Assembly (NCBI GenBank): GCA_000993955.1
Contig: LBZW01000001.1
Location: 1 to 42,447 of the forward strand
DNA from: Candidatus Nomurabacteria bacterium GW2011_GWA2_40_9
GTDB lineage: Bacteria; Patescibacteriota; Minisyncoccia; Phycocordibacterales; UBA9973
Length of the DNA stretch: 42,447 nucleotides
Direction of reading: 5' to 3'
Shown: in pieces, positions 1-42,447 of the stretch
How positions within the stretch are numbered: position 1 is the stretch's first letter
How the letters are laid out: the number at the start of each line of letters is the position of its first letter
Translations under genes and position numbers: made by a program
Notes under the pieces: model-generated
Told to the model about the DNA's origin: nothing
The model's input: the letters and a program-made list of their open reading frames with translations, nothing else
The model's database searches: none

Positions 1-485
1 CAGGCATAGTTGCCTTGTACTCCTTTAGTTACTTTCCATGTGGTTTCATCGTAATGTTGAGCAAATTGTTTCTGGATTCTCACTTTCAGCCTTTCATATT
101 CAGGTCGTAAGCTATTTGCTTCCTTTTCAAGTATTTTCTGTATTTCGCCTTGTGAGATATTGATTTGATAGATGTCTTTGATATTGTCTTCAATTTGTTG
201 GTATGAAAGTCTAAGAATGATGGAAAGGTAGCAGATATATTTCCTGAGCTTTACTCCGATGATGCATCGAATTGATGGTAAAGATATTGCACTTCTCCAT
301 TTGTTACATTTTTCGCAGTAACCCTGCTCAACAGTATGCTTGATTGCTTCCTTTTGATTATCGAGGACTATGTCTTCCTCATAGTAGATGACGATCTTTT
401 TCCTAGTTAGTTTTGTATCACAGGTGGAACAGTTATCAATTGGATGATTTTCAATCCTAGTGATTTCAGCAGGTATTGGTCTTTG
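1..485 (-). pseudogene. IS66-family transposase fragment, N-terminally truncated and running off the left edge
   Basis: Absent from the ORF track (no ATG). The minus-strand frame is open from 485 to 1 and reads ..RPIPAEITRIENHPIDNCSTCDTKL..GYCEKCNKW..LSYQQIEDNIKDIYQINISQGEIQKILEKEANSLRPEYERLKVRIQKQFAQHYDETTWKV. This is a CxxC..CxxC zinc finger, then an HTH-like segment, then the H.DET entry into the DDE core, as in IS66 TnpC. The N-terminal coiled-coil part is missing and the frame abuts the RAYT cassette. Confidence 0.55.
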
Positions 486-491
486 GGATAA

Positions 492-509
492 AAGGGGACA
501 GCCACCATT
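492..509. repeat. Left 18-bp inverted repeat of the Y1-transposase cassette (AAGGGGACAGCCACCATT)
   Basis: Perfect reverse complement of 1226-1243 and 1275-1292. Extends to about 26 bp with 1-2 mismatches (TGGGATAAAAGGGG.. versus TGGGAAATAAGGGG..). Confidence 0.9.
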
Positions 510-542
510 GTTTTTAAAAACACAAAATGATAAAATAAAATC

Positions 543-1217
543 ATGCCACGCAATGCAAGAGTTGACGTAGGAGGAGAAATTTATCATGTAATCAATCGTG
601 CAAACGGTTGTCTTCAGATATTTAACAAAGATGAAGATTATGAACTATTTGAAGAATTACTTTTTGAAACAAAAGAACTTTTTCATATGCGTATATTAGC
701 CTATTGTTTGATGCCAAATCATTTTCATTTAGTCCTATATCCTAAAAATGACGGGGATATGGGTTTATTTATGCATCGATTGAGTAATTCTCATACCAGA
801 AAAGTGCACGCACTCACAAATACAAATGGTAGTGGGCATTTGTATCAAGGTCGCTACAAATCTTTTCTCGTAGATAAAGAAAATTATCTTTCAGCGATTA
901 TTAAATATGTTGAGCGTAATCCAGTGCGAGCTAAGCTCTCTAAACTTTGTGAGGATTGGAAGTGGGGTAGTGCTTGGCTGCGTATCAGTGGAAAACTTGA
1001 GCAACATAAATTACTTGATCAAAAATCTTTTGATCTTCCAGATAATTATATTAAATGGATTAATATTTCTGAAGATGAAGATTTATTGAAAAATATTCGT
1101 GTTTCAGTAAAAAAAGGTGTTCCATATGGTAAAGAAAAATGGGTGGATAATATGGTATTGAAATACAAACTTGAATCAACCCTAAGATCCCAAGGAAGAC
1201 CAAGGAAAGATAGATGA
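543..1217 (+). CDS. IS200/RAYT-like HUH tyrosine (Y1) transposase
   Basis: 224 aa. HUH motif in LMPNHFHLVLYP; conserved YHVINRAN N-terminus; GHLYQGRYKS; catalytic-Tyr helix IIKYVERNPVRAKL. This pattern matches COG1943 / Y1_Tnp REP-associated transposases. The gene is flanked by inverted repeats. Confidence 0.8.
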   Translation: MPRNARVDVGGEIYHVINRANGCLQIFNKDEDYELFEELLFETKELFHMRILAYCLMPNHFHLVLYPKNDGDMGLFMHRLSNSHTRKVHALTNTNGSGHLYQGRYKSFLVDKENYLSAIIKYVERNPVRAKLSKLCEDWKWGSAWLRISGKLEQHKLLDQKSFDLPDNYIKWINISEDEDLLKNIRVSVKKGVPYGKEKWVDNMVLKYKLESTLRSQGRPRKDR

Positions 1218-1295
1218 TAGAAAAGAATGGTGGCTGTCCCCTTATTTCCCAAGGAAAGATAGATGATAGAAAAGAATGGTGGCTGTCCCCTTATT
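1200..1295 (+). repeat. 47-bp perfect direct duplication (1200-1246 and 1249-1295) carrying the right inverted repeat twice
   Basis: CCAAGGAAAGATAGATGATAGAAAAGAATGGTGGCTGTCCCCTTATT occurs twice with period 49. The first copy contains the transposase stop codon (1215-1217). AATGGTGGCTGTCCCCTT at 1226-1243 and 1275-1292 is the reverse complement of 492-509. Confidence 0.9.
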
Positions 1296-1330
1296 CCCCT
1301 TATTCCCTTATTCCTTATTCTCCTTATTCC
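1287..1330 (+). repeat. Degenerate tandem repeat C(2-4)TTATT, about 5.5 units
   Basis: CCCCTTATT CCCCTTATT CCCTTATT CCTTATT CTCCTTATT CC read directly. It starts inside the end of the second 47-bp copy. Confidence 0.85.
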
Positions 1331-1421
1331 TTTTCCCAGGAGAAGGGCTGGGGATGAGGTTATTTGTCGTATTTAGTTATCCACAGGTGGCTATTTTTAT
1401 CTTGTTTGCTATGTGAGAGAG

Positions 1422-1460
1422 AGTGGAGTAGAATGTAAGGCAAGTGGGAAAAAGTGGGAA
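1422..1460 (+). promoter_or_regulatory. Candidate MraZ operator: AGTGGGAA x2 with 10-bp period, plus AGTGGAGT 21 bp upstream
   Basis: AGTGGAGT at 1422-1429, AGTGGGAA at 1443-1450 and 1453-1460, 43-80 bp upstream of the mraZ ATG. MraZ is known to bind direct (G)TGGG-type repeats with helical periodicity upstream of its own gene. Confidence 0.5.
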
Positions 1461-1502
1461 GAAGAGTTTTTGTGTAGCTTTAGTAATAATTATTTTAATC
1501 AT

Positions 1503-1943
1503 ATGTTGATCGGCGAATACATACACACCATAGATGAAAAGAACAGAATGTCTTTGCCTGCAAAGTTCCGCAAGGAACTCGGCAAGAAAATAATAATTAC
1601 TCCAGGGCTCGACCAGTGTTTGTTTATTTTCACAATCAAAGAATGGGCAAAGGTTTCAAAGAAACTTTCAAATTCAGAGTCAGACTTGTCATTTCTCTCG
1701 AGAGATAAGAGAAGTTTCAACAGATTCATGTTTGGTCGTGCAGCAGAAGTGGAGCTAGACAGTATTGGTAGAATTTTAATACCGACATTCTTGAAAGAGA
1801 GGATAAATCTGAAGAATTCTGCAGTGGTAGTGGGCGTAGAAGACAGGGTAGAAGTGTGGAATGAAAAGGTTTGGGAGGTTTACAAAGAAAAGATAGAAAA
1901 AGAATCTGGCGAATTAGCAGAAAAATTGGGGAGTGCGAATTAG
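1503..1943 (+). CDS. mraZ: Transcriptional regulator MraZ
   Basis: MLIGEYIHTIDEKNRMSLPAKFRKELG.. and a second SpoVT/AbrB-like repeat (GRILIPTFLKE). First gene of the dcw cluster. The internal ATG at 1503 is preferred over the track start at 1413. Confidence 0.9.
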   Translation: MLIGEYIHTIDEKNRMSLPAKFRKELGKKIIITPGLDQCLFIFTIKEWAKVSKKLSNSESDLSFLSRDKRSFNRFMFGRAAEVELDSIGRILIPTFLKERINLKNSAVVVGVEDRVEVWNEKVWEVYKEKIEKESGELAEKLGSAN

Positions 1944-1945
1944 GT

Positions 1946-2908
1946 ATGAAGACAGAACAGAAGACAGTACACACAAGTGTTCTTTTAAAAGAAAGTATAG
2001 ACGGGCTGAATCTTAAGAAAAATCCCCAAAGCCTTGCTTCTGGAAATAATCTTGTAGTAATAGACGGTACATTTGGCGGAGGGGGACACAGTAGTGAGAT
2101 ATTAAAAAATTACCAAAATGTAAAAGTCATCGGTATAGATCAAGACAAGAGTGCATGGGAAAAGGCAAAAGATAAATTTGTAGGGTTGGAAGACAGGATT
2201 ACTTTTGTAAATGGAAATTTTCGAGACATAAAAGAAATTGTGGAAACTTCGGGTGTTGGACACCGAGATTCCAGGTGTCCAACACCCGAAGTAGATGGAG
2301 TATTACTTGATTTGGGACTCAGTTCTGATCAATTAGAGAATTCTGGTAGGGGATTTACTTTCATGAAAGATGAGCCGTTGTTTATGACTATGAAAGCAAA
2401 TCCAACATCTTCAGATTTAACGGCACAAGATATAGTAAATAATTGGAGCGAAGAAAATATAGCAAATATTATATATGGTTATGGTGAGGAGAGGTTTAGT
2501 AGAAGAATAGCAAGGCGGATAGTAGAAGCGAGGAAGGCAAAAGAGATAAAAACTACTTTTGAACTCGTAGAGATTATAAAAAATGCAGTGCCAAAAAAGT
2601 TTCAAAAAGGCAAGATAAATCCGGCTACAAAGACTTTTCAGGCATTGCGTATGGCAGTAAATGATGAATTGAATACTCTAGAGTCTGGGCTAAGTGGAGG
2701 GTTTGATATTTTAAAAAGCGGAGGCAGGCTGTCAGTCATATCATTCCACAGTCTCGAAGACCGGATAGTAAAGAATTTTTATAAAAAGAAAGTAGTAGAA
2801 GGCAAGGCAAAATTAATAAATAAGAAAATAATAACAGCAGGAAGTGAAGAATTGAAAACAAATAATAGATCAAGGAGTGCAAAATTAAGAATAATAGAGA
2901 AAATATGA
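1946..2908 (+). CDS. rsmH: 16S rRNA (cytosine1402-N4)-methyltransferase RsmH
   Basis: HTSVLLKESI, DGTFGGGGHS, VDGVLLDLGLSSDQLE, ISFHSLEDRIVK, NNRSRSAKLR. Start at the in-frame ATG 1946. Confidence 0.92.
   Translation: MKTEQKTVHTSVLLKESIDGLNLKKNPQSLASGNNLVVIDGTFGGGGHSSEILKNYQNVKVIGIDQDKSAWEKAKDKFVGLEDRITFVNGNFRDIKEIVETSGVGHRDSRCPTPEVDGVLLDLGLSSDQLENSGRGFTFMKDEPLFMTMKANPTSSDLTAQDIVNNWSEENIANIIYGYGEERFSRRIARRIVEARKAKEIKTTFELVEIIKNAVPKKFQKGKINPATKTFQALRMAVNDELNTLESGLSGGFDILKSGGRLSVISFHSLEDRIVKNFYKKKVVEGKAKLINKKIITAGSEELKTNNRSRSAKLRIIEKI
2024..2043. repeat. Palindromic element family C/G, single unit, in frame in rsmH
   Basis: CCCCAAAGCCTTGCTTCTGG is near-identical to the left arm of the atpG copy at 26613-26632. 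The preceding AAAATCCCCAAAGC also matches 26633-26646. Encodes NPQSLASG. Confidence 0.7.
2246..2292. repeat. Palindromic element family A, inverted dimer, in frame in rsmH
   Basis: ACTTCGGGTGTTGGACACC (2246-2264), 9-nt loop, GGTGTCCAACACCCGAAGT (2274-2292): a perfect 19-bp stem. Encodes ..TSGVGHRDSRCPTPEV.. just before the conserved DGVLLDLG. Confidence 0.9.
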
Positions 2909-3270
2909 ACGAAATAAAATTAAAAATGAAGAGTTATGCAAGTAATGTGAATATTATAGACAACAATGATGTAAAAAAACGCATACTAAATATTTTACTT
3001 GTATCTTTGGGTGGACTAGCACTCTTTTATCTTCTGATATTGAGTAATATGGTACTAAACATCATAGAACGCAGAACCCTAGAAGCTCATTCTCGTGTTA
3101 TATCAAATGAAGTTGCTAATTTAGAATTACAATATATAAATATATCAAGTTCTATTGATCTAAATTTATCTGCTACTTTCGGATTTAATGAAATTAAGCC
3201 AGATTTTGCTACACGAAAACCGCTTGGTTTGAATTCTAATACTGTAAAATTAGCGAAAAATGAAATCTAA
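2905..3270 (+). CDS. FtsL-like small bitopic membrane protein (positional call)
   Basis: 121 aa, one TM (ILNILLVSLGGLALFYLLILSNMV), then a coiled-coil-like segment. Lies between rsmH and ftsI with 4-bp and 11-bp overlaps. Confidence 0.4.
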   Translation: MNEIKLKMKSYASNVNIIDNNDVKKRILNILLVSLGGLALFYLLILSNMVLNIIERRTLEAHSRVISNEVANLELQYINISSSIDLNLSATFGFNEIKPDFATRKPLGLNSNTVKLAKNEI

Positions 3271-4993
3271 TAATTCTAACTTTACAAGTAGAACCAAAAT
3301 TTTCTCTTTGTGCTTGCTTTTTTTTGCTTTTATTTTGATAAGTAAACTTTTTTTAGTTTCTGTGGTGCATGGCAAGAGTTATTCTAGTATTGCAAATCGT
3401 CAATATGTGACCCCCTCTTCAAACATCTCGGAACGAGGGTCAATATTTTTCGAACGCAAAGATGGTGAGTTAGTTTCTGCTGCAATGCAGGCAGTAGGTT
3501 TTAAAGTCACTATAGATCCGAGTCAGATAGTAAATGACATAGAAGCATATGAAAAACTATCTACAATCATAGAGATAGATAGAGATGAATTTTTGATAAA
3601 AGCAGGCAAGAAAAAAGACCCCTATGAAGAGATAATAAATAAAATAACCAAAGAGCAAGCAGACAAAGTGGGAGCCTTAAAAATTTCTGGAGTAAAAATA
3701 TCAGAAGAAAAATGGCGTTTTTATCCAGGGGGAAATTTGGCTTCGCACACTTTGGGATTTGTGGCTTACGAGGGTGATGAACTCGGGGGGCGCTACGGCA
3801 TAGAGAGAGAGTATGAGAATGTTCTGTCACGAGACAAAGACAATCCGTATGTAAATTTCTTTGCAGAAGTGTTTTCCAATTTAAATAAAAGTTTGTTTGA
3901 AAAAGAAATAAAGAAGGGAGATATTATCACCACCATAGAGCCCAATGTAGAAAACTTTTTAGAAAATGAATTGGAACTAGTGAGAGAAAAATATCAAGCA
4001 GATGCGATAGGGGGGATAATCATAAATCCTATGGATGGCTCTATCTACGCTATTTCCAGCAAGCCGGATTTTGATTTAAATAATTTTTCAAAAGTAAAAG
4101 ATGCTTCTAGTTTTTCTAACCCCATGATAGAAAATGTGCTTGAATTTGGTTCTGTGGTAAAGCCTCTAGTGATGGCGGCGGCACTAGACACCGGTGTGGT
4201 GAATGCAAATACGAGCTACAATGACACTGGTTCTGTAATGATAGAGAAAAAAGAAATTTTTAATTTTGACAAAAAAGATCGTGGTCCGGGGACAACTATG
4301 CAGGATGTACTCAGTCAATCTCTAAACACAGGTATGGTATATGTCTATCAACAGTTAGGAAAAAAAAATATGCATGATTATATGTTGTCGTACGGTATCA
4401 AAGAAAAAACTGGCATAGATTTGCCAAATGAGACGAGTGGATTGGTGTCAAACCTCACAGCAAATTTAAATAATAAACGCGAGATAGAATACGCAAATGT
4501 TGCCTTTGGTCAGGGTATAGCACTCACTCCTATAGAGATGGTGCGGGCACTTGCTTCACTTTCAAATGGGGGGAACTTGGTTGTGCCTCATGTAGTAGAT
4601 AGAATAAAATACCAAAGTGGCAAAGAAGAAAAAATAATTTATCCTACATCTAAAACAAAAATAAGTGAACAAACCGCAGAAGAAATAACTCGAATGCTCG
4701 TAACTGTGATGGATAAATCCCTGAAAGGTGGACTTGCAAAATTTGAACACCATAGCGTAGCTGTAAAGACAGGTACGGCACAGGTTGCAGACAATGTAGG
4801 AGGAGGGTATTATGAAGACAGGCACACACATTCGTTTTTCGGATATTTCCCTGCCTATGACCCTAAATTTATAGTTTTCTTGTATGCAGTAAATCCAAAA
4901 GGCGTACCTTATGCTTCTGTTACTTGGGCAGATCCATTTTTAAATATTACTAAATTTCTGCTCAATTATTATGAAGTTCCACCGGATAGATAA
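3260..4993 (+). CDS. ftsI: Penicillin-binding protein 2/3-type transpeptidase (FtsI-like)
   Basis: N-terminal TM; SxxK (GSVVKP), SxN (SQSLNTG), KTG (VKTGTA); dcw context. Confidence 0.9.
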   Translation: MKSNNSNFTSRTKIFSLCLLFFAFILISKLFLVSVVHGKSYSSIANRQYVTPSSNISERGSIFFERKDGELVSAAMQAVGFKVTIDPSQIVNDIEAYEKLSTIIEIDRDEFLIKAGKKKDPYEEIINKITKEQADKVGALKISGVKISEEKWRFYPGGNLASHTLGFVAYEGDELGGRYGIEREYENVLSRDKDNPYVNFFAEVFSNLNKSLFEKEIKKGDIITTIEPNVENFLENELELVREKYQADAIGGIIINPMDGSIYAISSKPDFDLNNFSKVKDASSFSNPMIENVLEFGSVVKPLVMAAALDTGVVNANTSYNDTGSVMIEKKEIFNFDKKDRGPGTTMQDVLSQSLNTGMVYVYQQLGKKNMHDYMLSYGIKEKTGIDLPNETSGLVSNLTANLNNKREIEYANVAFGQGIALTPIEMVRALASLSNGGNLVVPHVVDRIKYQSGKEEKIIYPTSKTKISEQTAEEITRMLVTVMDKSLKGGLAKFEHHSVAVKTGTAQVADNVGGGYYEDRHTHSFFGYFPAYDPKFIVFLYAVNPKGVPYASVTWADPFLNITKFLLNYYEVPPDR

Positions 4994-5026
4994 CATAATT
5001 ACGAATTAAAAATTACGAATTTAAAT

Positions 5027-6397
5027 ATGAAAATTTTTTTTAAAAAAATAATAATTTATATTTTACAATTAGAGTCACGATTAGTACTCAATAAATACAA
5101 GCCCAAAGTAGTGGCTATCACTGGATCTGTGGGCAAGACTTCTACAAAAGACGCAGTGTATGCTGTCCTATCAGAGTTTGCTTATGTTCGTAAAAGTGAA
5201 AAGAGCTACAATAGTCAAATAGGATTGCCACTCACTATACTCGGAGTTCCAAATGCTTGGAATAGTCCGACTATGTGGCTAAAAAACATTTTAAAAGGAT
5301 TATGGCTTGTCATCTGGCCACACAAATACCCCGAGTGGCTGATACTAGAAGTAGGAGTGGGCAAACCAGGAGATATGCAGGAAACTGCTTCGTGGCTTTC
5401 AACAGATGCTGTTATCATGACAGCGATAGGTGAAACTCCAGCACATATAGAATTCTTTAGTTCACGCAAACATTTGATAGAAGAAAAAAGCGGACTTATA
5501 AAAACTTTGAAAAAACCTGCCCGCAATGCTTCAGACATAGCTGATGCAGGCGGGGCTGGATTGCTTATCTTGAATGCAGATGATGAAGTGGTGTTGAGTA
5601 TGAAAAGTAAAACAAAAAATATAACAGTTACTTATGGTTTTCAAAAAGATTCTGACTTCTTGGCTTCCGAGGAGAGTATCTTGTATGTAAAAGAAGACGA
5701 AAATAAAACCAGAAGCAAGAGTATCCCTCAGGGTATAATGTTTCGTATAGATGAAGACGGTAGTAGTCTGCCGGTGGTGATAGAAGGAGTGTTTGGCAGA
5801 AATCATGTGTATGCTGCGCTCGCTGCGCTTGCGCTCGCTCATAATCTAAAGCTAAACATGATTCAAGCTATAAATTCGTTGAAAAATTACAAAGTCCCTC
5901 CTGGCAGGATGAGGCTCCTAACTGGAATAAAAAATACTCTTATCATAGATGATACTTACAATTCTTCGCCGTTTGCTTGCGAGTCTGCTCTCAAGACTAT
6001 AGGAGTTATAAATAAAGAATCAAAATTGAAGAACAGAAAGATAGCAATACTAGGAGATATGTTAGAACTAGGCAAATATACCGAAGAAGCACATAAAAAT
6101 ATAGGCAAATTGGCAAGAGAAAATATAGATGTGCTCGCAGTAGTCGGAGCTCGTGCAAAAGCTATCAAAGCTGGTGCATTGGAGGCAGGCTTTGATGACG
6201 AAAATATTTTTGAATTTATGACTTCGGTTGAGGCAGGAGAGTGGGTAAAAACTTTTATTAAAAAAGGGGATATTGTTTTGTTTAAGGGTTCCCAGGGTAT
6301 GCGTATGGAGCGGGCAGTAGAGGCTATACTAGAAGATCAAGAAAATAAGCACGATCTACTCGTCCGTCAAGACAAAGAGTGGCTGGATAAGAAATAA
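5027..6397 (+). CDS. murF: UDP-N-acetylmuramoyl-tripeptide--D-alanyl-D-alanine ligase MurF
   Basis: P-loop ITGSVGKTSTKD, LNADDE, DDTYNSSP, GDMLELG; dcw context. Confidence 0.85.
   Translation: MKIFFKKIIIYILQLESRLVLNKYKPKVVAITGSVGKTSTKDAVYAVLSEFAYVRKSEKSYNSQIGLPLTILGVPNAWNSPTMWLKNILKGLWLVIWPHKYPEWLILEVGVGKPGDMQETASWLSTDAVIMTAIGETPAHIEFFSSRKHLIEEKSGLIKTLKKPARNASDIADAGGAGLLILNADDEVVLSMKSKTKNITVTYGFQKDSDFLASEESILYVKEDENKTRSKSIPQGIMFRIDEDGSSLPVVIEGVFGRNHVYAALAALALAHNLKLNMIQAINSLKNYKVPPGRMRLLTGIKNTLIIDDTYNSSPFACESALKTIGVINKESKLKNRKIAILGDMLELGKYTEEAHKNIGKLARENIDVLAVVGARAKAIKAGALEAGFDDENIFEFMTSVEAGEWVKTFIKKGDIVLFKGSQGMRMERAVEAILEDQENKHDLLVRQDKEWLDKK
5516..5555. repeat. Palindromic element family D, in frame in murF
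   Basis: CCTGCCCGCAATGCTTCAGACATAGCTGATGCAGGCGGGG. The first 15 nt are identical to the atpG copy (26176-26190) and the 3' part is related (..CATAGC..TGCAGG.GGGG). Encodes PARNASDIADAGGAG. Confidence 0.8.
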
Positions 6398-6404
6398 AAC
6401 GCTG

Positions 6405-6476
6405 TGACTCTACGCGGAATCGAACCGCGATTTAATCCTTGAGAAGGATTCGTCCTAACCGTTAGACGATAGAGCC
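6405..6476 (-). tRNA. tRNA-Glu (anticodon CUC), no encoded CCA
   Basis: Hand-folded cloverleaf: acceptor GGCTCTA/TAGAGTC, D-arm GTCT-AACGGTTA-GGAC, anticodon stem AATCC/GGATT with loop TTCTCAA, 4-nt variable loop, T-arm CGCGG-TTCGATT-CCGCG, discriminator A. Confidence 0.85.
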
Positions 6477-6529
6477 AATAAATATCTGTGTATAAAATAT
6501 AGCATTTTTATAAAAAAATAGAAATTTGT

Positions 6530-7603
6530 CTAGCTGTCTAATTCCGGTTTTATAACTTCAAGCAAATTTAATTCTGGTGAAGAGCCGGCTATGCGGAGCA
6601 CATCTTTGTCTATCTTTTTGAGTTCTTTGTTTGAGGAATTGTAATGATTTACGACAGTAGAGAGTGATGCACCGAGCTTGTTGTGGTATTCATCATAAGA
6701 CTTTAGATGTTTGCCCAGCTCTTCTACTCTCTTTATTATTTCTTTTGCAGATTCTTCTATCTGCAAGGCTTTGAGGCCTTGGAGAACAGTTTGTAAATAT
6801 GCGAGAAAGGAAGTGGGGGAGGTGATGATGACTTTGTATTTACCCGCAGCACGCTGGATTAAGTTATCATTTTCATCGTCTTTCTGACTTCCCATCTTGC
6901 CTCCAATTTTATTTGTAATCAAATCATAATAAATAGCCTCATGAGGTATAAACATAAATGCGAAGTCTGTAGTGCCTTGCGCTGGTTGCACGTATTTTGC
7001 AGTTTCTACTATTCTGTTTTTTAAGTCGTTCACAAATACTACTTCTAGTCTTTTTTTCTCTGCGCTATCTACTGCTTCTATCATCTTGTTATAATTTTCT
7101 AAAGAGAATTTTGAATCTATGGGTATTATTTTATCTTTTACAAATACTACTGCATCCACGATAGTACCATCGGCAAAAGGATATTGCATTTGGTAGCTCC
7201 CCGGAGGGAGGACATTTTTGAGCACAGTCTCTAGATAATACTCTCCAAGTATTCCACGCTGTTTCGGATTCTTTAAAATATTCTCCAGGCTCTGAAGCTG
7301 GTCTGCAAAGGAGATGACTTGTTTGTTTGTCTCATCTAGCCTAGTCAGCCTCTCTGTCACATCTCTGATTATTTTATTAGATTCACTGGAATGAAATTTC
7401 AAGCTTTCATTTACTTGCTTGTGACTTTCGCCAATCTTATTATCCACTGTTCTAGACAGCTCATTGATTTGGGTGAGGATAAGATTGAGGCCTATGTTCT
7501 CTTGATCGTTTTGTGAATTTCCTGCCCCTTTTCTACTAAACAAAAAGTAAGCTATAACCACCCCTCCCACAATCCCAATAATTATAAATAAAATAGTTTG
7601 CAT
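6530..7603 (-). CDS. rmuC: DNA recombination protein RmuC
   Basis: N-terminal TM, coiled coil, RGILGEYYLETVL.., DSKFSLENY.., FMFIPHEAIY: RmuC family pattern. Confidence 0.85.
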   Translation of the reverse strand: MQTILFIIIGIVGGVVIAYFLFSRKGAGNSQNDQENIGLNLILTQINELSRTVDNKIGESHKQVNESLKFHSSESNKIIRDVTERLTRLDETNKQVISFADQLQSLENILKNPKQRGILGEYYLETVLKNVLPPGSYQMQYPFADGTIVDAVVFVKDKIIPIDSKFSLENYNKMIEAVDSAEKKRLEVVFVNDLKNRIVETAKYVQPAQGTTDFAFMFIPHEAIYYDLITNKIGGKMGSQKDDENDNLIQRAAGKYKVIITSPTSFLAYLQTVLQGLKALQIEESAKEIIKRVEELGKHLKSYDEYHNKLGASLSTVVNHYNSSNKELKKIDKDVLRIAGSSPELNLLEVIKPELDS

Positions 7604-7609
7604 ATTTTT

Positions 7610-7618
7610 ATTATAGCA
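7610..7618 (-). promoter_or_regulatory. Extended -10 (TGCTATAAT) 6 nt upstream of the rmuC ATG (leaderless-type)
   Basis: The minus strand reads ..AATGCTATAATAAAAATATG. No Shine-Dalgarno is possible in the 6-nt gap. Confidence 0.5.
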
Positions 7619-7648
7619 TTTTACATAAAATTACACTTTATTTCTCGA

Positions 7649-7690
7649 TTACCTAATCAAAACGGTCGTAAAAGTTAGGTAATTTGTTTT
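7649..7690 (+). repeat. 42-bp hairpin repeat, copy 1
   Basis: TTACCTAATCAAAACGGTCGTAAAAGTTAGGTAATTTGTTTT. An 8-bp stem TTACCTAA/TTAGGTAA with an 18-nt loop, followed by a T-tract. Lies in the divergent rmuC / PaaX-like intergenic region. Confidence 0.9.
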
Positions 7691-7710
7691 TGGTAGTGTA
7701 TAATAATGAT

Positions 7711-8316
7711 ATGGGAATTTTGGAGAAAGAAATAAAAATTAAAGATAAACGCAAAAATATTCAGAAAATAATTTTAAATACTATTTTTGCAGCTGGGATA
7801 CTTGGTGTGATGGTAGTAGCACCAAATGTTTTATCAGTTATAAAACAAATAGAAAAAGGAATAAAAAGAAAAAAGAATTTAAAATATTCTATCAATAGTT
7901 CTTTTGTACGACTCAGAGAGAAAGGGCTTATTGAAATAATAGAAGTAAATGGGAAAAGAGTTGCAAGGATAACACAAAAAGGGGAGTCGAAGTTGGATTT
8001 CTTGGATAGACATAATTTTAAATTAAAAATTCCAAAGAAATGGGATGGTCGTTGGAGAGTGGTGATATTTGATATAAAGGAAAGCAAAAAGAGAATAAGA
8101 GCACTTTTGAGGGTTACGCTTTCGCAGATTGGCTTTATTAGATTGCAAAATAGCGTTTGGGTTTATCCATATGATTGCGAGGACTTGGTCTCATTACTTA
8201 AGGCAGATTTTAAAATAGGTAGTGAGATTTTATATATGATAGTAGAAAAACTTGAAAATGATTGGTCCTTACGTAAAAAATTTAATTTACCTAATTCTGA
8301 CGGTCGTAAAAGTTAG
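7711..8316 (+). CDS. Membrane-anchored wHTH + PaaX-C/Cas2-fold domain protein
   Basis: N-terminal TM (IILNTIFAAGILGVMVVAPNVL); winged-helix-like segment (SFVRLREKGLIEIIEVNGKRVARITQKGESKL); WDGRWRVVIFDIKESKKRIRALLRVTLSQIGFIRLQNSVWVYPYD, which matches the PaaX C-terminal / Cas2-like beta-alpha-beta-beta-alpha-beta signature. Start taken at ATG 7711. The last 10 codons and the stop lie inside repeat copy 2. Confidence 0.5.
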   Translation: MGILEKEIKIKDKRKNIQKIILNTIFAAGILGVMVVAPNVLSVIKQIEKGIKRKKNLKYSINSSFVRLREKGLIEIIEVNGKRVARITQKGESKLDFLDRHNFKLKIPKKWDGRWRVVIFDIKESKKRIRALLRVTLSQIGFIRLQNSVWVYPYDCEDLVSLLKADFKIGSEILYMIVEKLENDWSLRKKFNLPNSDGRKS

Positions 8317-8328
8317 GTAATTTGTTTT
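8287..8328 (+). repeat. 42-bp hairpin repeat, copy 2
   Basis: TTACCTAATTCTGACGGTCGTAAAAGTTAGGTAATTTGTTTT. Differs from copy 1 only at 4 loop positions. Lies between the convergent PaaX-like and exonuclease genes. Confidence 0.9.
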
Positions 8329-8343
8329 AAAATAACTATGTTT

Positions 8344-9072
8344 TTATTTCCCTAAATAATGCTTTAGCGTATAAATCCAATCTTCGTCTATTTCGTCACC
8401 GTCGAGTTTTTGGGAGAGGAGCCATTCTAGGTAGCCACGATCCACACGAGCCACTTCTTCTATAAATTTGCCATTATGTTTGCCGAATTTGAATTTCTTG
8501 AAAAGTGATGGATGGGAAGAAATTTTTATCATTTCATCTATTGCCTCGTGTTCACTTTTGCTATCATGCTCCATTATTTTGTTTTTTAGTCTTTCAAAGA
8601 GCTTTTCAAGCACCATCACATCTCCTAGTGCATCATGCGCCTGAGCGTCTATTTCTATCTCGAGCAGATATCTCAGATACTGTAAATTATAGCGATCAAT
8701 TTTTTCCTCTGGATCTAGAAATCTGACGACTCGGAGTGTACAGATAAAGTTTGCGGGGATTATATCTTCTTTTTTTATTATCATCAGGTCAAAAGGCGCA
8801 TTGTGTGCCACGACTACAGTATTTGCGTCTTCAAAAAGACTTTTTATTTTTTCTTTATCTGGAGTCTCGCCAAAAGCAGGCTTGCCTTCGAGCATTTTGT
8901 TTGAGATATGGTGCACAGCAGAAGCTTCCGGGGGGACTTTGAAAGGGGGTTTATACATAGCAGAAAAATTTTCATCGGTATTTTCTCCTGCTCCCTTGTA
9001 TGCTATCTGACACAAGAAATCTTTTTCAGTATTTCCTGTGGTCTCAGTATCAAAAAATATAATTTTCTTCAT
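8344..9072 (-). CDS. DEDDh 3'-5' exonuclease (DnaQ/epsilon-like) with C-terminal extension
   Basis: ExoI FFDTETTG, ExoII VAHNAPFDL, ExoIII HDALGDV. Confidence 0.85.
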   Translation of the reverse strand: MKKIIFFDTETTGNTEKDFLCQIAYKGAGENTDENFSAMYKPPFKVPPEASAVHHISNKMLEGKPAFGETPDKEKIKSLFEDANTVVVAHNAPFDLMIIKKEDIIPANFICTLRVVRFLDPEEKIDRYNLQYLRYLLEIEIDAQAHDALGDVMVLEKLFERLKNKIMEHDSKSEHEAIDEMIKISSHPSLFKKFKFGKHNGKFIEEVARVDRGYLEWLLSQKLDGDEIDEDWIYTLKHYLGK

Positions 9073-9153
9073 CTTTGTATTCTAACATATTTTAAGGCAA
9101 GAAATAGTAAAATCTTTAATGCTTCTCAAAAACTATACCTGCAAAGATTTTTT

Positions 9154-9162
9154 TGGTATAAT
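9154..9162 (+). promoter_or_regulatory. Extended -10 (TGGTATAAT) 6 nt upstream of ATG 9169 (leaderless-type)
   Basis: TTTTGGTATAATTTCTGTATG read directly. Confidence 0.5.
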
Positions 9163-9168
9163 TTCTGT

Positions 9169-9618
9169 ATGTTACACGAAAAAATAAAAAACAGTATAAA
9201 AGAAGCCATGATAGCAAGGGACACAGTTCGCTTGGAAGTCTTGCGTGGCATGTCTGCTTCATTTATGAATGAACTGGTGGCCAAAGGCAGAAAGCCAAAT
9301 GAACTATTGACTGACGAAGAAGCACTGGTTGTGATCACTCGGTTAGCAAAACAGAGAAAAGATTCTATAGAGCAATTTAAAAAAGGCAACAGAGAAGACT
9401 TGGTGAAAGAAGAATCGGCACAGCTTGCGATACTCGAGACATATTTACCAAAACTCATGGAGCGGGAAGAAGTAGAGAAAATAGTCAAAGCTAAAAAAGA
9501 AGAATTGGGAGTGATAGATGCTACAGGGAAAGGAATCCTGATGGCAGAGACAATGAAGGAACTAAAAGGCAAAGCCGACGGAGCTGTAGTAAAACAAGTA
9601 ATAGATTCTCTTTTCTAA
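9169..9618 (+). CDS. GatB/YqeY domain-containing protein
   Basis: MLHEKIKNSIKEAMIARDTVRLEVLRGM..AKQRKDSIEQFKKGNREDLV..E..YLP is typical of the YqeY family. The track ORF starting at 8908 is an antisense read-through extension. Confidence 0.8.
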   Translation: MLHEKIKNSIKEAMIARDTVRLEVLRGMSASFMNELVAKGRKPNELLTDEEALVVITRLAKQRKDSIEQFKKGNREDLVKEESAQLAILETYLPKLMEREEVEKIVKAKKEELGVIDATGKGILMAETMKELKGKADGAVVKQVIDSLF

Positions 9619-9619
9619 T

Positions 9620-10225
9620 ATGCACACTGTAAAACTCATAACTGGCTTGGTAGAGCATCATCAAATTTTGGCTTATTTTGTTATTTTTCTAGGGCTCATA
9701 TTTGAAGGGGAGTTTATACTGCTCACTACTGGAGTGTTGACATACCTCGGAGGGTTGGATTTTGGTTTCGCTTTGCTTTTTGTTTTTTGCGGTGGAATAT
9801 CTAAAAGTCTGCTCGGATATTATATAGGTAAAGTTATACATAAAAAATGGCGGGATACAAAATTTGTAAAATATTTAGAACACAGGGTAACCGATGTCAT
9901 GCCGAACTTTAGTCACAAACCTTTTTGGTCTATATTTATTTCAAAATTTATCATGGGGGTAAATCATCTTGTTATTATCTTTTCTGGTTTTAAGAAAATA
10001 AATTACAAGACATATATAAAAGCAGAATTTATCTCCACTGCTATCTGGGCACCACTGCTACTGTCGCTCGGATACTTTTTCGGTTATACTGCACTTAATG
10101 TAACTCGTGAAGTGTGGAGGTTCTTATTGGTTGTATTTATCCTGATAATAGGATTTTTGATTTTAGATAAATTATTTGCATTTATTTACAGAGTTTTTGA
10201 AGAATTTTATGATAAGCAGAATTAA
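9620..10225 (+). CDS. DedA/VTT-family membrane protein
   Basis: Multi-TM; LGLIFEGEFILLTTGVL..G motif region typical of DedA. Confidence 0.65.
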   Translation: MHTVKLITGLVEHHQILAYFVIFLGLIFEGEFILLTTGVLTYLGGLDFGFALLFVFCGGISKSLLGYYIGKVIHKKWRDTKFVKYLEHRVTDVMPNFSHKPFWSIFISKFIMGVNHLVIIFSGFKKINYKTYIKAEFISTAIWAPLLLSLGYFFGYTALNVTREVWRFLLVVFILIIGFLILDKLFAFIYRVFEEFYDKQN

Positions 10226-11147
10226 AAAACAAAAAGTTCATAAACTCGTCACACACAATGGGTCATTTCACTCTGATGATCTTTTTGCTTGTGCAGTTCT
10301 GGTCATTATGCTCGAAGATCAGGGGAAAAAGTTTGAGATCATTCGTACTCGAGATGAAGAAGTTTTAAAACAAGGTGATTATGTTTTTGATGTAGGTGGT
10401 ATGTATGTTCCAGAGTTAAATAAATTTGACCATCATCAGCGGGGTGGGGCAGGTGAGAGGGACAATGGAATTCTGTATGCGTCATTTGGTCTCGTGTGGA
10501 AAAATTTCGGACTGGATTTGTGTGATGGAGATGAAGAAGTTTTTAATATGATAGACAGGAAAATAGTTGCACCGATAGACTCTATAGACAATGGTGTGGA
10601 TATAGTAACTCCAAAATTTGATAATATAGTGCCCTATGGCGGAGATCAGCCGTTTCTGATATTTACCCCTACTTGGCAAGAAGACGAATCCGAGACTGAT
10701 AATATTTTTAGAGTTCAAGTCAGGTCTGTGGCTAAAGTATTGCGAAGAGAAATAGAAGTGGCAAAGGCAGATAGTGCAGGCAGGCAGCTCATAGTAGAAG
10801 CATACAAAAATTCAGCAAACAAACAAATCATAGAACTACCAAAATCTGGTTTTCCTAGATACTTATATCAAAAGACCCTTTCTTGTTTTCCAGAGCCTAT
10901 TTATGTAGTATACGAGAGTGCTCATACAGACAATTGGAAAGTAGAGGCTATAACAAAAAGTCCCGATACATTGGAAAGCAGAAAGTATTTTCCTGAAAGC
11001 TGGCGGGGGTTCATGAATAACGATCCAAAATTTGGAGATGTGACAGGAGTGTCGGACGCTATATTTTGCCACAAGAGCGGGTTCCTCCTCACAGTAAAAT
11101 CAAAAGAGGGGGCAATGAAATTAGCAGAATTAGCATTAAAGAGTTAG
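10209..11147 (+). CDS. MYG1/UPF0160 family metal-dependent hydrolase
   Basis: THNGSFHSDDLFACAVL, DVGG..DHHQ are family hallmarks. Start at the in-frame ATG 10209, overlapping the DedA end by 17 nt. Confidence 0.75.
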   Translation: MISRIKKQKVHKLVTHNGSFHSDDLFACAVLVIMLEDQGKKFEIIRTRDEEVLKQGDYVFDVGGMYVPELNKFDHHQRGGAGERDNGILYASFGLVWKNFGLDLCDGDEEVFNMIDRKIVAPIDSIDNGVDIVTPKFDNIVPYGGDQPFLIFTPTWQEDESETDNIFRVQVRSVAKVLRREIEVAKADSAGRQLIVEAYKNSANKQIIELPKSGFPRYLYQKTLSCFPEPIYVVYESAHTDNWKVEAITKSPDTLESRKYFPESWRGFMNNDPKFGDVTGVSDAIFCHKSGFLLTVKSKEGAMKLAELALKS

Positions 11148-11156
11148 ACTCTATGC

Positions 11157-12167
11157 ATGGCATTCATCGATGAAATAACGATATACGCAGAAGCAGGCCG
11201 TGGTGGAGACGGAGTAGTACGCTGGCGTCAAGAAAAATTTATCCCAAAGGGTGGCCCCGCAGGCGGAGATGCAGGCAGGGGTGGGGATTTCTATGTGCAA
11301 GCAGTCCGAGACATAAATATACTTTCAAAATACAAAGCGAAGAAGAAATTCATAGCAGAGCGGGGAGAAGACGGCGGAAACAAGAGTTTTCACGGCAAGA
11401 GCGGAGAAGATTTTGTATTAGATTTACCCATCGGTTCTGTTATCACAAATTCAGAAAGCGGTGAGAAATTTTTCTTGTTAGAAGAAGGGCAAAAGATCAT
11501 GCTCCTAAGGGGTGGCTACGGAGGATTTGGCAATGAACACTTCAAGGGTTCTACAAATACTACTCCGATGGAGTCCAATCCAGGCCAAGAAGGAGAACAT
11601 GCAAACTTTTATATTGAAGTAGAAATCTTTGCGGATTTGGGACTGATAGGGCTTCCAAATGCTGGAAAATCTTCACTTCTCAATTCTCTGACAAATGCAC
11701 AAGCAAAAGTGGCTGACTATGCATTTACCACACTTGATCCAAACCTCGGAGATTTTTATAAATACATTATTGCAGACATTCCGGGACTAATCGAAGGAGC
11801 GTCCGAAGGCAAGGGTCTCGGAGTAAAGTTCTTGCGTCATGTCAAACGGACAAAAATACTCGCCCACCTAGTGTCTTTTGAAGAGTCTGGTGATATGCTG
11901 AAGCGATACAAAGAAATTCGAAAAGAATTAGAAAAGTATGATAAAAAGTTGGGTCTAGGAACAGATGGGCTTGCTTCAAAAGAAGAAATAATAGTTCTGA
12001 CAAAAATAGATGTAATAGGAGATAAAAAAGAAGATAAAAAAATAATAGCAAAACAAATAAAAGCTTTTGAAAAGCTTGATAAAAAAGTCTTCACCATCTC
12101 ACTTTTTGACGATGCCTCTGTAAAAACTTTTGGAGATGCACTCATAAAAATTTTAAAAAAAGCGTAA
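11157..12167 (+). CDS. obg: GTPase Obg/CgtA
   Basis: Gly-rich Obg fold (AGRGGDGVVRWRQEKFIPKGGPAGGDAGRGGD), G1 GLPNAGKSSL, G3 DIPGLIEGAS, G4 TKID. Confidence 0.95.
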   Translation: MAFIDEITIYAEAGRGGDGVVRWRQEKFIPKGGPAGGDAGRGGDFYVQAVRDINILSKYKAKKKFIAERGEDGGNKSFHGKSGEDFVLDLPIGSVITNSESGEKFFLLEEGQKIMLLRGGYGGFGNEHFKGSTNTTPMESNPGQEGEHANFYIEVEIFADLGLIGLPNAGKSSLLNSLTNAQAKVADYAFTTLDPNLGDFYKYIIADIPGLIEGASEGKGLGVKFLRHVKRTKILAHLVSFEESGDMLKRYKEIRKELEKYDKKLGLGTDGLASKEEIIVLTKIDVIGDKKEDKKIIAKQIKAFEKLDKKVFTISLFDDASVKTFGDALIKILKKA

Positions 12168-12188
12168 ATACATATATAATATAAATAT

Positions 12189-13700
12189 ATGCAAGAAAAA
12201 AATTCTGAAAAATATTACACCACCATCGGGCTTGAAATACACGCAGAATTGAAGACAACTACAAAGATGTTTTGTAGTTGTAGAAATAACCCTGATGAAA
12301 CAAAACCAAATACAAATATCTGCCCTGTGTGCATGGCGCACCCTGGGGCATTGCCTGTAATAAATAAAAAAGCAGTTGAGAATGTGATAAGAGTTGGTCT
12401 GGCTATCGGTGCAGAGATTGCAGATTTTTCAGAATTTGATAGAAAGAATTATTTTTATCCCGACATCCCAAAAGGGTACCAGATTTCTCAATATAAATAC
12501 CCAATAGTAAAAGGTGGCAAACTAGCTGGTATGGATATCACTCGTATTCACTTAGAGGAAGATACAGCGAATAACAAACACCTGTCGGGTGTTGGACACC
12601 CGGAAATTCAGGACGAGTATTCACTCATTGACTTCAATCGTGCTGGCGTGCCACTGATGGAGCTTGTGACCGAGGCGCATACTTTTGAGACGAGTGAGGA
12701 GGCAGCAAAAGTTGCGAGTAATTTTGCAAAAGAATATCAGCTCCTCCTGCAGTATATAGATGCCTCAGAAGCGAATATGGAAAAAGGGGAGATGCGAGTG
12801 GAAGCAAATGTATCTGTCTCACCTGATAAAGATAAGAAATGGACTGCCTATGTGGAAGTAAAAAATTTAAACTCTTTCAAGAGCGTAGAAAAAGCTATCA
12901 AATATGAAGTAGAGCGAATGATAGAACTTTTTGAAGAAGGCAAAGAGAGTGAAATAGTAAAAGAAACTCGTGGCTTCGATGAAGCAAAGCAGAGGACTGT
13001 GTCTCAGCGTAAAAAGGAATCCAGTGAAGACTACAGATACTTCCCAGACCCAGACCTACCAAAGATGAAACTTCATGAAGCGTTTGATTTGGAAAAAGTG
13101 AAGCAAGAGTTACCTGAGTTGCCCATGCAAAAGCGCGTGCGATATAAGAATGATTTTGGAATAAAAGATGAAGATATAGAAATTTATATAAATGATAAAG
13201 AGCTTGCAAAATGGTTTGAAGAAGTTGCAAATCTTTTGTTTTCTCCCCCTGCCAGAGGGGGAGTGTCCGAAGGACGAGGGGGTGGGAGTGAAAAAATTAA
13301 AACAGCATCAAATTATATCACATCAGATTATTTGGGTATAAAGAAGTTCCAGCCAGAGGCAAGGCCTCTGGCTGCGACGAATTTTGCCGAGCTTATAAAT
13401 TTGGTTACAGAAAATAAAATCTCTTCTCGCGCTACAAAGGACATACTTGCGATGATAGTGATAGATGATGCGTCTCCATTAAAAATAGCAACAGAGAAAA
13501 ATTTGTTACAAAAAAATGATGAAGGCGAACTAAAAGGTATAGTAGAAAAAATACTTGCAGAAAATCAGCAAGTAGTGGCTACATACAAAGGCGGTAAAGA
13601 AAATGCTCTTATGTCCCTAGTGGGTAAAATAATAAAAGAAACAAATGGCTCTGCCAATCCACAGGTGGTAATTAAATTATTAAAAGAGTTGATAAAATAA
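12189..13700 (+). CDS. gatB: Asp/Glu-tRNA(Asn/Gln) amidotransferase subunit B
   Basis: GLEIHAEL, CPVCMAHPGALPV, RKNYFYPD, HLEEDT, FNRAGVPLMELVTE, and a C-terminal YqeY-like tail. TATAAT at 12175-12180 lies 8 nt before the ATG. Confidence 0.95.
   Translation: MQEKNSEKYYTTIGLEIHAELKTTTKMFCSCRNNPDETKPNTNICPVCMAHPGALPVINKKAVENVIRVGLAIGAEIADFSEFDRKNYFYPDIPKGYQISQYKYPIVKGGKLAGMDITRIHLEEDTANNKHLSGVGHPEIQDEYSLIDFNRAGVPLMELVTEAHTFETSEEAAKVASNFAKEYQLLLQYIDASEANMEKGEMRVEANVSVSPDKDKKWTAYVEVKNLNSFKSVEKAIKYEVERMIELFEEGKESEIVKETRGFDEAKQRTVSQRKKESSEDYRYFPDPDLPKMKLHEAFDLEKVKQELPELPMQKRVRYKNDFGIKDEDIEIYINDKELAKWFEEVANLLFSPPARGGVSEGRGGGSEKIKTASNYITSDYLGIKKFQPEARPLAATNFAELINLVTENKISSRATKDILAMIVIDDASPLKIATEKNLLQKNDEGELKGIVEKILAENQQVVATYKGGKENALMSLVGKIIKETNGSANPQVVIKLLKELIK
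12585..12603. repeat. Palindromic element family A, single unit, in frame in gatB
   Basis: TCGGGTGTTGGACACCCGG: a 7-bp stem. Matches the reverse complement of the intergenic copy 32881-32899 at 18 of 19 positions. Encodes LSGVGHPE between HLEEDT and the conserved YSLIDFNR. Confidence 0.85.
13243..13283. repeat. Palindromic element family E, in frame in gatB
   Basis: CTCCCCC-TGCCAGA-GGGGGAG-TG-TCC-GAA-GGA-CG-AGGGGGT. Same 41-nt architecture as 15025-15065 on the other strand. Encodes SPPARGGVSEGRGGGS. Confidence 0.85.
13350..13374. repeat. Palindromic element family C, single unit, in frame in gatB
   Basis: CAGCCAGAGGC-AAG-GCCTCTGGCTG: an 11-bp perfect stem. Encodes QPEARPLAA. Confidence 0.9.
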
Positions 13701-13707
13701 ATTTTTA

Positions 13708-13737
13708 CCTCCGCCGAAACGGAGGAGTGCCGAAGCA
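13708..13737. repeat. E-like double hairpin just downstream of the gatB stop
   Basis: CCTCCG-CCGAAA-CGGAGG-AG-TGC-CGAA-GCA. Same two-hairpin layout as family E (a pyrimidine/purine stem, then a small GAA-loop hairpin). Confidence 0.6.
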
Positions 13738-13786
13738 ATTGTGATTTTATTATAGCAAAATATAAATCAATGTTATTATTATACTA

Positions 13787-14653
13787 ATGAAAACACTAAG
13801 ACAATATATAAAAGAAGCAAATGAGAAGGGAGTAGCGATAGGGCATTTTAATATTTCAAATTTAGAAGCATTACATGGTATATATAATGCTGCTAAAAAA
13901 TTAAACCTTCCGGTGATCATTGGACTTTCAGAAGGAGAAGAGAAATTTTTGGGCAGAGAGGAAGCAGTAGCTTTGGTTCATACCATAAGAGAACGGGACG
14001 ATTATCCAATTTTTCTAAATGCAGATCATCATGCCAGTTTCAATTCTGTAAAGGCTTGTATAGATGCAGGATTTGATGCGGTGATTATAGACGCAGCAAA
14101 ATTGCCATACGAAGAAAATGTGGCAGTGACAAAGCAGTGTGTAGAGTATGCCCATAAAGTCATGAAAAATACAGGCAGGGATATATTGGTAGAAGCAGAG
14201 ATGGGATACATAGGTTCTGGTTCAGATATGAAAGATAGTATTCCAGAAGGTGCGGGCATACTCACAAATCCAGATGAAGCAAAAAAATTTGTAGAAGAGA
14301 CAGGTATAGACTTGCTTGCTCCATCTGTGGGCTCTATTCACGGGCTTATCAAGTCTGGTAAGCCACACATAAATGCAGAGTTAGTAAAAGAAATAAGAAA
14401 AACTGTAGGTATTCCGCTGGTGCTTCACGGTGGGTCAGGACTACGAGATGAAGATTTTGTCAATGCGATAAAAGCTGGCATTTCTATCGTGCATATAAAC
14501 AGTGAAATTCGTCTAGCTTATAAAGAAGCCGTGGAGAAATTCATCGAAGCTAACCCGAGCGAGATTACTCCGGCGAAAATTTTAACAGGAGCAGTACAAG
14601 CAATAGAGGAAGTAGTAGAAGCACGCTTGAGACTTTTTAATGAAATAAAATAA
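13787..14653 (+). CDS. fba: Class II fructose/tagatose-bisphosphate aldolase
   Basis: GHFNISNLE, NADHHAS, EAEMGYIG, LVLHGGSG: class II aldolase metal-binding and phosphate-binding motifs. Confidence 0.9.
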   Translation: MKTLRQYIKEANEKGVAIGHFNISNLEALHGIYNAAKKLNLPVIIGLSEGEEKFLGREEAVALVHTIRERDDYPIFLNADHHASFNSVKACIDAGFDAVIIDAAKLPYEENVAVTKQCVEYAHKVMKNTGRDILVEAEMGYIGSGSDMKDSIPEGAGILTNPDEAKKFVEETGIDLLAPSVGSIHGLIKSGKPHINAELVKEIRKTVGIPLVLHGGSGLRDEDFVNAIKAGISIVHINSEIRLAYKEAVEKFIEANPSEITPAKILTGAVQAIEEVVEARLRLFNEIK

Positions 14654-14656
14654 TTT

Positions 14657-16528
14657 ATGGAAGAAATTTTAAAAAAAGATTTAAAACAAGAAATACAAAA
14701 ATTTTTTAAAGGGGATGTGGAAGATGGGGAAGAGACTCTCTCAAAGTATTCTAGGGATGCGAGTATTTTTGAAATTCGACCACAGTTGGTGCTTTTTCCA
14801 AAAGATACAGAAGATGTGAAAAGTTTAGTAAAGTGGGTCAGTGAAAATTGCGGTAGGCAAGACCTACCACAATTATCTATTACTTGTAGATGTGCAGGGA
14901 CGGATATGTCAGGCGGTGCTATAGGTGAATCTATTATCTTGGATTTTACGAGGTACATGAATAAGTTGATTGCATTTTCTCCCCTCCTTGTGGAGGAGGG
15001 GGTAGGGGGTGGTGATTCAAAATTACCCCCTCGCCCTTCGGGCACTCCCCCTTATCAAGGGGGAGAGGAAAACACAATCACGGTTGAACCTGGTATGTTT
15101 TATAGAGATTTTGAAAAAATAACTTTATCTAAAGGAATGATTTTGCCTTGTTATACTGCATCGAAAAGTTTAAATGCTATGGGTGGTATGTATGGAAATA
15201 ATTCTGCCGGAGAGCGAACACTCAAATACGGCAAAACTGACAATTATATCTTGGAATCAAAAGTAGTTTTCGGAGACGGGAATGAATATGTGGTGAAGCC
15301 ACTGACGGAAGAAGAATTGAACAAAAAAATATCTCAGAATGATTTTGAGGGAAATATTTATAAAAATATTTATGAGCTTATACAAAATAACCAAGAAGAA
15401 ATAAAAAATGCCAAGCCAAAAGTACACAAAAATTCTGCTGGGTATTATGTATGGAACGTGATGGGAGTAAATACGCAGGATGTGAAAAATTCTGCCGTCT
15501 TTACCCTTCCCGGAGTACCGGGTGGGACCTACGCCGATCAGGATTTTTCACATCCTGCGTATTTTGATTTAAACAAACTTCTCGTCGGCTCTCAGGGCAC
15601 ACTTGGCATAGCGACAGAAATTACTTTTAAATTAGTGCCAAATCCAAAGTACTCAAAACTTGTAGCAGTATTTATGAATGACCTGGCACCACTTGGGAAT
15701 CTCGTAGATGAGATTTTGGAATTAAATCCAGAGACGTTGGAAGCTTATGATGACAAGACTATGAAGCTCGCTGTCAGGTTTTTCCCAGATTTTTTGAAAA
15801 ATAAAGGGTTTATAGGCATGATAAAATTTATGTGGAGCTTCTTACCAGAACTCGGGATGACGATTACGGGAGGATTCCCTAAGCTTATTCTTCTGGCTGA
15901 ATTTGCCGGAGAAAATAATCTCGAAGTGCAGATAAAATGCAAAGCCCTGCAAGAAAAAATAAAACATTTTAACCTAAAAGTTCATATCACACATTCTACT
16001 GCTGAATCAAATAAATATTGGGACATTAGACGGGAGAGTTTTGCATTACTTCGCAAGCATGTAGCCGGCAAGCACACTGCGCCATTCATAGATGACATCA
16101 TAGTTCGTCCGGAATTCTTGCCGAAGTTTATTCCCCAGTTGAATGAGATCTTGAGAAAATATGATCTGACTTATACTATCGCAGGGCATGCAGGAGATGG
16201 AAATTTTCACATCATACCGCTCATGAATTTCTCTAGGCCTGATATGGGGCAGATAATTATGGAGCTATCAGAAAAGGTATATGACTTGGTTTTGAAATAC
16301 GAAGGCTCTATCACAGCAGAGCACAATGACGGCATTATCCGTACGCCATTCTTACAAAAAATGTACGGTGAGAAAATAATAGAAATATTTAAAGAAATAA
16401 AAAACATCTTTGATCTAAAATATATTTTGAACCCTGGCAAAAAAGTCCCCATAGAAGATGGCCAAGGCTCTAAAGAATTTATATTATCTCATATATATAA
16501 GGAGCATACGACGGTACACAAAGTCTAA
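14657..16528 (+). CDS. FAD-binding oxidoreductase (GlcD / D-lactate dehydrogenase family)
   Basis: N-terminal FAD_binding_4-like region (RCAGTDMSGGAIG), LVGSQGTLGIATEITFKL, and C-terminal HAGDGNFHI..GSITAEHNDG motifs. Carries two inserted repeat elements. Confidence 0.8.
   Translation: MEEILKKDLKQEIQKFFKGDVEDGEETLSKYSRDASIFEIRPQLVLFPKDTEDVKSLVKWVSENCGRQDLPQLSITCRCAGTDMSGGAIGESIILDFTRYMNKLIAFSPLLVEEGVGGGDSKLPPRPSGTPPYQGGEENTITVEPGMFYRDFEKITLSKGMILPCYTASKSLNAMGGMYGNNSAGERTLKYGKTDNYILESKVVFGDGNEYVVKPLTEEELNKKISQNDFEGNIYKNIYELIQNNQEEIKNAKPKVHKNSAGYYVWNVMGVNTQDVKNSAVFTLPGVPGGTYADQDFSHPAYFDLNKLLVGSQGTLGIATEITFKLVPNPKYSKLVAVFMNDLAPLGNLVDEILELNPETLEAYDDKTMKLAVRFFPDFLKNKGFIGMIKFMWSFLPELGMTITGGFPKLILLAEFAGENNLEVQIKCKALQEKIKHFNLKVHITHSTAESNKYWDIRRESFALLRKHVAGKHTAPFIDDIIVRPEFLPKFIPQLNEILRKYDLTYTIAGHAGDGNFHIIPLMNFSRPDMGQIIMELSEKVYDLVLKYEGSITAEHNDGIIRTPFLQKMYGEKIIEIFKEIKNIFDLKYILNPGKKVPIEDGQGSKEFILSHIYKEHTTVHKV
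14979..15065. repeat. Composite palindromic insertion: E-prime unit (14979-15012) plus family E unit in reverse orientation (15025-15065), in frame in the FAD oxidase
   Basis: CTCCCCTCC-TTGT-GGAGGAGGGG-GTAGGGGGTGG resembles the atpD copy. The reverse complement of 15025-15065 is CTCCCCC-TTGATAA-GGGGGAG-TG-CCC-GAA-GGG-CG-AGGGGGT. Encodes SPLLVEEGVGGGDSKLPPRPSGTPPYQGGE. Confidence 0.85.
15469..15564. repeat. 96-nt MITE-like element with 22-bp perfect terminal inverted repeats, in frame in the FAD oxidase
   Basis: AAATACGCAGGATGTGAAAAAT (15469-15490) and ATTTTTCACATCCTGCGTATTT (15543-15564) are exact reverse complements. The centre carries the GC hairpin CCCGG-AGTA-CCGGG. 96 nt equals 32 codons. 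Confidence 0.85.
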
Positions 16529-16601
16529 AATACACATTTCAGTCATGGCGTAAATATGTAAACGCCTTGCATTTCAAAGTTTTTCATATATAATGGTTTT
16601 T

Positions 16602-17246
16602 ATGTTTGCAATTAAAGCTAAAACAAGAGAAAAAGGAGTAAAGGGAGACATTTTGAAAAAGACAGGGGAAATTCCTGCAGTGTTTTACGGCATGGGTAAT
16701 GATGCTACCTCAATTTCTGTTCCAGTTGTTGAATTCAAAAAAGTTTGGCAGAAAGCAGGAGAGTCTTCCGCAGTAAAAATAGAAGTCGGTACAAAGAATT
16801 TCGATGTTATGATTCATGAAGTTCAGGTGCACCCAATCACTGGTGAACCTGTGCACATAGACTTCCTCGTGATCGACATGAACAAGAGCATTACAGTTTC
16901 TGTTCCACTTGAGTTTACTGGTGTATCTGGTGCTGTAAAGTCTGGACTTGGAGTATTGGTAAAAGTTTTGCATGAGATAGAAATAGAAGCTCTACCAAAA
17001 GATCTTCCTCAGGTTTTGACTGTTGATATATCAAAGTTGAATACTCTAGAAGATGGTATACTCGTTTCTGATATAGTTCTACCAAAAGGAGTAACTCTAG
17101 TAACCGAGGGGACTGATGTGGTTGCTTCTATCGCAGAGCAAAAAGAAGAAGTGGAAGCAGTAGCGACCCCTGTGGATTTGTCTGCTATTGAAGTAGAAAA
17201 GAAAGGAAAGAAAGAAGAGGAAGCTCCTGTCTCAGAAGATAAATAA
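16602..17246 (+). CDS. rplY: 50S ribosomal protein L25/Ctc
   Basis: L25/Ctc pattern (KAKTREKG..GEIPAVFYG.., HPITGEPVHIDF) with an acidic C-terminal tail. Start at ATG 16602, 7 nt after TATAAT (16589-16594). Confidence 0.9.
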   Translation: MFAIKAKTREKGVKGDILKKTGEIPAVFYGMGNDATSISVPVVEFKKVWQKAGESSAVKIEVGTKNFDVMIHEVQVHPITGEPVHIDFLVIDMNKSITVSVPLEFTGVSGAVKSGLGVLVKVLHEIEIEALPKDLPQVLTVDISKLNTLEDGILVSDIVLPKGVTLVTEGTDVVASIAEQKEEVEAVATPVDLSAIEVEKKGKKEEEAPVSEDK

Positions 17247-17284
17247 TTTTTCTAATTTAGCATTTTTTATGCTACAATAAAGCT

Positions 17285-18625
17285 ATGATCAAACGATTCG
17301 CCATAGCTTTATTTGTAGTTATATTTATATTTGGAAATTCGTCTGTACAGAAAACATACGGAGCTTTTGATTGTTTAAATTTAACAGTCTCTTCGGTTCA
17401 AGCAGACAAGGATTATTGTAAAGTTGAGCTTACAAAAATAGAAGCTGAACTCACTGAATTATTAAATAAACAAAAGGAACAACAGAAAAATACGGGAACG
17501 CTAAAGGGGGATGTGAATTACCTGACCAGTCAGATCAATGCTTTGAAAACAAAAATAAAAAGTAGAGCTCTGGTGATAGCAAGCTTGAAAGTTTCTATTT
17601 CTGAAAAATCTTCAAAAATAGAATCTTTAGAAGAAAAAATTGATAGTCAGTATGAATCCTTGGCACAGCTACTGCGAAATACAAATGATTTTGATAATGA
17701 AAATCTAGTGCACCTACTTCTTTCAGACAATAATCTGTCTTCATTTTATTCTGACATAGAGTCTTATTCTTCTTTGAAGCAAGCCATCAAAACTTCAGTG
17801 GATGATATAAAAGGAGTAAAAACGGAAACAGAAGTTGAAAAAAAAGAACTTGAAATAAAAAGAAATGCAGAGACTGATGCAAAAATAGAACTAGAAACTA
17901 CTCAAAAAAAGGTAGTTAAGACTGAATCTGAAAAGAAGCAACTTCTCTCTATTAGTCAAAAACAAGAAGAAGCTTACAAAAAATTAGCCGCAGAAAAAAA
18001 AGCAAAAGCAGACAAAATTCGTACGGCACTTTTTGCTCTTCGAGATACAAAAGCTATTCCTTTTGGTACAGCGTTTGAATATGCAAAGGCAGCTGGAGCG
18101 AAGACAGGTGTGAGGCCCGCATTTCTTCTCGCAATCTTAACCCAAGAAACAAATCTTGGAGCAAATGTTGGCACTTGTAACCGCACCACTGACCCCGTGT
18201 CTAAAAGCTGGGAAAATATAATGAAACCAGAGCGAGACATTGAGCCTTTCAAGCGGATCACTGATGCCCTCGGTATTCCTCGTGAGGGCACACCACTTTC
18301 TTGCCCGTCCGGTGGTGGCTGGGGTGGAGCCATGGGGCCATCACAATTTATCCCTTCGACTTGGGAACTTTATGCCAAAAAAGTAGCTAGCGGACTCGGA
18401 ATAAGTGGTATGCCGAATCCATGGGATCCAAAGCATGCATTCATGGCTTCTTCTATATATTTAGGAGAATTAGGTGCAAGTAAGGGTGGCTATACAGCAG
18501 AACGAACAGCAGCACTCAAATATTATGCTGGAAGTAATTGGAATAAAAAGACAAATGCTTTTTATGGCAATAATGTTATGAAACATGCCACTCGGATCCA
18601 AGCAGACATAGATTTGCTCCAGTAG
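17285..18625 (+). CDS. Secreted coiled-coil protein with C-terminal lytic transglycosylase (SLT_2/MltB-like) domain
   Basis: Signal or TM N-terminus, a long coiled coil, then LAILTQETNLG (catalytic Glu) and GAMGPSQFIPSTW. Confidence 0.75.
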   Translation: MIKRFAIALFVVIFIFGNSSVQKTYGAFDCLNLTVSSVQADKDYCKVELTKIEAELTELLNKQKEQQKNTGTLKGDVNYLTSQINALKTKIKSRALVIASLKVSISEKSSKIESLEEKIDSQYESLAQLLRNTNDFDNENLVHLLLSDNNLSSFYSDIESYSSLKQAIKTSVDDIKGVKTETEVEKKELEIKRNAETDAKIELETTQKKVVKTESEKKQLLSISQKQEEAYKKLAAEKKAKADKIRTALFALRDTKAIPFGTAFEYAKAAGAKTGVRPAFLLAILTQETNLGANVGTCNRTTDPVSKSWENIMKPERDIEPFKRITDALGIPREGTPLSCPSGGGWGGAMGPSQFIPSTWELYAKKVASGLGISGMPNPWDPKHAFMASSIYLGELGASKGGYTAERTAALKYYAGSNWNKKTNAFYGNNVMKHATRIQADIDLLQ

Positions 18626-18677
18626 TTTACTTTTGAGTTTGCTTTCAATTTAATCTTGTGTTATTCTGACTTAACTT

Positions 18678-18893
18678 ATGAAAAAAGACATACACCCAAA
18701 ATACGATATAAAAGCAAAGGCAACCTGCGCATGTGGAGCAGTTTTTGAGATTGGTTCTACGATGGGAGAGGTACATATGGAAATCTGTAGTCAATGTCAC
18801 CCTTTTTATACTGGAAATGAAAAACTCATGGACACTGCTGGACGCGTAGACAGATTCAATAAACGCAAGGCTGCTTCTCTAAAAGCTCAATAA
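18678..18893 (+). CDS. rpmE: 50S ribosomal protein L31
   Basis: MKKDIHPKY.., CxC...[10 protein letters not shown]. Confidence 0.95.
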
Positions 18894-18896
18894 ATC

Positions 18897-19883
18897 ATGG
18901 ACTTGGAAGAACTTAAAAAAAATCATAACACTAGCTACTTGGCAGGTATTTTGGAGCGTCTAGCTCGTGAAGAAGCGGAGGTGCGAGAGATGATGGGCGG
19001 GGACGATAGTCTGCATGATATGGCGGCCCAAGAATTGAAACTTATCCAAGAACAGCGTGAAAATACAGAAAAGCAAATTCAAGATATTTTAGATAAAGAT
19101 AAAGCTGAAGAAGACAAAAATAACGAATCGCCAAATGAAATAGTGCTAGAAGTGCGGGCCGGTGCTGGCGGAGATGAGGCATCCCTTTTCGCTTGGGAGC
19201 TTGCCCATATGTATGAGCGCTTTGCTGAAGTCCAAGGTTGGCAATGGAAGACAAATTATGAGTCAAAGAGCGATCTGTCTGGCTACAAAGAAGCGAGTTT
19301 TGAAATAAAAGGCAAGGAGAATCAGAATGTGTATAAAATGATGCGTGGGGAGACAGGCGTGCACCGAGTACAGAGAATTCCCGCTACAGAGAAAAACGGT
19401 CGAGTGCATACATCTACTGCGTCTGTTGCCGTGCTACCGATAAAGAAAAAAGTAAATTTTGAAATAAATCCTGCAGAATTCGAGTTAGAATATTCTCGCT
19501 CTGGAGGGAAGGGTGGGCAGAATGTGAACAAGGTTGAGACTGCTGTGCGAATAATTCATTTACCCACAGGGCTCGATGTTCGCTCTACGAACGAACGCAG
19601 TCAGCTCGCAAATAGAGAAAAAGCAATGATGATTTTGACCGCTAAATTACAACTCTTAAAAGAAGAAGAAGAAGCGAGAAAGTACGCAGGCGAACGCAAG
19701 AGCCAGATAGGCACAGGGGACAGAAGTGAGAAAATCCGCACCTACAATTTCCCGCAAGACCGAGTGACAGACCACCGCATCAAAAAATCTTGGCACAATC
19801 TGCCAAAAATAATGGAAGGAGAAATAACAGATATTATAGAGTCGCTAAATTCTGGGGTAGTGGGGGATGAAGAGGAGGAATAA
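18897..19883 (+). CDS. prfA: Peptide chain release factor 1
   Basis: PAT tripeptide (RIPATEKNGRVHTS) and GGQ (SGGKGGQNVNKVETAV). Confidence 0.92.
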   Translation: MDLEELKKNHNTSYLAGILERLAREEAEVREMMGGDDSLHDMAAQELKLIQEQRENTEKQIQDILDKDKAEEDKNNESPNEIVLEVRAGAGGDEASLFAWELAHMYERFAEVQGWQWKTNYESKSDLSGYKEASFEIKGKENQNVYKMMRGETGVHRVQRIPATEKNGRVHTSTASVAVLPIKKKVNFEINPAEFELEYSRSGGKGGQNVNKVETAVRIIHLPTGLDVRSTNERSQLANREKAMMILTAKLQLLKEEEEARKYAGERKSQIGTGDRSEKIRTYNFPQDRVTDHRIKKSWHNLPKIMEGEITDIIESLNSGVVGDEEEE

Positions 19884-19893
19884 AAAATAAAAC

Positions 19894-19922
19894 TTGCTAA
19901 GTAATTTTAATTTTAATATAAT
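19894..19922 (+). promoter_or_regulatory. Sigma70-type promoter TTGCTA-17-TATAAT, 6 nt upstream of ATG 19929 (leaderless-type)
   Basis: TTGCTA 19894-19899, TATAAT 19917-19922, ATG 19929. Confidence 0.55.
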
Positions 19923-19928
19923 ACACAT

Positions 19929-20141
19929 ATGAATAAGAAAGTAGACACAATATCTAATAACTTTAGTAAAATAGTCGATTCTTTTAAGGACAAATGGGTT
20001 GCTGTACCTCTAGATTATTCTGAGGTTGTTGCTAGTGCCGATACATTAAATGGTGTTACAAGTAAAATAAAGAAAAACAGTAATTTAAAAATATTTAAGG
20101 TGATTCCTTTTGATATGATTTATTCCCCATTTAATTTATGA
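19929..20141 (+). CDS. Small hypothetical protein (DUF5678-like by eye)
   Basis: 70 aa. The segment FKDKWVAVPLDYSEVVASADTLNGV..KIFKVIP resembles the short KGKWVAV..VVA..VP pattern of DUF5678. Its stop overlaps the next start (ATGA). Confidence 0.4.
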   Translation: MNKKVDTISNNFSKIVDSFKDKWVAVPLDYSEVVASADTLNGVTSKIKKNSNLKIFKVIPFDMIYSPFNL

Positions 20142-20545
20142 AGTATAGTTATTTAACTTCTTTTAATCCTAGAACTGGTCAGCATTTTCGTAGACCAATT
20201 GTTGATGTTGAAATCTTTGGTCCAACAGGAAATTTTAGTACTATCGCACTACTTGATTCTGGGGCGGATAACTGTCTTTTCAATATTGAATACGCAAAAG
20301 AAATAGGTATTGATTTAAATAAATGTACAAAAACTTCAACTACTGGTGTGGAGGGTGATAGGACAGATGTGTATCTTACTGAAATTTATATTCAAGTTAA
20401 ATTTTTAGATAAAATAAAAATAGAAGTAGGATTTATTGATAGCAGGTCTGTAAATGGCTTACTCGGTCAAATAGGATTTTTTGATTTGAATCGCATCAAA
20501 TTTGAGCGTGACCATGGAACTTTTGAAATAAATCCTGTGAAATAA
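20138..20545 (+). CDS. Retropepsin-like (clan AA) aspartic protease
   Basis: 135 aa. Active-site loop ALLDSGADNCLF (D-S-G-A) and C-terminal GLLGQIGFFD dimerisation-like segment. Confidence 0.7.
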   Translation: MKYSYLTSFNPRTGQHFRRPIVDVEIFGPTGNFSTIALLDSGADNCLFNIEYAKEIGIDLNKCTKTSTTGVEGDRTDVYLTEIYIQVKFLDKIKIEVGFIDSRSVNGLLGQIGFFDLNRIKFERDHGTFEINPVK

Positions 20546-20547
20546 TT

Positions 20548-21156
20548 ATGCACTTTAACCAAGAAAAATATATGTATAATCCGGGAGAGAATATTAAACT
20601 TTGGGATAAAATAGGATTATCTAAACAAGAGCTTGAAAAGATTGCCTTGGATTTTGAAAGACAAACAATAAAAAACCATGAAAATGTTAGGAAAACAGCG
20701 TGCTCTATTGAACAGGAGTTTGGGGAGCGTGGAGTTGATTTTGAGGGAATCATTTTTGCACAACTTTCAAAAGAGTTTAATCCAGAGGATGTTGATTTTA
20801 ATAATGAAATAGAAAAGAGTATGCGTAATATAGTTAGCACTAGTTACAGTCAATATATTGTTGACGGAGTTTATCCACGCACTCATCTAATTGAGCTTAA
20901 AAAGAATGAGGGGGGGGGTTATAGGATTAATTTTGATATTAATTATGAGTATAGAGATGCTCATCAATTGTTCCTTTTTATTGCAAGTAAAATTCCTGAT
21001 TTTTATCGTAAACTAGAAAAAGCTCGAATTGAAAGAAAACCGTTAGAGTTGGCACGTGATATTGAAAAACAATTTGGCCTTGGTATGTATCGTAAGATTA
21101 CTACAGCACAGGTTGCAGATGCACGTAAGTTGTTGTTTAAACTGGGAAAATTTTAG
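20548..21156 (+). CDS. Hypothetical protein, no recognisable domain
   Basis: 202-aa ORF starting 2 nt after the protease stop. Same strand and codon style. Confidence 0.45.
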   Translation: MHFNQEKYMYNPGENIKLWDKIGLSKQELEKIALDFERQTIKNHENVRKTACSIEQEFGERGVDFEGIIFAQLSKEFNPEDVDFNNEIEKSMRNIVSTSYSQYIVDGVYPRTHLIELKKNEGGGYRINFDINYEYRDAHQLFLFIASKIPDFYRKLEKARIERKPLELARDIEKQFGLGMYRKITTAQVADARKLLFKLGKF

Positions 21157-21322
21157 AAAAACAAGGGTGACCTATATTCATTTTTCAAAAAAATCAAGGG
21201 TAACTGTTTTACAATTGCTTTTTATTTATTGGTATGAGATACTGATAATGTAGTTTCTCGATGTTTCTACATATTATAATTAGTTTTTGCCGGAGTTTTT
21301 AAAAACCGGAGAAGTAAAATAT

Positions 21323-21679
21323 ATGGCTACAAAGCTATATGTAGGGGGACTCCCTTACAGTACACAAGAAGATGCTCTACGAGAACTCTTCGCACAAGCA
21401 GGTTCTGTCACATCTGCTGTGATTATCATGGACAAAATGTCTGGTCGCTCAAAAGGTTTCGGATTCGTAGAAATGGCTAATGATGCAGATGCACAAAAAG
21501 CTATCTCTATGTTCAACGACCAAGAATTTGAAGGACGCAAACTCACAGTCAACGAAGCTCGCCCTATGGAAGCTCGCCCACCACGAACAGGTGGAAATGG
21601 CGGTGGATACGGAGGAGGCAATAGTCATGGAGGAGGAGGGTATGGAGGAGGCCGCTCAGGTGGACGCCGAGAATACTAA
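21323..21679 (+). CDS. RRM-type RNA-binding protein with Gly/Arg-rich tail
   Basis: RNP-2 LYVGGL, RNP-1 KGFGFVEM, and a GGNGGGYGGG..RSGGRR tail. Start at ATG 21323, preceded by GGAG. Confidence 0.9.
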   Translation: MATKLYVGGLPYSTQEDALRELFAQAGSVTSAVIIMDKMSGRSKGFGFVEMANDADAQKAISMFNDQEFEGRKLTVNEARPMEARPPRTGGNGGGYGGGNSHGGGGYGGGRSGGRREY

Positions 21680-21708
21680 ATCTTTTTTTTCCAAATTTAA
21701 TTTCGTTA

Positions 21709-21742
21709 AAACAAAAACACCTCGTACGAGGTGTTTTTGTTT
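21709..21742 (+). terminator. Intrinsic terminator after the RRM gene
   Basis: AAACAAAAACACCTCG-TA-CGAGGTGTTTTTGTTT: a 16-bp stem with a GC core, flanked by A and T runs (symmetrical). Confidence 0.8.
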
Positions 21743-21805
21743 GCTTAAAAACATTCTTTTTGTTATATTTTCTATGCGGGATTATTTCTCCTGCTTTTGT
21801 GTTTT

Positions 21806-21880
21806 GAGCATGTAGTTCAGTGGTAGAACGCTGTCCTGATAAGACAGAGGTCGATGGTCCGATTCCATCCATGCTCACCA
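21806..21880 (+). tRNA. tRNA-Ile (anticodon GAU) with encoded CCA and an unusual T-loop (C at position 55)
   Basis: Acceptor GAGCATG/CATGCTC, D-arm GTTC-AGTGGTA-GAAC, anticodon stem CTGTC/GACAG with loop CTGATAA, T-arm GATGG-TCCGATT-CCATC, ACCA. Confidence 0.85.
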
Positions 21881-22000
21881 GGCACAAGAAAAATAAACTG
21901 CTTTATTTTTCTTGCCTTGGTGAGGACCGCAGCGATGTTTTGCCAGCAGGCAAAACCGCGAGGGGCGGGTTGCGAAAATTCCGAGCGATAGCGAGGAATT
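21874..22000 (+). other. GC-rich multi-hairpin spacer between tRNA-Ile and the atp operon
   Basis: A long interrupted hairpin pairs the tRNA 3' end (CTCACCAGG..) with 21902-21924 (..CCTTGGTGAG). GTTTTGCC-AGCA-GGCAAAAC lies at 21937-21956, and AATTCC-N12-GGAATT at 21977-22000. Confidence 0.6.
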
Positions 22001-22038
22001 ATTTGTAGCCACAATGTGCGGGTATTTTATAAAATTTT

Positions 22039-22329
22039 ATGGAAACAGAAAATTCAAAAAACAATAGTGCTATTTGGAGACCTGTGATTCTTTTTTATGC
22101 CAAGACAACATCTTGGATTATATTTCCGTTGATTTTAGGAGTATTGCTTGCAAAATATATCAGCAAAACTACTAGCAGTCAGATTTTATTTTTTGTTATA
22201 ATAATTTTGGGTTTTATGATAACATGTTTTGGTATTTATAAAGAAGTGAAAGTATATAAAAGTACTTTAGATAAACAAGACCCACCTTCGCACAAGGCTA
22301 CGGATGGGCAAGTAAAAAATGGCAAATAA
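22039..22329 (+). CDS. Small 2-TM protein, AtpI/AtpZ-like by position
   Basis: 96 aa, two hydrophobic helices. Lies immediately upstream of and overlapping atpB. Confidence 0.4.
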   Translation: METENSKNNSAIWRPVILFYAKTTSWIIFPLILGVLLAKYISKTTSSQILFFVIIILGFMITCFGIYKEVKVYKSTLDKQDPPSHKATDGQVKNGK

Positions 22330-23221
22330 TTTAGAACATAATGGAGAGGTAGTAGAGGAGACAAGTCACGAAGTGACTATCTATGCAGAGCCGATTTTTC
22401 ATGTGGGTAATTTTGCTATCACAAACTCGCTTTTTACTACTTGGCTTGCAGTGCTTTTGATTGCTATATTTTCTCTCGTTATCCGATTAAATCTCAAAAA
22501 AGTTCCAGGGAAATTACAAAATATTTTTGAAGTTATGCTCGAGGGTGCTATGTCTCTCACTGATCAAGTCACAAATGACAGAAAAATAACGAATAAAATT
22601 TTTCCTTTAGTATTTTCTCTTTTTGTATTTATTTTAATAAATAATTGGATCGGGCTTTTGCCTTTTATTTCTGCTATTGGTTTTACGGTTGTTGAAAGTG
22701 GGCAAAATGTTTTTGTTCCTCTTTTTCGTGCGGGGACTGCGGATATCAACACCACCCTTGCTTTGTCGCTTATGATCATTGTCGCTTCAAATCTATTTGG
22801 CATACTCACTATCGGGCTCTGGAAACTTTTTAATAAATATGTTAATCTAAAAGCACTTGGTGAGATATTTACCAAGTTTAAAAAGGACAAGACTGTGGTC
22901 ATCGTATCTCCAATTTCTGTGTTTGTAGGGTTGCTTGAACTCATAGGAGAAATGGCAAAAATCGCATCGCTTTCTTTTCGTCTTTTTGGTAATGTTTTTG
23001 CAGGAGAAGTATTGCTCGCTTCTATGTCGGCAATATTTTTGTATATTTTACCGGGGCCGTTTTTGTTCCTTGAAGTTTTCATAGGACTCATTCAAGCATT
23101 GATATTTTCTTTGCTTGGGGCTGTGTATTTTACCATCGCAGCGCAGGATCATAATGAACACGAGGAGTATGAAACGGTGAGAGCTTTAGACTCTCATGAG
23201 AGTCTAAAGCTCTCACCGTAA
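22319..23221 (+). CDS. atpB: F0F1 ATP synthase subunit a
   Basis: Multi-TM, with the conserved Arg helix LSFRLFGNVFAGE. The C-terminal 15 aa are encoded by palindrome B. Confidence 0.9.
   Translation: MANNLEHNGEVVEETSHEVTIYAEPIFHVGNFAITNSLFTTWLAVLLIAIFSLVIRLNLKKVPGKLQNIFEVMLEGAMSLTDQVTNDRKITNKIFPLVFSLFVFILINNWIGLLPFISAIGFTVVESGQNVFVPLFRAGTADINTTLALSLMIIVASNLFGILTIGLWKLFNKYVNLKALGEIFTKFKKDKTVVIVSPISVFVGLLELIGEMAKIASLSFRLFGNVFAGEVLLASMSAIFLYILPGPFLFLEVFIGLIQALIFSLLGAVYFTIAAQDHNEHEEYETVRALDSHESLKLSP
23175..23218. repeat. Palindromic element family B forming the 3' end of atpB
   Basis: CGGTGAGAGCTTTAGACTCTC-AT-GAGAGTCTAAAGCTCTCACCG: a 44-nt perfect palindrome ending 0 nt before the TAA stop. 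Encodes TVRALDSHESLKLSP. Confidence 0.92.
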
Positions 23222-23266
23222 AGTTATTATAAGTTAGTCGAAATTATTATTAGTTTTTAATTTTAA

Positions 23267-23521
<255 letters not shown>

Positions 23522-23523
23522 AA

Positions 23524-23973
23524 ATGGATGAATTTATAGCTACATTTCACATAGATTGGAAACTCATGCTTGCCCAAGTGATAAACTTTGGTTTGGTGTT
23601 TTTGGCATTGTATATGCTTGCGGCCAAGCCTTTAAAAAAGTTAGTCGATGAAAGAAGTAATGAGATAAGCAAAGGACTGGATGATGCAAAAAAATCACGT
23701 GAGTTACTTTTGTTGGCTACTGAGGAATATAAACAAAATTCAATTAAACTTCGAAAATTATCTGTAGATACACAAGTAGAATTAAAAAAAGATTTAGAAA
23801 AGTTACGACAAGAAAATATCGAGAAGATGAGACTTAATACTGAAGAGTGGAAAAAAAATAGAATTAAACAAATGGAGATAGATAAAAGGGAGTTAATTGA
23901 ATCAGCAAAGAAAGATGTTATGTCTTTGGCTACATTCGTCGCAGAGAAAATTATGAACGATAAGAATAAATAA
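23524..23973 (+). CDS. atpF: F0F1 ATP synthase subunit b
   Basis: N-terminal TM, then a long charged helix; operon position. Confidence 0.8.
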   Translation: MDEFIATFHIDWKLMLAQVINFGLVFLALYMLAAKPLKKLVDERSNEISKGLDDAKKSRELLLLATEEYKQNSIKLRKLSVDTQVELKKDLEKLRQENIEKMRLNTEEWKKNRIKQMEIDKRELIESAKKDVMSLATFVAEKIMNDKNK

Positions 23974-23975
23974 AT

Positions 23976-24386
23976 ATGCAGAAAATTTCTCCAAAAAATA
24001 TTGCAGAGGCAGTGTATGAAGCTACTGAGGGCAAGAGCACAGCTGAGCAAGAGCTTATATTGAAACGCACGGTGCATATTTTACAGGACAAAAGATTACT
24101 TGGTAAATCAAAATATATTTTGGAAGCCTTGCAAAATATTATCGATAAAAAAACAAATACAGTCAGACTCAAAGTAATTACAGCAAAAATATTGAGTAAA
24201 GAAGATCAAGCAAAGATTGAAAATGAAACAAAAATAAAGTACAAGGGAGATAAAGTAATAAGTGAATTTTTTGTAAAAGGTGAATTATTGGGGGGGGTGC
24301 GGGTCGAAGTGGGGGATGAAGTATTAGACACGACATACAAAAACAAACTTCAAAAGCTAGAAAAGTTTTTAATACAAAGTAAATAA
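23976..24386 (+). CDS. atpH: F0F1 ATP synthase subunit delta (short, OSCP family)
   Basis: C-terminal ..GELLGGVRVEVGDEVLDTTYKNKLQKL matches the delta/OSCP signature. 136 aa is shorter than usual. Confidence 0.78.
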   Translation: MQKISPKNIAEAVYEATEGKSTAEQELILKRTVHILQDKRLLGKSKYILEALQNIIDKKTNTVRLKVITAKILSKEDQAKIENETKIKYKGDKVISEFFVKGELLGGVRVEVGDEVLDTTYKNKLQKLEKFLIQSK

Positions 24387-24388
24387 AG

Positions 24389-24414
24389 TCCCGATGTAAA
24401 GTCGGGATCCCGAC
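24389..24414. repeat. Three-arm palindrome in the atpH-atpA spacer
   Basis: TCCCGA-TGTAAAG-TCGGGA-TCCCGAC. Arm 2 can pair with arm 1 (6 bp) or arm 3 (GTCGGGATCCCGAC is a 14-nt perfect palindrome). Confidence 0.8.
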
Positions 24415-24441
24415 CAAAAGCATTGGGAAAAAATAAAATAT

Positions 24442-25944
24442 ATGTCAAATCATATTGTAGAAAATTTAAGAAAAGAAATAGAAGCTTTCAAAATAGAAAC
24501 AAAGGGAGAGTTGGTGGGCAAGGTAGTAGAAGTCTTCGATGGTATTGCTAAATGTTCTGGACTGTCTGATGTAAAGTCAGGGGAGATGGTGACATTTGCA
24601 GGTGGGGAGACAGGTGTGGTTTTAAACCTCGAAGAAGACACCGTGGGTATTATCATTCTTTCAGATTTTTCAAAGATTAAAGAAGGGGATGAAGTGAAAG
24701 CTACTGACCGTATCCTCGAAGTACCTGTGGGAGAAGCACAGATAGGAAGAGTACTCAATGCGCTCGGTGCGCCGATAGACGGCAAAGGTGATGTAAAAAC
24801 ATCAAGTGCACAGCCTATAGAAAAAGTGGCATCTGGAGTGGTCACACGACAAGGGGTAGATCAGCCAGTTGCTACTGGTATCAAGGCTATCGATGCATTG
24901 ATCCCTATCGGTCGTGGACAGCGCGAACTCATCATCGGAGACAGGCAGACAGGTAAGACTGCCATCGCTATTGACACAATTTTAAATCAAAAAGGTCAAA
25001 ACATGATCTGTGTATATGTATCGATCGGTCAAAAAGACTCTAAACTTCGCAAACTCCAGACTCGCCTCGAAGAAGGGGGTGCGATGGACTACACTATCAT
25101 CGTCTCTGCGGGTAGTTCTGAGCCAGCAGCTCTCTCATACATCGCTCCTTATACTGGAGTCTCTATTGCTGAGTATTTTATGGATCAGGGCAAGGATGTG
25201 TTGATTATTTACGATGATTTGTCCAAGCACGCTGTAGCATATCGAGAAATTTCACTGCTTCTTCGCCGACCACCAGGACGCGAAGCATATCCGGGAGACG
25301 TGTTTTACTTACACTCTAGGCTCCTTGAACGTGCATGCCGAAAAAATGAAAAATACGGCGGAGGATCTATCACTACGCTTCCAATTATTGAAACTCAAGC
25401 AGGAGATATCTCTGCATATATTCCTACAAATGTGATTTCTATTACCGACGGACAGATATTCCTCGAGACTGATTTATTTTATAAAGGTGTTCGTCCTGCA
25501 GTAAATGTCGGATTCTCTGTATCTCGAGTGGGTTCATCTGCGCAGATCAAAGCTATGAAAAAAGTAGCTGGAACTCTCAAGCTCGACCTTGCACAATTTC
25601 GAGAACTCGAAGCTTTTGCACAATTCGGCTCTGACCTAGATGATGCCACAAAGGCACAACTCGAACGCGGGAAGCGTGCAGTGGAAGTTCTAAAACAGCC
25701 ACAATATTCTCCAGTCGTTATCGAACGCCAAGTTGTCACTTTGTATGCACTTACCCGAGGCTACATGGACGATGTGCCACTAAACAAGATAAAAGAATTT
25801 GAATCTGGACTCATAGAATATGCAGAGAGAAATGCAAAAACTTTCTTGAGTGAAGTTATTGAAAAGAAAATGTGGTCTGATGTTGGGGAAGAAGAATTAA
25901 AAAAAGCGATAGCAGACTTTAAAACTAACTTTTTAACTTTATAA
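24442..25944 (+). CDS. atpA: F0F1 ATP synthase subunit alpha
   Basis: Walker [38 protein letters not shown]. Confidence 0.97.
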
Positions 25945-25968
25945 CTTTTGACTTTATAAACTTATTAT

Positions 25969-26916
25969 ATGACCGGAACAAAAGAAATTAAAAGAAGAAT
26001 AAAGAGTGTGAAGAACACAAAGAAGATAACCAAGGCGATGGAGCTAGTGGCTGCTTCGAAGATGAAGCGCGCAGTTTCTAAGACTCTCGCATCTCGTGTG
26101 TATGCAAATTATTCTTGGGAGCTTTTGACTTCTGTTTCAGCAAAACTTGAAGAGGTGACACACCCATTTTTTACTCCTGCCCGCAATGCTACGCATAGCG
26201 TTGCAGGTGGGGAAAATAAAACAGGTAAAACTTTGATAGTTCTCATCACTTCAAACAGAGGTTTGTGCGGAGCGTACAATTCTCAAGTCATCAAGAAAAC
26301 TATTTTAAAACTAAAATCTTTAGAAAATGAAGAAGTTGATTTCATAACCCTTGGCAAAAAAGGCGACGGCACTATGCGCAGAGTAGGGCAGAATATCGTG
26401 GCATCTTTTATTGAATTGCCAGATATTATTTCTTTATCTGATATCACAGCTGTGTCTAACTTTTTAACTAGTGAATATAAAATAGGAAATTATAAAAAAG
26501 TCTATGTGGCATATACAGACTTTGTATCAGCACTGACTCAAAAAGCACAGATCAGAAAGCTCTTGCCAGTGTCTAAAGAAGAATTGAAAGAAGTAATAGA
26601 CGGTCTAGATTCCCCCAAAGCCTTGCTTTTGGAAAATCCCCAAAGCAAGGCTTTGGGGTCAACATATTTGTTCGAAGGTGATATAAATAAACTCATAGAA
26701 ACGCTGGCAGAAAAACTAGTAAAGATGCAGATATATCAGATGTTGTTAGAGTCCAATGCTTCCGAACAGTCAAGCAGAATGCTTTCAATGAAAAATGCCG
26801 GAGACGCAGCAGGAGAGATGATCAATGATTTGACCTTGGTATTCAACAAAGCAAGACAGGCAAATATTACCAGAGAAATAAGTGAGATTAGTGCCGGTAT
26901 GGCAAGTGTGAGTTGA
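25969..26916 (+). CDS. atpG: F0F1 ATP synthase subunit gamma
   Basis: IKRRIKSVKNTKKITKAMELVAASKM N-terminus and NKARQANITREISEI C-terminus. Contains two inserted palindromes. Confidence 0.95.
   Translation: MTGTKEIKRRIKSVKNTKKITKAMELVAASKMKRAVSKTLASRVYANYSWELLTSVSAKLEEVTHPFFTPARNATHSVAGGENKTGKTLIVLITSNRGLCGAYNSQVIKKTILKLKSLENEEVDFITLGKKGDGTMRRVGQNIVASFIELPDIISLSDITAVSNFLTSEYKIGNYKKVYVAYTDFVSALTQKAQIRKLLPVSKEELKEVIDGLDSPKALLLENPQSKALGSTYLFEGDINKLIETLAEKLVKMQIYQMLLESNASEQSSRMLSMKNAGDAAGEMINDLTLVFNKARQANITREISEISAGMASVS
26176..26212. repeat. Palindromic element family D, in frame in atpG
   Basis: CCTGCCCGCAATGCT-ACGCAT-AGCGTTGCAGGTGGGG. Folds on the sense strand with 14 pairs, 3 of them G-U. 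Encodes PARNATHSVAGGE. Confidence 0.8.
26613..26658. repeat. Palindromic element family C/G, inverted dimer, in frame in atpG
   Basis: CCCCAAAGCCTTGCTTTTGG-AAAATCC-CCAAAGCAAGGCTTTGGGG: a 19-bp stem with one bulged T. Encodes SPKALLLENPQSKALG. Confidence 0.88.
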
Positions 26917-26930
26917 TCGCCCGTAGCCTC

Positions 26931-26959
26931 GGGGGAGATGTCCGAAGGGCAGAGGGGGT
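26931..26959. repeat. Family E core, intergenic between atpG and atpD
   Basis: GGGGGAG-ATG-TCC-GAA-GGG-CA-GAGGGGGT, 15 nt after the atpG stop. Compare gatB GGGGGAG-TG-TCC-GAA-GGA-CG-AGGGGGT. Confidence 0.8.
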
Positions 26960-26991
26960 CTGAATAAAATTATTAAAAAATTATCAGTTAA

Positions 26992-28389
<1,398 letters not shown>

Positions 28390-28390
28390 A

Positions 28391-28420
28391 AAAGTCTCTG
28401 CCTGATAGGGCAGAGACTTT
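28391..28420 (+). terminator. Hairpin directly after the atpD stop (weak intrinsic terminator)
   Basis: AAAGTCTCTGCC-TGATAG-GGCAGAGACTTT: a 12-bp stem with only a short T-run. A second hairpin GCTCTCTAT-N18-ATAGAGAGC lies at 28424-28459. Confidence 0.5.
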
Positions 28421-28549
28421 GGAGCTCTCTATAATGAAGTTAACCATACCATAGAGAGCCAGGCGGCTACATACAGTAACCACCTAATAAACTCCCTCAA
28501 ATTTTTCATAAAGTAAGAATTTTTTATATAATAATATAAATACACAAAA

Positions 28550-29029
28550 ATGTCAAAGCAATTAAAACTAAAAATAGTAACTCCAGAAAAATTGGTTCTA
28601 GAAGAGCTTGTTGATGAAGTGATTATCCCTACTACAGAAGGGGAGATTGCTGTGTTGCCTGAACACATACCTATAGTTGCTGGACTCAAATCAGGAGATG
28701 TTGTCGGCATAGTAAACGGCGAGCATATTCCTTTTGCTGTCGTTGGAGGGTTCGTAGAAGTGAAATATTTACCAGAGGCAAGGCCTCTGTCTGCCAGAGG
28801 CCTTGCCTCTGGTATTACTGAAGTAGTGATTCTCGCTGATTTTGCAGAACATGTATCAGAACTTTCTGATGATGCTGTAACAAAAGCAAAAGCTCGTGCC
28901 GAAGAACTACGCAAACAAGCAGAAAACAAAGAAGTAGTAGACTTTGAACACTTTGAGTCCGAACTCGAGCGCGCTCTAACCAGAGTCAAAATCGCTGACA
29001 AGTGGAGAACTAGAAAGTATAGGAAATAA
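28550..29029 (+). CDS. atpC: F0F1 ATP synthase subunit epsilon
   Basis: LKIVTPEKLV..VIIPTTEGEIAVLPEHIPIVAGLKSG.., GGFVEV.., and a C-terminal helical hairpin. Carries a 15-codon palindrome insertion. Confidence 0.88.
   Translation: MSKQLKLKIVTPEKLVLEELVDEVIIPTTEGEIAVLPEHIPIVAGLKSGDVVGIVNGEHIPFAVVGGFVEVKYLPEARPLSARGLASGITEVVILADFAEHVSELSDDAVTKAKARAEELRKQAENKEVVDFEHFESELERALTRVKIADKWRTRKYRK
28770..28814. repeat. Palindromic element family C, inverted dimer, exactly 15 codons, in frame in atpC
   Basis: TACCAGAGGCAAGGCCTCTG-TCTGC-CAGAGGCCTTGCCTCTGGTA: a 20-bp perfect stem. Each arm contains the gatB unit CCAGAGGC-AAG-GCCTCTG. Encodes (Y)LPEARPLSARGLASG(I). Confidence 0.92.
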
Positions 29030-29043
29030 TAAATAATGTTATT

Positions 29044-29745
29044 ATGAAAAAGAGTTTAATTAATATGTCTAAACTATATATAGTAGCCACACCAATAGGA
29101 AATATGACAGATATCACGCTCCGAGCTATTGAGACACTCAAAAATGTAGATTTAATTTTATGTGAAGATACTCGGGTCACGAAAAATCTTTTAAATAAAT
29201 ATGACATAAAAAAGCCTACGATGAGCTACCATGCTCATAGCAAACTTGCAAAAATAGACAAAATTATAGAACTTCTAGAAGAAGGGAAAGATCTCGCTCT
29301 TGTCTCAGACGCAGGCACACCCGGCATATCAGACCCAGGAGCGCTACTAGTATCTAAAATAAAAGAATATTTTAATAATGACAAAGTGCAAGTCGTACCT
29401 ATTCCCGGAGCGACAGCTATCATCACAGCGCTCTCTGCTTCGGGACTGCCGACACATGAATTTACTTTTTTAGGTTTTTTACCACACAAAAAAGGCAGAG
29501 AAACTTTATTTAAAGAAATAGCAGAATCAAAACGCACTGTAGTTTTCTACGAGTCCACACACAGAATTATAAAAACTCTAGAATCTCTGGTGAAATTTTC
29601 TCCAGAAAAGAATATCTGTGTTGCTCGCGAGCTGACAAAAATTTATGAACAATTTAAAACAGGCACGCCATCCGAGGTATTAAATTATTTTAATGAGAAT
29701 AAAGATAAAGTGAGAGGTGAATTTACAGTAATTGTCTCGGTTTAG
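29044..29745 (+). CDS. rsmI: 16S rRNA (cytidine1402-2'-O)-methyltransferase RsmI
   Basis: LYIVATPIGNMTDITLRAIETLKNVDLILCEDTR, SDAGTPGISDPG, PGATA. Confidence 0.9.
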   Translation: MKKSLINMSKLYIVATPIGNMTDITLRAIETLKNVDLILCEDTRVTKNLLNKYDIKKPTMSYHAHSKLAKIDKIIELLEEGKDLALVSDAGTPGISDPGALLVSKIKEYFNNDKVQVVPIPGATAIITALSASGLPTHEFTFLGFLPHKKGRETLFKEIAESKRTVVFYESTHRIIKTLESLVKFSPEKNICVARELTKIYEQFKTGTPSEVLNYFNENKDKVRGEFTVIVSV

Positions 29746-29794
29746 ATTTTGTATTATACTGCATAAATGAATATGAATTTTTATAAAAAAATTT

Positions 29795-31777
29795 TTACAG
29801 CAAATTTTCTGGATCTATCAGCACTCTAAAATTAGAAGATATTTTATTTAAAGACAAAAGTTTTCTATAGAGGTCTTCCTCGATAGAAGCAGATGCAGAG
29901 AGTATAGGCAAAGACCATTTTTTAGGATCTGCTTTTATTAACATATTTACTGTATTTTTGTCTTTACTACTCTTTCTGAAACCACTGTAAAATACAGGGT
30001 TGTAATCTTTGAATATTTCACTCAAATTTTCTTTTGTCTTAGATGAATCTGTGTTGCTTTCTAAATAAGTAACTTTGATAAATCTAGAATATGGGGGATA
30101 GAGCATAGATTTTCTGTCTTCGAGTTCAGTCCTGATAAATTCTAATAGATTACTATTTTTTATGGCAAGCAGTGCCGAGTCTTTGTCGTTCTTTGTTTGG
30201 ATTATCAATTTATTTTTTGTTTTAGAAAGCATCAGGAGTATGAGTTGAATTATTTTTTCACTCATTTTAAAATTTGGGATACTCCAGAGTGAATCAAAAG
30301 AAGCAACGATACAGGTGTCTATTTGGTTTTTCATATAAAAAAGTGCTATCTCTGTGCCTATGAGTATAGTATTTTCTCCTGTCTCATATTCTGTAATTAT
30401 CTTTAGAGCACCCTTGGCTGTCTTTGCTGTGTCTTTGTCTAGTTTTAATATTTTAATGTGATCTAATTTTTCTTTTTTTAATTCTTCATACACTGTATCT
30501 ATACCTATGCCGAGTGGTACCAGATTCCAACTGTCGCATTTTACACATTTAACCTTCGTATTTTTGCTTGTGCCACATCTGTTGCAGACAAATACTCTCT
30601 TTTTTTTGTCTGGAGAGTGGTGCAGGACAACAGGAGTGGAGCATTCATCACAGCTTACTGTTTCTCCGCAATCTCTACATATAGTATAAGTAGCCAGCCC
30701 TTTTCGAAGAGAGAAAATAAAAACTTTCTCTTTTTGTTCTAGAGCACTTTTCAATTCTGCTATAGTTTCAGTCATCAACACCTTAAATTTGTTTTTTCTA
30801 CTCAATATTTCTATTTTTCCATCAAAAGAAATACGAAAAGACATGGGATGAACTTCCCCTAGTCCGTCTATCTCACGCCTAGCTATACTTTCAAAGCGTA
30901 AGAGGCTATCCGCCAAGATAAATTTTGCATTTATTTTAGAAGCAAAAATTTCAGTAAAAATTCGTAAATCAAAGTAGGGTTTGGCTATCATTTTATACCC
31001 ATTTCCGCTCTCGTGTTCTAAAATAATTGTTTCTATATCTCTTCTGTCTATAGATAGGTATGGGGCAGTACCGATAATCAAAATTGGATGCTCTTCTTTT
31101 ATGATATTTTCTATCTTTTCCATTTGTTTCTTTGCACTATACCCTCCATGGATAGAAATAGTAAATTGTTCAATACCCTTGGACAGGTACCCATACCAGT
31201 CGTCTATGTCATTTTTAGTGGGTAGTACTATAAAAACTGATTTTTTTTTAGCAAAATTACTTCTGATTAGGATTTTATAATAATCTATACGTTCTTCCAG
31301 TTTAGCTTGAAACAATAATTTTTCATTTTTTATCAGTGAGAGCTTTAGACTCTCTCTAGAGTCTAAAGCTCTCACTGAAAGTTCTTCTTTGTTTTGTTCA
31401 TTTTTTAATAGCTTGTTTTTAATTAATTCAGCAAATCTATCGTATTCTTCTTTTAAAATATTTGGGATGAGAGATGTGACCCCGTCGCTGTTGTTTTGAA
31501 CAAAATATTTACTACACAAAAACACAGATTCTAGAAATTCAGATTTAAAAATAGAGCCCTCTTTTATACTAAGTATTTTCTTTAGATTAAAATCCATGTC
31601 TTTTATATTTCTCTTTGCGTCAGTTACGTCTTCGGTAAAGACTACTAACCCCAACATGTTTTTATTGCGGAGAGATATAGTAACGATACTCCCATTTGGT
31701 ATGTCTTTTATTGAAAAATAGGTTAAATTTTCTTTCCAAAGTCCTTTTCTGAATGGGATTACCGTAACTATTTTCAT
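29795..31777 (-). CDS. priA: PriA-like primosomal protein N' with degenerate ATPase motifs
   Basis: PriA architecture with the Cys-rich Zn module (CRDCGETVSCDECSTPVV..CNRCG..CVKCDS). The expected Walker A, DExH and motif VI positions read LFQAKLEERIDYY, ILEHESGNGYK and LLMLSKTKNK. Confidence 0.75.
   Translation of the reverse strand: MKIVTVIPFRKGLWKENLTYFSIKDIPNGSIVTISLRNKNMLGLVVFTEDVTDAKRNIKDMDFNLKKILSIKEGSIFKSEFLESVFLCSKYFVQNNSDGVTSLIPNILKEEYDRFAELIKNKLLKNEQNKEELSVRALDSRESLKLSLIKNEKLLFQAKLEERIDYYKILIRSNFAKKKSVFIVLPTKNDIDDWYGYLSKGIEQFTISIHGGYSAKKQMEKIENIIKEEHPILIIGTAPYLSIDRRDIETIILEHESGNGYKMIAKPYFDLRIFTEIFASKINAKFILADSLLRFESIARREIDGLGEVHPMSFRISFDGKIEILSRKNKFKVLMTETIAELKSALEQKEKVFIFSLRKGLATYTICRDCGETVSCDECSTPVVLHHSPDKKKRVFVCNRCGTSKNTKVKCVKCDSWNLVPLGIGIDTVYEELKKEKLDHIKILKLDKDTAKTAKGALKIITEYETGENTILIGTEIALFYMKNQIDTCIVASFDSLWSIPNFKMSEKIIQLILLMLSKTKNKLIIQTKNDKDSALLAIKNSNLLEFIRTELEDRKSMLYPPYSRFIKVTYLESNTDSSKTKENLSEIFKDYNPVFYSGFRKSSKDKNTVNMLIKADPKKWSLPILSASASIEEDLYRKLLSLNKISSNFRVLIDPENLL
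31333..31378. repeat. Palindromic element family B, in frame in priA
   Basis: TCAGTGAGAGCTTTAGACTCT-CTCT-AGAGTCTAAAGCTCTCACTGA: a 21-bp perfect stem. The core GTGAGAGCTTTAGACTCT is identical to the atpB copy. On the minus strand it encodes SVRALDSRESLKLSL. Confidence 0.92.
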
Positions 31778-31861
31778 CTTTTAATTCTACCATATTTGTG
31801 ACCCATTCGATAAAAACTCAGGGTCATGGTGAGAAAGGCCGAACCATGGTATATTTCTTTT

Positions 31862-32875
31862 ATGAGTATATTTTCTAGAAAATTAGGGATAGATTTAGGG
31901 ACTGCAAATACCTTGGTTTTTCTACCTGGAAAGGGGATAGTCCTCAACGAGCCTTCCGTGGTTGCAGTCTCAGAACAAGACAATAAAATACTGGCTATTG
32001 GCTTCGAAGCAAAAGACATGATAGGCAAGACTCCAGAATTTATTATCACATATTGTCCGATGAAAGATGGGGTAATAGCAGATTACAGAGTGACTGAGGC
32101 AATGCTCCGCTATTTTATAAATAAAGCCCTTGGTAAATATAATATTTTCAAACCAGATGTGATGGTGTCTGTGCCAGCGGGGGTTACTTCTACAGAACGT
32201 CGGGCAGTGGTAGAGGCTGCTATTCGTGCTGGAGCAAAGAACGCTTATGTAGTCAAAGAGCCAATTCTCGCAGCTATAGGGGCTGGAATACCGATCTATG
32301 AATCAAAGGGTCACATGGTGGTGGACATCGGTGGAGGGACGACCGACGTGGCCGTGATCGCTCTAGGGGGAATCGTGGCATCTACCTCTGTAAAATGCGC
32401 AGGGACAAAGATAGACCAAGCCATAGCAGACTACATTAAAAAAACATTCAACCTCGCCATCGGTGACAAGACTGCCGAAGAAGTAAAAATAAAAATCGGC
32501 GCAGCTGTGCCACTTGAAGAAGAACTTCGGGTCACGATAAAAGGACGTGATTTTATTCAAGGGCTTCCACGTTCTGCTCAAGTCGGCACAAATGAGATAG
32601 TAAAAGCCATAGACCCTGAATTAAAGCAAATCATAAAAGCTATCAAAGATGTATTGGCCGAAACGCCACCAGAGCTTGCTTCTGACATCATAGACCATGG
32701 CATTATAATGACTGGTGGTTCTTCCTTGTTGCGTAACTTTCCAGATTTAGTTTACAGAAAAACAGGAGTAAAAGCAGTTCTTGCAGAAGACGCACTTTAC
32801 TGTGTAGCCAAGGGTACAGGTATAGCCCTCGAGCATTTGGATGTTTACAAAAAAGCAGTCATAAGTAAAAAATAA
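31862..32875 (+). CDS. mreB: Rod shape-determining protein MreB
   Basis: GIDLGTANTLVF, MVVDIGGGTTDVAV, and the remaining actin-fold motifs. Start probably at ATG 31862 (MSIFSRKLGIDLG). Confidence 0.95.
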   Translation: MSIFSRKLGIDLGTANTLVFLPGKGIVLNEPSVVAVSEQDNKILAIGFEAKDMIGKTPEFIITYCPMKDGVIADYRVTEAMLRYFINKALGKYNIFKPDVMVSVPAGVTSTERRAVVEAAIRAGAKNAYVVKEPILAAIGAGIPIYESKGHMVVDIGGGTTDVAVIALGGIVASTSVKCAGTKIDQAIADYIKKTFNLAIGDKTAEEVKIKIGAAVPLEEELRVTIKGRDFIQGLPRSAQVGTNEIVKAIDPELKQIIKAIKDVLAETPPELASDIIDHGIIMTGGSSLLRNFPDLVYRKTGVKAVLAEDALYCVAKGTGIALEHLDVYKKAVISKK

Positions 32876-32880
32876 GATTG

Positions 32881-32899
32881 TCGGGTGTCCAACACCCGA
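32881..32899. repeat. Palindromic element family A, single unit, intergenic between mreB and holB
   Basis: TCGGGTGTCCAACACCCGA, 5 nt after the mreB stop. Matches the reverse complement of the gatB copy at 18 of 19 positions. Confidence 0.85.
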
Positions 32900-32914
32900 T
32901 GAGCTAATAAATAT

Positions 32915-33649
32915 ATGGATATTTTAGAACATCTAGATATAGACAACCTACATCATGCATATTTGATAGAAGATAGAAGTGCTGAAGCCTTGCCCGTGAT
33001 TCTAGAATTTTTAGCAAACTCTAATATAAACATACTAAATAATCCAGACTTTTTTCATATTTCTGCTGATTCTATAAAAATAGATGATGCACGACGACTC
33101 AAAGCCATGGGAGCTGATAGGGGATTTGATGGAACTGTAGGAAGTAAAAAGATTTTTATAATTTCTACGAACAGTTTTTTATTGGAAGCACAAAATACTT
33201 TACTCAAGATGTTTGAAGAGCCTATAGAACACACACATTTCTTTTTAATTATGCCGGATACAGACAGTCTGCTTGCTACTTTCAAATCCAGATTTTATTT
33301 TATTTCTTCAAATTCAAATATAAATAATATAAATACCGAATTAAAAGAAGCAGAGAAATTTGTGTCTATGACTTTGCCACAGAGAATTGAATTTATAAAA
33401 GAATTGATAACTGAAGTAGAGGATGAAGAAGACTCTATCTCTGTAGACTCTGCTCGCACAAAAGCCCAAAAGTTTTTAAATGCTTTAGAAACAGTACTAC
33501 ACCAACAAATGTCAAAGGCGGGCTTTGACACAAAAAACAACCTGACTTTCTTTCAGCAAATTTTCCAAGTCCGCAAATATCTCCGCCAACCCGGGTCTTC
33601 TACAAAGAGTTTAATGGAGTCTGTGGTGTTATCTGTACCATATTTTTAA
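32915..33649 (+). CDS. holB: DNA polymerase III delta-prime-like clamp-loader subunit
   Basis: HHAYLIE.., KIFIISTNSFLLEAQNTLLKMFEEPIEHTHFFLI matches the AAA+ box VII / sensor region of HolB. No intact P-loop. Confidence 0.7.
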   Translation: MDILEHLDIDNLHHAYLIEDRSAEALPVILEFLANSNINILNNPDFFHISADSIKIDDARRLKAMGADRGFDGTVGSKKIFIISTNSFLLEAQNTLLKMFEEPIEHTHFFLIMPDTDSLLATFKSRFYFISSNSNINNINTELKEAEKFVSMTLPQRIEFIKELITEVEDEEDSISVDSARTKAQKFLNALETVLHQQMSKAGFDTKNNLTFFQQIFQVRKYLRQPGSSTKSLMESVVLSVPYF

Positions 33650-33683
33650 TTATTTATAACATCTGCTATAATACAATCCATAT

Positions 33684-34235
33684 ATGCAATACAATTTTTT
33701 AATTTTTAAAGGTGAGTTAAAGAAGATAGAAGAGTTTTTGAGTAAGGAATACACACAGCTCAATATCGGCAGGGCGTCGCCGATGGTGCTCGACGGTATT
33801 GTAGTTGAATCTTATGGCTCATTTGGTCCTATTAAAAATGTGGCTTCTATTTCAGTTGAAGATCCAAAGACCCTACGGATAGCTCCTTGGGACAAGGGTC
33901 ATATAAAAGACATTGAAAAAGCTATCATGGCTTCAAACCTCGGCCTCTCTACGGCGGTAGATGATTCTGGAATACGAGTTATCTTTCCTCAGCTGACCAC
34001 AGAGTCTAGACAAAGACTCGTAAAACTTCTCAAAGAAAAACTTGAAGAGTCCAGAATAACAGTCCGTCAGGAACGAGAACGCATATGGGATGAAGTTCAA
34101 GCACTCGAGAAAGAAAGTAAAATGACCGAAGATGAAAAATTCCGTGCAAAAGAAGAATTGCAGAAAGTGATAGATGAAGCAAATGTAAACTTAGAGGCGA
34201 TATTTGAAAAGAAAGAGCGTGAAGTTATGAATTAA
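33684..34235 (+). CDS. frr: Ribosome recycling factor
   Basis: ..NIGRASPMVLDGIVVESYG.., IRVIFPQLTTESRQRLVK; RRF family. Confidence 0.95.
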   Translation: MQYNFLIFKGELKKIEEFLSKEYTQLNIGRASPMVLDGIVVESYGSFGPIKNVASISVEDPKTLRIAPWDKGHIKDIEKAIMASNLGLSTAVDDSGIRVIFPQLTTESRQRLVKLLKEKLEESRITVRQERERIWDEVQALEKESKMTEDEKFRAKEELQKVIDEANVNLEAIFEKKEREVMN

Positions 34236-34239
34236 CAAT

Positions 34240-35391
34240 ATGAACATACTTATTTTTGTAATAATTTTATTTGTTTTGGTTGTAGGTCATGAGATGGGGC
34301 ATTTTTCTGCTGCAAAGTTTTTCGGTATACGAGTAGATGAGTTTGGCTTTGGTTGGCCACCAAAGATTTTTGGTATAAAAAAAGGGGAAACAGAATATTC
34401 GTTCAATCTCTTGCCGATAGGCGGATTTGTAAAGATTTTTGGAGAAGACCCAAACGATGAAAACACCCGCGGTCCAGATGCATCACGAAGTTTTGTCAAT
34501 AAACCTAAAAGTAAGCAAGCTGTAGTATTGCTGGCTGGAGTTATCGCAAACTTTCTACTTGCGTGGTTACTGTTTTCTTTCGGTCTTATGTCTGGACTTC
34601 CTATGTCAGCTGGTAGTCAGCCGGCAAATTTTGATTTGCAAAATATAAATTTGACCATAGTGCAAGTAGCAAAAGGTTCTTCTGCAGAAGAAGCAGGACT
34701 AAGAGTTCAAGATAAATTGATTTTTGCAAAAAGTGGATATGATAGTATTTCAGATTTCCCTCCGGAAGTTTTTCAAGATTTCGTATTAAATCATCAAAAC
34801 CAAGAAATAGAAATTGGATATTTACGTGGCAAATCTGAGTTTGAAAAAGGATTGACTATATCTCAAATATTAAATGAACAAAATGATAAAGTGATTTATG
34901 TGACAGTAATACCTTCTATTTATAATCAAACAGATGACAGGCCTTCTATCGGTATCGCAATGGACACGATAGGTTTTATTAAATTGTCTTTCTTTTCTGC
35001 ACTCGTTGAAGGTATGAAAATTGATTGGAATGTTACCAAAGGTACTGTGATAGGGCTTTATACATTGATTGCTGATGGAATAAAAGGTGAAGGGAGCCTC
35101 TCCTCTGTTTCTGGACCAGTCGGAATGGTTGGAATTGTGGGAGATGCTCATAAGTTCGGCTTTGCGTACTTGCTGTCTTTCGCAGCGATTATTTCAGTCA
35201 ATCTCGCTATCATAAACTTGATTCCTTTCCCTGCACTTGACGGTGGACGACTATTATTTCTATTTATTGAAAAAATAAAAGGTTCTCGTATAAATCCAAA
35301 GATAGCAAACACCGCAAATATGATAGGGTTTGTGATTTTAATTTTATTGATGCTCCTCGTAACATATCACGATATCGTAAATTTAATCTAA
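34240..35391 (+). CDS. rseP: RIP metalloprotease RseP (M50 site-2 protease)
   Basis: HEMGHF zinc site, a PDZ-like middle domain, and NLIPFPALDGGRL. Confidence 0.9.
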   Translation: MNILIFVIILFVLVVGHEMGHFSAAKFFGIRVDEFGFGWPPKIFGIKKGETEYSFNLLPIGGFVKIFGEDPNDENTRGPDASRSFVNKPKSKQAVVLLAGVIANFLLAWLLFSFGLMSGLPMSAGSQPANFDLQNINLTIVQVAKGSSAEEAGLRVQDKLIFAKSGYDSISDFPPEVFQDFVLNHQNQEIEIGYLRGKSEFEKGLTISQILNEQNDKVIYVTVIPSIYNQTDDRPSIGIAMDTIGFIKLSFFSALVEGMKIDWNVTKGTVIGLYTLIADGIKGEGSLSSVSGPVGMVGIVGDAHKFGFAYLLSFAAIISVNLAIINLIPFPALDGGRLLFLFIEKIKGSRINPKIANTANMIGFVILILLMLLVTYHDIVNLI

Positions 35392-35417
35392 CAAAATATA
35401 AGTTAAAGATAAATTAG

Positions 35418-36803
35418 CTAAAGTATTTCACTATCTTTTACCTCATAACCTAGGTCGTTTATTTCTTTTCTTAACGCATCTGATTTTTGAAAGTTTTTAT
35501 TTTTGCGTGCGTTTTCTCGTTCTGTTACGAGTAGTTGTATTGCGTTTGGTATAGGCTCGTTTTCCCAGCCCGAGACTGGTCCGCCTTGGGCGGAAAAGTT
35601 GAGGCCGAGCACTCTGTCAAAGTCTAATATAGTAGCTTTTTTATTAGCATTTAAAATATTTTCATCTTTTATTAAATCCCAAAGAAGAGAAAGTGCTCGA
35701 GATGTATCTAAATCATTTTCTATGCGTTCTTTGAATTTTTGTTTATAATTCTCGTCTGTTTTGCCCATCTCTTCTCCTAGTTGATTATAAAGTCTATACA
35801 AGCGTTTCAAGGCTATTTCAGAAGCTTCCAGAGCCTCAAAGCTAAAGTTCATTTTTGTATGGTAGCTCGCCATCAGGAGCCAAAATCTGTAAGTAATAGG
35901 GGATATACCTTTTTCTATCAGTGTGTCTAGTCTCAAAAAATTACCCTCTGACTTTGCCATTTTGTTTCCACCTGTGTCTATGAATTCGTGATGCATCCAA
36001 AAACGCACAAAAGGTTTTTTGCCTGTAGCAGATTCTGATTGAGCTATCTCGTTTGTGTGGTGTATGGGTATGTGGTCTATGCCTCCTGTATGTATGTCAA
36101 ACTGTTCGCCTAGGAATTTTATTCCCATAGCAGAACACTCGATATGCCAGCCCGGGAACCCCTTGCCAAAAGGAGACTCATAGCCAAGTTTTGAATCTAG
36201 TTTCCACAAAGCAAAATCTATAGGTCTTTTTTTCTCACCAGTTTGTGTTATTCGAGCACCTTCTATGTCCCACTCTAATATTTCTTTTCCAATAAGCTTT
36301 CCATAATCCGCACATTTTTCTGTATCAAAATAAATTCCATCACTTGTTTTGTATGTGTAGCCTTTTTCTTCTAGTCTCTGTATTAGTGCTATGTCTTCTG
36401 CTACATAATCACTCGCAAAGTATTGCCCATCGGGCATCTCTATGTTTAACCGTTCTAAATCATGGTTGAATTTTTCTGTATAAAATTCTGCCATCTCACG
36501 CATGTTTTGGAGAGTCAGTTCTTTGCCTTCACGCAGGAGGCCTTTTGTCATCTTGTCATCTCCTGCGTCTGCATCAGATACCAGGTGGCCTATGTCTGTG
36601 ATATTCATGACTTGTTTTACTTCGTATCCAGAGTATTTGATAGTTCGTCTCAAAATATCTGCAAATACATAAGAGCGTAGATTACCTATGTGTGCAAAAT
36701 AATAAACCGTCGGACCGCAGGTATACATTCGCACTTCGTTTGCATCTATTGGTACAAATTCTTCTTTTTCTTTGGTTAATGTATTAAAAAATTTTAAAGG
36801 CAT
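35418..36803 (-). CDS. cysS: Cysteine--tRNA ligase
   Basis: HIGNLRSY (HIGH), KMAKSEGN (KMSKS), and the CGPTVY / WHIECS zinc ligand regions. Confidence 0.95.
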   Translation of the reverse strand: MPLKFFNTLTKEKEEFVPIDANEVRMYTCGPTVYYFAHIGNLRSYVFADILRRTIKYSGYEVKQVMNITDIGHLVSDADAGDDKMTKGLLREGKELTLQNMREMAEFYTEKFNHDLERLNIEMPDGQYFASDYVAEDIALIQRLEEKGYTYKTSDGIYFDTEKCADYGKLIGKEILEWDIEGARITQTGEKKRPIDFALWKLDSKLGYESPFGKGFPGWHIECSAMGIKFLGEQFDIHTGGIDHIPIHHTNEIAQSESATGKKPFVRFWMHHEFIDTGGNKMAKSEGNFLRLDTLIEKGISPITYRFWLLMASYHTKMNFSFEALEASEIALKRLYRLYNQLGEEMGKTDENYKQKFKERIENDLDTSRALSLLWDLIKDENILNANKKATILDFDRVLGLNFSAQGGPVSGWENEPIPNAIQLLVTERENARKNKNFQKSDALRKEINDLGYEVKDSEIL

Positions 36804-36813
36804 AGATTATTGT

Positions 36814-36869
36814 TCCACATGTCGGACATAGGGTCGGTCATTTTTTTTAGTCCCTATGTCCGACATGTG
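36814..36869. repeat. 56-nt palindrome (family F) in the perM-cysS spacer
   Basis: CCACATGTCGGACATAGGG (36814-36832), 18-nt loop, CCCTATGTCCGACATGTGG (36851-36869): a perfect 19-bp stem. Each arm contains the near-palindrome ATGTC(G/C)GACAT. Confidence 0.9.
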
Positions 36870-36876
36870 GTCTTAT

Positions 36877-37890
36877 TTAATTTGCTTGAAATTCATGCTT
36901 GTAAATAGACACAAGTGTATAGAGTAAGCTGATAGCGAGTGGCCCCATCAGCACGCCGATAGGCCCCATGAGAGATATACCCCCGAGGACTGAGAATAAT
37001 ATGAGGAGCGGTGGAATATTTGTTTTCCCAGAGATTACCATAGGGCTCAAGAAATTGTCCACCGTCCCTACCACCACCACAGCCCAGATGAGCATGCCAA
37101 CAGCTGCCCCCGTACTGCCTGTAACAAATAGGAATATTATAGCCGGCACAGAAACAAAAGCAGTGCCAACCATAGGTATGAGGGAACACACCGCTGCCAC
37201 CACTCCCCAGAGTGCTGCATTTTGTACACCAAATATAGACAGCCCCACACCCATGAGTAGCCCTTGGACTACAGCTATGAGCAAGTACCCCTTGATCACA
37301 CCGTTTACAGATAGTTCGAGTCTCTCTAAGATTTTCCTGTCATCAGTATCTACCAGAGGGCTCAACTGCACTATGTCTTTTTTCCATTTTGTACCGTCTT
37401 TCAAAAAGAAAAATATAGCCAAGAGCATAAGTACAAAAGAAAATACTGCAGTAACAGTACTTGTAAATATATTTGCTATGTTGCTGGTGATTAGTTTTAT
37501 GAAGTCGGTTACTTTTTGGTGTGCATCAAAAGAAATTCCATCTGGCAAGATGCGGTTCATGTATGTGTCTATAGAAGTTATAAAAGTATTTATATCGTTT
37601 CCCTCAACAGCTGACTGATACAAATTTTGACTTTGGTTGAATACTATGGCCGCGATGCCGAGTATTGGACCGACGAGTACTATGGTAAATAGTAATACAG
37701 TCAAAAAGCTGGAAAGTCCATTTGGCAAGCCTTTTCTCATCATCCAGTCGTGCATAGGGTGTAGAGCTATGGCAAAACATATACCTAGGACGAGAACTAT
37801 CCAAAAAGGACTAAATATAAAAAATGTTAATATAAAAGTAGCGAGCAATAATCCGAAAAAGAAATACCTCTCTATTATTTTTGTTTGCAT
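36877..37890 (-). CDS. AI-2E family transporter (PerM/UPF0118)
   Basis: 337 aa, about 8 TM, with a C-terminal ..GGISLMGPIGVLMGPL.. pattern typical of the family. Confidence 0.85.
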   Translation of the reverse strand: MQTKIIERYFFFGLLLATFILTFFIFSPFWIVLVLGICFAIALHPMHDWMMRKGLPNGLSSFLTVLLFTIVLVGPILGIAAIVFNQSQNLYQSAVEGNDINTFITSIDTYMNRILPDGISFDAHQKVTDFIKLITSNIANIFTSTVTAVFSFVLMLLAIFFFLKDGTKWKKDIVQLSPLVDTDDRKILERLELSVNGVIKGYLLIAVVQGLLMGVGLSIFGVQNAALWGVVAAVCSLIPMVGTAFVSVPAIIFLFVTGSTGAAVGMLIWAVVVVGTVDNFLSPMVISGKTNIPPLLILFSVLGGISLMGPIGVLMGPLAISLLYTLVSIYKHEFQAN

Positions 37891-37933
37891 GATGATTATA
37901 TTATATCAGAATATTTTTATAAAAAAAGCAAAT

Positions 37934-37967
37934 TTACCCAACTCTGACGGTCGTAAAAGTTAGGTAA
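37934..37967 (+). repeat. 42-bp hairpin repeat, copy 3 (diverged)
   Basis: TTACCCAACTCTGACGGTCGTAAAAGTTAGGTAA, 44 bp upstream of the perM start on the minus strand. This is the same relative position as copy 1 to rmuC. Confidence 0.85.
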
Positions 37968-38019
37968 TATTTTAAATACAAAAATTTGCATAAAAAACAG
38001 TTTTTGCTATACTTTAGTT

Positions 38020-38157
38020 TTGAAAAGTATTATTCAATTCTCTATATCAAAAGGTGAAAATGATTACATAGCTCAAGCTGTGGATTTTCCTATTTTTACT
38101 CAAGCAGAGACACTAGATCAACTTATTGAAAATATAAAGGATGCCACAAAACTGTGA
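38020..38157 (+). pseudogene. HicB-like antitoxin (UPF0150) remnant, TTG start, C-terminally truncated
   Basis: Not in the ORF track. Translation MKSIIQFSISKGENDYIAQAVDFPIFTQAETLDQLIENIKDATKL* matches the HicB N-terminal fold pattern (..DG.Y.A..P.LPG..TQG.TLEE...N.KEA). TGCTATACT lies at 38004-38012. Confidence 0.5.
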
Positions 38158-38422
38158 GTCTTAGTCCCAGAGACTAGAGTATCTCCTTCAGCATGTATGA
38201 GCCCTCTTGTCTTCTTACGCTTGTCTATACTAACCCTATTTGGAATCATAGTCCTTTTGACACTGATTTTATGTTTCTTTTTATGATACCGCTCGGTACA
38301 CAAATACTTACAATATTTTTGCTATGTCTTTCTGTAAATGTCCTTCATTTAACAAAGCTTCTAGCCTATCCCTTTTCTTGTCATTTAAATGACAAAATGC
38401 TTTACGATTTTTTGATTTTTTC
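38158..38422 (-). pseudogene. IS30-family transposase remnant (HTH piece plus short core piece)
   Basis: The minus strand from 38422 reads MKKSKNRKAFCHLNDKKRDRLEALLNEGHLQKDIAKIL* (IS30 N-terminal HTH). A second frame reads ..RTMIPNRVSIDKRKKTRGLIHAEGDTLVSG (IS30 I..RP....R...GHWEGD motif). Most of the approximately 1 kb gene is missing. Confidence 0.6.
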
Positions 38423-38617
38423 ATGAGAGAATTAGAAGAAATCACACAGAAGATTGCCAAAAATAAAACATATTTAAAAGATACTTACGGTGTTGAAGAA
38501 ATAGGTGTTTTTGGGTCTTTCGCACGAGGCGATAATGATCTAAATAATGATGTGGATATACCAAATGCCGAGGCTTTAATTCTTAACAAACCAGTATACA
38601 AAGCAGTGCTTGTATAA
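38423..38617 (+). pseudogene. Nucleotidyltransferase (MNT-type antitoxin) fragment
   Basis: ..LKDTYGVEEIGVFGSFARGDNDLNNDVDI.. is the GS-x9-DxD NTase motif. The sequence diverges and stops right after it. Confidence 0.6.
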
Positions 38618-38666
38618 TTTTACCTTTTAATTTTGCTAAAAATCTATTACAGGGTATAATTACATC

Positions 38667-39833
38667 ATGGCATCGTCGAAAAATAATGGAGAACTCGTTT
38701 TAGTTTTTGATATAGGATCTTCGTCTGTCGGAGGGGCGCTTTTTTACATGGGAAAGAGAGATATACCAAAGATTGTTTTTTCTATGCGTGAACCTATCCC
38801 AATAGAAGAAGAGCTTGATATTGATCGGTTTTTATTTTTAACACTTAAAGCACTGAAACTAGTCGCCGGGACTATATGTATGAAAGGCTATGGTGCACCA
38901 AAACGAATTTTTTGTATTCTATCGTCACCGTGGTATGCATCTCAAATACGGATAGTAAGGTTAGAAAAGGAAACACCCTTTACTTTCACAAATAAACTTG
39001 CCGATGAACTAATTCAAAAAGAAATAATTATCACCGAAGAAGAATATTTAGTAAAAAATGAAAGAACAGAAAATAAAGTCCGACCGATAGAACTTAAAAA
39101 TATGAAGACTATATTAAATGGTTATGCTACACCTACTCCATTGAACCAAAAAGCAAAAGTACTAGAAATGAATATCTTTGTTTCTATGAGTGGAGATAAT
39201 ATTTTGAATAAAATTGAAGAATCTATACAGCAAAATTTTCATGGACCGACCATAAAGTTTTCGTCTTTTATGATGGCGTCTTTTACAGTGGCTCGTGATG
39301 TATTTGTGAACCAAGACAATTTCTTACTTATAAATATTGGGGGAGAAGTGACAGATATAGCAATGATAAAAAAAGATGTCTTGCGAGAATCAGTTTCATA
39401 TCCAGCAGGAAGCAACTTCATCGTACGCGGAGTGGCAAATCAATTAAAATGCAATATCGATGAAGCAAAATCTTATGTTTCTATGTACAAAGAAGGGCAC
39501 ATTGAAGCCAATATTTTAAAGAAAATAGATCCAGTTATGGCAAAATTAAAAACTCAATGGCTCAAAAAATTTCAAGAATCTTTGAGTAATATAACAAATG
39601 ACATATCTATTCCTGCTACTATCTTTATCACTGTTGATCCAAGCTTAGCTGACTTTTTTTCCGACATTATTAAAACAGAAGAATTCAATCAATACTCTCT
39701 GACAGAATCAAAATTCCGAGTTTTCTTTTTGAGCACTCAAGCATTGCACGGCATTGTTGTGTTCGATACAGATACAAATCGCGATGTATTTCTGATCATC
39801 GAAGCCATTTACATTAATAACTTTCTTAGTTAG
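38667..39833 (+). CDS. Actin-fold (ASKHA) ATPase, PilM/FtsA-like
   Basis: Phosphate-1 LVFDIGSSSVGGALF and phosphate-2 LINIGGEVTDIAMI. TATAAT at 38655-38660 lies 6 nt before the ATG. Confidence 0.55.
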   Translation: MASSKNNGELVLVFDIGSSSVGGALFYMGKRDIPKIVFSMREPIPIEEELDIDRFLFLTLKALKLVAGTICMKGYGAPKRIFCILSSPWYASQIRIVRLEKETPFTFTNKLADELIQKEIIITEEEYLVKNERTENKVRPIELKNMKTILNGYATPTPLNQKAKVLEMNIFVSMSGDNILNKIEESIQQNFHGPTIKFSSFMMASFTVARDVFVNQDNFLLINIGGEVTDIAMIKKDVLRESVSYPAGSNFIVRGVANQLKCNIDEAKSYVSMYKEGHIEANILKKIDPVMAKLKTQWLKKFQESLSNITNDISIPATIFITVDPSLADFFSDIIKTEEFNQYSLTESKFRVFFLSTQALHGIVVFDTDTNRDVFLIIEAIYINNFLS

Positions 39834-39842
39834 TATATAATT

Positions 39843-41204
39843 ATGCCAAAAAATTTACTCCAAGATATAAAGCCCATAAGGCGTACTACTAGTAGTAATA
39901 CTGTTCCGCTTACTTTACATAAAAAAGAAATAGTTAAAGAAATAAAAATAGAATCTTTAACAGAACCCAAAGAACAAACAAGAGAGGAAATTAGAAAAGA
40001 ATACGAAGCTGTAAATCAAAAAATTTTACAACAAGATGGTAGAGAAAACAAAAAAGGAGAGAAGGGGTCACATTATGCACTTTGGTTTGTGGCAGTTGTA
40101 GCTCTCACCTTTCTTATTTTTGCTGTGTCTTCTCTGTTCACTAAAGCTCGCGTTACTATAAATCCAAAAGTACAAGATTTTACATTAAATCAGACTTTTT
40201 CTGCCGTAAAAGATTCAAGCACTTCTGGTGTTTTGTCTTTTAATTTTATTTCACTTTCTGGAGAAGAAGAAAAGATTGTAAACACTGAAGAAGAAAAAGA
40301 TTATTCACAAAAAGCCAAAGGTACTATTGTACTTTATAATAATTTTAATACAACTCTTCAAAATCTCGCCATAGATACTCGTCTAGAAGGTTCAAACGGC
40401 AAGATTTACAAGACAGAGAAAGTCGTGACTATCCCAGGCATAAAAGACAGTAAACCAGGCAGTGTAGAAGTAGGGATATATGCAAACGAGCCCGGAGAAG
40501 CTTACAATACCTCACCAATAGATTTTAAAATTCTTGGTTTCAAAGGCTCTGCCAAATACGAAAAATTTTATGGTCGTAGCAAGGGGGATATCTCAGGTGG
40601 ACTAGTGGGCAAACTTCGTTTGGTAGGAGAAGAAAACAAGGCAAAGGCAATAGAAGAATTGAAAATGACTCTTCAAGATAAATTATTTAAAAAAGCAGTA
40701 GATCAGTTACCAGAAGGGTATATCTTATTCAAAGACGCTGTGATCTTCAAAATAGATGATGAGTCAGGAGGGGTAGCTGATGCTTCAAATCAAAATGAAG
40801 TTTCAGTAAAAATAAAAGGTACGCTGTATGGCTTCTTGTTTGAAGAGAAAAATCTAACAAAGAAAATAGTAGAAACAATAATTCCAAAATACGACGGAAG
40901 TGAAGTTTATATTCCAAACATAAAAGATTTTACGATCTCTCTATCTACTGGGAGCACAGTATTTAGTTTTTCAGATATAAAAAACATAAACTTTAATTTA
41001 TTTGGCACATCTTCTATGGTCTGGAATACTGATGAAGAGAAACTCAAGAGTGTTTTAGTCAACAAATCTAAAAAAGATTTTCAGCACATACTCTCACAGT
41101 ACCCAAACATAGATTCTGCTAGTCTGATACTCCGCCCTATCTGGAGGAGAGACATGCCGTCTGACACAGCAGATATAAAAATAATAGTAAATTACCCAGA
41201 ATAA
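39843..41204 (+). CDS. Bitopic membrane protein with a large extracytoplasmic domain
   Basis: 453 aa, charged N-terminus, one TM (YALWFVAVVALTFLIFAVSSLF), beta-rich remainder. Lies 9 nt after the PilM-like gene. Confidence 0.45.
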   Translation: MPKNLLQDIKPIRRTTSSNTVPLTLHKKEIVKEIKIESLTEPKEQTREEIRKEYEAVNQKILQQDGRENKKGEKGSHYALWFVAVVALTFLIFAVSSLFTKARVTINPKVQDFTLNQTFSAVKDSSTSGVLSFNFISLSGEEEKIVNTEEEKDYSQKAKGTIVLYNNFNTTLQNLAIDTRLEGSNGKIYKTEKVVTIPGIKDSKPGSVEVGIYANEPGEAYNTSPIDFKILGFKGSAKYEKFYGRSKGDISGGLVGKLRLVGEENKAKAIEELKMTLQDKLFKKAVDQLPEGYILFKDAVIFKIDDESGGVADASNQNEVSVKIKGTLYGFLFEEKNLTKKIVETIIPKYDGSEVYIPNIKDFTISLSTGSTVFSFSDIKNINFNLFGTSSMVWNTDEEKLKSVLVNKSKKDFQHILSQYPNIDSASLILRPIWRRDMPSDTADIKIIVNYPE

Positions 41205-41216
41205 GCTTTTCTTACC

Positions 41217-41232
41217 TAAAGATAAGTTATAA
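41217..41232 (+). promoter_or_regulatory. Shared 16-nt promoter-like motif TAAAGATAAGTTATAA (copy 1)
   Basis: Identical to 42095-42110. Ends 10 nt before ATG 41243. Confidence 0.5.
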
Positions 41233-41242
41233 ACATAAAGAT

Positions 41243-42064
41243 ATGAGAAAAATCACGACAAAAGGAATACAAATAGCAGTTTTGCAAAAAGATAATGAAG
41301 ATTATATTTCATTGACAGATATGGCAAAATTTAAAGATGCTGAAGCCACTGGCATTGTTATTGCACATTGGTTATCTACAAAGTACACCATACAATTTAT
41401 GGGTTCCTGGGAGCAGATGTATAATTCTAATTTTAATGTTACTGAATTCGGTAACATTAGAAATGAAGCTGGTTCTAATGGTTTTATTCTCTCTTCTTCT
41501 AAATGGATACATAAAACTAATGCGATTGGTATAAAATCTACAACTGGTAGATATGGCGGAACTTTTGCTCACAAAGATATTGCTTTTGAATTTGCAACAT
41601 GGATTTCTCCAGAATTTAAACTCTACTTAATTAAAGAATTTCAAAGACTTAAAATTGAGGAAAACGATAGACTCGTTCTTGGCTGGGACGCAAAAAGAGC
41701 TCTTACTAAAATAAACTACAAAATACACACAGACTCTATAAAAGAAAATATTGTATTACCACAAAAGTTATCTATTAAAGAAGCTACTGTTGTGTATGCA
41801 AACGAAGCTGATGTTTTGAACATTGCTCTTTTTGGTATAACTACACAGAATTGGAAGACTAAAAATAAAAACAAAGAAGGTAATATGAGAGATTATTCTG
41901 ACGTGTATCAGCTTATTTGTCTTGCCAATCTTGAAACTTTAAATTCTGAATTTATAAAAATGGGCATGAGTCAGAAAGATAGACTGCTAAAATTAAACGG
42001 AATTGCAATTAGTCAAATGAAATCACTTTTAGTAAATAACACAGTCAAGAAACTTTTGAAATAA
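41243..42064 (+). CDS. KilA-N domain-containing DNA-binding protein
   Basis: ..EDYISLTDMAKFK.., IAHWLSTKYTIQFMGSWEQMYN, GRYGGTFAHKDIAFEFATWISPEFKLYLIKEFQRLK, INYKIHTDSIKE, VYANEADVLNIALFG: the widespread KilA-N family pattern. Confidence 0.85.
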   Translation: MRKITTKGIQIAVLQKDNEDYISLTDMAKFKDAEATGIVIAHWLSTKYTIQFMGSWEQMYNSNFNVTEFGNIRNEAGSNGFILSSSKWIHKTNAIGIKSTTGRYGGTFAHKDIAFEFATWISPEFKLYLIKEFQRLKIEENDRLVLGWDAKRALTKINYKIHTDSIKENIVLPQKLSIKEATVVYANEADVLNIALFGITTQNWKTKNKNKEGNMRDYSDVYQLICLANLETLNSEFIKMGMSQKDRLLKLNGIAISQMKSLLVNNTVKKLLK

Positions 42065-42094
42065 ATTATCCGGAATAAATTATCTTGCAAAGCT

Positions 42095-42110
42095 TAAAGA
42101 TAAGTTATAA
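42095..42110 (+). promoter_or_regulatory. Shared 16-nt promoter-like motif TAAAGATAAGTTATAA (copy 2)
   Basis: Identical to 41217-41232. Its 3' end forms most of the TATAAT box (42106-42111), which lies 8 nt before ATG 42120. Confidence 0.5.
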
Positions 42111-42119
42111 TATATAGAT

Positions 42120-42344
42120 ATGAAAATAAGCTACGACAAAGAAGCAGATGCATTGAATATAGTCTTAAAAACAGGACAGGTAGACAAAACTGTAGAAATT
42201 TCATCTGAGATTTTTTTAGATTTAGATAAAAAAGGCAATCCACTTTACCTTGAAATCATAGGTGCAAGTGAAAAGACTGGCAAAAAAGATTTTGGCAAAA
42301 TTACAATAGGAAAGAAACTTATTAGCTTACCAGCGTTTGCATAA
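42120..42344 (+). CDS. DUF2283 domain protein
   Basis: MKISYDKEADALNIVLK...VEISSEIFLDLDKKGNPLYLEIIGASEK matches the DUF2283 pattern. Confidence 0.8.
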   Translation: MKISYDKEADALNIVLKTGQVDKTVEISSEIFLDLDKKGNPLYLEIIGASEKTGKKDFGKITIGKKLISLPAFA

Positions 42345-42362
42345 AATATTTGTTTATAATTC

Positions 42363-42447
42363 ATGAATTTAGAAATCAAAGGAGGTACCAATAGTAAAGA
42401 GAAAGTGCCAATTTCTCAGTATAATGGAGAAAAAACTAAACAATTCT
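42363..42447 (+). CDS. Partial ORF running off the right edge, unknown function
   Basis: ATG at 42363, MNLEIKGGTNSKEKVPISQYNGEKTKQF.., open to the window end. Confidence 0.3.
   Translation, partial: MNLEIKGGTNSKEKVPISQYNGEKTKQF

Follow-up and report, generated by a model that had tools for sequence, protein, structure and literature searches.

In-frame REP/REPIN-like hairpins in conserved genes of a Candidatus Nomurabacteria genome

GC-rich hairpins at the locus

The analysed window comprises positions 1-42,447 (forward strand, 42,447 nucleotides) of contig LBZW01000001.1 from assembly GCA_000993955.1 (Candidatus Nomurabacteria bacterium GW2011_GWA2_40_9, Patescibacteria), with a GC content of 37%. 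It contains a Y1 transposase gene, rsmH, murF, gatB, an FAD-linked oxidase gene, the atp operon, priA, mreB and cysS; the identities of the genes hosting hairpins were backed by Pfam and NCBIfam profiles. A scan for perfect GC-rich hairpins (stem of at least 8 bp, loop of at most 10) returned 21, whereas 20 dinucleotide shuffles averaged 1.65, and a scan allowing mismatches gave 20 non-overlapping loci. The window also held 128 14-mers that recur, on either strand, at distances above 200 nt, compared with 12-31 in Markov simulations. Strict GC hairpin loci numbered 83 in a census of 47 Patescibacteria loci (376 kb), compared with 3.7 in simulations, and the overall excess over shuffles and simulations was about 13- to 20-fold. 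None of the window hairpins overlapped a tRNA or an Rfam match. Some GC-rich islands are explained by native glycine-rich motifs (Obg, RGG tail at 21553-21676).

These scans bore out the initial annotation, which had described about 20 GC-rich palindromes in recurring families, mostly read in frame. Its individual loci were recovered as well, but it had omitted one intragenic copy, at 14846-14874 in the FAD oxidase gene. The elements are not the assembly artefact that it had considered, because independent ENA, JGI and NCBI assemblies show the same elements at the same sites.

Table 1. Hairpin elements, related inserts and the Y1 gene with its flanks in the window.
Position	Strand	Feature	Location	Remark
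492-509	+	Left terminal inverted repeat (TIR), AAGGGGACAGCCACCATT, GGGGWSAS inside	Y1 gene flank
543-1217	+	Y1 (HUH) transposase gene, RAYT-like, TIR-flanked (TIRYT) type		Pfam Y1_Tnp, 53 bits
1226-1292	-	Right TIR, two copies (1226-1243, 1275-1292)	Y1 gene flank
2024-2043	+	Family D monomer (..KKNPQSLASG..)	rsmH	9-aa gap vs E. coli RsmH (3tka)
2246-2292	+	Family A inverted dimer, REPIN-like, TSGVGHRDSRCPTPE	rsmH
5516-5560	+	Family G imperfect palindrome, PARNASDIADAGGAG	murF
12583-12613	+	Family A remnant (LSGVGHPEIQ), family A sequence at 12586-12602	gatB site 1	Left unit and spacer; right unit deleted
13239-13286	+	Family E element, FSPPARGGVSEGRGGG	gatB site 2
13350-13374	+	Family C 25-nt palindrome (QPEARPLA)	gatB site 3	In place, no added length
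13708-13728	+	Terminator-like hairpin, ACCTCCGCCGAAACGGAGGAG	Intergenic, 3' of gatB
14846-14874	+	Hairpin with C/D-like CAAG loop, GGTAGGCAAGACCTACC	FAD-linked oxidase
14977-15068	+	Compound family E block, 4 adjacent hairpins	FAD-binding domain of oxidase
22279-22302	+	24-nt GC-rich in-frame insert, window-specific	Small ORF upstream of atpB	Indel vs L149
23174-23219	+	Family B perfect 46-nt palindrome, TVRALDSHESLKLSP and stop	atpB C-terminal tail
24381-24430	+	50-nt window-specific insert with palindrome GTCGGGATCCCGAC	Intergenic, atpH/atpA
26176-26212	+	Family G element, PARNATHSVAGG	atpG	Clean 36-nt indel vs L149
26613-26658	+	Family D inverted dimer, SPKALLLENPQSKALG	atpG
26908-26965	+	GC-rich hairpin-forming island	Intergenic, atpG/atpD
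27098-27118	+	21-nt GC-rich in-frame insert, window-specific (PSTSSGQ)	atpD N-terminal barrel
27316-27354	+	Family E element (13 protein letters)	atpD
28391-28420	+	Terminator-like hairpin	Directly 3' of atpD	L149: unrelated hairpin, same place
28770-28814	+	Family C inverted dimer, PEARPLSARGLASG	Between atpC domains
31333-31378	-	Family B inverted dimer, SVRALDSRESLKLSL	priA
32881-32899	.	Family A monomer	Intergenic, 5 nt past mreB stop
36815-36870	.	Family F long hairpin	Intergenic, cysS / AI-2E transporter gene

The hairpin unit measures 17-25 nt and is GC-rich, and inverted dimers, able to form either a single long hairpin or a pair of short ones, are frequent. The sequence families are A (TCGGGTGTTGGACACC), B (GTGAGAGCTTTAGACTCT), C (CCAGAGGCAAGGCCTCTG), D (CCCCAAAGCCTTGC), E (CTCCCCCT..AGGGGGAG with a GGGGGTGG tail), G (CCTGCCCGCAATGCT) and F. 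Within the window, identical strings of 17-25 nt are shared by unrelated genes and intergenic DNA. A terminal tag was seen in family A only (YGTC overall, CGTC in 36 of 118 arms), and the GTAG tag is absent from families A-G.

The majority of the window palindromes lie in frame within conserved genes. As the initial annotation had claimed, every intragenic copy is open in its host frame, and the peptides that it had listed as shared between proteins (SGVGH, VRALDS[HR]ESLKLS, PEARPL, PARNA, EGRGGG and NPQS) were all located in the proteins named. Its statement that a family is always read in the same frame holds within the window, but not across genomes, where 25 of the 35 long-ORF cases of family A give the SGV[GQ]HP reading and the remaining cases use other frames. 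Families A, C and D have no stops in any of the six frames. Family B has stops in four of six, yet the open frame is used on both occasions. This use of the open frame, together with the frame bias of family A, suggests that the inserts are translated.

Insertion sites compared with relatives

Most window copies are clean indels of 3n nt in variable loops, as judged from syntenic relatives and orthologue alignments. In rsmH, the family A dimer coincides with a 9-aa gap relative to T. maritima MraW. It is identical to that of the syntenic relative L001 at 47 of 47 positions, against about 85% in the flanks, which suggests homogenisation. The L001 contig begins precisely at this dimer. The murF element is kept in L001 with about five substitutions, and residue 165 is the precise point at which the alignment of murF with PDB entries breaks off.

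At gatB site 1 the full dimer is retained in L104, L110 and L078, and the L001 copy is deleted differently from that of the window, giving a decay series from the full dimer to two distinct deletion derivatives. Site 2 is a net 42-nt insertion, missing in L001 and in all homologues at 86% identity or less. AlphaFold placed both sites in low-confidence coil (residues 129-147 and 354-363, pLDDT below 50), in agreement with the loop location expected by the initial annotation. The reading of site 3, the PEARPL copy, as an insertion was rejected. This is a fixed 33-nt slot of equal length in all relatives, its motif PEAxLPS is common to the whole clade, and the sole difference in L001 is an inverted 3-nt loop; a stem-compensated version (ACGGAAGCAAGGCTTCCGT) occupies the slot in L078, and a family A hairpin does so in L110. 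The expectation of clean indels at the palindromes was thus satisfied by most copies, against both distant (PDB) and close orthologues, but not by this one. Presence/absence polymorphism between close syntenic relatives, also predicted, was seen (for example L001, L149 and L029). The hairpin downstream of gatB is missing or different in L001.

Around the first FAD oxidase hairpin, the gene is variable relative to L110. The family E block (-55 kcal/mol across 92 nt) stands where L110 has an AT-rich loop that is 8 aa shorter, and the PDB alignment of the oxidase restarts right after it. The priA dimer is a clean 15-aa (45-nt) insertion relative to PriA of L029, and L029 has an orthologous family A copy after mreB. 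Other lineages (P0009, P0155) encode the family F peptide signature HMSDIG in frame within gatB and atpG. Intergenic copies are placed at gene 3' ends and are terminator-like.

In the atp operon, the atpB tail lies outside the Pfam ATP-synt_A domain and is also present, with a 3-nt deletion, in L149. The family G site in atpG is patchy among homologues, being empty in the closest and occupied in P0151, P0154, P0191 and P0199. The linker with the family D dimer is hypervariable among relatives, and L149 has a different, C-like dimer there (ACGGAGGCCTTGCCTCCGT..). Varied hairpin-derived inserts across many lineages mark these two atpG sites and gatB site 1 as hot spots. The 21-nt insert in atpD is an indel relative to L149 and corresponds to a 6-aa gap in the solved beta subunit 2qe7_D; the family E element, a 4-aa gap relative to 2qe7_D, stands in place of AGKINSQKT in L149 and adds 12 nt. 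Compared with L149 and L110, the atpD and FAD oxidase elements are partial replacements rather than pure insertions. The atpC dimer (-40 kcal/mol) separates the two Pfam domains (5-72 and 111-149) and gives a 14-aa gap relative to solved epsilon subunits. Both family C units are present in atpC of L149 with the first loop flipped, and loop-only inversion was observed at three of three shared sites (versus L001 and L149).

Dispersal of the families and RAYT-like Y1 genes

The predicted recurrence outside the window was found for both families scanned, A and C. At least 49 low-GC loci, nearly all from Nomurabacteria/Paceibacterota MAGs, carried the family A 16-mer, with several copies per MAG; among the matches listed, those in high-GC and viral DNA were single and non-hairpin. 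In the metagenome of a relative, 7 or more contigs carried family C. Other hosts of family A include Mur ligases, PurH, LepA, TopA, a NifS-like protein, PurL and GatB. About 40-50% of the copies in related loci are intragenic and in frame, compared with a majority in the window. The dispersal of families A and C over many Nomurabacteria/Paceibacteria MAGs, and their position flanking RAYT-like genes, are new here.

Family A hairpins stand on both flanks of Y1 genes encoding 219-221 aa in L010, L012, L021, L031, L095, L118 and L123. Family C flanks Y1 genes in L134/L180 and L148/L152, and other hairpins do so in L075 (GTAG-tagged), L018/L069 and L065. Taken together, in many genomes, Y1 genes belonging to five or more lineages have a hairpin family specific to them on either side. 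The encoded proteins match Pfam Y1_Tnp and retain the HUH and Y-x3-N motifs; their top NCBIfam match is REP_Tyr_transpos, at 24-49 bits and thus under the NCBIfam RAYT cut-off of 80. In related genomes, RAYT-like genes are themselves interrupted in frame by copies of families A and C; the flanking of these genes by the hairpins matches the classic REP-RAYT layout.

The initial annotation had offered mobilisation by a RAYT as a hypothesis, and had noted that the flanks of the window's own Y1 gene are unrelated to the palindromes. The latter was confirmed, and the hypothesis gained support from the bracketed Y1 genes of families A and C in related genomes, but not from the window gene. This gene, the sole Y1 gene in the window, was rejected as the cognate enzyme of families A-G on account of its unrelated TIR flanks of the GGGGWSAS type, leaving no cognate RAYT in the window. 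Its product scores 67.6 bits against REP_Tyr_transpos, also under the cut-off of 80, and is 26-38% identical to the hairpin-flanked RAYT-like proteins. The right TIR copies sit inside a 49-nt duplication, and the TIR sequence was found nowhere else in the window or fetched loci. We found no transposase link for families B, D, E, F and G, and no target-site signature or duplication.

Origin of the hairpins and related systems

We consider the palindromes to be probably REP/REPIN-type non-autonomous elements spread by cognate RAYT-like Y1 enzymes, with an RPE-like coding habit. Each hairpin family in the clade would be served by the RAYT-like Y1 (HUH) ssDNA transposase gene that it brackets. By analogy to TnpA-REP of E. 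coli and to the IS200/IS605 family, the enzyme may bind the folded hairpin on ssDNA, cut and rejoin it, and copies would spread in trans. Since the genome is small and gene-dense, many insertions would hit genes, and selection would retain copies of 3n nt that are stop-free in the host frame and lie in a tolerant surface loop or domain linker. Unrelated essential proteins would thereby come to share hairpin-encoded peptides. Copies would then pass down vertically and decay via internal deletions between repeated arms; loops may flip, and some slots may be replaced or stem-compensated. In-place slots (gatB site 3) and partial replacement (atpD, FAD oxidase) are not predicted by simple cut-and-paste.

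In-place copies without a change of length, and a single slot holding different families (gatB site 3), speak for templated spread with no dedicated transposase, by gene conversion, microhomology-mediated template switching or snap-back synthesis at forks. So do the atpG site where L149 has a different family, the loop-only inversions (three of three shared sites), the rsmH dimer (47/47 identical, flanks about 85%) and the CGTC-type REPs, which lack a dedicated transposase (Di Nocera et al., PMC3733652). The RAYT association would then exist because hairpins accumulate near Y1 genes. However, passive accumulation is an unlikely source of Y1 genes doubly bracketed by their own family in at least five lineages, and clean insertions at sites without prior similarity (atpG, priA, atpC) require transfer, not conversion alone; we regard such spread as unlikely. 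Host-selected functional signals, which could act in DNA uptake, in mRNA stabilisation, in translational pausing at domain borders or in the binding of a nucleoid or topoisomerase protein, would fit the survival of orthologous hairpins over large divergence (the mreB 3' copy in the window and L029; gatB site 1 in several species). They would also fit the compensatory changes in the stem at gatB site 3, the terminator-like intergenic copies at gene 3' ends and the several intragenic copies at domain boundaries. We find this quite improbable given the patchy presence/absence even among close relatives, the decay in situ at gatB site 1 and the bracketing of a transposase gene; moreover, uptake sequences consist of a single motif repeated hundreds of times, whereas many unrelated families of modest copy number occur here.

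That the segments are ancestral lineage-specific GC-rich protein sequence, artefacts or chance is largely refuted and very hard to credit, even with PEAxLPS clade-wide at gatB site 3 and some islands natively glycine-rich (Obg, RGG tail 21553-21676). Identical 17-25 nt strings in unrelated genes and intergenic DNA, the roughly 13- to 20-fold hairpin enrichment, the absence of the segments from distant and close orthologues and their recurrence in independent ENA, JGI and NCBI assemblies all argue against it.

Most classical REPs lie outside genes and bear a GTAG tag. As in the REP/REPIN-RAYT systems of Proteobacteria (Nunvar 2010; Bertels & Rainey 2011, PMC3116915; Ton-Hoang 2012, PMC3333891), the elements here are short, GC-rich, dispersed imperfect palindromes, frequently arranged as head-to-head doublets that can fold into a single long hairpin (REPIN architecture); a Y1 HUH gene has hairpins of its own family on either side, different cognate enzymes go with several families in related genomes, and orthologous sites persist vertically. 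The differences are the CPR/Patescibacteria host, copies that are often intragenic and in frame rather than extragenic, families A-G without the GTAG tag (family A ends in YGTC), Y1 proteins of about 220 aa under the NCBIfam RAYT cut-off, and RAYT-like genes that contain in-frame hairpin copies.

Rickettsia palindromic elements (RPE) were reportedly described by Ogata et al. in 2000 and 2002, and we know of no transposase for them. The initial annotation rightly named them as a precedent, but they are not the sole one: intragenic GTAG/CGTC REPs occur in Opitutus terrae, R. conorii, Thauera and others, and CGTC-type REPs have no dedicated transposase (Di Nocera et al. 2013, PMC3733652). By description, both resemble the elements here in being palindromic repeats in frame in unrelated housekeeping genes, with monomers or dimers encoding about 6-30 aa, more than one insert possible per gene, protein function that tolerates the inserts and multiple families in a reduced genome. 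RPE-4 and RPE-6 share a CGTC-like terminal tag with family A; RPE-1 differs in its length of about 100-150 bp and its restriction to Rickettsia. The CGTC-like family A differs from RPEs and CGTC REPs in bracketing a RAYT-like gene.

The window Y1 gene itself resembles TIRtrons/TIRYTs, which carry the GGGGWSAS motif (Di Nocera 2013, PMC3733652; subclass 2.1, Quentin 2018, PMC6006769), in its 18-nt inverted repeats containing GGGGACAG and in the C-terminal extension of its product past the Y1 core; it differs in that its TIR is confined to this one place among the window and fetched loci and is unrelated to families A-G. Mobile mitochondrial GC clusters and double-hairpin elements of fungi, sponges and nematomorphs (for example PMC2800124, PMC6649704) are reportedly likewise GC-rich hairpin repeats that invade AT-rich compact genomes including translated coding regions; they are organellar, apparently of unrelated sequence families and not known to have an associated Y1 transposase.

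We found no description of such a REP/REPIN-RAYT system for CPR bacteria in the literature. Selfish DNA inside proteins has hitherto been known mainly from Rickettsia, and REP-like hairpins in frame in essential CPR genes, including those for ATP synthase and GatB, would represent a new case.

Hairpins in a housekeeping stretch and their reading frames

Pfam and NCBIfam searches identified the window (G+C ~37%) as a dcw/atp/gatB housekeeping stretch with rsmH, PBP, murF, rmuC, obg, gatB, fba, an FAD-linked oxidase gene and the atpBEFHAGDC operon, together with priA, mreB, cysS and an AI-2E transporter gene. Its nearest GatB and AtpG homologues bear the names Candidatus Nomurabacteria, Pacebacteria or Patescibacteria. 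Perfect GC-rich hairpins were found 21 times in the window, versus 1.65 expected from dinucleotide shuffles. A mismatch-tolerant scan gave 20 loci, and distant recurring 14-mers numbered 128, versus 12-31 in simulations. The families, coordinates and shared peptides of the initial annotation, among them SGVGH, VRALDS[HR]ESLKLS, PEARPL, PARNA, EGRGGG and NPQS, were all reproduced, and several features were added (see table). The palindromes are therefore real, and the interpretation first placed on them is supported once corrected.

Families A-G resemble REPs, whose units of about 20-40 nt are imperfect, GC-rich palindromes repeated at dispersed loci. Families A to D also form inverted dimers in the window, and family A dimers are numerous in other genomes too, an architecture that matches REPIN doublets. 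In the window, Rfam (at gathering threshold) and ARAGORN returned two tRNAs as their sole output, and no palindrome overlapped a tRNA or Rfam family; the palindromes are thus not known RNA families. Other GC-rich islands were seen. Those at 35553-35612 (cysS, minus strand; for example TCCGCCTTGGGCGGA) and 18250-18346 (in a gene for an SLT-domain protein) are intragenic and strongly folding. The island at 21553-21676 encodes a glycine/arginine-rich tail in an RRM-like ORF, a stretch of native low complexity that belongs to none of the palindrome families.

By strict hairpin criteria, 6 of 7 loci in the window were intragenic, as were about 15 of about 22 in the full catalogue. In related loci, family A was intragenic in 20/48 cases and other hairpins in 18/35, so that the predominantly extragenic placement of REPs is not a trait of these palindromes. 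Families A, C and D contain no stop in any of the six frames, and in family B the frame in use is the only open one. The claim that each family is always read in the same frame held within the window. It is a window-level rule only, because the frames of family A vary across genomes: 25 of 35 long-ORF cases read SGV[GQ]HP, and the remainder use other frames. Selection on the encoded peptide would best explain this bias, and the inserts are presumably translated.

Positions, lengths and occurrence of the palindromes, inserts and transposase-gene flanks. Positions are those of the window; L-numbers are loci from related genomes; "added" marks features absent from the initial annotation.
Feature	Position	Length	Occurrence
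Y1 (HUH) transposase gene, RAYT-like	543-1217
TIR of this gene, AAGGGGACAGCCACCATT	492-509; inverse at 1226-1243 and 1275-1292
Family A inverted dimer (rsmH)	2246-2292
Family B inverted dimers	23174-23219 and 31333-31378
Family C inverted dimer	28770-28814
Family D inverted dimer	26613-26658
gatB site 1, family A remnant	12583-12613
gatB site 2, family E	13239-13286	net 42 nt	window only (vs syntenic relative)
gatB site 3, family C ("PEARPL")	13350-13374
Third FAD oxidase hairpin	14846-14874		added
GC-rich in-frame inserts	22279 and 27098		window-specific; added
Intergenic GC-rich stretch	24381-24430		window-specific insert; added
Intergenic GC-rich hairpin-forming island	26908-26965		added
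atpG family G		36 nt	window only (vs L149)
atpD		21 nt and 12 nt	window only (vs L149)
ORF upstream of atpB		24 nt	window only (vs L149)
priA family B		45 nt	in window, absent from L029
atpG family A hairpin			L149 only
priA C-like hairpin		33 nt	L149 only
Y1 genes flanked by family A			L010, L012, L021, L031, L095, L118, L123
Y1 genes flanked by family C			L134/L180, L148/L152
Y1 gene flanked by GTAG-tagged CTTGTAGACGTTAAACGTCTACAAG			L075
Y1 genes flanked by TTGCTAGGTCTTGCCTAGCAA			L018/L069
Y1 gene flanked by CCACTTGGAGGTTCTTCCTCCAAGTG			L065

Insertion, decay and possible exchange

Alignment to solved structures placed gaps at the elements: 14 aa in atpC, 9 aa and about 16 aa at gatB sites 1 and 2, two gaps of 9 aa in rsmH, and 6 aa and 4 aa in atpD. 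PDB alignments of MurF and the FAD oxidase were too fragmentary for precise indel bounds. Filled and empty sites were compared with syntenic L001/L184 (~84% nucleotide identity) and L149 (~79-81%), all from JGI sample 3300025150, and with L029 for priA. The presence/absence differences predicted between relatives were found against L001, L149 and L029 (see table), and every indel was a multiple of three nt. Judged from these alignments, most palindrome copies are insertions. The predicted coincidence of in-frame indels with palindromes therefore stands for most copies, in structures as in syntenic relatives, but fails for the gatB "PEARPL" copy, which adds no length; the clade consensus there is PEAxLPS.

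Alignments of 27 GatB and 27 AtpG homologues revealed insertion hot spots at gatB site 1 and at two sites in atpG, where the peptides differ among many lineages and are hairpin-encoded, including family A, D-like and F-like ones. In an AlphaFold2 model based on the GatB alignment (mean pLDDT 79), gatB sites 1 and 2 lie in coil with pLDDT <50. One GatB homologue (P0002, 93% identity) lacks 31 residues (ELPELP..INDK) present in all others and retains the family E and C segments; the gap could be a true deletion or a gene-call or assembly problem. In L149, the atpA-atpG gap (about 3800-4480; window 25933-25964) holds ~650 nt more than in the window, beginning with an ATG-led stretch that reads MSRIKDKNKHIALFEGNKVRRVW.

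Inserted copies have also changed in place. At gatB site 1, the full family A dimer persists in L104, L110 and L078, whereas the right unit is missing from the window and L001 lacks part of the left unit; these copies form a decay series from one old insertion. At this site the window and its relative keep units of opposite loop orientation, and the 3-nt loop is likewise flipped between them at gatB site 3 and atpC unit 1, with stems unchanged in all three cases. The rsmH dimer is 47/47 identical in the relative, with flanks about 85% identical. The 24.8-kb contig L001 ends exactly at this dimer (its position 1 corresponds to window 2246), suggesting that palindromes break metagenome assemblies. 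An intergenic family A hairpin follows mreB in the window (32881-32899) and, as an orthologous copy, in L029 (about 3396). This copy has been retained for long, because it occupies the same position in a MAG of only ~70% nucleotide identity; it possibly serves as a terminator.

Simple insertion does not explain gatB site 3 and similar slots. In L078, the site 3 slot holds ACGGAAGCAAGGCTTCCGT, the same hairpin with two stem pairs compensated, and in L110 a family A hairpin of equal length. In the atpG linker, a family D dimer in the window stands where L149 has a C-like one. The loop and closing pairs (GC-AAG-GC) are common to families C, D and several variants, and the stems covary. Such observations suggest that hairpins exchange with or convert one another in place, or that their structure is under selection.

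Dispersal and association with Y1 transposase genes

The family A core, scanned against GTDB representative genomes, matched at least 115 stretches. At least 49 of these are low in GC, and among the matches listed almost all of them belong to Nomurabacteria, Paceibacterota or Patescibacteria MAGs, with several copies per MAG and a complete hairpin (consensus YGTCGGGTGT-TGG-ACACCCGACR). The other listed matches were single, from high-GC taxa and not hairpins. Viral contigs, which served as a negative control, gave 7 matches to the family A 16-mer, all chance matches in high-GC DNA with no hairpin. Family C occurred in over 20 low-GC contigs and, within the relative's metagenome, in at least seven. 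The further copies predicted outside the window are thus found for families A and C, dispersed in related genomes and contigs. Families B, D, E and F had no exact match in the family A loci, and family E-like stems (CCCCTCCT) recurred in a looser census of related loci. Under strict criteria, the census of 47 Patescibacteria loci (376 kb) gave 83 hairpin loci versus 3.7 simulated, about 40-50% of them within ORFs of at least 150 aa. Pfam-checked host genes of family A encode Mur ligases, PurH, LepA, TopA, a NifS-like aminotransferase, PurL and GatB.

The family C 18-mer had many further matches in high-GC contigs from gut and soil, which were excluded as parts of unrelated repeat systems. In gut-metagenome contigs of about 60% GC (L126, L127, L135, L139, L146, L160-L162, L170, L186 and L191), the 18-mer lies within an array of adjacent, differing hairpins (GGTCAAGGGACGAAGTCCCTTG.. 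CCAGAGGCAAGGCCTCTGG.. GTCAAGGGGCAAAGCCCCTTGGG) in ORFs of 470-570 aa; these appear to be translated hairpin arrays unrelated to the present case. A conserved element of ~75 nt (GGGATGACCAAGTTTCTGCTGAGGAGAGCAGAGGCCTTGCCTCTGGGGTAATTTGTGCCCCCCAGGCCCCTTTG) recurs within one sample series (L125, L130, L132, L133, L140, L145 and about 15 more Ga01539xx contigs).

The initial annotation offered a link to the RAYT-like Y1 transposase as a hypothesis and noted that the flanks of the Y1 gene differ from the palindrome families. Its caution was right: the window Y1 gene lacks cognate REP flanks and is bracketed instead by 18-nt terminal inverted repeats (GGGGACAGCCACC) containing GGGGACAG, unrelated to the hairpins and without further copies in the window and 376 kb of related loci. 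By its long TIRs with the GGGGWSAS motif, this gene is of the TIRtron/TIRYT type described by Di Nocera et al. (PMC3733652; see also PMC6006769). At the right end of the region (1196-1340), a 49-nt unit including the TIR is present twice; beyond it come a series of tandem repeats, each 8-9 nt long (CCCTTATTCC..), and a GC hairpin (1329-1360).

In related genomes, tblastn found homologues of the window Y1 protein next to hairpins (see table). The link therefore holds through families A and C in these genomes, but the window Y1 gene is not their enzyme. Family A-flanked genes encode 219-221 aa with 75-83% mutual identity and have one hairpin ~150 nt upstream and one directly after the stop. Such bracketing of a Y1 gene by hairpins defines the REP–RAYT arrangement ("REPtron"). 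The HUH and Y-x3-N motifs are conserved in the hairpin-flanked proteins, four of five of which score above gathering for Pfam Y1_Tnp; REP_Tyr_transpos was the best and only NCBIfam match of the Y1 proteins, at 24-68 bits, below the cut-off of 80. The Y1 enzymes would mobilise the hairpins, and this activity may be current.

Several RAYT-like genes contain an in-frame copy of the hairpin that flanks them, at one of two positions. This was seen in L031 (671-1330), L123, L134 and L148/L152. The internal hairpin lies 5' of the HUH motif in the A-type and L134 genes and forms a clean 12-aa insert after that motif in L148/L152.

Relation to known systems and meaning for Patescibacteria

In-frame intragenic palindromes are also known as the RPEs of Rickettsia, and the elements described here share with them in-frame insertion in unrelated conserved genes at fold-compatible sites. 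RPE-1 measures about 100-150 nt, whereas the present palindromes measure 17-47 nt and occur in a different host phylum; on host phylum and length, we regard them as an RPE analogue rather than a member. As MITEs, the hairpins should be TIR-bounded units of a parent IS with target-site duplications; they are whole hairpins, and the filled and empty sites in the L001, L149 and L029 comparisons revealed no such duplication. DNA uptake sequences do not serve as the main reading either, since the families are many, low-copy and patchy and bracket a transposase gene.

We class the palindromes as a REP/REPIN–RAYT system whose coding habit is RPE-like. Intragenic GTAG/CGTC REPs are known in genes of Opitutus terrae, R. 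conorii, Thauera and others, and CGTC REPs have been described as lacking a dedicated transposase (PMC3733652). Here, by contrast, the CGTC-like family A brackets RAYT-like genes, which may be a new point. Its arms end in YGTC (CGTC in 36/118, TGTC in 43/118), and the terminal GTAG/CGTC tag is absent from families B, C, D, E and G. No account of REPs, RAYTs or palindromic repeats in CPR, Patescibacteria or Parcubacteria emerged from full-text literature searches. The host phylum is new, and the intragenic fraction is unusually high.

Tentatively, and with more doubt than conviction, we propose that Paceibacteria/Nomurabacteria harbour a phylum-specific REP–RAYT radiation whose main niche is coding sequence, with cassettes that occupy fixed loop slots of essential proteins, are exchanged, flipped or stem-compensated without length change, and stand in frame even in their own transposase genes. 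If so, much of the indel evolution in CPR proteins would stem from hairpin transposition, and the missing dedicated transposase of CGTC-type (RPE-4/6-like) REPs would be supplied. Because the hairpin families bracket a RAYT-like Y1 transposase, mobilisation is testable in vitro. The elements inflate apparent protein divergence, create spurious shared peptides between unrelated proteins, and mark insertion-tolerant loops in ATP synthase, GatB, RsmH, PriA, Mur ligases, TopA and LepA. GatB site 3 offers a natural experiment, in which in-place exchange and compensatory stem changes show DNA or RNA structure within a reading frame to be subject to selection or conversion. After Rickettsia and a few REP-rich bacteria, this ultra-small, uncultured CPR lineage is a second clear and independent one that tolerates selfish palindromes in essential proteins, with the RPE-like coding habit tied to a specific enzyme class.

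What the first reader, a model, noticed from the sequence alone, without database searches (positions are those of the whole stretch)
2246..2292. Family A: CGGGTGTTGGACACCCG unit as a 19-bp-stem inverted dimer in rsmH, a monomer in gatB and a flipped monomer after mreB
rsmH 2246-2292 has a perfect 19-bp stem. gatB 12585-12603 carries one unit, and 32881-32899 (intergenic, 5 nt after the mreB stop) matches its reverse complement at 18 of 19 positions. Both coding copies are read as SGVGH. The same unit therefore occurs in monomer, dimer, coding and non-coding states, which is what a mobile or recombining hairpin module would produce. The intergenic copy may double as an mreB transcript-end hairpin, although no T-tract follows it.
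Basis: seen in the sequence. Interest (0 to 1): 0.66.

Follow-up and report, generated by a model that had tools for sequence, protein, structure and literature searches.

The report
Mobile hairpin repeats inside essential genes
A 17-base GC-rich hairpin is scattered through this small groundwater bacterium's genome, partly as in-frame inserts in the housekeeping genes rsmH and gatB. It is most likely a REP/REPIN-type miniature mobile element, because in related genomes the same hairpin flanks a single-strand (Y1) transposase gene.

Summary
The unit CGGGTGT-TGG/CCA-ACACCCG occurs at three unlinked sites, where shuffles give none. The sites are a perfect 19-bp-arm inverted doublet in rsmH, one unit in gatB, and one flipped unit 5 nt after mreB.

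Both coding copies are lineage-specific inserts in loops that most orthologues keep short. The gatB "monomer" is a decayed doublet: an 86%-identical relative keeps the opposite half.

In five related Nomurabacteria/Paceibacterota contigs the same hairpin sits just upstream of, inside and just downstream of a 219-aa HUH/Y1 transposase gene. That gene lies in a conserved neighbourhood. Across 71 homologous loci the hairpin sequence differs between loci but matches within a locus.

This is the REP/REPIN–RAYT pattern, here in Patescibacteria, with three differences:
- The doublets are tiny (about 47 nt).
- Most copies lie inside genes, in frame.
- A copy of the hairpin lies inside the transposase gene itself.

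Loop orientation flips at orthologous sites.

The cognate transposase is not in the window, and no transposition was shown. A transcript-end role for the mreB copy is untested. Verdict: a real feature and a new variant of a known kind.

The parts
2246..2292 (.). Family-A inverted doublet (REPIN-like) inside rsmH. Left arm 2246-2264 holds the TGG unit, the spacer is 2265-2273, and the right arm 2274-2292 holds the CCA unit. It is translated in frame as T-SGVGH-RDSR-CPTP-E.
   Evidence: Searches show the sequence and fold; it adds 9 residues to the loop length found in 62 of 121 orthologues; the AlphaFold model gives mean pLDDT 62 for residues 101-110, against 91 for the blocks on either side.
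12582..12612 (+). Decayed Family-A doublet inside gatB, CTGTCGGGTGTTGGACACCCGGAAATTCAGG. The left unit is intact (12586-12602). The spacer and the first bases of the lost right unit follow (ATTCAGG). Read as LSGVGHPEIQ.
   Evidence: The relative L121 has CTGTCGGGT-ATTCAGGTGTCCAACACCCGACAG at the same place, so it keeps the other half; 100 of 121 orthologues have a 4-5 residue loop here, against 13 in the window.
32878..32902 (.). Family-A singlet with a CCA loop on the + strand and an extended 11-pair stem. It lies in the 39-nt spacer between mreB (stop 32873-32875) and the holB-like gene (start 32915).
   Evidence: -9.2 kcal/mol, z = -5.05; an orthologous copy sits after mreB in L104, where the surrounding DNA is 72.6% identical; no T-tract on the sense strand.

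Best explanation
Family A is a REP/REPIN-type non-autonomous hairpin element of a Nomurabacteria-like (Patescibacteria/CPR) bacterium.

**Shown**
- The basic unit is a 7-bp stem with a 3-nt loop, usually extended to (C/T)GTC-GGGTGT-TGG-ACACCC-GAC(A/G).
- The unit of insertion appears to be an inverted doublet of about 47 nt: two units around a 9-10-nt spacer. It looks like the two hairpin ends of a Y1 (HUH, IS200/IS605-superfamily) transposase gene with the gene removed.
- The rsmH copy is an intact doublet. The gatB copy has lost one half by an in-frame deletion. The copy after mreB is a singlet.
- Loop orientation (TGG versus CCA) flips in place over time.

**Inferred**
- The RAYT-like transposase recognises the hairpin on single-stranded DNA and mobilises doublets in trans.
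- Copies that land in genes persist only where they are in frame, free of stop codons (the unit has none in any of the six frames) and in a tolerant surface loop.
- The cognate enzyme is encoded elsewhere in this genome.
For: **1. The unit is specific to this clade.** In a scan of 185,579 species genomes, 22 of 24 low-GC hits carried the TGG/CCA loop. All of those were Nomurabacteria, Paceibacterota or other Patescibacteria MAGs. Only 11 of 106 hits in high-GC genomes did.

**2. The unit flanks a Y1 transposase gene.**
- In L067, L011, L004, L111 and L126 the unit lies about 20-40 nt upstream of, inside, and about 5-17 nt downstream of a 219-aa ORF.
- That ORF matches Pfam Y1_Tnp above its cutoff. 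Its only NCBIfam hit is the REP-associated tyrosine transposase model. Its HUH motif (PNHFH) and catalytic Tyr are invariant.
- The flanking genes are homologous across these species, so the locus appears vertically inherited, as RAYT genes are.

**3. Hairpin and transposase co-vary.** Among 71 homologous metagenome loci:
- 54 share a 10-mer or longer between the upstream and downstream flanks.
- 39 share one between the upstream flank and the CDS interior.
- 32 share one at all three places.
- Mismatched-locus controls give 2.5, 4.1 and 0.

**4. Insertion polymorphism in orthologues.**
- The rsmH doublet occurs in at least 4 separate clades of an RsmH tree, interleaved with insert-free orthologues.
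- The gatB insert is confined to the window's lineage.

**5. Doublet decay.** The window and L121 keep reciprocal halves of one 19-bp-arm doublet in gatB.

**6. The conserved entity is DNA, not peptide.** Three reading frames are used and non-coding copies exist.

**7. The stem is maintained.** The outer stem of the rsmH doublet shows compensatory changes (ACTT/AAGT, ATTT/AAAT, TGCA/TGCA). Flank pairing extends 5 or more positions beyond the core.

**8. Match to the literature.** These features fit published REPIN properties: doublets as the mobile unit, singlets as decayed remnants, two doublet configurations, and long palindromic singlets (PMC3337134; bioRxiv 10.1101/2021.07.10.451892).
Against: - No Family-A-flanked transposase lies in the 42-kb window, and the syntenic locus is not in the window either.
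- The window's own Y1 gene (543-1217) is flanked by a different repeat.
- The transposase scores far below the curated RAYT cutoff (19-21 bits against 80). Its closest solved relative by sequence is ISDra2 TnpA rather than E. coli TnpA-REP.
- The genome-wide copy number is unknown. The window holds only 3 sites (4 units) in 42 kb.
- No clean empty-site/filled-site pair at high identity was found for Family A, so the target site and insertion chemistry are unresolved.
- Repeated occupation of the same RsmH and GatB loops by different palindromes could reflect in-situ replacement rather than independent transposition.
- Classical REPINs are about 100 bp and almost exclusively extragenic.
- No biochemical or population evidence of movement was obtained.
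Confidence: 0.75

Rival explanations
1. The hairpins spread and stay uniform by recombination only. Template switching or gene conversion between short palindromes would do this without any transposase. The association with the Y1 gene would then be incidental, or the Y1 gene merely another colonised site.
For: - Loop flips occur at orthologous sites with identical flanks. Examples are the Family C unit in gatB and the unit inside the transposase CDS.
- Perfect arms are maintained through compensatory changes.
- The same protein loops hold unrelated palindromes in other lineages.
Against: - Recombination does not explain how the same 17-mer first reached unlinked loci that lack flanking homology.
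- It does not explain the conserved geometry of upstream, internal and downstream hairpins around Y1 genes.
- It does not explain why each Y1 homologue has its own hairpin sequence.
Confidence: 0.1
2. The units are host-selected structural signals, such as transcript-end or mRNA-stabilising hairpins, attenuators or protein-binding sites. On this view they are kept for function and are not mobile elements.
For: - The copy after mreB is conserved at the orthologous place in L104, although the surrounding DNA is only 72.6% identical.
- Many related copies sit within a few nucleotides of stop codons.
- REPs in other bacteria are known to affect mRNA stability (PMC3733652).
Against: - Two of the three window sites lie in the middle of essential ORFs, where a terminator would be harmful.
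- No T-tract follows the mreB copy on the sense strand.
- Presence is patchy among orthologues.
- No Rfam family matches.
- A secondary, co-opted role is compatible with the main explanation and is not excluded.
Confidence: 0.08
3. The unit is a genome-wide recognition word, for example a DNA-uptake sequence or a restriction/partition site, enriched by biased uptake or repair.
For: - Patescibacteria depend on imported nucleic acid (general knowledge, not tested here).
- Uptake sequences in Neisseria often occur as inverted pairs (from memory).
Against: - Density is low, at 3 sites in 42 kb.
- The unit is tightly linked to Y1 transposase genes, and each transposase homologue has a different hairpin.
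- Many unrelated hairpin families coexist in one 42-kb window.
Confidence: 0.04
4. Selection acts on the peptide SGVGH, which would be a functional protein motif shared by RsmH and GatB.
For: Both window coding copies use the same reading frame.
Against: - The same DNA is read as CPTP in the rsmH right arm, VSNTR in gatB of L121, and SGVQHP in the transposase.
- It also occurs untranslated.
- The insert has low model confidence.
- Most orthologues lack it.
Confidence: 0.01

Closest known systems
REPIN-RAYT systems of Pseudomonas and Enterobacteria (Bertels & Rainey 2011; Nunvar 2010; Ton-Hoang 2012)
   Same: - Short GC-rich palindromic units.
- Inverted doublets that fold into one long hairpin.
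- Singlets that are decayed doublets.
- Two doublet configurations, TGG-CCA and CCA-TGG, comparable to TT-AA and AA-TT.
- A HUH/Y1 transposase gene flanked by its own units, at a syntenic locus.
- Each transposase homologue has its own hairpin sequence.
   Different: - The doublet is about 47 nt with a 9-nt spacer, against about 100 nt.
- There is no GTAG tag.
- Most copies in this window lie inside genes and in frame.
- The transposase carries a third copy of its cognate hairpin inside its CDS.
- The protein fails the curated RAYT model (19-21 bits against a cutoff of 80).
- The host is Patescibacteria, for which I found no REPIN/RAYT report.
CGTC-tagged REPs and intragenic REPs (Di Nocera et al. 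2013, PMC3733652), including Rickettsia RPE-4/RPE-6 and the Opitutus terrae intragenic REPs
   Same: - A (C/T)GTC motif at the 5' edge of most units.
- Stems of 8-9 bp.
- Mostly head-to-head dimers.
- Singlets and dimers inserted in frame in housekeeping genes, adding one to three dozen residues.
   Different: - Here the GTC is paired with GAC instead of being an unpaired tag.
- The loop is 3 nt, not 4-5.
- The first stem pairs are G-C, not A-T.
- CGTC repeats were reported as not associated with transposase genes, whereas these are.
Rickettsia palindromic elements, RPE-1 type (Ogata et al. 2000; reviewed in PMC10969869)
   Same: Palindromic repeats inserted in frame into unrelated conserved protein genes, at positions compatible with the protein fold.
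   Different: RPE-1 elements are about 100-150 bp, encode a conserved peptide, and have no known transposase.
IS200/IS605 TnpA elements (IS608, ISDra2)
   Same: - The same enzyme superfamily. The best solved-structure match by sequence is ISDra2 TnpA, E = 0.004.
- Hairpin ends recognised on single-stranded DNA.
   Different: - The ends of IS200/IS605 elements are not inverted copies of one hairpin.
- Those elements are multi-copy and horizontally mobile.
- Here the gene sits in a conserved neighbourhood and the hairpins are dispersed alone.
Mitochondrial GC clusters and double-hairpin elements of fungi (from memory, not checked here)
   Same: Small GC-rich double hairpins that spread through AT-rich genomes, including into coding regions.
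   Different: They are organellar and have no associated Y1 transposase.

Membership tests
REP/REPIN-RAYT system | Associated gene encodes a HUH/Y1 (IS200-like) transposase with a HUH motif and a catalytic Tyr | tested here: met
   Pfam PF01797 scores 25.8 and 24.5 bits against a cutoff of 23 for L067 and L126; L011 scores 20.6, below the cutoff. PNHFH and the Tyr of Y-x-x-x-N are invariant in alignment A1.
REP/REPIN-RAYT system | Protein belongs to the curated REP-associated tyrosine transposase family (NCBIfam NF047646) | tested here: not met
   It is the only NCBIfam hit, but at 19.2-21.4 bits against a cutoff of 80. E. coli TnpA-REP (4er8) scores only E = 0.9.
REP/REPIN-RAYT system | Transposase gene flanked on both sides by its own palindromic repeat, in inverted orientation | tested here: met
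   L067 has a 24-nt perfect inverted repeat, TGTCGGGTGTTGGACACCCGACAG, 17 nt upstream and 12 nt downstream of the gene. L011 and L004 show the same arrangement; in L126 the two flanking units have the same loop orientation. 54 of 71 homologous loci share a 10-mer or longer between flanks, against 2.5 in controls.
REP/REPIN-RAYT system | Repeat also dispersed through the genome away from the transposase gene | tested here: inconclusive
   The window has 3 sites and no cognate gene. Solo copies occur in L094, L114, L119, L025, L061, L082, L104 and L116.
REP/REPIN-RAYT system | Inverted doublets (REPINs) that fold into one hairpin, with singlets as decayed remnants | tested here: met
   The rsmH doublet. 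A doublet in L114 at 2412-2450. Reciprocal half-deletions in gatB of the window and L121.
REP/REPIN-RAYT system | Repeats almost exclusively extragenic | tested here: not met
   Two of the 3 Family-A sites lie inside ORFs. So do about 11 of roughly 16 strong GC hairpins in the window, where the coding fraction is 0.89.
REP/REPIN-RAYT system | Transposase gene single-copy, at the same locus across related species (vertical inheritance) | tested here: inconclusive
   Flanking genes are homologous among L067, L011, L004, L111, L126 and L127. Copy number per genome could not be counted.
CGTC-tagged REP superfamily (Di Nocera 2013) | Unpaired terminal CGTC/TGTC tag, 8-9 bp stem starting with A-T pairs, 4-5 nt loop, short CCA-like tail | tested here: not met
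   (C/T)GTC precedes most of the 39 copies, but it is paired with GAC(A/G). The loop is 3 nt and the stem starts with G-C pairs (criteria).
Intrinsic (Rho-independent) terminator | GC-rich hairpin followed by a T-tract on the transcribed strand | tested here: not met
   The scan of 32600-33100 finds terminator-like sites only on the antisense strand, and those have weak tails.

The most novel reading that the evidence does not exclude
Patescibacteria may carry a large, previously undescribed clade of RAYT-like Y1 transposases. In this clade the gene holds its cognate hairpin at three co-evolving positions: the 5' flank, inside the coding sequence at about +160 to +200 nt, and the 3' flank.

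Their miniature doublets would routinely colonise surface loops of essential proteins. There they would be flipped, halved or replaced in place. This would make REP-type elements a main source of loop-length and sequence variation in these reduced genomes.

The hairpin inside the transposase CDS could be an autoregulatory or processing site.
Probability: 0.35. Interest if true: 0.7.

Novelty: new variant of a known kind. Interest (0 to 1): 0.55.

Why it matters
- **Wider host range.** REPIN-RAYT systems are described as extragenic, roughly 100-bp elements, mostly of Proteobacteria. Finding the same logic in ultra-small CPR genomes extends both the host range and the form of these elements. Here it runs in miniature, mostly inside genes, with the hairpin also written into the transposase's own coding sequence.
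- **Annotation and phylogenomics.** It explains a recurrent nuisance in CPR work: odd, lineage-specific GC-rich loops in conserved proteins such as RsmH and GatB.
- **A ready-made comparison set.** Dozens of transposase-hairpin pairs are now available for studying how a single-strand transposase and its DNA hairpin co-evolve.

Tried and rejected
**Searches that found nothing**
- Rfam gathering search of the whole window: only two tRNAs, and no known RNA family at any hairpin.
- Viral contigs: no exact copy of the unit.
- Literature searches for palindromic repeats, REPIN or RAYT in Patescibacteria/CPR: no relevant paper.

**Attempts that failed**
- Extending the window through its own contigs. 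Public contigs of the same organism end at about the same places, with an IS66 fragment on the left, so genome-wide counts and the cognate transposase could not be reached.
- Looking for the syntenic transposase neighbourhood in the window. It is absent.

**Hypotheses rejected or left unproven**
- That the window's own Y1 gene (543-1217) mobilises Family A. It is only 32% identical to the Family-A-flanked enzyme and is flanked by a different, non-hairpin inverted repeat.
- Peptide-level selection. Three reading frames are used.
- A terminator reading for the intragenic copies.
- An assembly artefact. Independent assemblies agree.

**Side lead**
- A 43-nt difference from other assemblies at 38425/38426 proved to be an AT-rich deletion between direct repeats, unrelated to the hairpins.

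Full report
**Observation**

- Positions 2246-2264 and 2274-2292 are perfectly complementary 19-nt arms around a 9-nt spacer.
- As single-stranded DNA this folds at -24.1 kcal/mol, z = -7.7.
- The exact unit CGGGTGTTGGACACCCG is at 12586-12602 on the + strand and at 32882-32898 on the - strand.
- With up to three mismatches the only further matches are the two rsmH arms. Dinucleotide-preserving shuffles give none.
- The unit is itself a small hairpin with a 7-bp stem and a 3-nt loop. A "flipped" unit therefore differs only in the loop, TGG versus CCA.
- Both coding copies are read SGVGH.
- The third copy starts 5 nt after the mreB stop, in a 39-nt spacer before a DNA polymerase III delta'-like gene.
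- Independent assemblies of the same organism, 99.9% identical, carry the doublet unchanged.

**Host and specificity**

RsmH and GatB homologues place the window in Nomurabacteria/Paceibacteria-type Patescibacteria from groundwater. I scanned one genome per bacterial species for CGGGTGT-YSR-ACACCCG.
- High-GC genomes carry all eight possible loops, which is what chance would give.
- In low-GC genomes 22 of 24 units have TGG or CCA. All of these are Patescibacteria MAGs.

The unit is therefore a real, clade-restricted element.

**The coding copies are insertions**

*RsmH.* Among 121 RsmH sequences, the loop between NF and DG has 15 residues in 62 of them and 24 in the window.
- The SGVGH...CPTP insert appears in 8 sequences. 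On a tree built without the loop, these fall into at least four clades interleaved with insert-free relatives.
- Their DNA keeps a long perfect or near-perfect palindrome. The outer stem differs by compensatory pairs: ACTT/AAGT in the window, ATTT/AAAT in L206, TGCA/TGCA in L207, and two G·T pairs in L208.
- The same loop holds unrelated palindrome-like inserts in other lineages.
- In an AlphaFold model the insert is a low-confidence stretch (mean pLDDT 62) between a helix and a strand that both score about 91.

*GatB.* In GatB, 100 of 121 orthologues have 4-5 residues after NNKH, and the window has 13. The 86%-identical relative L121 has CTGTCGGGT-ATTCAGGTGTCCAACACCCGACAG at the same place. 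The window has CTGTCGGGTGTTGGACACCCG-GAAATTCAGG-ACGAG.
- Both derive by one in-frame deletion each (15 and 18 nt) from a single doublet: CTGTCGGGTGTTGGACACC-CGGAAATTCA-GGTGTCCAACACCCGACAG.
- That inferred doublet has the same 19-bp arms and nearly the same spacer as the rsmH doublet.
- The doublet therefore looks like the inserted form and the "monomer" like its remnant.
- The retained half in L121 is read VSNTR, and the rsmH right arm is read CPTP. All three frames are in use, so the conserved object is DNA, not peptide.

**Link to a transposase**

In four Nomurabacteria/Paceibacterota MAGs (L067, L011, L004, L111) and one metagenome contig (L126), three units lie at conserved spacing around a 219-aa ORF. 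One is about 20-40 nt upstream, one is inside the ORF (read SSGV[Q/G]HP), and one is about 5-17 nt downstream.
- The protein matches Pfam Y1_Tnp above its cutoff.
- Its only NCBIfam hit is the REP-associated tyrosine transposase model, though far below that model's cutoff.
- It has invariant HUH and Tyr motifs.
- Its closest solved relative by sequence is ISDra2 TnpA.
- Genes flanking the ORF are homologous across these species. The locus therefore appears inherited vertically rather than hopping.

**Generality**

A metagenome scan with an alignment of these proteins found 554 relatives among the first 600 candidate stretches, and 80 loci were kept. In the 71 loci with enough flank:
- 54 share a 10-mer or longer between the upstream and downstream flanks.
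- 39 share one between the upstream flank and the CDS interior (+120 to +260).
- 32 share one at all three positions.
- Segments paired across different loci give 2.5, 4.1 and 0.

The hairpins have 7-17-bp stems and 3-5-nt loops. They differ from locus to locus and often begin ACTT(G/A)G...C(C/T)AAGT, like the rsmH arms. One transposase paired with one hairpin sequence is the hallmark of REP-RAYT systems (PMC3337134). The third, internal copy is something I have not seen described.

**Anatomy of the unit**

I oriented 39 distinct copies alike.
- The consensus is (C/T)(G/T)TC-GGGTGT-TGG-ACACCC-GA(C/A)(A/G).
- Watson-Crick pairing of the flanks holds in 37, 29, 27, 23 and 22 of 39 copies for the first five positions outside the core. 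It then decays to background.
- Position -3 (G or T) and position +3 (C or A) are each split about evenly, consistent with GTC...GAC and TTC...GAA subtypes. The rsmH copy is of the second subtype.
- Long palindromic singlets such as the one after mreB in L104 (CCGTCGGGTGTCCAACACCCGACGG) resemble those Bertels and Rainey derive from central excision of a doublet.

**Loop flipping**

Orthologous copies with identical flanks differ only in loop orientation.
- The unit inside the transposase CDS is CCA in L067 and L011 and TGG in L004 and L111, in gene orientation.
- A unit of another family in gatB is AAG in the window and CTT in L121.

This points to in-place inversion of the loop, for example by template switching within the hairpin. 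It changes the encoded residue (G/Q or R/L).

**The wider picture in the window**

The window holds 16 strong GC-containing hairpins, where shuffles give 1.9. About 11 elements lie inside ORFs, and the coding fraction is 0.89. They belong to several families with the same hairpin-of-hairpins build. Comparison with L121, at 85.7% nucleotide identity, shows hairpin-bearing indels in both directions.

**What is not shown**
- The cognate transposase is not in the window, nor is its syntenic neighbourhood.
- The window's own Y1 gene is a different subfamily with different flanks.
- Genome-wide copy number, target site and actual movement remain untested.
- The mreB copy is conserved in L104 but has no sense-strand T-tract. 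A transcript-end or stabilising role is possible but untested.

**Comparison with known systems**

The system works like a REPIN-RAYT pair, and in its intragenic habit it resembles Rickettsia RPEs and the intragenic REPs of Opitutus (PMC3733652; PMC10969869). It fails three membership criteria:
- the curated RAYT protein model,
- extragenic location,
- the unpaired GTAG/CGTC tag.

I therefore file it as a new variant of a known kind rather than as a member. No paper in the searched library links REPINs or RAYTs to Patescibacteria.

Noticed in passing
L126-L205, L067, L011, L004, L111 (related loci): In this family of Patescibacterial Y1 transposases the cognate hairpin recurs inside the coding sequence, about +160 to +200 nt from the ATG. 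It co-varies with the two flanking hairpins: 32 of 71 loci share a 10-mer at all three places, against 0 in controls. The window's own Y1 protein lacks this roughly 25-residue segment.
   Followed up: partly
window 543-1217, with 492-509, 1226-1243, 1275-1292 and 1200-1297: A Y1_Tnp gene (Pfam E = 4e-14) lies just upstream of mraZ-rsmH. It is flanked by inverted copies of AAGGGGACAGCCACCATT, which is not a hairpin, and its right end carries a 49-nt tandem duplication. The relative L125 lacks the gene but has one solo copy of the repeat after lysS (L125:674).
   Followed up: partly
window 1-480 (- strand): The left edge appears to be a fragment of an IS66-family DDE transposase (PF03050 on the equivalent gene in L212). 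Public contigs of this organism break near here.
   Followed up: no
window 23174-23219 and 31333-31378: Family B: two 45-46-nt perfect doublets, GTGAGAGCTTTAGACTCTC / GAGAGTCTAAAGCTCTCAC. One forms the 3' end of ORF 22319-23221. The other lies inside the minus-strand ORF 29795-31777. Both read VRALDS-ESLKLS.
   Followed up: partly
window 28770-28814 and 13350-13374: Family C, CCAGAGGC-AAG/CTT-GCCTCTGG. A 20-bp-arm doublet lies inside ORF 28550-29029 and a singlet lies in gatB (read PEARPL). The gatB singlet has the opposite loop in relative L121, with identical flanks.
   Followed up: partly
window 26613-26658 and 2022-2040: Family D, CCCAAAGC-CTT/AAG-GCTTTGGG. A doublet lies inside ORF 25969-26916 and a degenerate singlet lies near the N-terminus of rsmH (NPQSLAS). 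The rsmH model has mean pLDDT 71 for residues 21-30, the block that holds this singlet.
   Followed up: no
window 13221-13300, 14981-15001, 15045-15065: Further GC-rich hairpins sit inside genes. One is CTCCCCCTGCCAGAGGGGGAG plus a G-rich tail in gatB; this is a 39-nt insert absent from L121, read FSPPARGGVSEGRGGGS. Two related CCCCTCC/CTCCCCC hairpins lie in ORF 14657-16528.
   Followed up: partly
window 36815-36870: An intergenic doublet, CCACATGTCGGACATAGGG ... CCCTATGTCCGACATGTGG, with an 18-nt T-rich spacer. It lies between two minus-strand genes.
   Followed up: no
window 7637-7688, 8275-8326, 37922-37973: A 52-nt repeat in three copies, containing the hairpin TTACCTAA...TTAGGTAA around GACGGTCGTAAAAG. 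One copy also has a counterpart in L121 and L125. It is AT-rich and unlike the GC hairpin families.
   Followed up: no
window 21709-21742: A perfect 34-nt palindrome, AAACAAAAACACCTCGT/ACGAGGTGTTTTTGTTT, about 65 nt upstream of a tRNA gene (21806-21877).
   Followed up: no
window 38425/38426: Two other assemblies of the same organism (L209, L210) have 43 extra AT-rich bases here, bounded by the direct repeat AGAGAATTA. The window therefore carries a deletion in a short divergent intergenic region.
   Followed up: yes
RsmH and GatB homologues P0014, P0027, P0040, P0042, P0045, P0047, P0080, P0129, P0140, P0240 and others: The same two protein loops carry many unrelated inserts in other Patescibacteria (for example KNFLE...FLKN and ENSKDFCAF...). 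They look like translated palindromes, which suggests hotspots or in-place replacement.
   Followed up: no

Follow-up and report, generated by a model that had tools for sequence, protein, structure and literature searches.

Family E is a genuine family of DNA repeats that has been inserted repeatedly, both into genes and between them, in the window (the whole 42,447-nt stretch of DNA analysed here) and in many other bacterial genomes. It is probably a small, structure-defined DNA repeat, neither an RNA gene nor a protein module, and the explanation we favour is that of a triplex-type single-stranded DNA repeat that inserts again and again and is kept by its foldability.

A repeat search of the window recovered the family as a 42-nt inverted pair, at 13242-13283 on the + strand in gatB and at 15025-15066 on the - strand in a gene for a FAD-linked oxidase. 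An earlier note had described a 41-nt module common to these two genes in inverted orientation, and its sequences are exactly as claimed: the + strand at 13243-13283 reads CTCCCCC-TGCCAGA-GGGGGAG-T-GTCC-GAA-GGAC-GAGGGGG-T, and the reverse complement of 15025-15065 reads CTCCCCC-TTGATAA-GGGGGAG-T-GCCC-GAA-GGGC-GAGGGGG-T. The sole stem differences are, as stated there, T to C and A to G at one pair, and the peptides quoted are the true in-frame translations of the two genes, which differ by orientation. The features of the window are as follows.

13242-13283, + strand: family E in gatB, 42 nt, in frame, peptide SPPARGGVSEGRGG; T 13242, pyrimidine arm CTCCCCC 13243-13249, loop 13250-13256, purine arm GGGGGAG 13257-13263, T 13264, mini-hairpin GTCC-GAA-GGAC 13265-13275, mirror (RH) arm GAGGGGG 13276-13282, T 13283.
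15025-15066, - strand: family E in the FAD-linked oxidase gene, antisense to the gene, peptide LPPRPSGTPPYQGGE; pyrimidine arm 15065-15059, loop 15058-15052, purine arm 15051-15045, T 15044, mini-hairpin GCCC-GAA-GGGC 15043-15033, mirror arm 15032-15026, T 15025.
14979-15015, + strand: E-prime in the FAD oxidase gene, a plain class II three-arm motif; pyrimidine arm CTCCCCTCC, loop TTGT, purine arm GGAGGAGGGGG, 2-nt linker TA, mirror arm GGGGGTGGTG.
14979-15065, unstranded: E-prime/E composite in the FAD oxidase gene, 87 nt or 29 codons.
26931-26959, + strand: degenerate intergenic E starting 14 nt past the stop of atpG (which ends at 26916); purine arm GGGGGAGA, T, GTCC-GAA-GGGC with a T.G pair, mirror arm AGAGGGGG, 5' pyrimidine arm decayed.
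27316-27351, + strand: E-prime in atpD, in frame, 12-residue peptide; pyrimidine arm, TTCG loop, purine arm GGGGAGGG, linker CA, mirror arm GGGGTGGGGG.
1329-1358, + strand: intergenic class II three-arm motif, CCTTTTC-CCAG-GAGAAGG-GCTGG-GGATGAG.
543-1217, + strand: gene for a RAYT-like Y1 (HUH) tyrosine transposase, from PF01797, NF047646 and its motifs.

These copies exceed what base composition would provide. The 27-nt core of E matches twice in the window against 0.00 expected from shuffles, the first-hairpin pattern three times against 0.02, and a generic detector of three-arm motifs returned five against 0.2 in shuffles that keep the local composition. Four of the roughly six window copies lie within ORFs (gatB, FAD oxidase twice, atpD). 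The FAD oxidase copy is an E module, as the earlier note held, but not a solo insert: it is half of an 87-nt inverted pair in which E-prime (+) and E (-) place their mirror arms face to face across a 9-nt AT spacer, and which folds as single-stranded DNA at -28 kcal/mol (z = -4.6). The looser E-prime versions that had been reported at 14979-15012 and 27316-27351 are both present and related to E; in the former the mirror arm mirrors the purine arm, with T facing both A's. The core reported after atpG with a G-U-type pair is likewise there, as T.G. DNA folding gave no stable structure for this copy, whose pyrimidine arm is lost, so the structure is not kept up everywhere. The motif at 1329-1358 has the arm type of copies from Caulobacter and Phenylobacterium.

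On its G-rich strand, E consists of (T)TT, CTCCCCC, a loop of 4-7 nt, GGGGGAG, T, a GNA-capped GC-rich mini-hairpin and GAGGGGG. In both E copies of the window the arms CTCCCCC and GGGGGAG can form Watson-Crick pairs around a loop of 7 nt, and the corresponding pairing is imperfect but present in E-prime. The exact TCCCCC arm occurs in 85 of 135 scanned copies, the remainder having mostly variant or extended arms. The linker between purine and mirror arms, T plus GTCCGAAGGAC, spans 12 nt here and up to ~25 nt in other copies; its loops (n=91) are led by GGA (25), GAA (20), GCA (11) and GTA (8), and the pair closing the mini-hairpin is C:G in 57 of 59 cases.

The pair at which the gatB and FAD oxidase copies differ was followed in a metagenome scan that left both bases free. 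In 111 distinct copies it is C-G 76 times, G-C 19, T-A 13, G.A 2 and G.T once, that is, Watson-Crick in 108 against ~58 expected from the marginals. Structural constraint on the GAA-capped hairpin, proposed in the earlier note, is therefore upheld, while its wording as an RNA change from U-A to C-G is not, single-stranded DNA being favoured. Across 59 distinct mini-hairpins, 94.6% of cells are paired versus 55.6% in shuffles, and the covariation score is 0.903 versus 0.188, with none of 500 shuffles as high. Given this pairing retention and covariation, uncompensated changes are not equally frequent in stems and loops, the pattern named there as counter-evidence.

Where that note saw two hairpins plus a G-run, we find a third arm: the 3' GAGGGGG mirrors the purine arm and covaries with both the purine and the pyrimidine arm. 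The DNA fold predicted by ViennaRNA, which does not model triplexes, has two hairpins and leaves this arm unpaired. The mirror pairs are GGGGGAG...GAGGGGG in E and GGAGGAGGGGG...GGGGGTGGTG in E-prime. Of the pyrimidine/purine hairpins in the fetched loci, 113 fall outside the pattern used for fetching; in 93 of these (82%) a mirror of the hairpin's own purine arm follows within 45 nt on the 3' side, against 12% for other permutations of the 7-mer. The rule is kept in the arm types GGGGAGG/GGAGGGG, GGGGAGA/AGAGGGG, GAGAGGG/GGGTGAG, GAGAAGG/GGATGAG and GGGGAAG/GAAGGGG. The third-arm base facing an A of the purine arm is A in 395 cases, T in 206, C in 26 and G in 14 (A or T, 94%), a preference that fits the rules for purine-motif triplets (PMC4666352). 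By sequence comparison, we show that the pyrimidine, purine and mirror arms covary three ways across phyla. The triplets at position 8 are C:G:G 38 times, T:A:A 25 and G:C:T 8; the GTG, ATG, CTG and TG subfamilies may each be a single lineage, so that independent three-way events would be fewer than such copy counts. The E arm comprises only 7 triplets, at the short end of the range taken by the published screen.

In its arrangement, E fits the design of a class II intrastrand purine-motif triplex with a mini-hairpin in place of the short second loop, and E-prime is by design the plain short-loop form, with 2-nt linkers. The closest relatives are the BoxC, PIT (potential intrastrand triplex) or TM_ECO repeats of E. 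coli and other Proteobacteria (Bachellier, 1990s; Hoyne, Maher et al., 2000; Holder et al., 2015, PMC4666352). Like E, these have on one strand a C-rich arm, a loop, a G-rich arm, a turn and a mirrored G-rich arm; they form dispersed, multicopy GC-rich islands of ~35-50 nt, often in close inverted pairs of two subtypes, that favour neither strand consistently and lack mobility genes at their flanks. E-prime (14979-15012, 27316-27351) directly fits this description. The second "loop" of E, in contrast, is 12-20 nt long (T plus the GNA-capped mini-hairpin), compared with the 1-6 nt (ITxF) and 0-10 nt (Hoyne et al.) of published screens. We therefore call E a variant rather than a plain member of the class II triplex family, and the length that the mini-hairpin turn gives to this loop puts E beyond the limits of published triplex searches. 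The arms differ as well (G5AG/GAG5 versus GGGNGAGGG in TM_ECO), and neither E nor E-prime fits the TM_ECO pattern CCCTCNCCC N3-6 GGGNGAGGG N3 GGGNGAGGG, which does occur in loci of relatives (e.g., L002, L127, L053 and L091). TM_ECO is "always intergenic", whereas E extends far beyond Proteobacteria and E and E-prime lie in frame within housekeeping genes here. E is a far more widespread variant, not covered by earlier screens, of a type of repeat (BoxC/PIT/TM) known for ~30 years, for which neither a function nor a way of spreading has found acceptance.

CD and NMR show a stable triplex in vitro for isolated-strand TM_ECO/BoxC oligonucleotides; in vivo DMS footprinting did not detect the triplex, and the duplex prevails when the complementary strand is present (PMC4666352). 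By analogy with these oligonucleotides and with mini-hairpin DNA, E may fold at the DNA level and form an actual triplex. Three-way arm covariation and the restriction to A or T facing A add indirect, comparative support for a triplex design operating in vivo, a relevance of the fold that biophysics could not show. The same G-runs might instead form a quadruplex that competes with the hairpin. For the related, BoxC-like E. coli motif GGGAGAGGGTTAGGGTGAGGG, a G-quadruplex-hairpin-duplex switch of this kind has been put forward (PMC5100583), and E does contain two G5 runs. Its G-tracts, however, are two long ones and the GG of the mini-hairpin, which falls short of four, and a quadruplex leaves unexplained the positional mirror rule, the A/T rule facing A and the complementary pyrimidine arm; for TM_ECO itself, 18 imino NMR signals indicate a triplex and not a quadruplex (PMC4666352). 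We give this switch hardly any probability.

The mini-hairpin also bears on whether E acts as DNA or RNA. The E linker has the C-GNA-G form of mini-hairpin DNA d(GCGNAGC), often as the CCGAAGG heptamer of ssiA, loop 1 is in many copies GCGAAGC, of the same type, and the motif is stable only as DNA (PMC13037366, PMC3201870). This extraordinary stability is limited to GNA loops, the RNA versions being far less stable (PMC13037366), and closing the loop with C:G instead of G:C gains ~3 kcal/mol (PMC3201870). Mini-hairpins are a structural motif rather than a repeat family, and ssi sites are single sites at plasmid or phage origins that lack mirror G-arms. C:G-closed GNA triloops, copies in both gene orientations and a purine-motif third strand together favour single-stranded DNA over RNA as the form in which E would act.

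Alternatively, hairpins in mRNA could act in cis, for example by stabilising the 3' end or blocking decay, as REP sequences do, or by pausing translation; the compensatory changes would then preserve RNA helices. The hairpins are foldable as RNA too, the atpD E-prime has a C(UUCG)G-like loop, and copies that would put their C-rich strand in the transcript are mildly in excess. Intergenic copies of AT-rich loci are also enriched between convergent genes (24 of the 54 with both neighbours called), in spacers where REP-like 3' elements lie. Yet genic orientations are mixed (sense in gatB, Dus and GT9; antisense in the FAD oxidase, RsmA, GatA and RNase R), so that the transcript would carry the G-rich strand in some genes and the C-rich one elsewhere. 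The main loops are of the DNA-specific stable type (PMC13037366), the conserved mirror arm would have no role in a two-hairpin RNA, purine-motif triplexes do not form in RNA, and PIT/BoxC showed neither promoter nor terminator activity (PMC4666352, the last point citing Maher's group). No Rfam family matched E either: the Rfam 15 covariance models returned two tRNAs only in the window, nothing in 14 copy-rich loci and chance-level hits at 13150-13400 (E >= 0.66). An RNA-level element is thus improbable.

The gatB copy adds 14 codons relative to an 86%-identical ortholog (P0003/L002) and most other GatB orthologs, is kept in the 99% and 93% relatives, and falls at GatB residues 352-367, between GatB_N and GatB_Yqey. 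The FAD oxidase has insert-free orthologs (including P0140, P0127 and P0142), and in two others (L126, L127) the same position is occupied by another inverted pair, made of short-loop three-arm motifs. AtpD is 462 aa long here versus 451 aa in modal orthologs: a native loop of 9 residues has become one of 13, with E-prime at residues 106-117, after the N-terminal barrel and before the nucleotide-binding domain. At this site two orthologs (P0339, P0346) have E plus E-prime, and insert relics are found in orthologs. In other AT-rich genomes, in-frame copies in both orientations lie within Pfam domains of RsmA, Dus, amidase/GatA, GT9 and RNase R, and a further one is in a putative MnmE gene, recognised by its sequence motifs. 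Insertion polymorphism and in-frame presence in several housekeeping genes are shown here.

In 68 copies from AT-rich genomes, the 5' flank has the consensus (A)TTTT followed by CTCCCCC. No consistent target-site duplication was found at their junctions: 44 of the 68 have no direct repeat and the others have 2-5 nt, as expected in T-rich flanks. Nor do the element ends, TTCTCCCCC ... GAGGGGGT, form an inverted repeat. On both counts E departs from a MITE, which has terminal inverted repeats and a target-site duplication.

It could be argued that the peptide is what is selected, as a flexible Gly/Pro/Arg-rich loop, with the DNA symmetry as a by-product. All four sense genic copies share one frame, SPPxxGGV(S/A)EGRGG, and the inserts occupy inter-domain or variable loops in GatB and AtpD. 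But copies read in the opposite orientation or in another frame encode unrelated peptides (PPRPSGTPPYQGGE, NPLALRALPLSRG, TPSPFGHSPLSGGE), the majority of copies are intergenic, close orthologs work without the insert, and stem and mirror covariation is a matter of nucleotides, with non-synonymous changes among those involved. A filter on tolerable peptides accounts better for the frame usage, and we regard a protein-level module as very unlikely.

In-frame insertion of this kind has a precedent. Ogata et al. reportedly described in 2000 the Rickettsia palindromic elements (RPEs), selfish palindromic DNA found in frame within protein-coding genes. RPEs measure ~100-150 bp, are AT-richer than E, are confined to Rickettsia and relatives, and do not have the mirror-arm (triplex) design. 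Both families are palindromic repeats that lie in frame in essential genes, in genomes that are small, AT-rich and densely packed with genes; they are translated, surface loops tolerate them, and related species differ in having or lacking them. The gatB, FAD oxidase and atpD copies, with their insert-free orthologs, show this type of insertion. E differs in its 39-52 nt, extreme GC richness and occurrence across bacterial phyla, and by inspection of size, GC and host range we set it apart. The analogy supports E working like an RPE without being classed as one (RPEs are mentioned in PMC1779305 and PMC10969869). GatB, AtpD, GatA, RsmA, Dus, RNase R and MnmE are essential proteins whose genes have been colonised in frame in an RPE-like manner. 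In Patescibacteria such inserts affect how genes are called, orthologs aligned and proteins modelled, and the natural "filled versus empty" sites can be used to study mechanism.

Family E is not confined to the present genome. We show here that it is spread over many bacterial phyla, outside Proteobacteria in Chloroflexota, Bacteroidota, Firmicutes, Actinomycetota, Planctomycetota and Patescibacteria, and that the core sequence is nearly the same in groups as far apart as Chloroflexota, Alphaproteobacteria, Bacteroidota and Patescibacteria; copies in other genomes are mostly intergenic. A BLAST search of 5,426 E. coli genomes gave no match to E. The strand-bias check suggested in the earlier note yielded a weak bias, with both orientations occurring (genic copies are antisense in 20 cases and sense in 8). 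In 89 of 122 copies the G-rich strand coincides with the strand that is locally C-skewed, GC skew having been measured over 4-14 kb, where replication is confounded with gene direction. With this weak orientation bias, a role linked to transcription or replication keeps some plausibility.

The skew-linked orientation is among the points in favour of a host-beneficial single-stranded DNA signal, which could be an ssi-like priming or SSB-excluding site, a replication pause, or a deliberate generator of local genome variability, an idea put forward for TM_ECO. The exact CCGAAGG mini-hairpin occurs in ssiA of the RSF1010-type origin, where the primase RepB' recognises it, and mini-hairpins are poor binders of SSB (PMC13037366). 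Among E. coli strains, rearrangement is commoner at TM_ECO loci than at control loci (PMC4666352), and the GatB, FAD oxidase and AtpD insertion sites are hypervariable among orthologs. Against such a signal, copies are scattered over unrelated genes and spacers and come and go between close relatives, the pattern of a selfish or neutral element and not of a positioned signal. They also decay (26931-26959; the relics at the AtpD site), and the window copies are mostly oriented opposite to the global skew bias, which itself mixes replication with gene direction. We think it unlikely that E is kept as a host signal.

Under the favoured explanation, the first two arms of the G-rich strand, when single-stranded, would pair as a Watson-Crick hairpin. 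The rigid mini-hairpin (in E-prime, the 2-nt turn) would then reverse the chain, so that the mirror arm lies antiparallel to the purine arm in the major groove, forming G.G-C, A.A-T and T.A-T triplets as in a class II purine-motif intrastrand triplex. E would have inserted again and again at many unrelated positions, in either orientation and with no target-site duplication. Where genomes are AT-rich and dense in genes, only the copies that keep the frame in permissive loops would persist; these would be translated as Gly/Pro/Arg-rich peptides and then slowly decay. The covariation of arms and stem would reflect selection on single-stranded DNA foldability, needed for propagation or maintenance of the element.

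What might move E is suggested by the REP/REPIN-RAYT systems (PMC3116915, PMC5581495, PMC3733652, PMC3479197). REPs and REPINs are, like E, short GC-rich hairpin repeats present in many copies, singly or as inverted doublets, with no target-site duplication and presumed to act as single-stranded DNA; the 87-nt E-prime/E pair is REPIN-like. In REPINs the inverted doublet is what replicates; E-prime/E pairs are also present in GatA of L195 and in AtpD of P0339/P0346, with a relative arrangement that differs from that in the FAD oxidase, while the gatB and atpD copies of the window are solo. The 42-kb window has one RAYT-like Y1/HUH gene, whose product (543-1217) matches Pfam PF01797 (Y1_Tnp, E = 4e-14), shows the HUH motif (HFH) and a Tyr, and scores 67.6 bits over positions 2-145 of 146 against NCBIfam NF047646 ("REP-associated tyrosine transposase", an equivalog), below the cut-off of 80 bits. 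It is a concrete candidate, and an HUH enzyme like it possibly mobilises family E, although we hold this doubtful. A RAYT gene of such a system is typically single-copy in its genome and has its cognate REPs on either side; here the gene is flanked by 35-nt inverted repeats (480-514 and 1221-1255) of another family. No three-arm motif was found upstream of it, the nearest lying 112 nt downstream (1329-1358), no Y1 homolog was found near E copies in ~240 other loci, and the 68 AT-rich copies have no REP-type GTAG or CGTC tag at the 5' end of E. The different flanking repeat, the missing tag and the E loci devoid of Y1 make for a weak link; likewise, transposase remnants were never found near TM_ECO by Holder et al. 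(PMC4666352). REPs are, moreover, species- or clade-specific and extragenic by definition, and a mirror third arm is not one of their features, whereas E is also genic, has that arm and keeps nearly the same core across phyla.

A broader and distinctly less probable proposal is that the three-arm fold is the recognition and propagation structure of pan-bacterial non-autonomous elements ("triplex REPINs") serviced by HUH/RAYT-like single-strand transposases of the 543-1217 type. If true, BoxC/PIT/TM, the hairpin-linker repeats of Alphaproteobacteria and Chloroflexota and the in-frame inserts of Patescibacteria would be one system, the first mobile DNA defined by a triple helix, and would steadily furnish ultra-small bacteria with new Gly/Pro-rich loops in their essential proteins.

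The window has a GC content of about 36% and is dotted with short, strongly GC-rich islands. By protein searches it belongs to Patescibacteria, close to Paceibacteria/Nomurabacteria. Family E, a 42-nt repeat consisting of a pyrimidine arm, a loop, a purine arm, a T, a mini-hairpin with a GNA cap and a mirror arm, occurs within two open reading frames and once more, as its core, beyond atpG; the window also encodes AtpG and AtpD.

Copies of family E and open reading frames discussed here
543-1217: Y1/HUH transposase, RAYT-like (Pfam PF01797, 4e-14)
12189-13700: GatB open reading frame
13243-13283, + strand: E in gatB, CTCCCCC-TGCCAGA-GGGGGAG-T-GTCC-GAA-GGAC-GAGGGGG-T
14657-16528: FAD-linked oxidase open reading frame
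15025-15065, reverse complement: E in the FAD-linked oxidase, CTCCCCC-TTGATAA-GGGGGAG-T-GCCC-GAA-GGGC-GAGGGGG-T
26931-26959: E core 3' of atpG, present

The two full copies were recovered by a repeat search as a 42-nt inverted pair (13242-13283 and 15025-15066), and their sequences are exactly those quoted in the earlier note. The E core after atpG and both copies of E-prime (14979-15012 and 27316-27351), a short-loop three-arm relative of E, were likewise found where that note had placed them. A chance origin is rejected by the counts in the window: the 27-nt E core occurs twice against 0.00 expected, the pattern of the first hairpin three times against 0.02 expected, and for a generic three-arm detector the count is 5 motifs, versus 0.2 once the sequence is shuffled with local composition preserved. 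Just past the gatB stop (13700), the sequence at 13708-13740 (CCTCCGCCGAAACGGAGGAGTGCCGAAGCAATTG) resembles, by eye only, a decayed E-type unit, with a pyrimidine/purine hairpin, an A and a TGCC-GAA-GCA remnant in this order and without a mirror arm.

From a T-A to C-G difference between the two full copies, the earlier note had argued for a compensatory change in the small GAA-capped hairpin. The high pairing and covariation across many copies show this argument to be correct. At the flagged pair, the 111 distinct copies listed carry C-G (76), G-C (19), T-A (13), G.A (2) or G.T (1), which makes 108/111 Watson-Crick where base frequencies predict about 58. Covariation was scored on 59 distinct 15-nt mini-hairpin segments, using a gap-free alignment centred on the triloop together with per-copy parsing. 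A MAFFT alignment of 58 full elements had been dropped in its favor as structurally inconsistent, because stem lengths vary. Paired cells amount to 94.6% versus 55.6% in shuffles and 30-45% in slid registers, and the covariation score is 0.903 versus 0.188, a value reached by 0 of 500 shuffles. The parser imposed the three inner pairs and left the two outer ones free; of the latter, one is paired in 92% of copies with 34 double changes and the other in 81% with 28. The small hairpin is under structural constraint.

Both hairpins drawn in the earlier note are predicted for each full copy, folded as single-stranded DNA or as RNA, with the 3' G-run remaining unpaired. The module also has a third arm, which had been missed: its 3' GAGGGGG mirrors the purine arm GGGGGAG, and both vary together. 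At the eighth arm position, the pyrimidine : purine : 3' arm triples are C:G:G (38), T:A:A (25) and G:C:T (8), with few exceptions. An independent search for perfect 7-bp pyrimidine/purine hairpins in about 0.96 Mb of fetched DNA, excluding matches to the fetch patterns, yielded 113 asymmetric hairpins, of which 93 (82%) are followed, at most 45 nt to the 3' side, by a mirror copy of their purine arm; as a control, the other permutations of that heptamer occur in 12% of cases. The arm types that obey the mirror rule include GGGGAGG/GGAGGGG, GGGGAGA/AGAGGGG, GAGAGGG/GGGTGAG, GAGAAGG/GGATGAG and GGGGAAG/GAAGGGG, among others. In a G-rich context, the third-arm base that faces a purine-arm A is A in 395 cases (some of them fixed by the fetch patterns), T in 206, C in 26 and G in 14. 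These third-arm preferences match the rules of purine-motif triple helix pairing (G.G-C, A.A-T and T.A-T); a G-quadruplex, as another reading of the G-runs, is less well supported.

The order of pyrimidine arm, purine arm and mirror arm is that of the "class II intrastrand triplex" (Holder et al., 2015; PMC4666352). Repeats of the form CCCTCNCCC-N3-6-GGGNGAGGG-N3-GGGNGAGGG are described in that paper and in earlier work cited there (BoxC; PIT elements, Hoyne, Maher et al.). In E. coli, repeats of the TM_ECO type are found exclusively between genes, without strand bias and often as inverted pairs of two subtypes; an isolated strand is a very stable triplex by CD and NMR, the triplex was not detected in vivo, and neither promoter nor terminator activity was found (PMC4666352). 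E-prime in the window is a motif of this class, its turn being 2 nt. E shares the design but differs in its turn, a T plus the mini-hairpin (12 nt in the window and up to about 25 nt elsewhere). Both published screens limited the second loop, to 1-6 nt and 0-10 nt (PMC4666352); the turn of E exceeds these limits, and the variant would therefore have gone uncatalogued. By its arm arrangement, family E appears to be an intrastrand-triplex repeat of the BoxC/PIT/TM kind, with the hairpin linker as a putative new feature.

Family E is not local to the genome of the window. Scanning one genome per species with the pattern GGGGGAG N3-5 CCGAAGG N3-5 AGGGGG gave at least 120 loci, and the matches listed include Dehalococcoidia, Anaerolineae, Caulobacterales, Hyphomicrobiales, Reyranella, Bacteroidota, Dialister, Clostridia, Acidimicrobiia, Phycisphaerales, Abditibacterium, Aggregatibacter and Bordetella. 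Nearly all matches listed have a complementary pyrimidine arm upstream, though it is not part of the pattern, and their small-hairpin arms are highly divergent with complementarity kept. Similar intergenic units, often in inverted pairs 80-120 nt apart, lie in annotated replicons of Azospirillum, Rhizobium, Sinorhizobium and Deinococcus. For the subtype of the window, a metagenome scan that left the flagged pair free (GGGGGAGTG N CCGAAGG N CGAGGGGG) listed matches chiefly in contigs of 30-50% GC. BLAST of E gave no match in E. coli genomes and only seven matches, all weak, in phages. Literature searches found the exact alphaproteobacterial, Caulobacter and Dehalococcoidia sequences in no paper, and no paper connecting CPR bacteria to such repeats.

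Some lineages depart from the basic unit. Many copies in contigs of ~40% GC (loci L133, L150, L177, L189, L197, L198, L224, L243 and L244, and others) have a conserved 22-nt extension, roughly TTTCACTTACTTNCAGAATTTT, 5' of the pyrimidine arm, and the repeat unit appears longer in that lineage. In human-gut metagenome loci (e.g. L148, L151, L152, L165 and L168) loop 1 holds a nested extra hairpin (..CCTCTCCCCCTGTGTTCCTGAAAGGAATATAGGGGGAG..), and in Anaerolineae copies (L097, L006, L058) an AT-rich stem prolongs hairpin 1; large insertions in hairpin 1 would thus seem to be tolerated with the three arms retained. A small tandem array at 3636-3767 of locus L171 (- strand) repeats purine arm, mini-hairpin and mirror arm three times with a spacing of 53 nt, and a proper pyrimidine arm precedes the first unit only.

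Comparison with orthologs identifies the genic copies as insertions. The gatB copy is in frame and adds 14 codons; it is present in the 99% and 93% identical relatives, with an A-to-G in loop 1 as the sole difference in the 99% strain, and missing from the 86% relative (P0003; loci L002, L003) and nearly all other orthologs. Exact-protein look-ups of the window GatB and of P0002 returned no entry. In the FAD oxidase, an inserted block of 87 nt (29 codons; 14979-15065) joins E-prime (+ strand) to E (- strand), their G-run ends face to face. This site is empty in many orthologs (e.g. P0140, P0127, P0142), and in the 86% and 73% relatives (loci L126 and L127) it is occupied by related short-loop motifs, again as an inverted pair but a different one. 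AtpD has 462 residues in the window versus 451 in the modal ortholog, with 13 residues from E-prime in place of a 9-residue loop; at the same site, P0339 and P0346 carry E plus E-prime, and other orthologs have eroded relics.

Elsewhere, in AT-rich contigs, the E subtype of the window lies in frame within the Pfam domains of RsmA/KsgA, Dus, an amidase (GatA), a glycosyltransferase of family 9 and RNase R. The GatA copy of E, like the one in AtpD of P0339 and P0346, is accompanied by E-prime, in an arrangement unlike that of the FAD oxidase pair. E also lies inside a UvrD-like helicase and, in a Flavobacteriaceae MAG, inside a gene that its motifs mark as MnmE, both assigned by eye. In a UvrD/PcrA-like helicase frame (L156, 720-3035, - strand) with an apparent intein-like block, also judged by eye, an antisense E copy near the C-terminal part adjoins another GC-rich insert. 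In the gene-dense genome of the window, the translated in-frame inserts behave like the Rickettsia palindromic elements. Sense genic copies all use one frame (SPPxxGGVxEGRGG) and antisense copies use three, which looks like a filter for tolerable peptides and not selection for a peptide; that E acts as a protein module is less well supported. Asked for an enrichment in multiples of three, core lengths (all 39 or 40 nt in genes versus 36-41 nt between genes) are uninformative because genic lengths track the subfamily with a longer loop 1 and boundaries are uncertain.

Copies are mostly intergenic, and those in AT-rich loci favor convergent gene pairs (24/54). E junctions have (A)TTTT 5' of the pyrimidine arm and a T at the 3' end; no target-site duplication or terminal inverted repeat was found there, and a classical MITE is therefore rejected. 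CRISPR repeats are ruled out by the lack of an array, intrinsic terminators by a hairpin without a following T-run, and SD/anti-SD sequestration by inconsistent spacing and by the genic and antisense copies. The strand bias for which the earlier note had proposed a check exists and is weak: in fetched loci, 89 of 122 E-type copies have their G-rich strand on the locally C-skewed strand, and genic copies in AT-rich loci are antisense in 20 cases versus sense in 8. It may stem from replication, transcription or the sampling of lineages. Since this bias is confounded by gene direction and the window copies run opposite, it was not used as evidence for mechanism.

Several lines point to single-stranded DNA as the acting form of E. 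The linker loops of 91 pattern-unconstrained copies are mainly GGA (25), GAA (20), GCA (11), GGCA (9) and GTA (8), and the loop-closing pair is C:G in 57/59. Only GNA triloops give the "extraordinarily stable" DNA mini-hairpin d(GCGNAGC), whose RNA counterparts are far less stable, and in the ssiA priming signal the mini-hairpin is CCGAAGG itself (PMC13037366). Closing the loop with C:G rather than G:C gains about 3 kcal/mol (PMC3201870). Loop 1 is itself GCGAAGC in many Dehalococcoidia copies. RNA reportedly forms no purine-motif triplexes (PMC4666352), genic copies occur in both sense and antisense orientations, and nothing relevant came from Rfam scans at gathering scores (the window and 14 copy-rich loci) or by E-value around E. 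An RNA element, for which the predicted fold would also serve, is less well supported. So is a replication signal or instability generator.

Most likely, the G-rich strand of E, once single-stranded, would form the hairpin, the mini-hairpin and a predicted triplex, the last by analogy with the known repeats. This fold would be under selection because the spread or maintenance of E depends on it. Host selection would then retain only frame-preserving copies, in permissive loops, followed by decay.

A candidate mobiliser is the RAYT-like gene, with an only circumstantial link to E. Among NCBIfam models its product scores highest against "REP-associated tyrosine transposase", where 67.6 bits across the full profile fall short of the 80-bit cut-off, and the translation shows an HFH motif and a Tyr. 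RAYTs are thought to move REP hairpins and REPIN doublets in the form of single-stranded DNA (PMC3116915, PMC5581495); unlike REPs, E has no GTAG/CGTC tag. The gene is bracketed by 35-nt inverted repeats of another family (480-514 and 1221-1255; GGGGACAGCCACCATT...) and followed by a 49-nt tandem duplication (1200-1248, 1249-1297) and a run of CCTTATT-like repeats. A three-arm motif lies 112 nt downstream (1329-1358), and none was found upstream in the longer contig of the sister strain. No Y1 transposase homologs occur near E copies in about 240 fetched loci; around TM_ECO, Holder et al. never met with remnants of a transposase (PMC4666352). An IS66-family transposase fragment (L247, 135-848) immediately precedes the RAYT-like gene in the 99% sister strain.

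Other inserts share these genes. Among close Paceibacteria, the lengths of GatB, FAD oxidase and AtpD differ by up to some 80 residues. In the FAD oxidase, a second palindromic in-frame insert, unrelated to E (15469-15564; arms of 26 nt, 96% complementary, 44 nt apart), encodes ...FTLPGVPGGTYADQDFS...; the peptide family GLTLPGVPVGTHT.QN recurs here in several orthologs (P0123, P0155, P0124, P0127) and at the other insertion hot spot in P0123 and P0155, which suggests another mobile in-frame element family in Paceibacteria. A second hypervariable site in GatB (alignment columns 131-152, window about 12580-12640) has palindrome-like peptides such as SDVGRPKFGRPTSD in P0120 and SREASRASDRGDLSESSGD in P0056, suggesting other GC-rich hairpin inserts.

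Three further palindromic repeat families were noted in the window: GTGAGAGCTTTAGACTCTC.GAGAGTCTAAAGCTCTCAC (23177-23221, 31336-31380); CCAGAGGCAAGGCCTCTGG (13353-13375, 28772-28794, 28794-28816), one copy of which lies within gatB, 70 nt 3' of E; and TTACCTAA..GGTCGTAAAAGTTAGGTAAT (7637-7688, 8275-8326, 37922-37973), at gene ends. A KilA-N domain protein at the window end (41243-42064) and two small ORFs between prfA and an RRM protein (20138-21156), one with a weak aspartyl-protease match, may be mobile-element or phage-derived genes amid a housekeeping region.

What the first reader, a model, noticed from the sequence alone, without database searches (positions are those of the whole stretch)
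15469..15564. 96-nt MITE-like element with 22-bp perfect terminal inverted repeats inside the FAD-oxidase CDS
AAATACGCAGGATGTGAAAAAT (15469-15490) and its exact reverse complement (15543-15564) flank a 52-nt centre containing the GC hairpin CCCGG-AGTA-CCGGG. The total is 96 nt, or 32 codons, and is open in frame (..VNTQDVKNSAVFTLPGVPGGTYADQDFSHPAYF..). A 22-bp perfect inverted repeat within a coding region is very unlikely by chance. Unlike families A-E, the arms are AT-rich and only the core is GC-rich, so this looks like a different, TIR-bearing class. Together with 14979-15065 this one gene carries about 60 inserted codons.
Basis: seen in the sequence. Interest (0 to 1): 0.66.

Follow-up and report, generated by a model that had tools for sequence, protein, structure and literature searches.

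The report
In-frame palindromic insert with site-specific stem
The 96-base hairpin inside this enzyme gene is one copy of a small selfish DNA palindrome found in-frame in many essential genes of Patescibacteria; only its 64-base centre is shared between copies, while the outer stem is unique to each site yet stays perfectly paired.

Summary
In detail: 15469-15490 and 15543-15564 are perfect reverse complements (26 bp with one T·G), unique in the window and far beyond chance.

The segment is a real insertion in a Nomurabacteria FAD-linked oxidase. Several orthologues lack it, and AlphaFold models it as disordered coil.

It is not a classical MITE. Only the central 64 nt (15485-15548) is a repeated family. 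I found over 100 distinct copies, about 80% deep inside long ORFs of at least 11 unrelated housekeeping genes (LeuRS, LigA, Pol I, UvrA/C/D, HolB, RluA and others), in both orientations and several frames.

The outer 16 nt of each "TIR" is unique to each site but complementary within each copy. There is no target-site duplication of 4 nt or more, and no partner element.

Against the closest relative, the arms differ at 7 of 20 positions, all compensated, at about the neutral rate. Wobble mismatches show no strand bias.

Best reading: a Rickettsia-RPE-like selfish palindrome, translated as a surface loop. Its stem is probably kept perfect at the DNA level by arm-to-arm copying (template switching), not by a transposase or RNA-level selection. 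How the core moves is unknown.

I found no published description of this in Patescibacteria.

The parts
14657..16528 (+). Host gene: FAD-linked oxidase (GlcD/D-lactate dehydrogenase-like), 623 aa, Candidatus Nomurabacteria/Paceibacteria type
   Evidence: ORF. Pfam PF01565 (residues 42-209) and PF02913 (330-595). Homologue names.
15469..15564 (+). Whole 96-nt hairpin-forming insertion, from the 3rd base of codon V271 to the 2nd base of F303
   Evidence: Absent from orthologues such as P0014, P0018, P0020, P0022, P0023, P0045, P0062, P0109, and from about 24 loci with a 4-9 aa loop here. AF2 pLDDT below 50 and coil at residues 272-300.
15469..15484 (+). Left site-specific basal arm, AAATACGCAGGATGTG
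   Evidence: Not conserved in any other copy. Complementary to 15549-15564. Differs from the closest relative (L200) by compensated changes.
15485..15548 (+). Conserved 64-nt family core, encoding KNSAVFTLPGVPGGTYADQDF
   Evidence: nhmmer hit at 15485-15548, E = 1.5e-17; E = 1.5e-21 at 15484-15549 with the larger profile. The same core sits in more than 100 copies in other genes.
15485..15494 (+). Left half of the semi-conserved family stem, AAAAATTCTG (family consensus AA(A/G)AATT(C/T)TT)
   Evidence: Alignment A3 columns 19-28. Pairs with 15539-15548.
15504..15526 (+). Apical GC-rich hairpin CCCTTCCCGGAGTACCGGGTGGG (stem 15509-15513 / 15518-15522, loop AGTA)
   Evidence: Invariant in A3 except that one pair switches G-C to C-G in 7 of 52 copies. 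T-A and A-T variants occur in other copies. This was the pattern used for the metagenome scan.
15539..15548 (+). Right half of the family stem, CAGGATTTTT; G15542 gives the single T·G mismatch with T15491
15549..15564 (+). Right site-specific basal arm, CACATCCTGCGTATTT; its last bases overlap the conserved host codons Y302-F303 (TAT TTT)
   Evidence: In many copies at this site the stem runs into the conserved F-D-L-N codons.
14979..15065 (+). Second, unrelated GC-rich hairpin insert in the same gene ('site 1'). In other genomes this site holds a copy of the family studied here.
   Evidence: 114-nt span, -65 kcal/mol. The closest relative L200 has a completely different insert here. AF2 pLDDT below 50 at residues 111-137.

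Best explanation
The 96 nt are one resident copy of a family of small, non-coding, selfish palindromic repeats found in Paceibacteria (Patescibacteria). It behaves like the Rickettsia palindromic elements.

Anatomy, in three layers:
- A conserved apical GC hairpin.
- A semi-conserved AAAATT(C/T)TT stem. Together with the apical hairpin this makes the 64-nt unit that is shared between sites.
- A basal stem of about 8-25 bp that is unique to each site. In the window it is 16 bp.

SHOWN:
- The segment is an insertion.
- The core is repeated in many unrelated, mostly essential genes, in both orientations.
- It survives only where it keeps the reading frame open.
- In this protein it occupies a loop that is empty in some orthologues and is modelled as disordered.
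- The basal arms are Watson-Crick complementary within each copy and unrelated between sites.
- The arms drift at about the neutral rate yet stay paired, while the core changes about four times more slowly.
- Wobble mismatches are equally common on both strands.

INFERRED:
1. The insert is translated and tolerated as a surface loop rather than removed from the mRNA.
2. The stem is kept perfect at the DNA level. Intramolecular template switching, or hairpin-templated repair, at the palindrome copies one arm onto the other (quasipalindrome correction). Each new mutation is thus either erased or mirrored. The same process can pull flanking host bases into the stem.
3. Cores are kept alike by continuing copying or gene conversion among dispersed copies.

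The step that first places a core at a new site is unknown; no transposase signature was found.
For: Insertion: orthologue alignment A1 and 80 orthologous loci show empty sites of 4-9 aa against 34 aa here. AF2 gives pLDDT below 50 and coil at residues 272-300.

Family:
- An nhmmer profile finds the core at two different sites of this gene in different genomes, and elsewhere.
- 82 of 104 unique copies lie deep inside long ORFs.
- Hosts include HolB-like delta', RluA, LeuRS, UvrC, UvrD, LigA, UvrA, Pol I and a methyltransferase.
- All reading frames and both orientations are used.

Site-specific arms:
- Pairing within a copy is 11.1 of 14 positions, against 6.8 of 14 between copies. At least 12 of 14 pair in 48% of copies, against 0.2% between copies.
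- On A3 (52 copies), 24 of 26 basal-helix pairs change on both sides.
- 398 double-change cells against 143 +/- 9.5 in shuffles (0/500).
- Covariation 0.452, against 0.126 shuffled and at most 0.16 slid.
- L156/L167 carry two copies in one gene with 100% identical cores and unrelated, self-complementary arms.

Maintenance:
- Against L200 (4-fold-site divergence 29%), the arms differ at 7 of 20 positions and all 7 are compensated. An apical C-G to T-A change is compensated too.
- At the HolB site the arms are recognisably homologous between orthologues, each with a matching partner.
- Across 229 orthologous pairs, arm divergence is 0.54, 4-fold sites 0.65 and core 0.15.

DNA level rather than mRNA level: G·U on the sense strand 32, on the antisense strand 32. 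Changes that keep a pair through wobble alone are almost absent.

Precedent for the mechanism: template switching creates and maintains perfect hairpins (PMC8794818).
Against: - No enzyme or intermediate was observed, so template switching is inferred only from sequence patterns.
- Selection for a DNA hairpin or cruciform, or for an RNA hairpin on either transcript, cannot be excluded.
- Strong conservation of the core across genomes that are saturated at neutral sites could mean the core has a function I have not identified.
- All retrieved copies were fished with the apical-hairpin pattern, and many are orthologous, so counts are not independent.
- I could not census the window's own genome; the window holds one copy.
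- Translation is inferred from open frames, not from peptides.
- The neutral-rate comparison for moderately diverged pairs rests essentially on one pair, the window against L200.
Confidence: 0.68

Rival explanations
1. Classical MITE: a non-autonomous transposon whose 22-bp terminal inverted repeats are bound by a transposase encoded elsewhere, inserted by cut-and-paste with a target-site duplication.
For: Small, palindromic, repeated, and inserted relative to orthologues. Inner stem bases AAAATT(C/T)TT are family-conserved.
Against: The outer 16 nt of each arm are site-specific. No direct repeat of 4 nt or more flanks the hairpin in 97 copies; 3-nt repeats were seen 12 times against 3.4 expected, which may reflect non-independent orthologues. 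No split halves bracket a larger element in 2.3 Mb. The 22-mer is unique in the window.
Confidence: 0.1
2. The basal arms are made once, at insertion, as an inverted copy of the target flank (fold-back synthesis). The many perfect stems reflect repeated recent insertions into a few permissive hot spots rather than long-term maintenance.
For: The same two loops of this gene hold different families, subfamilies and orientations in different genomes, and the site-1 insert differs between the window and its closest relative. Stems often run into conserved host codons: FDLN at site 2, WN/SI at site 1. Cores are identical within L156.
Against: Arms at the HolB site and in window versus L200 are homologous between genomes and differ by compensated point changes. 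That indicates descent with maintenance. Insert lengths fit neither 'one arm new' nor 'both arms new' cleanly.
Confidence: 0.15
3. A functional RNA structure within the mRNA (processing site, translational pause, embedded small RNA), kept by natural selection for base pairing.
For: Strong covariation and a very stable fold. Some intergenic copies are followed by T-runs, like terminators.
Against: No Rfam match beyond generic hairpin noise. The same core sits in unrelated genes in both orientations. G·U is not favoured on the sense strand (32 against 32), and wobble pairs are very rare. Arms evolve at about the neutral rate, faster than expected for selected stems. The insert is dispensable in many orthologues.
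Confidence: 0.08
4. A lineage-specific protein expansion segment with a function at the protein level, inherited vertically.
For: The peptide KNSxxxTLPGVPGGT is recognisable in many orthologues.
Against: The same DNA is read in other frames and from the other strand in other hosts, giving unrelated peptides. The segment is predicted disordered and is absent from many orthologues.
Confidence: 0.02

Closest known systems
Rickettsia palindromic elements (RPE; Ogata et al. 2000, as cited in PMC3184786)
   Same: Repeats of about 100 bp that can fold into hairpins. They are inserted in frame inside essential protein-coding genes of a reduced genome and tolerated as extra peptide loops. No transposase is known.
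   Different: Different phylum, and no sequence relation was tested. Here only a 64-nt core is shared, and each copy has its own perfectly complementary outer stem that drifts with compensation. From my own knowledge, I am not aware that this has been reported for RPEs.
Bacterial MITEs (Correia, ERIC/IRU, RU-1/2/3, Nezha and others; definition in PMC3184786)
   Same: Small, non-autonomous, able to fold into long stem-loops, sometimes fused in frame to ORFs.
   Different: MITEs are defined by family-conserved TIRs plus direct target duplications. Both were tested here and not found.
REP/BIME elements with RAYT transposases (PMC3733652)
   Same: Short GC-rich imperfect palindromes, highly repeated.
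   Different: REPs are 20-40 nt, extragenic and carry a GTAG/CGTC tag. This element is mostly intragenic and has no such tag at its ends. Presence of a RAYT was not tested.
Template-switch (quasipalindrome) mutations that create and maintain perfect hairpins (PMC8794818, PMC5453318, PMC3820800)
   Same: Explains perfect stems, multi-base compensated changes arising in one event, and extension of a stem into flanking sequence, without selection.
   Different: Described as a mutational process in rRNA, human and yeast DNA, not as a property of a dispersed repeat family inside bacterial coding genes.
Mobile GC clusters / palindromic elements of fungal mitochondrial genomes (from my own knowledge; not checked here)
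   Same: GC-rich hairpins spreading in a very AT-rich small genome, occasionally in frame inside genes.
   Different: Organellar, with different sequences. Short target duplications have been reported for some classes.

Membership tests
MITE | Terminal inverted repeats conserved across family members (transposase binding sites) | tested here: not met
   The outer 16 nt of each arm differ in every copy. Only the inner AAAATT(C/T)TT is shared.
MITE | Direct target-site duplication flanking the element | tested here: not met
   0 of 97 copies have a flanking direct repeat of 4 nt or more. 3-nt repeats: 12 observed against 3.4 expected, which may reflect orthologous non-independence.
MITE | Related autonomous IS with the same ends | tested here: inconclusive
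   No separated half-elements in 2.3 Mb of held DNA. Whole genomes were not surveyed.
MITE | Small, no transposase gene, multiple dispersed copies | tested here: met
   96 nt; more than 100 distinct copies in at least 11 host gene families across metagenomes. Only one copy in this window.
Rickettsia palindromic elements (RPE) | Palindromic repeat of about 100-150 bp inserted in frame in protein-coding genes | tested here: met
Rickettsia palindromic elements (RPE) | Insert lies in a permissive, surface or disordered part of the host protein | tested here: met
   The loop between the two Pfam domains is variable or empty in orthologues. AF2 gives pLDDT below 50 and coil. The model is of only moderate quality (mean pLDDT 67).
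Rickettsia palindromic elements (RPE) | Sequence homology to RPE-1..8 consensus; Rickettsiales host | not tested
   No RPE consensus was available in the tools. The host here is Patescibacteria, so I claim analogy, not membership.
REP / BIME | 20-40 nt extragenic palindrome with a GTAG or CGTC tag | tested here: not met
   64-96 nt, about 80% intragenic, ends AAAAATTC....
Known structured RNA (Rfam 15) | Match to a covariance model at or near its gathering score | tested here: not met
   Best hit was mir-734 at 24 bits against a gathering score of 100. All hits are generic hairpin noise.
Intrinsic terminator-like repeats (SPRITE-like) | GC-rich stem directly followed by a T-run, at 3' ends of genes | tested here: inconclusive
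   Some intergenic copies (L007, L015, L017, L058) have stem plus T-run. The window copy is mid-gene, and the scan reports only a weak 6-bp alternative stem.

The most novel reading that the evidence does not exclude
Patescibacteria may harbour a class of self-propagating hairpins that need no transposase. In this reading, a 64-nt palindromic core spreads and is homogenised by replication template switching or gene conversion. The core then builds and perpetually repairs its own long stem out of the flanking host sequence, even inside essential genes. That would be a DNA-level mechanism producing textbook 'compensatory covariation' without any selection on structure.
Probability: 0.3. Interest if true: 0.8.

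Novelty: new variant of a known kind. Interest (0 to 1): 0.62.

Why it matters
1. Streamlined Patescibacteria genomes of 1 Mb or less carry selfish palindromes inside core replication, repair and translation genes. This matters for annotating these proteins, for predicting their structures and for phylogenetic alignments, where such inserts are homoplasious.
2. The site-specific stems show perfect covariation at roughly the neutral rate with no strand bias. This is a natural example of covariation, the standard evidence for functional RNA structure, arising from a DNA-level process.
3. With thousands of orthologous filled and empty sites in public metagenomes, the family could serve to measure template-switch or quasipalindrome correction rates in uncultured bacteria.

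Tried and rejected
- Rfam scan of 14900-15700: only sub-threshold miRNA-like hairpin noise.
- Viral contig scan with the core pattern: 0 hits.
- Search for target-site duplications: none of 4 nt or more.
- Search for half-elements flanking a larger partner: none.
- Search for further copies or sister subfamilies in the window with three nhmmer profiles: only the known copy.
- Promoter/terminator scan: nothing convincing at the element.
- Sense-strand G·U excess. A first count suggested 107 against 62. It vanished once I restricted to the site-specific arms, removed duplicate arm sequences and folded both strands identically (32 against 32). I therefore rejected RNA-level selection as the main force.
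- Deciding whether one or both arms are newly inserted, by comparing loop length with hairpin span: inconclusive.
- My first longest-exact-run measure of arm complementarity was blunted by 1-nt register shifts. I replaced it with a register-tolerant count.
- Three literature searches found no description of such elements in Patescibacteria/CPR.
- Chance and assembly artefact were rejected. The structure is internal and in frame, and it recurs in many independent assemblies.
Full report
OBSERVATION. The 22-mer at 15469-15490 and its exact reverse complement at 15543-15564 extend to 26-nt arms with a single T15491·G15542 mismatch. With up to three mismatches the 22-mer occurs nowhere else in the window, and none of 100 shuffles produced a match. 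The region folds at -53.2 kcal/mol (z = -7.3). It lies in an intact 623-aa ORF (14657-16528) with FAD_binding_4 and FAD-oxidase_C domains. Homologue names place it in Candidatus Nomurabacteria / Paceibacteria. Its neighbours are gatB, a class II aldolase, ribosomal protein L25 and a lytic transglycosylase.

IT IS AN INSERTION.
- In an alignment of 33 orthologues (555-637 aa), residues of about 271-302 are absent from several of them. These orthologues have only about 5 residues between WNV and FDLNK.
- Among 80 orthologous loci from reference genomes, about two dozen have a 4-9 aa loop here.
- An AlphaFold model (mean pLDDT 67) gives pLDDT below 50 and no secondary structure at residues 272-300. 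It gives the same at 111-137, the other insert.

IT BELONGS TO A REPEATED FAMILY.
- Many orthologues carry, at this same loop, a related segment encoding KNSSGLTLPGVPGGTHTVQNS.
- The same segment also occurs at a second loop of the gene ('site 1', about residue 120). In the window, site 1 is occupied by an unrelated GC-rich insert at 14979-15065.
- Across all held DNA (2.3 Mb) I found 135 matches, 104 of them unique.
- 82 of the 104 lie at least 60 aa from the 5' end and at least 40 aa from the stop of a long ORF. 15 are intergenic or on short contigs.
- Host ORFs fall into 14 clusters. They include a HolB-like DNA polymerase III delta' subunit, an RluA-type pseudouridine synthase, LeuRS, UvrC, UvrD/PcrA, LigA, UvrA, DNA polymerase I and a SAM methyltransferase.
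- The element is read in different frames and from either strand. This gives unrelated peptides such as NFSSLRPSRSTGWDP, NSEWRKSHPVIGEGSSQRNF and FFYARGSQPVLGEGRSAKK.
- That rules out a protein-level origin. It fits a filter that keeps only frame-preserving, stop-free insertions.
- The window itself holds one copy.

ANATOMY. Every copy folds into one long hairpin with three layers.
1. An apical hairpin, CCC-TT-CCCGG-AGTA-CCGGG-T-GGG. It is almost invariant, except that the fourth stem pair is found as G-C, C-G, T-A or A-T.
2. A semi-conserved stem, AA(A/G)AATT(C/T)TT. With the internal loops and the apical hairpin it completes a 64-nt core (window 15485-15548).
3. A basal stem of about 8-25 bp whose sequence is unique to each insertion site.

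Quantitatively:
- The 14 site-specific positions pair within a copy at 11.1 of 14, against 6.8 of 14 when arms of different copies are combined. At least 12 pair in 48% of copies, against 0.2%.
- On a gap-free alignment of 52 copies, 24 of the 26 basal-helix pairs show changes on both sides.
- There are 398 double-change cells against 143 +/- 9.5 in shuffles (0/500).
- The covariation score is 0.452, against 0.126 shuffled and at most 0.16 for slid partners.
- All four Watson-Crick pairs occur at most arm positions.

The clearest single case is L156 (the same contig recurs as L167). It has two copies 480 bp apart in one gene with 100% identical 64-nt cores. Their arms are unrelated, but each pair of arms is self-complementary.

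No direct repeat of 4 nt or more flanks the hairpins, and no half-elements bracket anything larger.

HOW THE ARMS EVOLVE.
- The closest relative (P0002 = L200, 86% aa identity) differs from the window at 29% of 4-fold degenerate sites outside the inserts.
- Its arms (AATGCAGGGTACAGAGAATTC / GAATTCTCTGTACCCTGCATT) are a perfect 21-bp pair.
- They differ from the window's arms at 7 of 20 aligned positions. All seven changes are mirrored on the other arm.
- The apical stem also carries a mirrored C-G to T-A change.
- In the same comparison, the site-1 insert is a completely different element, so turnover is fast.
- At the HolB site the left arms of different genomes are visibly homologous: GCAAACTTGTA, GCAGGTTTATA, GCAGATTTGTA, GTAAATTTCTA, GCAAGTTACTA. 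Each has the matching right arm. This shows vertical inheritance with paired change.
- Over 229 orthologous pairs, mostly saturated, mean divergence is 0.65 at 4-fold sites, 0.54 per arm position and only 0.15 in the core.
- So the arms are free to drift but not free to unpair. The core is either constrained or repeatedly overwritten.

DNA OR RNA?
- If pairing were selected in the mRNA, G·U should be tolerated on the sense strand and A·C should not.
- A first count suggested such an excess. It disappeared when I restricted to the site-specific arms, removed duplicate arm sequences and treated both strands identically: 32 G·U on the sense strand against 32 on the antisense strand.
- Pairs kept through wobble alone are almost absent in A3.
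- Add the neutral-rate drift, the use of both orientations, the presence in unrelated genes and the dispensability in orthologues. Together these point to a DNA-level process.

MECHANISM (inference).
- The simplest process that yields perfect, site-specific, neutrally drifting stems is copying of one arm from the other. This could be intramolecular template switching or hairpin-templated repair at a palindrome, that is, quasipalindrome correction.
- This process has been shown to create and maintain perfect hairpins elsewhere (PMC8794818; also PMC5453318 and PMC3820800).
- About 10% of arm positions are mismatched at any time. This would imply that a mismatch is resolved after roughly 5% neutral divergence. 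That figure is a rough estimate.
- The same process can extend a stem into the flanks. This fits the observation that stems often include conserved host codons (FDLN at site 2, WN/SI at site 1), with the variable side of the loop complementary to them.
- Identical cores within a genome, together with core conservation across genomes, suggest ongoing copying or ectopic gene conversion among copies.
- Remnants such as L015 site 1, L028 and L035 suggest that elements are lost by internal deletion.
- I could not determine how a core first arrives at a new site. A variant in which the arms are made once, at insertion, by fold-back copying of the target remains possible. It fits the recurrent use of the same loops by different families and orientations.

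COMPARISON WITH KNOWN SYSTEMS.
- The element works like the Rickettsia palindromic elements: in-frame, hairpin-forming repeats in essential genes of a reduced genome (Ogata 2000, via PMC3184786).
- It fails the two defining tests of a MITE, family-conserved TIRs and a target-site duplication (definition in PMC3184786).
- It does not look like a REP (PMC3733652) and matches no Rfam family.
- Three full-text searches found no description of such elements in Patescibacteria. Absence from that library is not proof of novelty.
- From my own knowledge, I am not aware that the site-specific, concertedly evolving stem has been reported for RPEs or MITEs.

CAVEATS.
- All metagenomic copies were retrieved with a pattern for the apical hairpin, so its conservation is partly built in.
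- Many copies are orthologous rather than independent.
- ORFs are stop-to-stop frames, not gene calls.
- A3 contains only the window's subfamily in the commonest register (79 of 97 copies share that register).
- The window's own genome could not be censused.
- Translation and the template-switch mechanism are inferred, not observed.

Noticed in passing
window 14979-15065 (and 13242-13283): A second, GC-rich hairpin insert in the same oxidase gene (114-nt span, -65 kcal/mol). Its right half is 83% complementary to a 42-nt segment inside gatB, so the same GC-rich family sits in both genes in opposite orientations. The closest relative (L200) has a wholly different insert at this site.
   Followed up: partly
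window 13353-13375, 28770-28814: A CCAGAGGCAAGGCCTCTGG palindrome family. One copy is in gatB. A 20-bp perfect hairpin lies inside the ATP synthase epsilon ORF (28550-29029).
   Followed up: no
window 23174-23219 and 31333-31378: Two copies of a palindrome of about 45 nt (GTGAGAGCTTTAGACTCTC...), with perfect arms of 23 and 21 bp. One is at the very 3' end of the ATP synthase A-chain ORF; the other is inside a 660-aa minus-strand ORF with no Pfam match.
   Followed up: no
window 2246-2292, 26613-26658, 36815-36870, 21709-21742: Further perfect or near-perfect 17-20 bp hairpins: inside rsmH/mraW, inside ATP synthase gamma, in an intergenic gap, and near the end of a short ORF. Hairpin inserts in housekeeping genes look like a general feature of this genome.
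   Followed up: partly
window 1200-1297 and 480-514: A 49-nt unit duplicated in tandem (98% identical), with an inverted partial copy about 700 nt upstream.
   Followed up: no
window 7637-7688, 8275-8326, 37922-37973: Three copies of a 52-nt motif containing the hairpin TTTACCTAA...GACGGTCGTAAAAG...TTAGGTAAT. It may be a conserved regulatory or terminator motif.
   Followed up: no
L018 10772-10942; L134 site 2: At the same loop of the oxidase, two different hairpin elements sit side by side, giving loops of 57 and 63 aa. The site accepts repeated insertions.
   Followed up: partly
L140 5795-8713 (LeuRS): This leucyl-tRNA synthetase carries, besides the palindromic insert, an internal DUF559 / restriction-endonuclease-like domain at residues 324-400.
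   Followed up: no
L015 site 1, L028 and L035 site 2: Short loops such as WNRNLKNSYS, IKNQNSKNFSDSDF and VENSSEKNFK look like remnants left after internal deletion of the core. Some apparently empty sites may therefore be footprints.
   Followed up: partly

Follow-up and report, generated by a model that had tools for sequence, protein, structure and literature searches.

Introduction

The closest described counterparts of the elements reported here are the REP/REPIN/RAYT systems, which are well characterised (Nunvar, 2010, PMC2817692; Bertels and Rainey, 2011, PMC3116915; Bertels, 2017, PMC5581495). RAYT genes are reported to sit in conserved neighbourhoods and to be inherited vertically, unlike insertion sequences (Bertels, 2017, PMC5581495). 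REPs of the GTAG/CGTC class also occur within genes: in Opitutus terrae and other organisms single REPs and dimers lie in-frame in genes for known proteins, many of which act in replication or repair, the dimers encode about 20–30 residues, and these intragenic REPs have been likened to the Rickettsia palindromic elements (RPEs) (Di Nocera, 2013, PMC3733652). Our search of the literature for REP/RAYT systems or palindromic insertions in Patescibacteria or the Candidate Phyla Radiation (CPR) found nothing relevant.

Here we analyse a 42,447-nt stretch of DNA from Candidatus Nomurabacteria bacterium GW2011_GWA2_40_9 (hereafter the window; GC 37%), in which an initial annotation had drawn attention to a palindrome shared by atpB and priA. 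We conclude that the two palindromes of the window are most probably REPIN-like REP doublets belonging to a RAYT-like Y1 transposase system and inserted in-frame at permissive sites. This identification follows from the family to which the repeat unit belongs, from its association with a transposase and the geometry of that association, from the covariation of hairpin and transposase paralogue, from the absence of the element at orthologous sites and from the disorder of the insert.

Results

Two perfect palindromes in atpB and priA

The first element (copy 1, 23174–23219) lies at the 3′ end of atpB (22319–23221, plus strand; Pfam PF00119 ATP-synt_A, E 7.8e-38), which encodes F0 subunit a. A perfect palindrome of 44 nt had been noted at 23175–23218, and one further A/T pair on each side extends it to 46 nt, with two arms of 23 nt (23174–23196 and 23197–23219) that are 100% complementary and abut without a spacer at an AT centre. 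The second element (copy 2, 31333–31378) lies in-frame within a priA homologue on the minus strand (29795–31777; primosomal protein N′-like, assigned from named orthologues and from matches to PriA in the PDB at E 2e-17). Here the 21-bp stem and CTCT loop described initially are formed by arms of 21 nt (31333–31353 and 31358–31378), again 100% complementary. The core that the two copies had been said to share is indeed common to them: GTGAGAGCTTTAGACTCT (an 18–19-mer) is present four times in the window, once in each arm of each copy, where 0.06 occurrences are expected, and a count of four was reached in none of 100 shuffles. Each copy is predicted to fold, as RNA, into a single long hairpin, at −38.2 kcal/mol for copy 1 (z −9.6) and −37.0 kcal/mol for copy 2 (z −8.3).

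Each arm also contains the small hairpin GAGAG-CTTTAGA-CTCTC pointed out in the initial annotation, and this hairpin proved to be the actual repeat unit. In copy 1 the core of the left REP unit, with the loop CTTTAGA, occupies 23179–23195 on the plus strand, and that of the right unit is inverted, at 23198–23214 on the minus strand, so that the plus strand reads GAGAG-TCTAAAG-CTCTC. The palindromes are not an assembly artefact, since independent assemblies from four samples contain the same sequence: all four agree exactly in the atpB copy, and the two of these contigs that extend as far as priA agree exactly in the priA copy.

A dispersed 25-nt hairpin in Patescibacteria

The exact 19-mer GTGAGAGCTTTAGACTCTC was found in 91 public stretches besides the window. 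Species-representative genomes, scanned one for each species, contributed 18 of these, all from Patescibacteria (18/18 of the organism-named stretches), and the remaining 73 are further metagenome stretches. Most copies outside the window are single hairpins, not doublets, and they define the unit well: across 94 distinct single copies conservation reaches cAGTGAGAGCTTTAGACTCTCACTg and then drops to background. The repeat unit is a 25-nt hairpin, cAGTGAGAG-CTTTAGA-CTCTCACTg, with a 9-bp stem (CAGTGAGAG/CTCTCACTG) and a 7-nt loop (CTTTAGA), and the folding energy of a single unit is −12.6 kcal/mol for RNA and −7.7 kcal/mol for DNA. The same 94 copies show no GTAG/CGTC tag at the foot of the hairpin, the c-A-G-T ... 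A-C-T-g flanks being part of the stem, and no conserved target motif beside it, with no information content past the stem. The elements of the window consist of two such units placed head to head, with the inner stems shortened and a spacer of 2–4 nt. Doublets have a fixed polarity, the CTTTAGA unit coming first in 17/17 rows from outside the window's contigs (about 15 distinct doublets and fewer independent insertions, three being at one atpG site) as well as in both window copies, and this polarity matches the REP(+)..gene..REP(−) order at the transposase loci described below.

The unit is open in two of the three frames on either strand, and the copies within genes are read in just these open frames, as VRALDS, ESFRLS, ESLKLS or ESKAL. 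Verified genes with in-frame copies include those for a GT4 glycosyltransferase, where the copy lies in the inter-domain linker, for PurH, HolB and SecF, and, with the copy near the N-terminus, for an M23 peptidase and a T2SS-F protein; further in-frame copies are found in reverse transcriptase (six loci) and in atpG of three lineages, while some copies are intergenic. A peptide of ancestral or convergent origin would go with an absence of copies elsewhere; in other Patescibacteria, however, the core recurs in either orientation, in many other genes as well as between genes, which upholds the initial view of a dispersed repeat. The atpG gene of the window was considered as a clean empty site to set against the atpG doublets of three loci (L022, L055 and L056) and was rejected, the lineages being too diverged for the insertion boundaries to be placed. 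The loop CTTTAGA resembles an anticodon loop (U33, UUA), and a suppressor tRNA was likewise considered and discarded, as neither ARAGORN nor Rfam gave a match for the hairpins of 18 loci.

Classical REPs typically number tens to hundreds of copies per genome. The copy number of the 19-mer looks low, at about 1–4 per contig of 100–300 kb, in 1–2 stretches per contig of 100–326 kb, when exact matches only are counted. Two doublets are present in the 42 kb of the window, and at least 11 REP-like hairpins lie within genes in the same 42 kb.

A Y1/HUH transposase gene bracketed by the hairpin

At one of the 91 loci (L009) an ORF of 222 aa, which starts with MRKETLTTGEYYHIYNRG, is preceded by the hairpin at a distance of 42 nt and has it again at its stop codon. 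The encoded protein belongs to Pfam Y1_Tnp (IS200-like; 32.7 bits, cut-off 23), and its best NCBIfam model is REP_Tyr_transpos, below the cut-off (24.5 vs 80). Although the 91 loci were picked by the 19-mer alone, homologues of this transposase, 65–82% identical, adjoin the hairpin in about 20 of them (tblastn). The layout is fixed over at least 15 distinct loci: one hairpin on the plus strand 36–53 nt before the ATG, a second, also on the plus strand, in-frame within the coding sequence at +170/176, and a third on the minus strand at +664 to +685, directly after the stop codon. The transposase family comprises 2159 members at E≤1e-5, some of them labelled 'REP element-mobilizing transposase RayT' by JGI, and its HUH motif (H-F-H) and tyrosine (Y..N.Y) are invariant. 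All named homologues of the transposase are from Patescibacteria (Paceibacteria, Nomurabacteria or Parcubacteria), a phylum in which this transposase clade is widespread, and so are those of AtpB and PriA.

The best fold match of the AlphaFold model of the transposase (pLDDT 83) is IS608 TnpA (2a6m), and the best match by TM-score is the E. coli RAYT with its REP hairpin (4er8), at 0.48 when normalised to the query and 0.62 when normalised to the target. The loop encoded by the internal REP is the low-confidence segment of the model. At the sequence level the transposase profile has only a marginal match in the PDB, at E 0.46 to ISDra2 TnpA. Weak sequence similarity to the solved RAYT/TnpA structures, an apparently low copy number and the lack of a tag or target motif are points against a REPIN reading.

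Hairpin and transposase covary. Two paralogues that are ~60% identical and carry locus tags of one MAG (P0322 and P0341) keep the three-hairpin layout and change the stems, to CCAGATAGCG-CTTTAG-GCGCTATCTGG and CAGAG-TCTAAAG-CTCTG. By synteny the transposase loci form three conserved groups, although the proteins are 25–35% diverged; judged from gene order and sequence, this fits vertical descent of a domesticated transposase gene and not a hopping insertion sequence (IS). This pattern also bears on the main alternative, in which the hairpins are the ends of autonomously hopping ISs of the IS200/IS605 type and the dispersed copies are MITE-like derivatives of these (PATE type). An IS200-like Pfam assignment with IS608 TnpA as the top structural match, a REP_Tyr_transpos score under its cut-off, a low copy number and several transposase paralogues per genome, as in the MAG above, could each be accommodated by such ISs, but three neighbourhoods that stay conserved despite the divergence of their transposases could hardly be. 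Neither would one expect the flanking hairpins to be one unit inverted rather than distinct left and right ends, or the copies to lie beside no conserved tetra- or pentanucleotide target, and the dispersed copies far outnumber those linked to a transposase. We regard autonomous ISs as improbable and REP doublets served by a RAYT-like transposase as the better description of these loci.

No transposase of this clade is encoded within the 42-kb window. A candidate for the cognate enzyme of the window genome is that of a locus (L073) from the same JGI sample, with a GC content of 0.36 vs 0.37 in the window. Two other loci (L081 and L028), from the same or sister samples, were rejected as the cognate locus, their GC content being 0.51–0.53 vs 0.37.

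The atpB copy supplies a lineage-specific C-terminus

Copy 1 provides the last 14 codons of atpB, which encode the C-terminal tail VRALDSHESLKLSP (residues 287–300; 23177–23218, plus strand), and the last base of the palindrome, T at 23219, is the first base of the stop codon TAA (23219–23221). The gene for F0 subunit c, atpE (23273–23521, plus strand; PF00137 ATP-synt_C), starts 51 nt downstream of the hairpin. AtpB orthologues have variable, His/Glu-rich tails (e.g. ..KELAQV or ..LVHV), and among those compared only the closest (P0002, 88% identity) ends in ..EMVRALD; the element-encoded tail is absent from the others (P0003–P0060). In the DNA of this relative (L005) a doublet is found at the same atpB site, with a centre shorter by 3 nt and the stop codon inside the element. 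Two further relatives, with AtpB 80% and 83% identical (L100 and L102), lack the element and have a downstream 3′ UTR homologous to that of the window. Since L005 has the doublet and these two relatives do not, the entry into atpB took place in the ancestor shared by the window species and L005. The proposal that the element gave AtpB a new tail and stop context is thus borne out by orthologues at 80–83% identity that are without the element and retain the downstream UTR. It had also been proposed that the two genes, although oppositely oriented, read nearly the same peptide from the element, and this holds as well, with VRALDSHESLKLSP in AtpB and VRALDSRESLKLSL at residues 135–148 of PriA.

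The outer stem has changed on both sides between the window and L005, from ACGG..CCGT to ATGG..CCAT or the reverse. As read from these two sequences, the change is compatible with a hairpin that is maintained and also with conversion of one arm by the other; it could reflect selection on the hairpin itself, which would be a point against the doublet being a pure REPIN passenger. An intrinsic terminator at the end of atpB was considered and rejected, with no call at 23174–23230 and no T-run, the tail reading AAAGTTATTATAAG.

Is the atpB copy, then, mainly a selected RNA element that tunes the a:c ratio, by protecting the mRNA, as a processing site or by stalling ribosomes at the stop codon? A hairpin of −38 kcal/mol that ends on a stop codon 51 nt before atpE is suggestive, particularly as E. 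coli REPs near stop codons are reported to affect mRNA stability and translation. The 88% relative also retains the element at this position, with the compensatory, two-sided change of the outer stem, and many REPs have been argued to act as RNA elements (Di Nocera, 2013, PMC3733652). However, the hairpin structure is not specific to the atp operon: priA has it in the middle of the gene and on the opposite strand, and elsewhere it occurs within unrelated genes as well as between genes. Moreover, AtpB orthologues at 80–83% identity manage without it, its geometry to the stop codon is not conserved, since the stop falls inside the element in the 88% relative, and the site has neither a T-run nor a terminator call. 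We consider a primarily regulatory origin very unlikely. The inserted doublet may have a secondary role as a hairpin of the mRNA where atpB gives way to atpE, which is not needed for explaining the data.

The priA copy lies in a permissive linker

In PriA the element encodes the peptide VRALDSRESLKLSL (31334–31375, minus strand). The PriA orthologues compared, which are 55–60% identical and do not include the 88% relative, as its contig ends before the linker, lack the element and have a hypervariable linker at this position. In the AlphaFold model of the window PriA (pLDDT 83) the only segment with pLDDT <50 is formed by residues 132–149, which is the insert. The insert is placed in a linker, hypervariable among the orthologues and disordered in the model, that leads from the N-terminal DNA-binding part to the helicase core. 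The PriA linker of other lineages holds different perfect palindromes (at 661–698 in L109 and 673–712 in L110), and on this evidence the linker is a permissive site, struck more than once.

The insert ends seven residues upstream of LLFQAKLEERI, which we take to align with the Walker A block of E. coli PriA. The window PriA has no canonical Walker A motif and has LEHE in place of DEEH. The initial annotation had placed the element just upstream of the expected Walker A; this is correct as to position and only in that sense, because the canonical motif is degenerate in this PriA lineage.

One could also suppose that the palindromes arose in place, when replication switched templates at a hairpin, and that the sequence common to both is a peptide motif of ancestral or convergent origin. 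The other PriA palindromes and some distant AtpB orthologues that end in ..VARA or ..VVRA, like the start of VRALDS, could be cited in its favour. The idea is hardly credible, since one and the same 19-mer is present in both orientations, in several frames, in non-coding DNA and in many genera and is tied to a transposase gene, a combination that a peptide-level explanation cannot yield.

Discussion

Proposed mechanism

How could the same hairpin have reached atpB, priA and the other genes? We propose that the hairpin or the doublet is moved in trans by a RAYT-like Y1 transposase whose gene lies at another place in the genome. E. coli TnpA(REP) and IS608 TnpA act via single-stranded DNA intermediates, and by analogy with them the transposase would bind the folded hairpin on single-stranded DNA, cut it and rejoin it, in this way dispersing hairpins or doublets to new sites. 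Since there is very little intergenic space in these genomes, many of the copies would land in genes, where purifying selection would spare only those that keep the frame and sit in tolerant, disordered tails or linkers. In atpB the doublet would have entered the variable His/Glu-rich tail in the ancestor of the window and its 88% relative, replaced this tail and set a new stop codon. The copies are predicted to be translated as a floppy stretch of 14 residues, a tail in AtpB and a linker in PriA, and the inserts are presumably neutral for the host. As regards recent mobility, no filled/empty polymorphism was seen within one species.

A broader reading is that Patescibacteria carry a radiation of RAYT-like paralogues, each with a hairpin family of its own, whose stems differ and whose CTTTAG loop is common to all. 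These hairpins would be largely intragenic and would form a main generator of the lineage-specific insertions, linkers and tails typical of CPR proteins. We advance this tentatively, as a possibility that goes well beyond the two doublets of the window. If this is true, the in-frame copy that the transposase gene carries would be a sign of self-regulation or of obligatory hitch-hiking.

Significance

A transposase-linked hairpin repeat would account for the perfect palindromes that two essential genes have in their coding sequence. With it, REP/RAYT biology would reach the Candidate Phyla Radiation and would extend beyond intergenic DNA to coding regions. The system offers a natural experiment on the amount of selfish DNA that essential proteins tolerate under genome compaction, in parallel to the RPEs of Rickettsia. 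There are practical consequences as well: such segments inflate the apparent divergence of CPR proteins and create spurious shared 'motifs' among unrelated proteins, and they may mislead alignments and the calling of domain boundaries and gene ends.

Comparison with known systems

With the REP/REPIN-RAYT systems, such as TnpA(REP) and BIMEs in E. coli and the REPINs of Pseudomonas, the elements described here share a short hairpin unit, inverted doublets that fold into one long hairpin, a Y1/HUH gene bracketed by its own hairpin in inverted orientation, a conserved neighbourhood of this gene and covariation between hairpin and transposase paralogue. They differ from them in several respects. 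Many copies here are intragenic and in the reading frame, including both copies of the window; there is no GTAG/CGTC tag, and the repeat seems to be present in few copies; the transposase gene itself contains a third copy in-frame; the stems vary from one paralogous family to another, whereas the 7-nt loop stays the same; and the host phylum is Patescibacteria.

The intragenic GTAG/CGTC REPs resemble our elements in having single units and dimers in-frame within genes, whereas here the hairpins are of an untagged class, reside in tiny-genome Patescibacteria and have ATP synthase subunits and the transposase among their hosts. The parallel with RPEs lies at the level of the host proteins: in both cases palindromic repeats are found in-frame in essential genes of a reduced genome, in surface or linker segments, with function kept. 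RPE-1 is 100–150 bp long, and we know of no dedicated transposase for it, while the elements of the window are 44–46 bp long, unrelated in sequence and linked to a Y1 transposase, with all named matches in Patescibacteria and not in Rickettsia. Finally, the Y1/HUH fold (2a6m, 2vjv) and the use of DNA hairpins as recognition elements are common to the IS200/IS605 family and PATEs; unlike in IS200/IS605, the flanking units here are identical and inverted, a conserved target motif is absent and the transposase loci are syntenic. In-frame intragenic REPs as such have already been described, and it is the untagged, low-copy, coding-rich, transposase-internal and loop-conserved form found in these Patescibacteria that is a departure from the known cases.

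Hairpin families and other repeats in the window

Besides family B, with its CTTTAGA loop, we found at least five families of REP-like hairpins in the window, occurring as singles and as ~45-nt doublets in which each arm is a hairpin in its own right. They are CAGAGGC-AAG-GCCTCTG, CCAAAGC-CTT-GCTTTGG, GGGTGT-TGG-ACACCC, CTCCCCC..GGGGGAG and a family centred around ATGTCGGACAT, and are found at 2026-2042, 2246-2292, 12586-12602, 13243-13263, 13350-13374, 14981-15001, 15045-15065, 26613-26658, 28770-28814, 32881-32899 and 36815-36870. Overall, 11 of the 13 REP-like elements of the window (the two family-B doublets included) are intragenic, and the host genes are rsmH, gatB, a FAD-linked oxidase gene, atpB, atpG, atpC and priA. 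The atp operon of the 88%-identical relative L005 contains a PemK-type toxin gene, inserted between atpA and atpG (3958-4416), that the window lacks.

On either side of a 210-aa ORF (7684..8316, plus strand) with a PaaX central/Cas2-like domain (PF20803, E 3.7e-20) lies one copy of a 52-nt repeat that includes the hairpin TTACCTAA..TTAGGTAA. This region spans 7637-8326, and a third copy of the repeat sits 29.6 kb away at 37922-37973.

Transposase and reverse-transcriptase genes

The family-B transposase, a RAYT-like Y1/HUH gene bracketed by family-B hairpins in other loci, carries its own hairpin in-frame at +170 (L076, L087, L088, L098, L073 and others), encoding the peptide VRALDSH within an insertion of ~30 residues. 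Transposase paralogues have a hairpin of their own family at the equivalent spot (peptides ESKAL and APKAL), and the hairpin inside the gene may serve self-regulation. The ~30-residue insertion is absent from the Y1 transposase of the window, the product of a second Y1_Tnp gene (543..1217, plus strand; PF01797, E 4e-14) which is 31% identical to the family-B enzyme. This gene is flanked by the inverted repeats GGGGACAGCCACC / GGTGGCTGTCCCC (494-506; 1229-1241 and 1278-1290), and its locus (494-1335) also has a 49-nt tandem duplication (1200-1297) followed by a run of short CCTTATT-like repeats.

In six loci (L026, L036, L037, L044, L069 and L086), a reverse-transcriptase gene (RVT_1) contains a single in-frame family-B hairpin (..FLSESLKLSLH..), each time at the same position. 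It is possible that this reverse-transcriptase element acts as a vehicle carrying the hairpin between lineages.

The PriA linker and motifs

The PriA linker, site of the family-B insert, is a repeatedly invaded site: in other Paceibacteria it holds perfect palindromes unrelated to that insert (L109, 661-698; L110, 673-712). One such palindrome of other lineages is AGCGAGGCAAGACCTAAC-GT-GTTAGGTCTTGCCTCGCT and another is a AAGGACAGTCCTT doublet. In the PriA homologue (29795-31777, minus strand), as in its orthologues from Paceibacteria, the expected Walker A position (residues ~150-165) is occupied by LLFQA(K/P)LE(E/D)RI, and LEHE stands instead of DEEH at residues ~250-260. The helicase ATPase motifs of PriA look degenerate throughout the clade.
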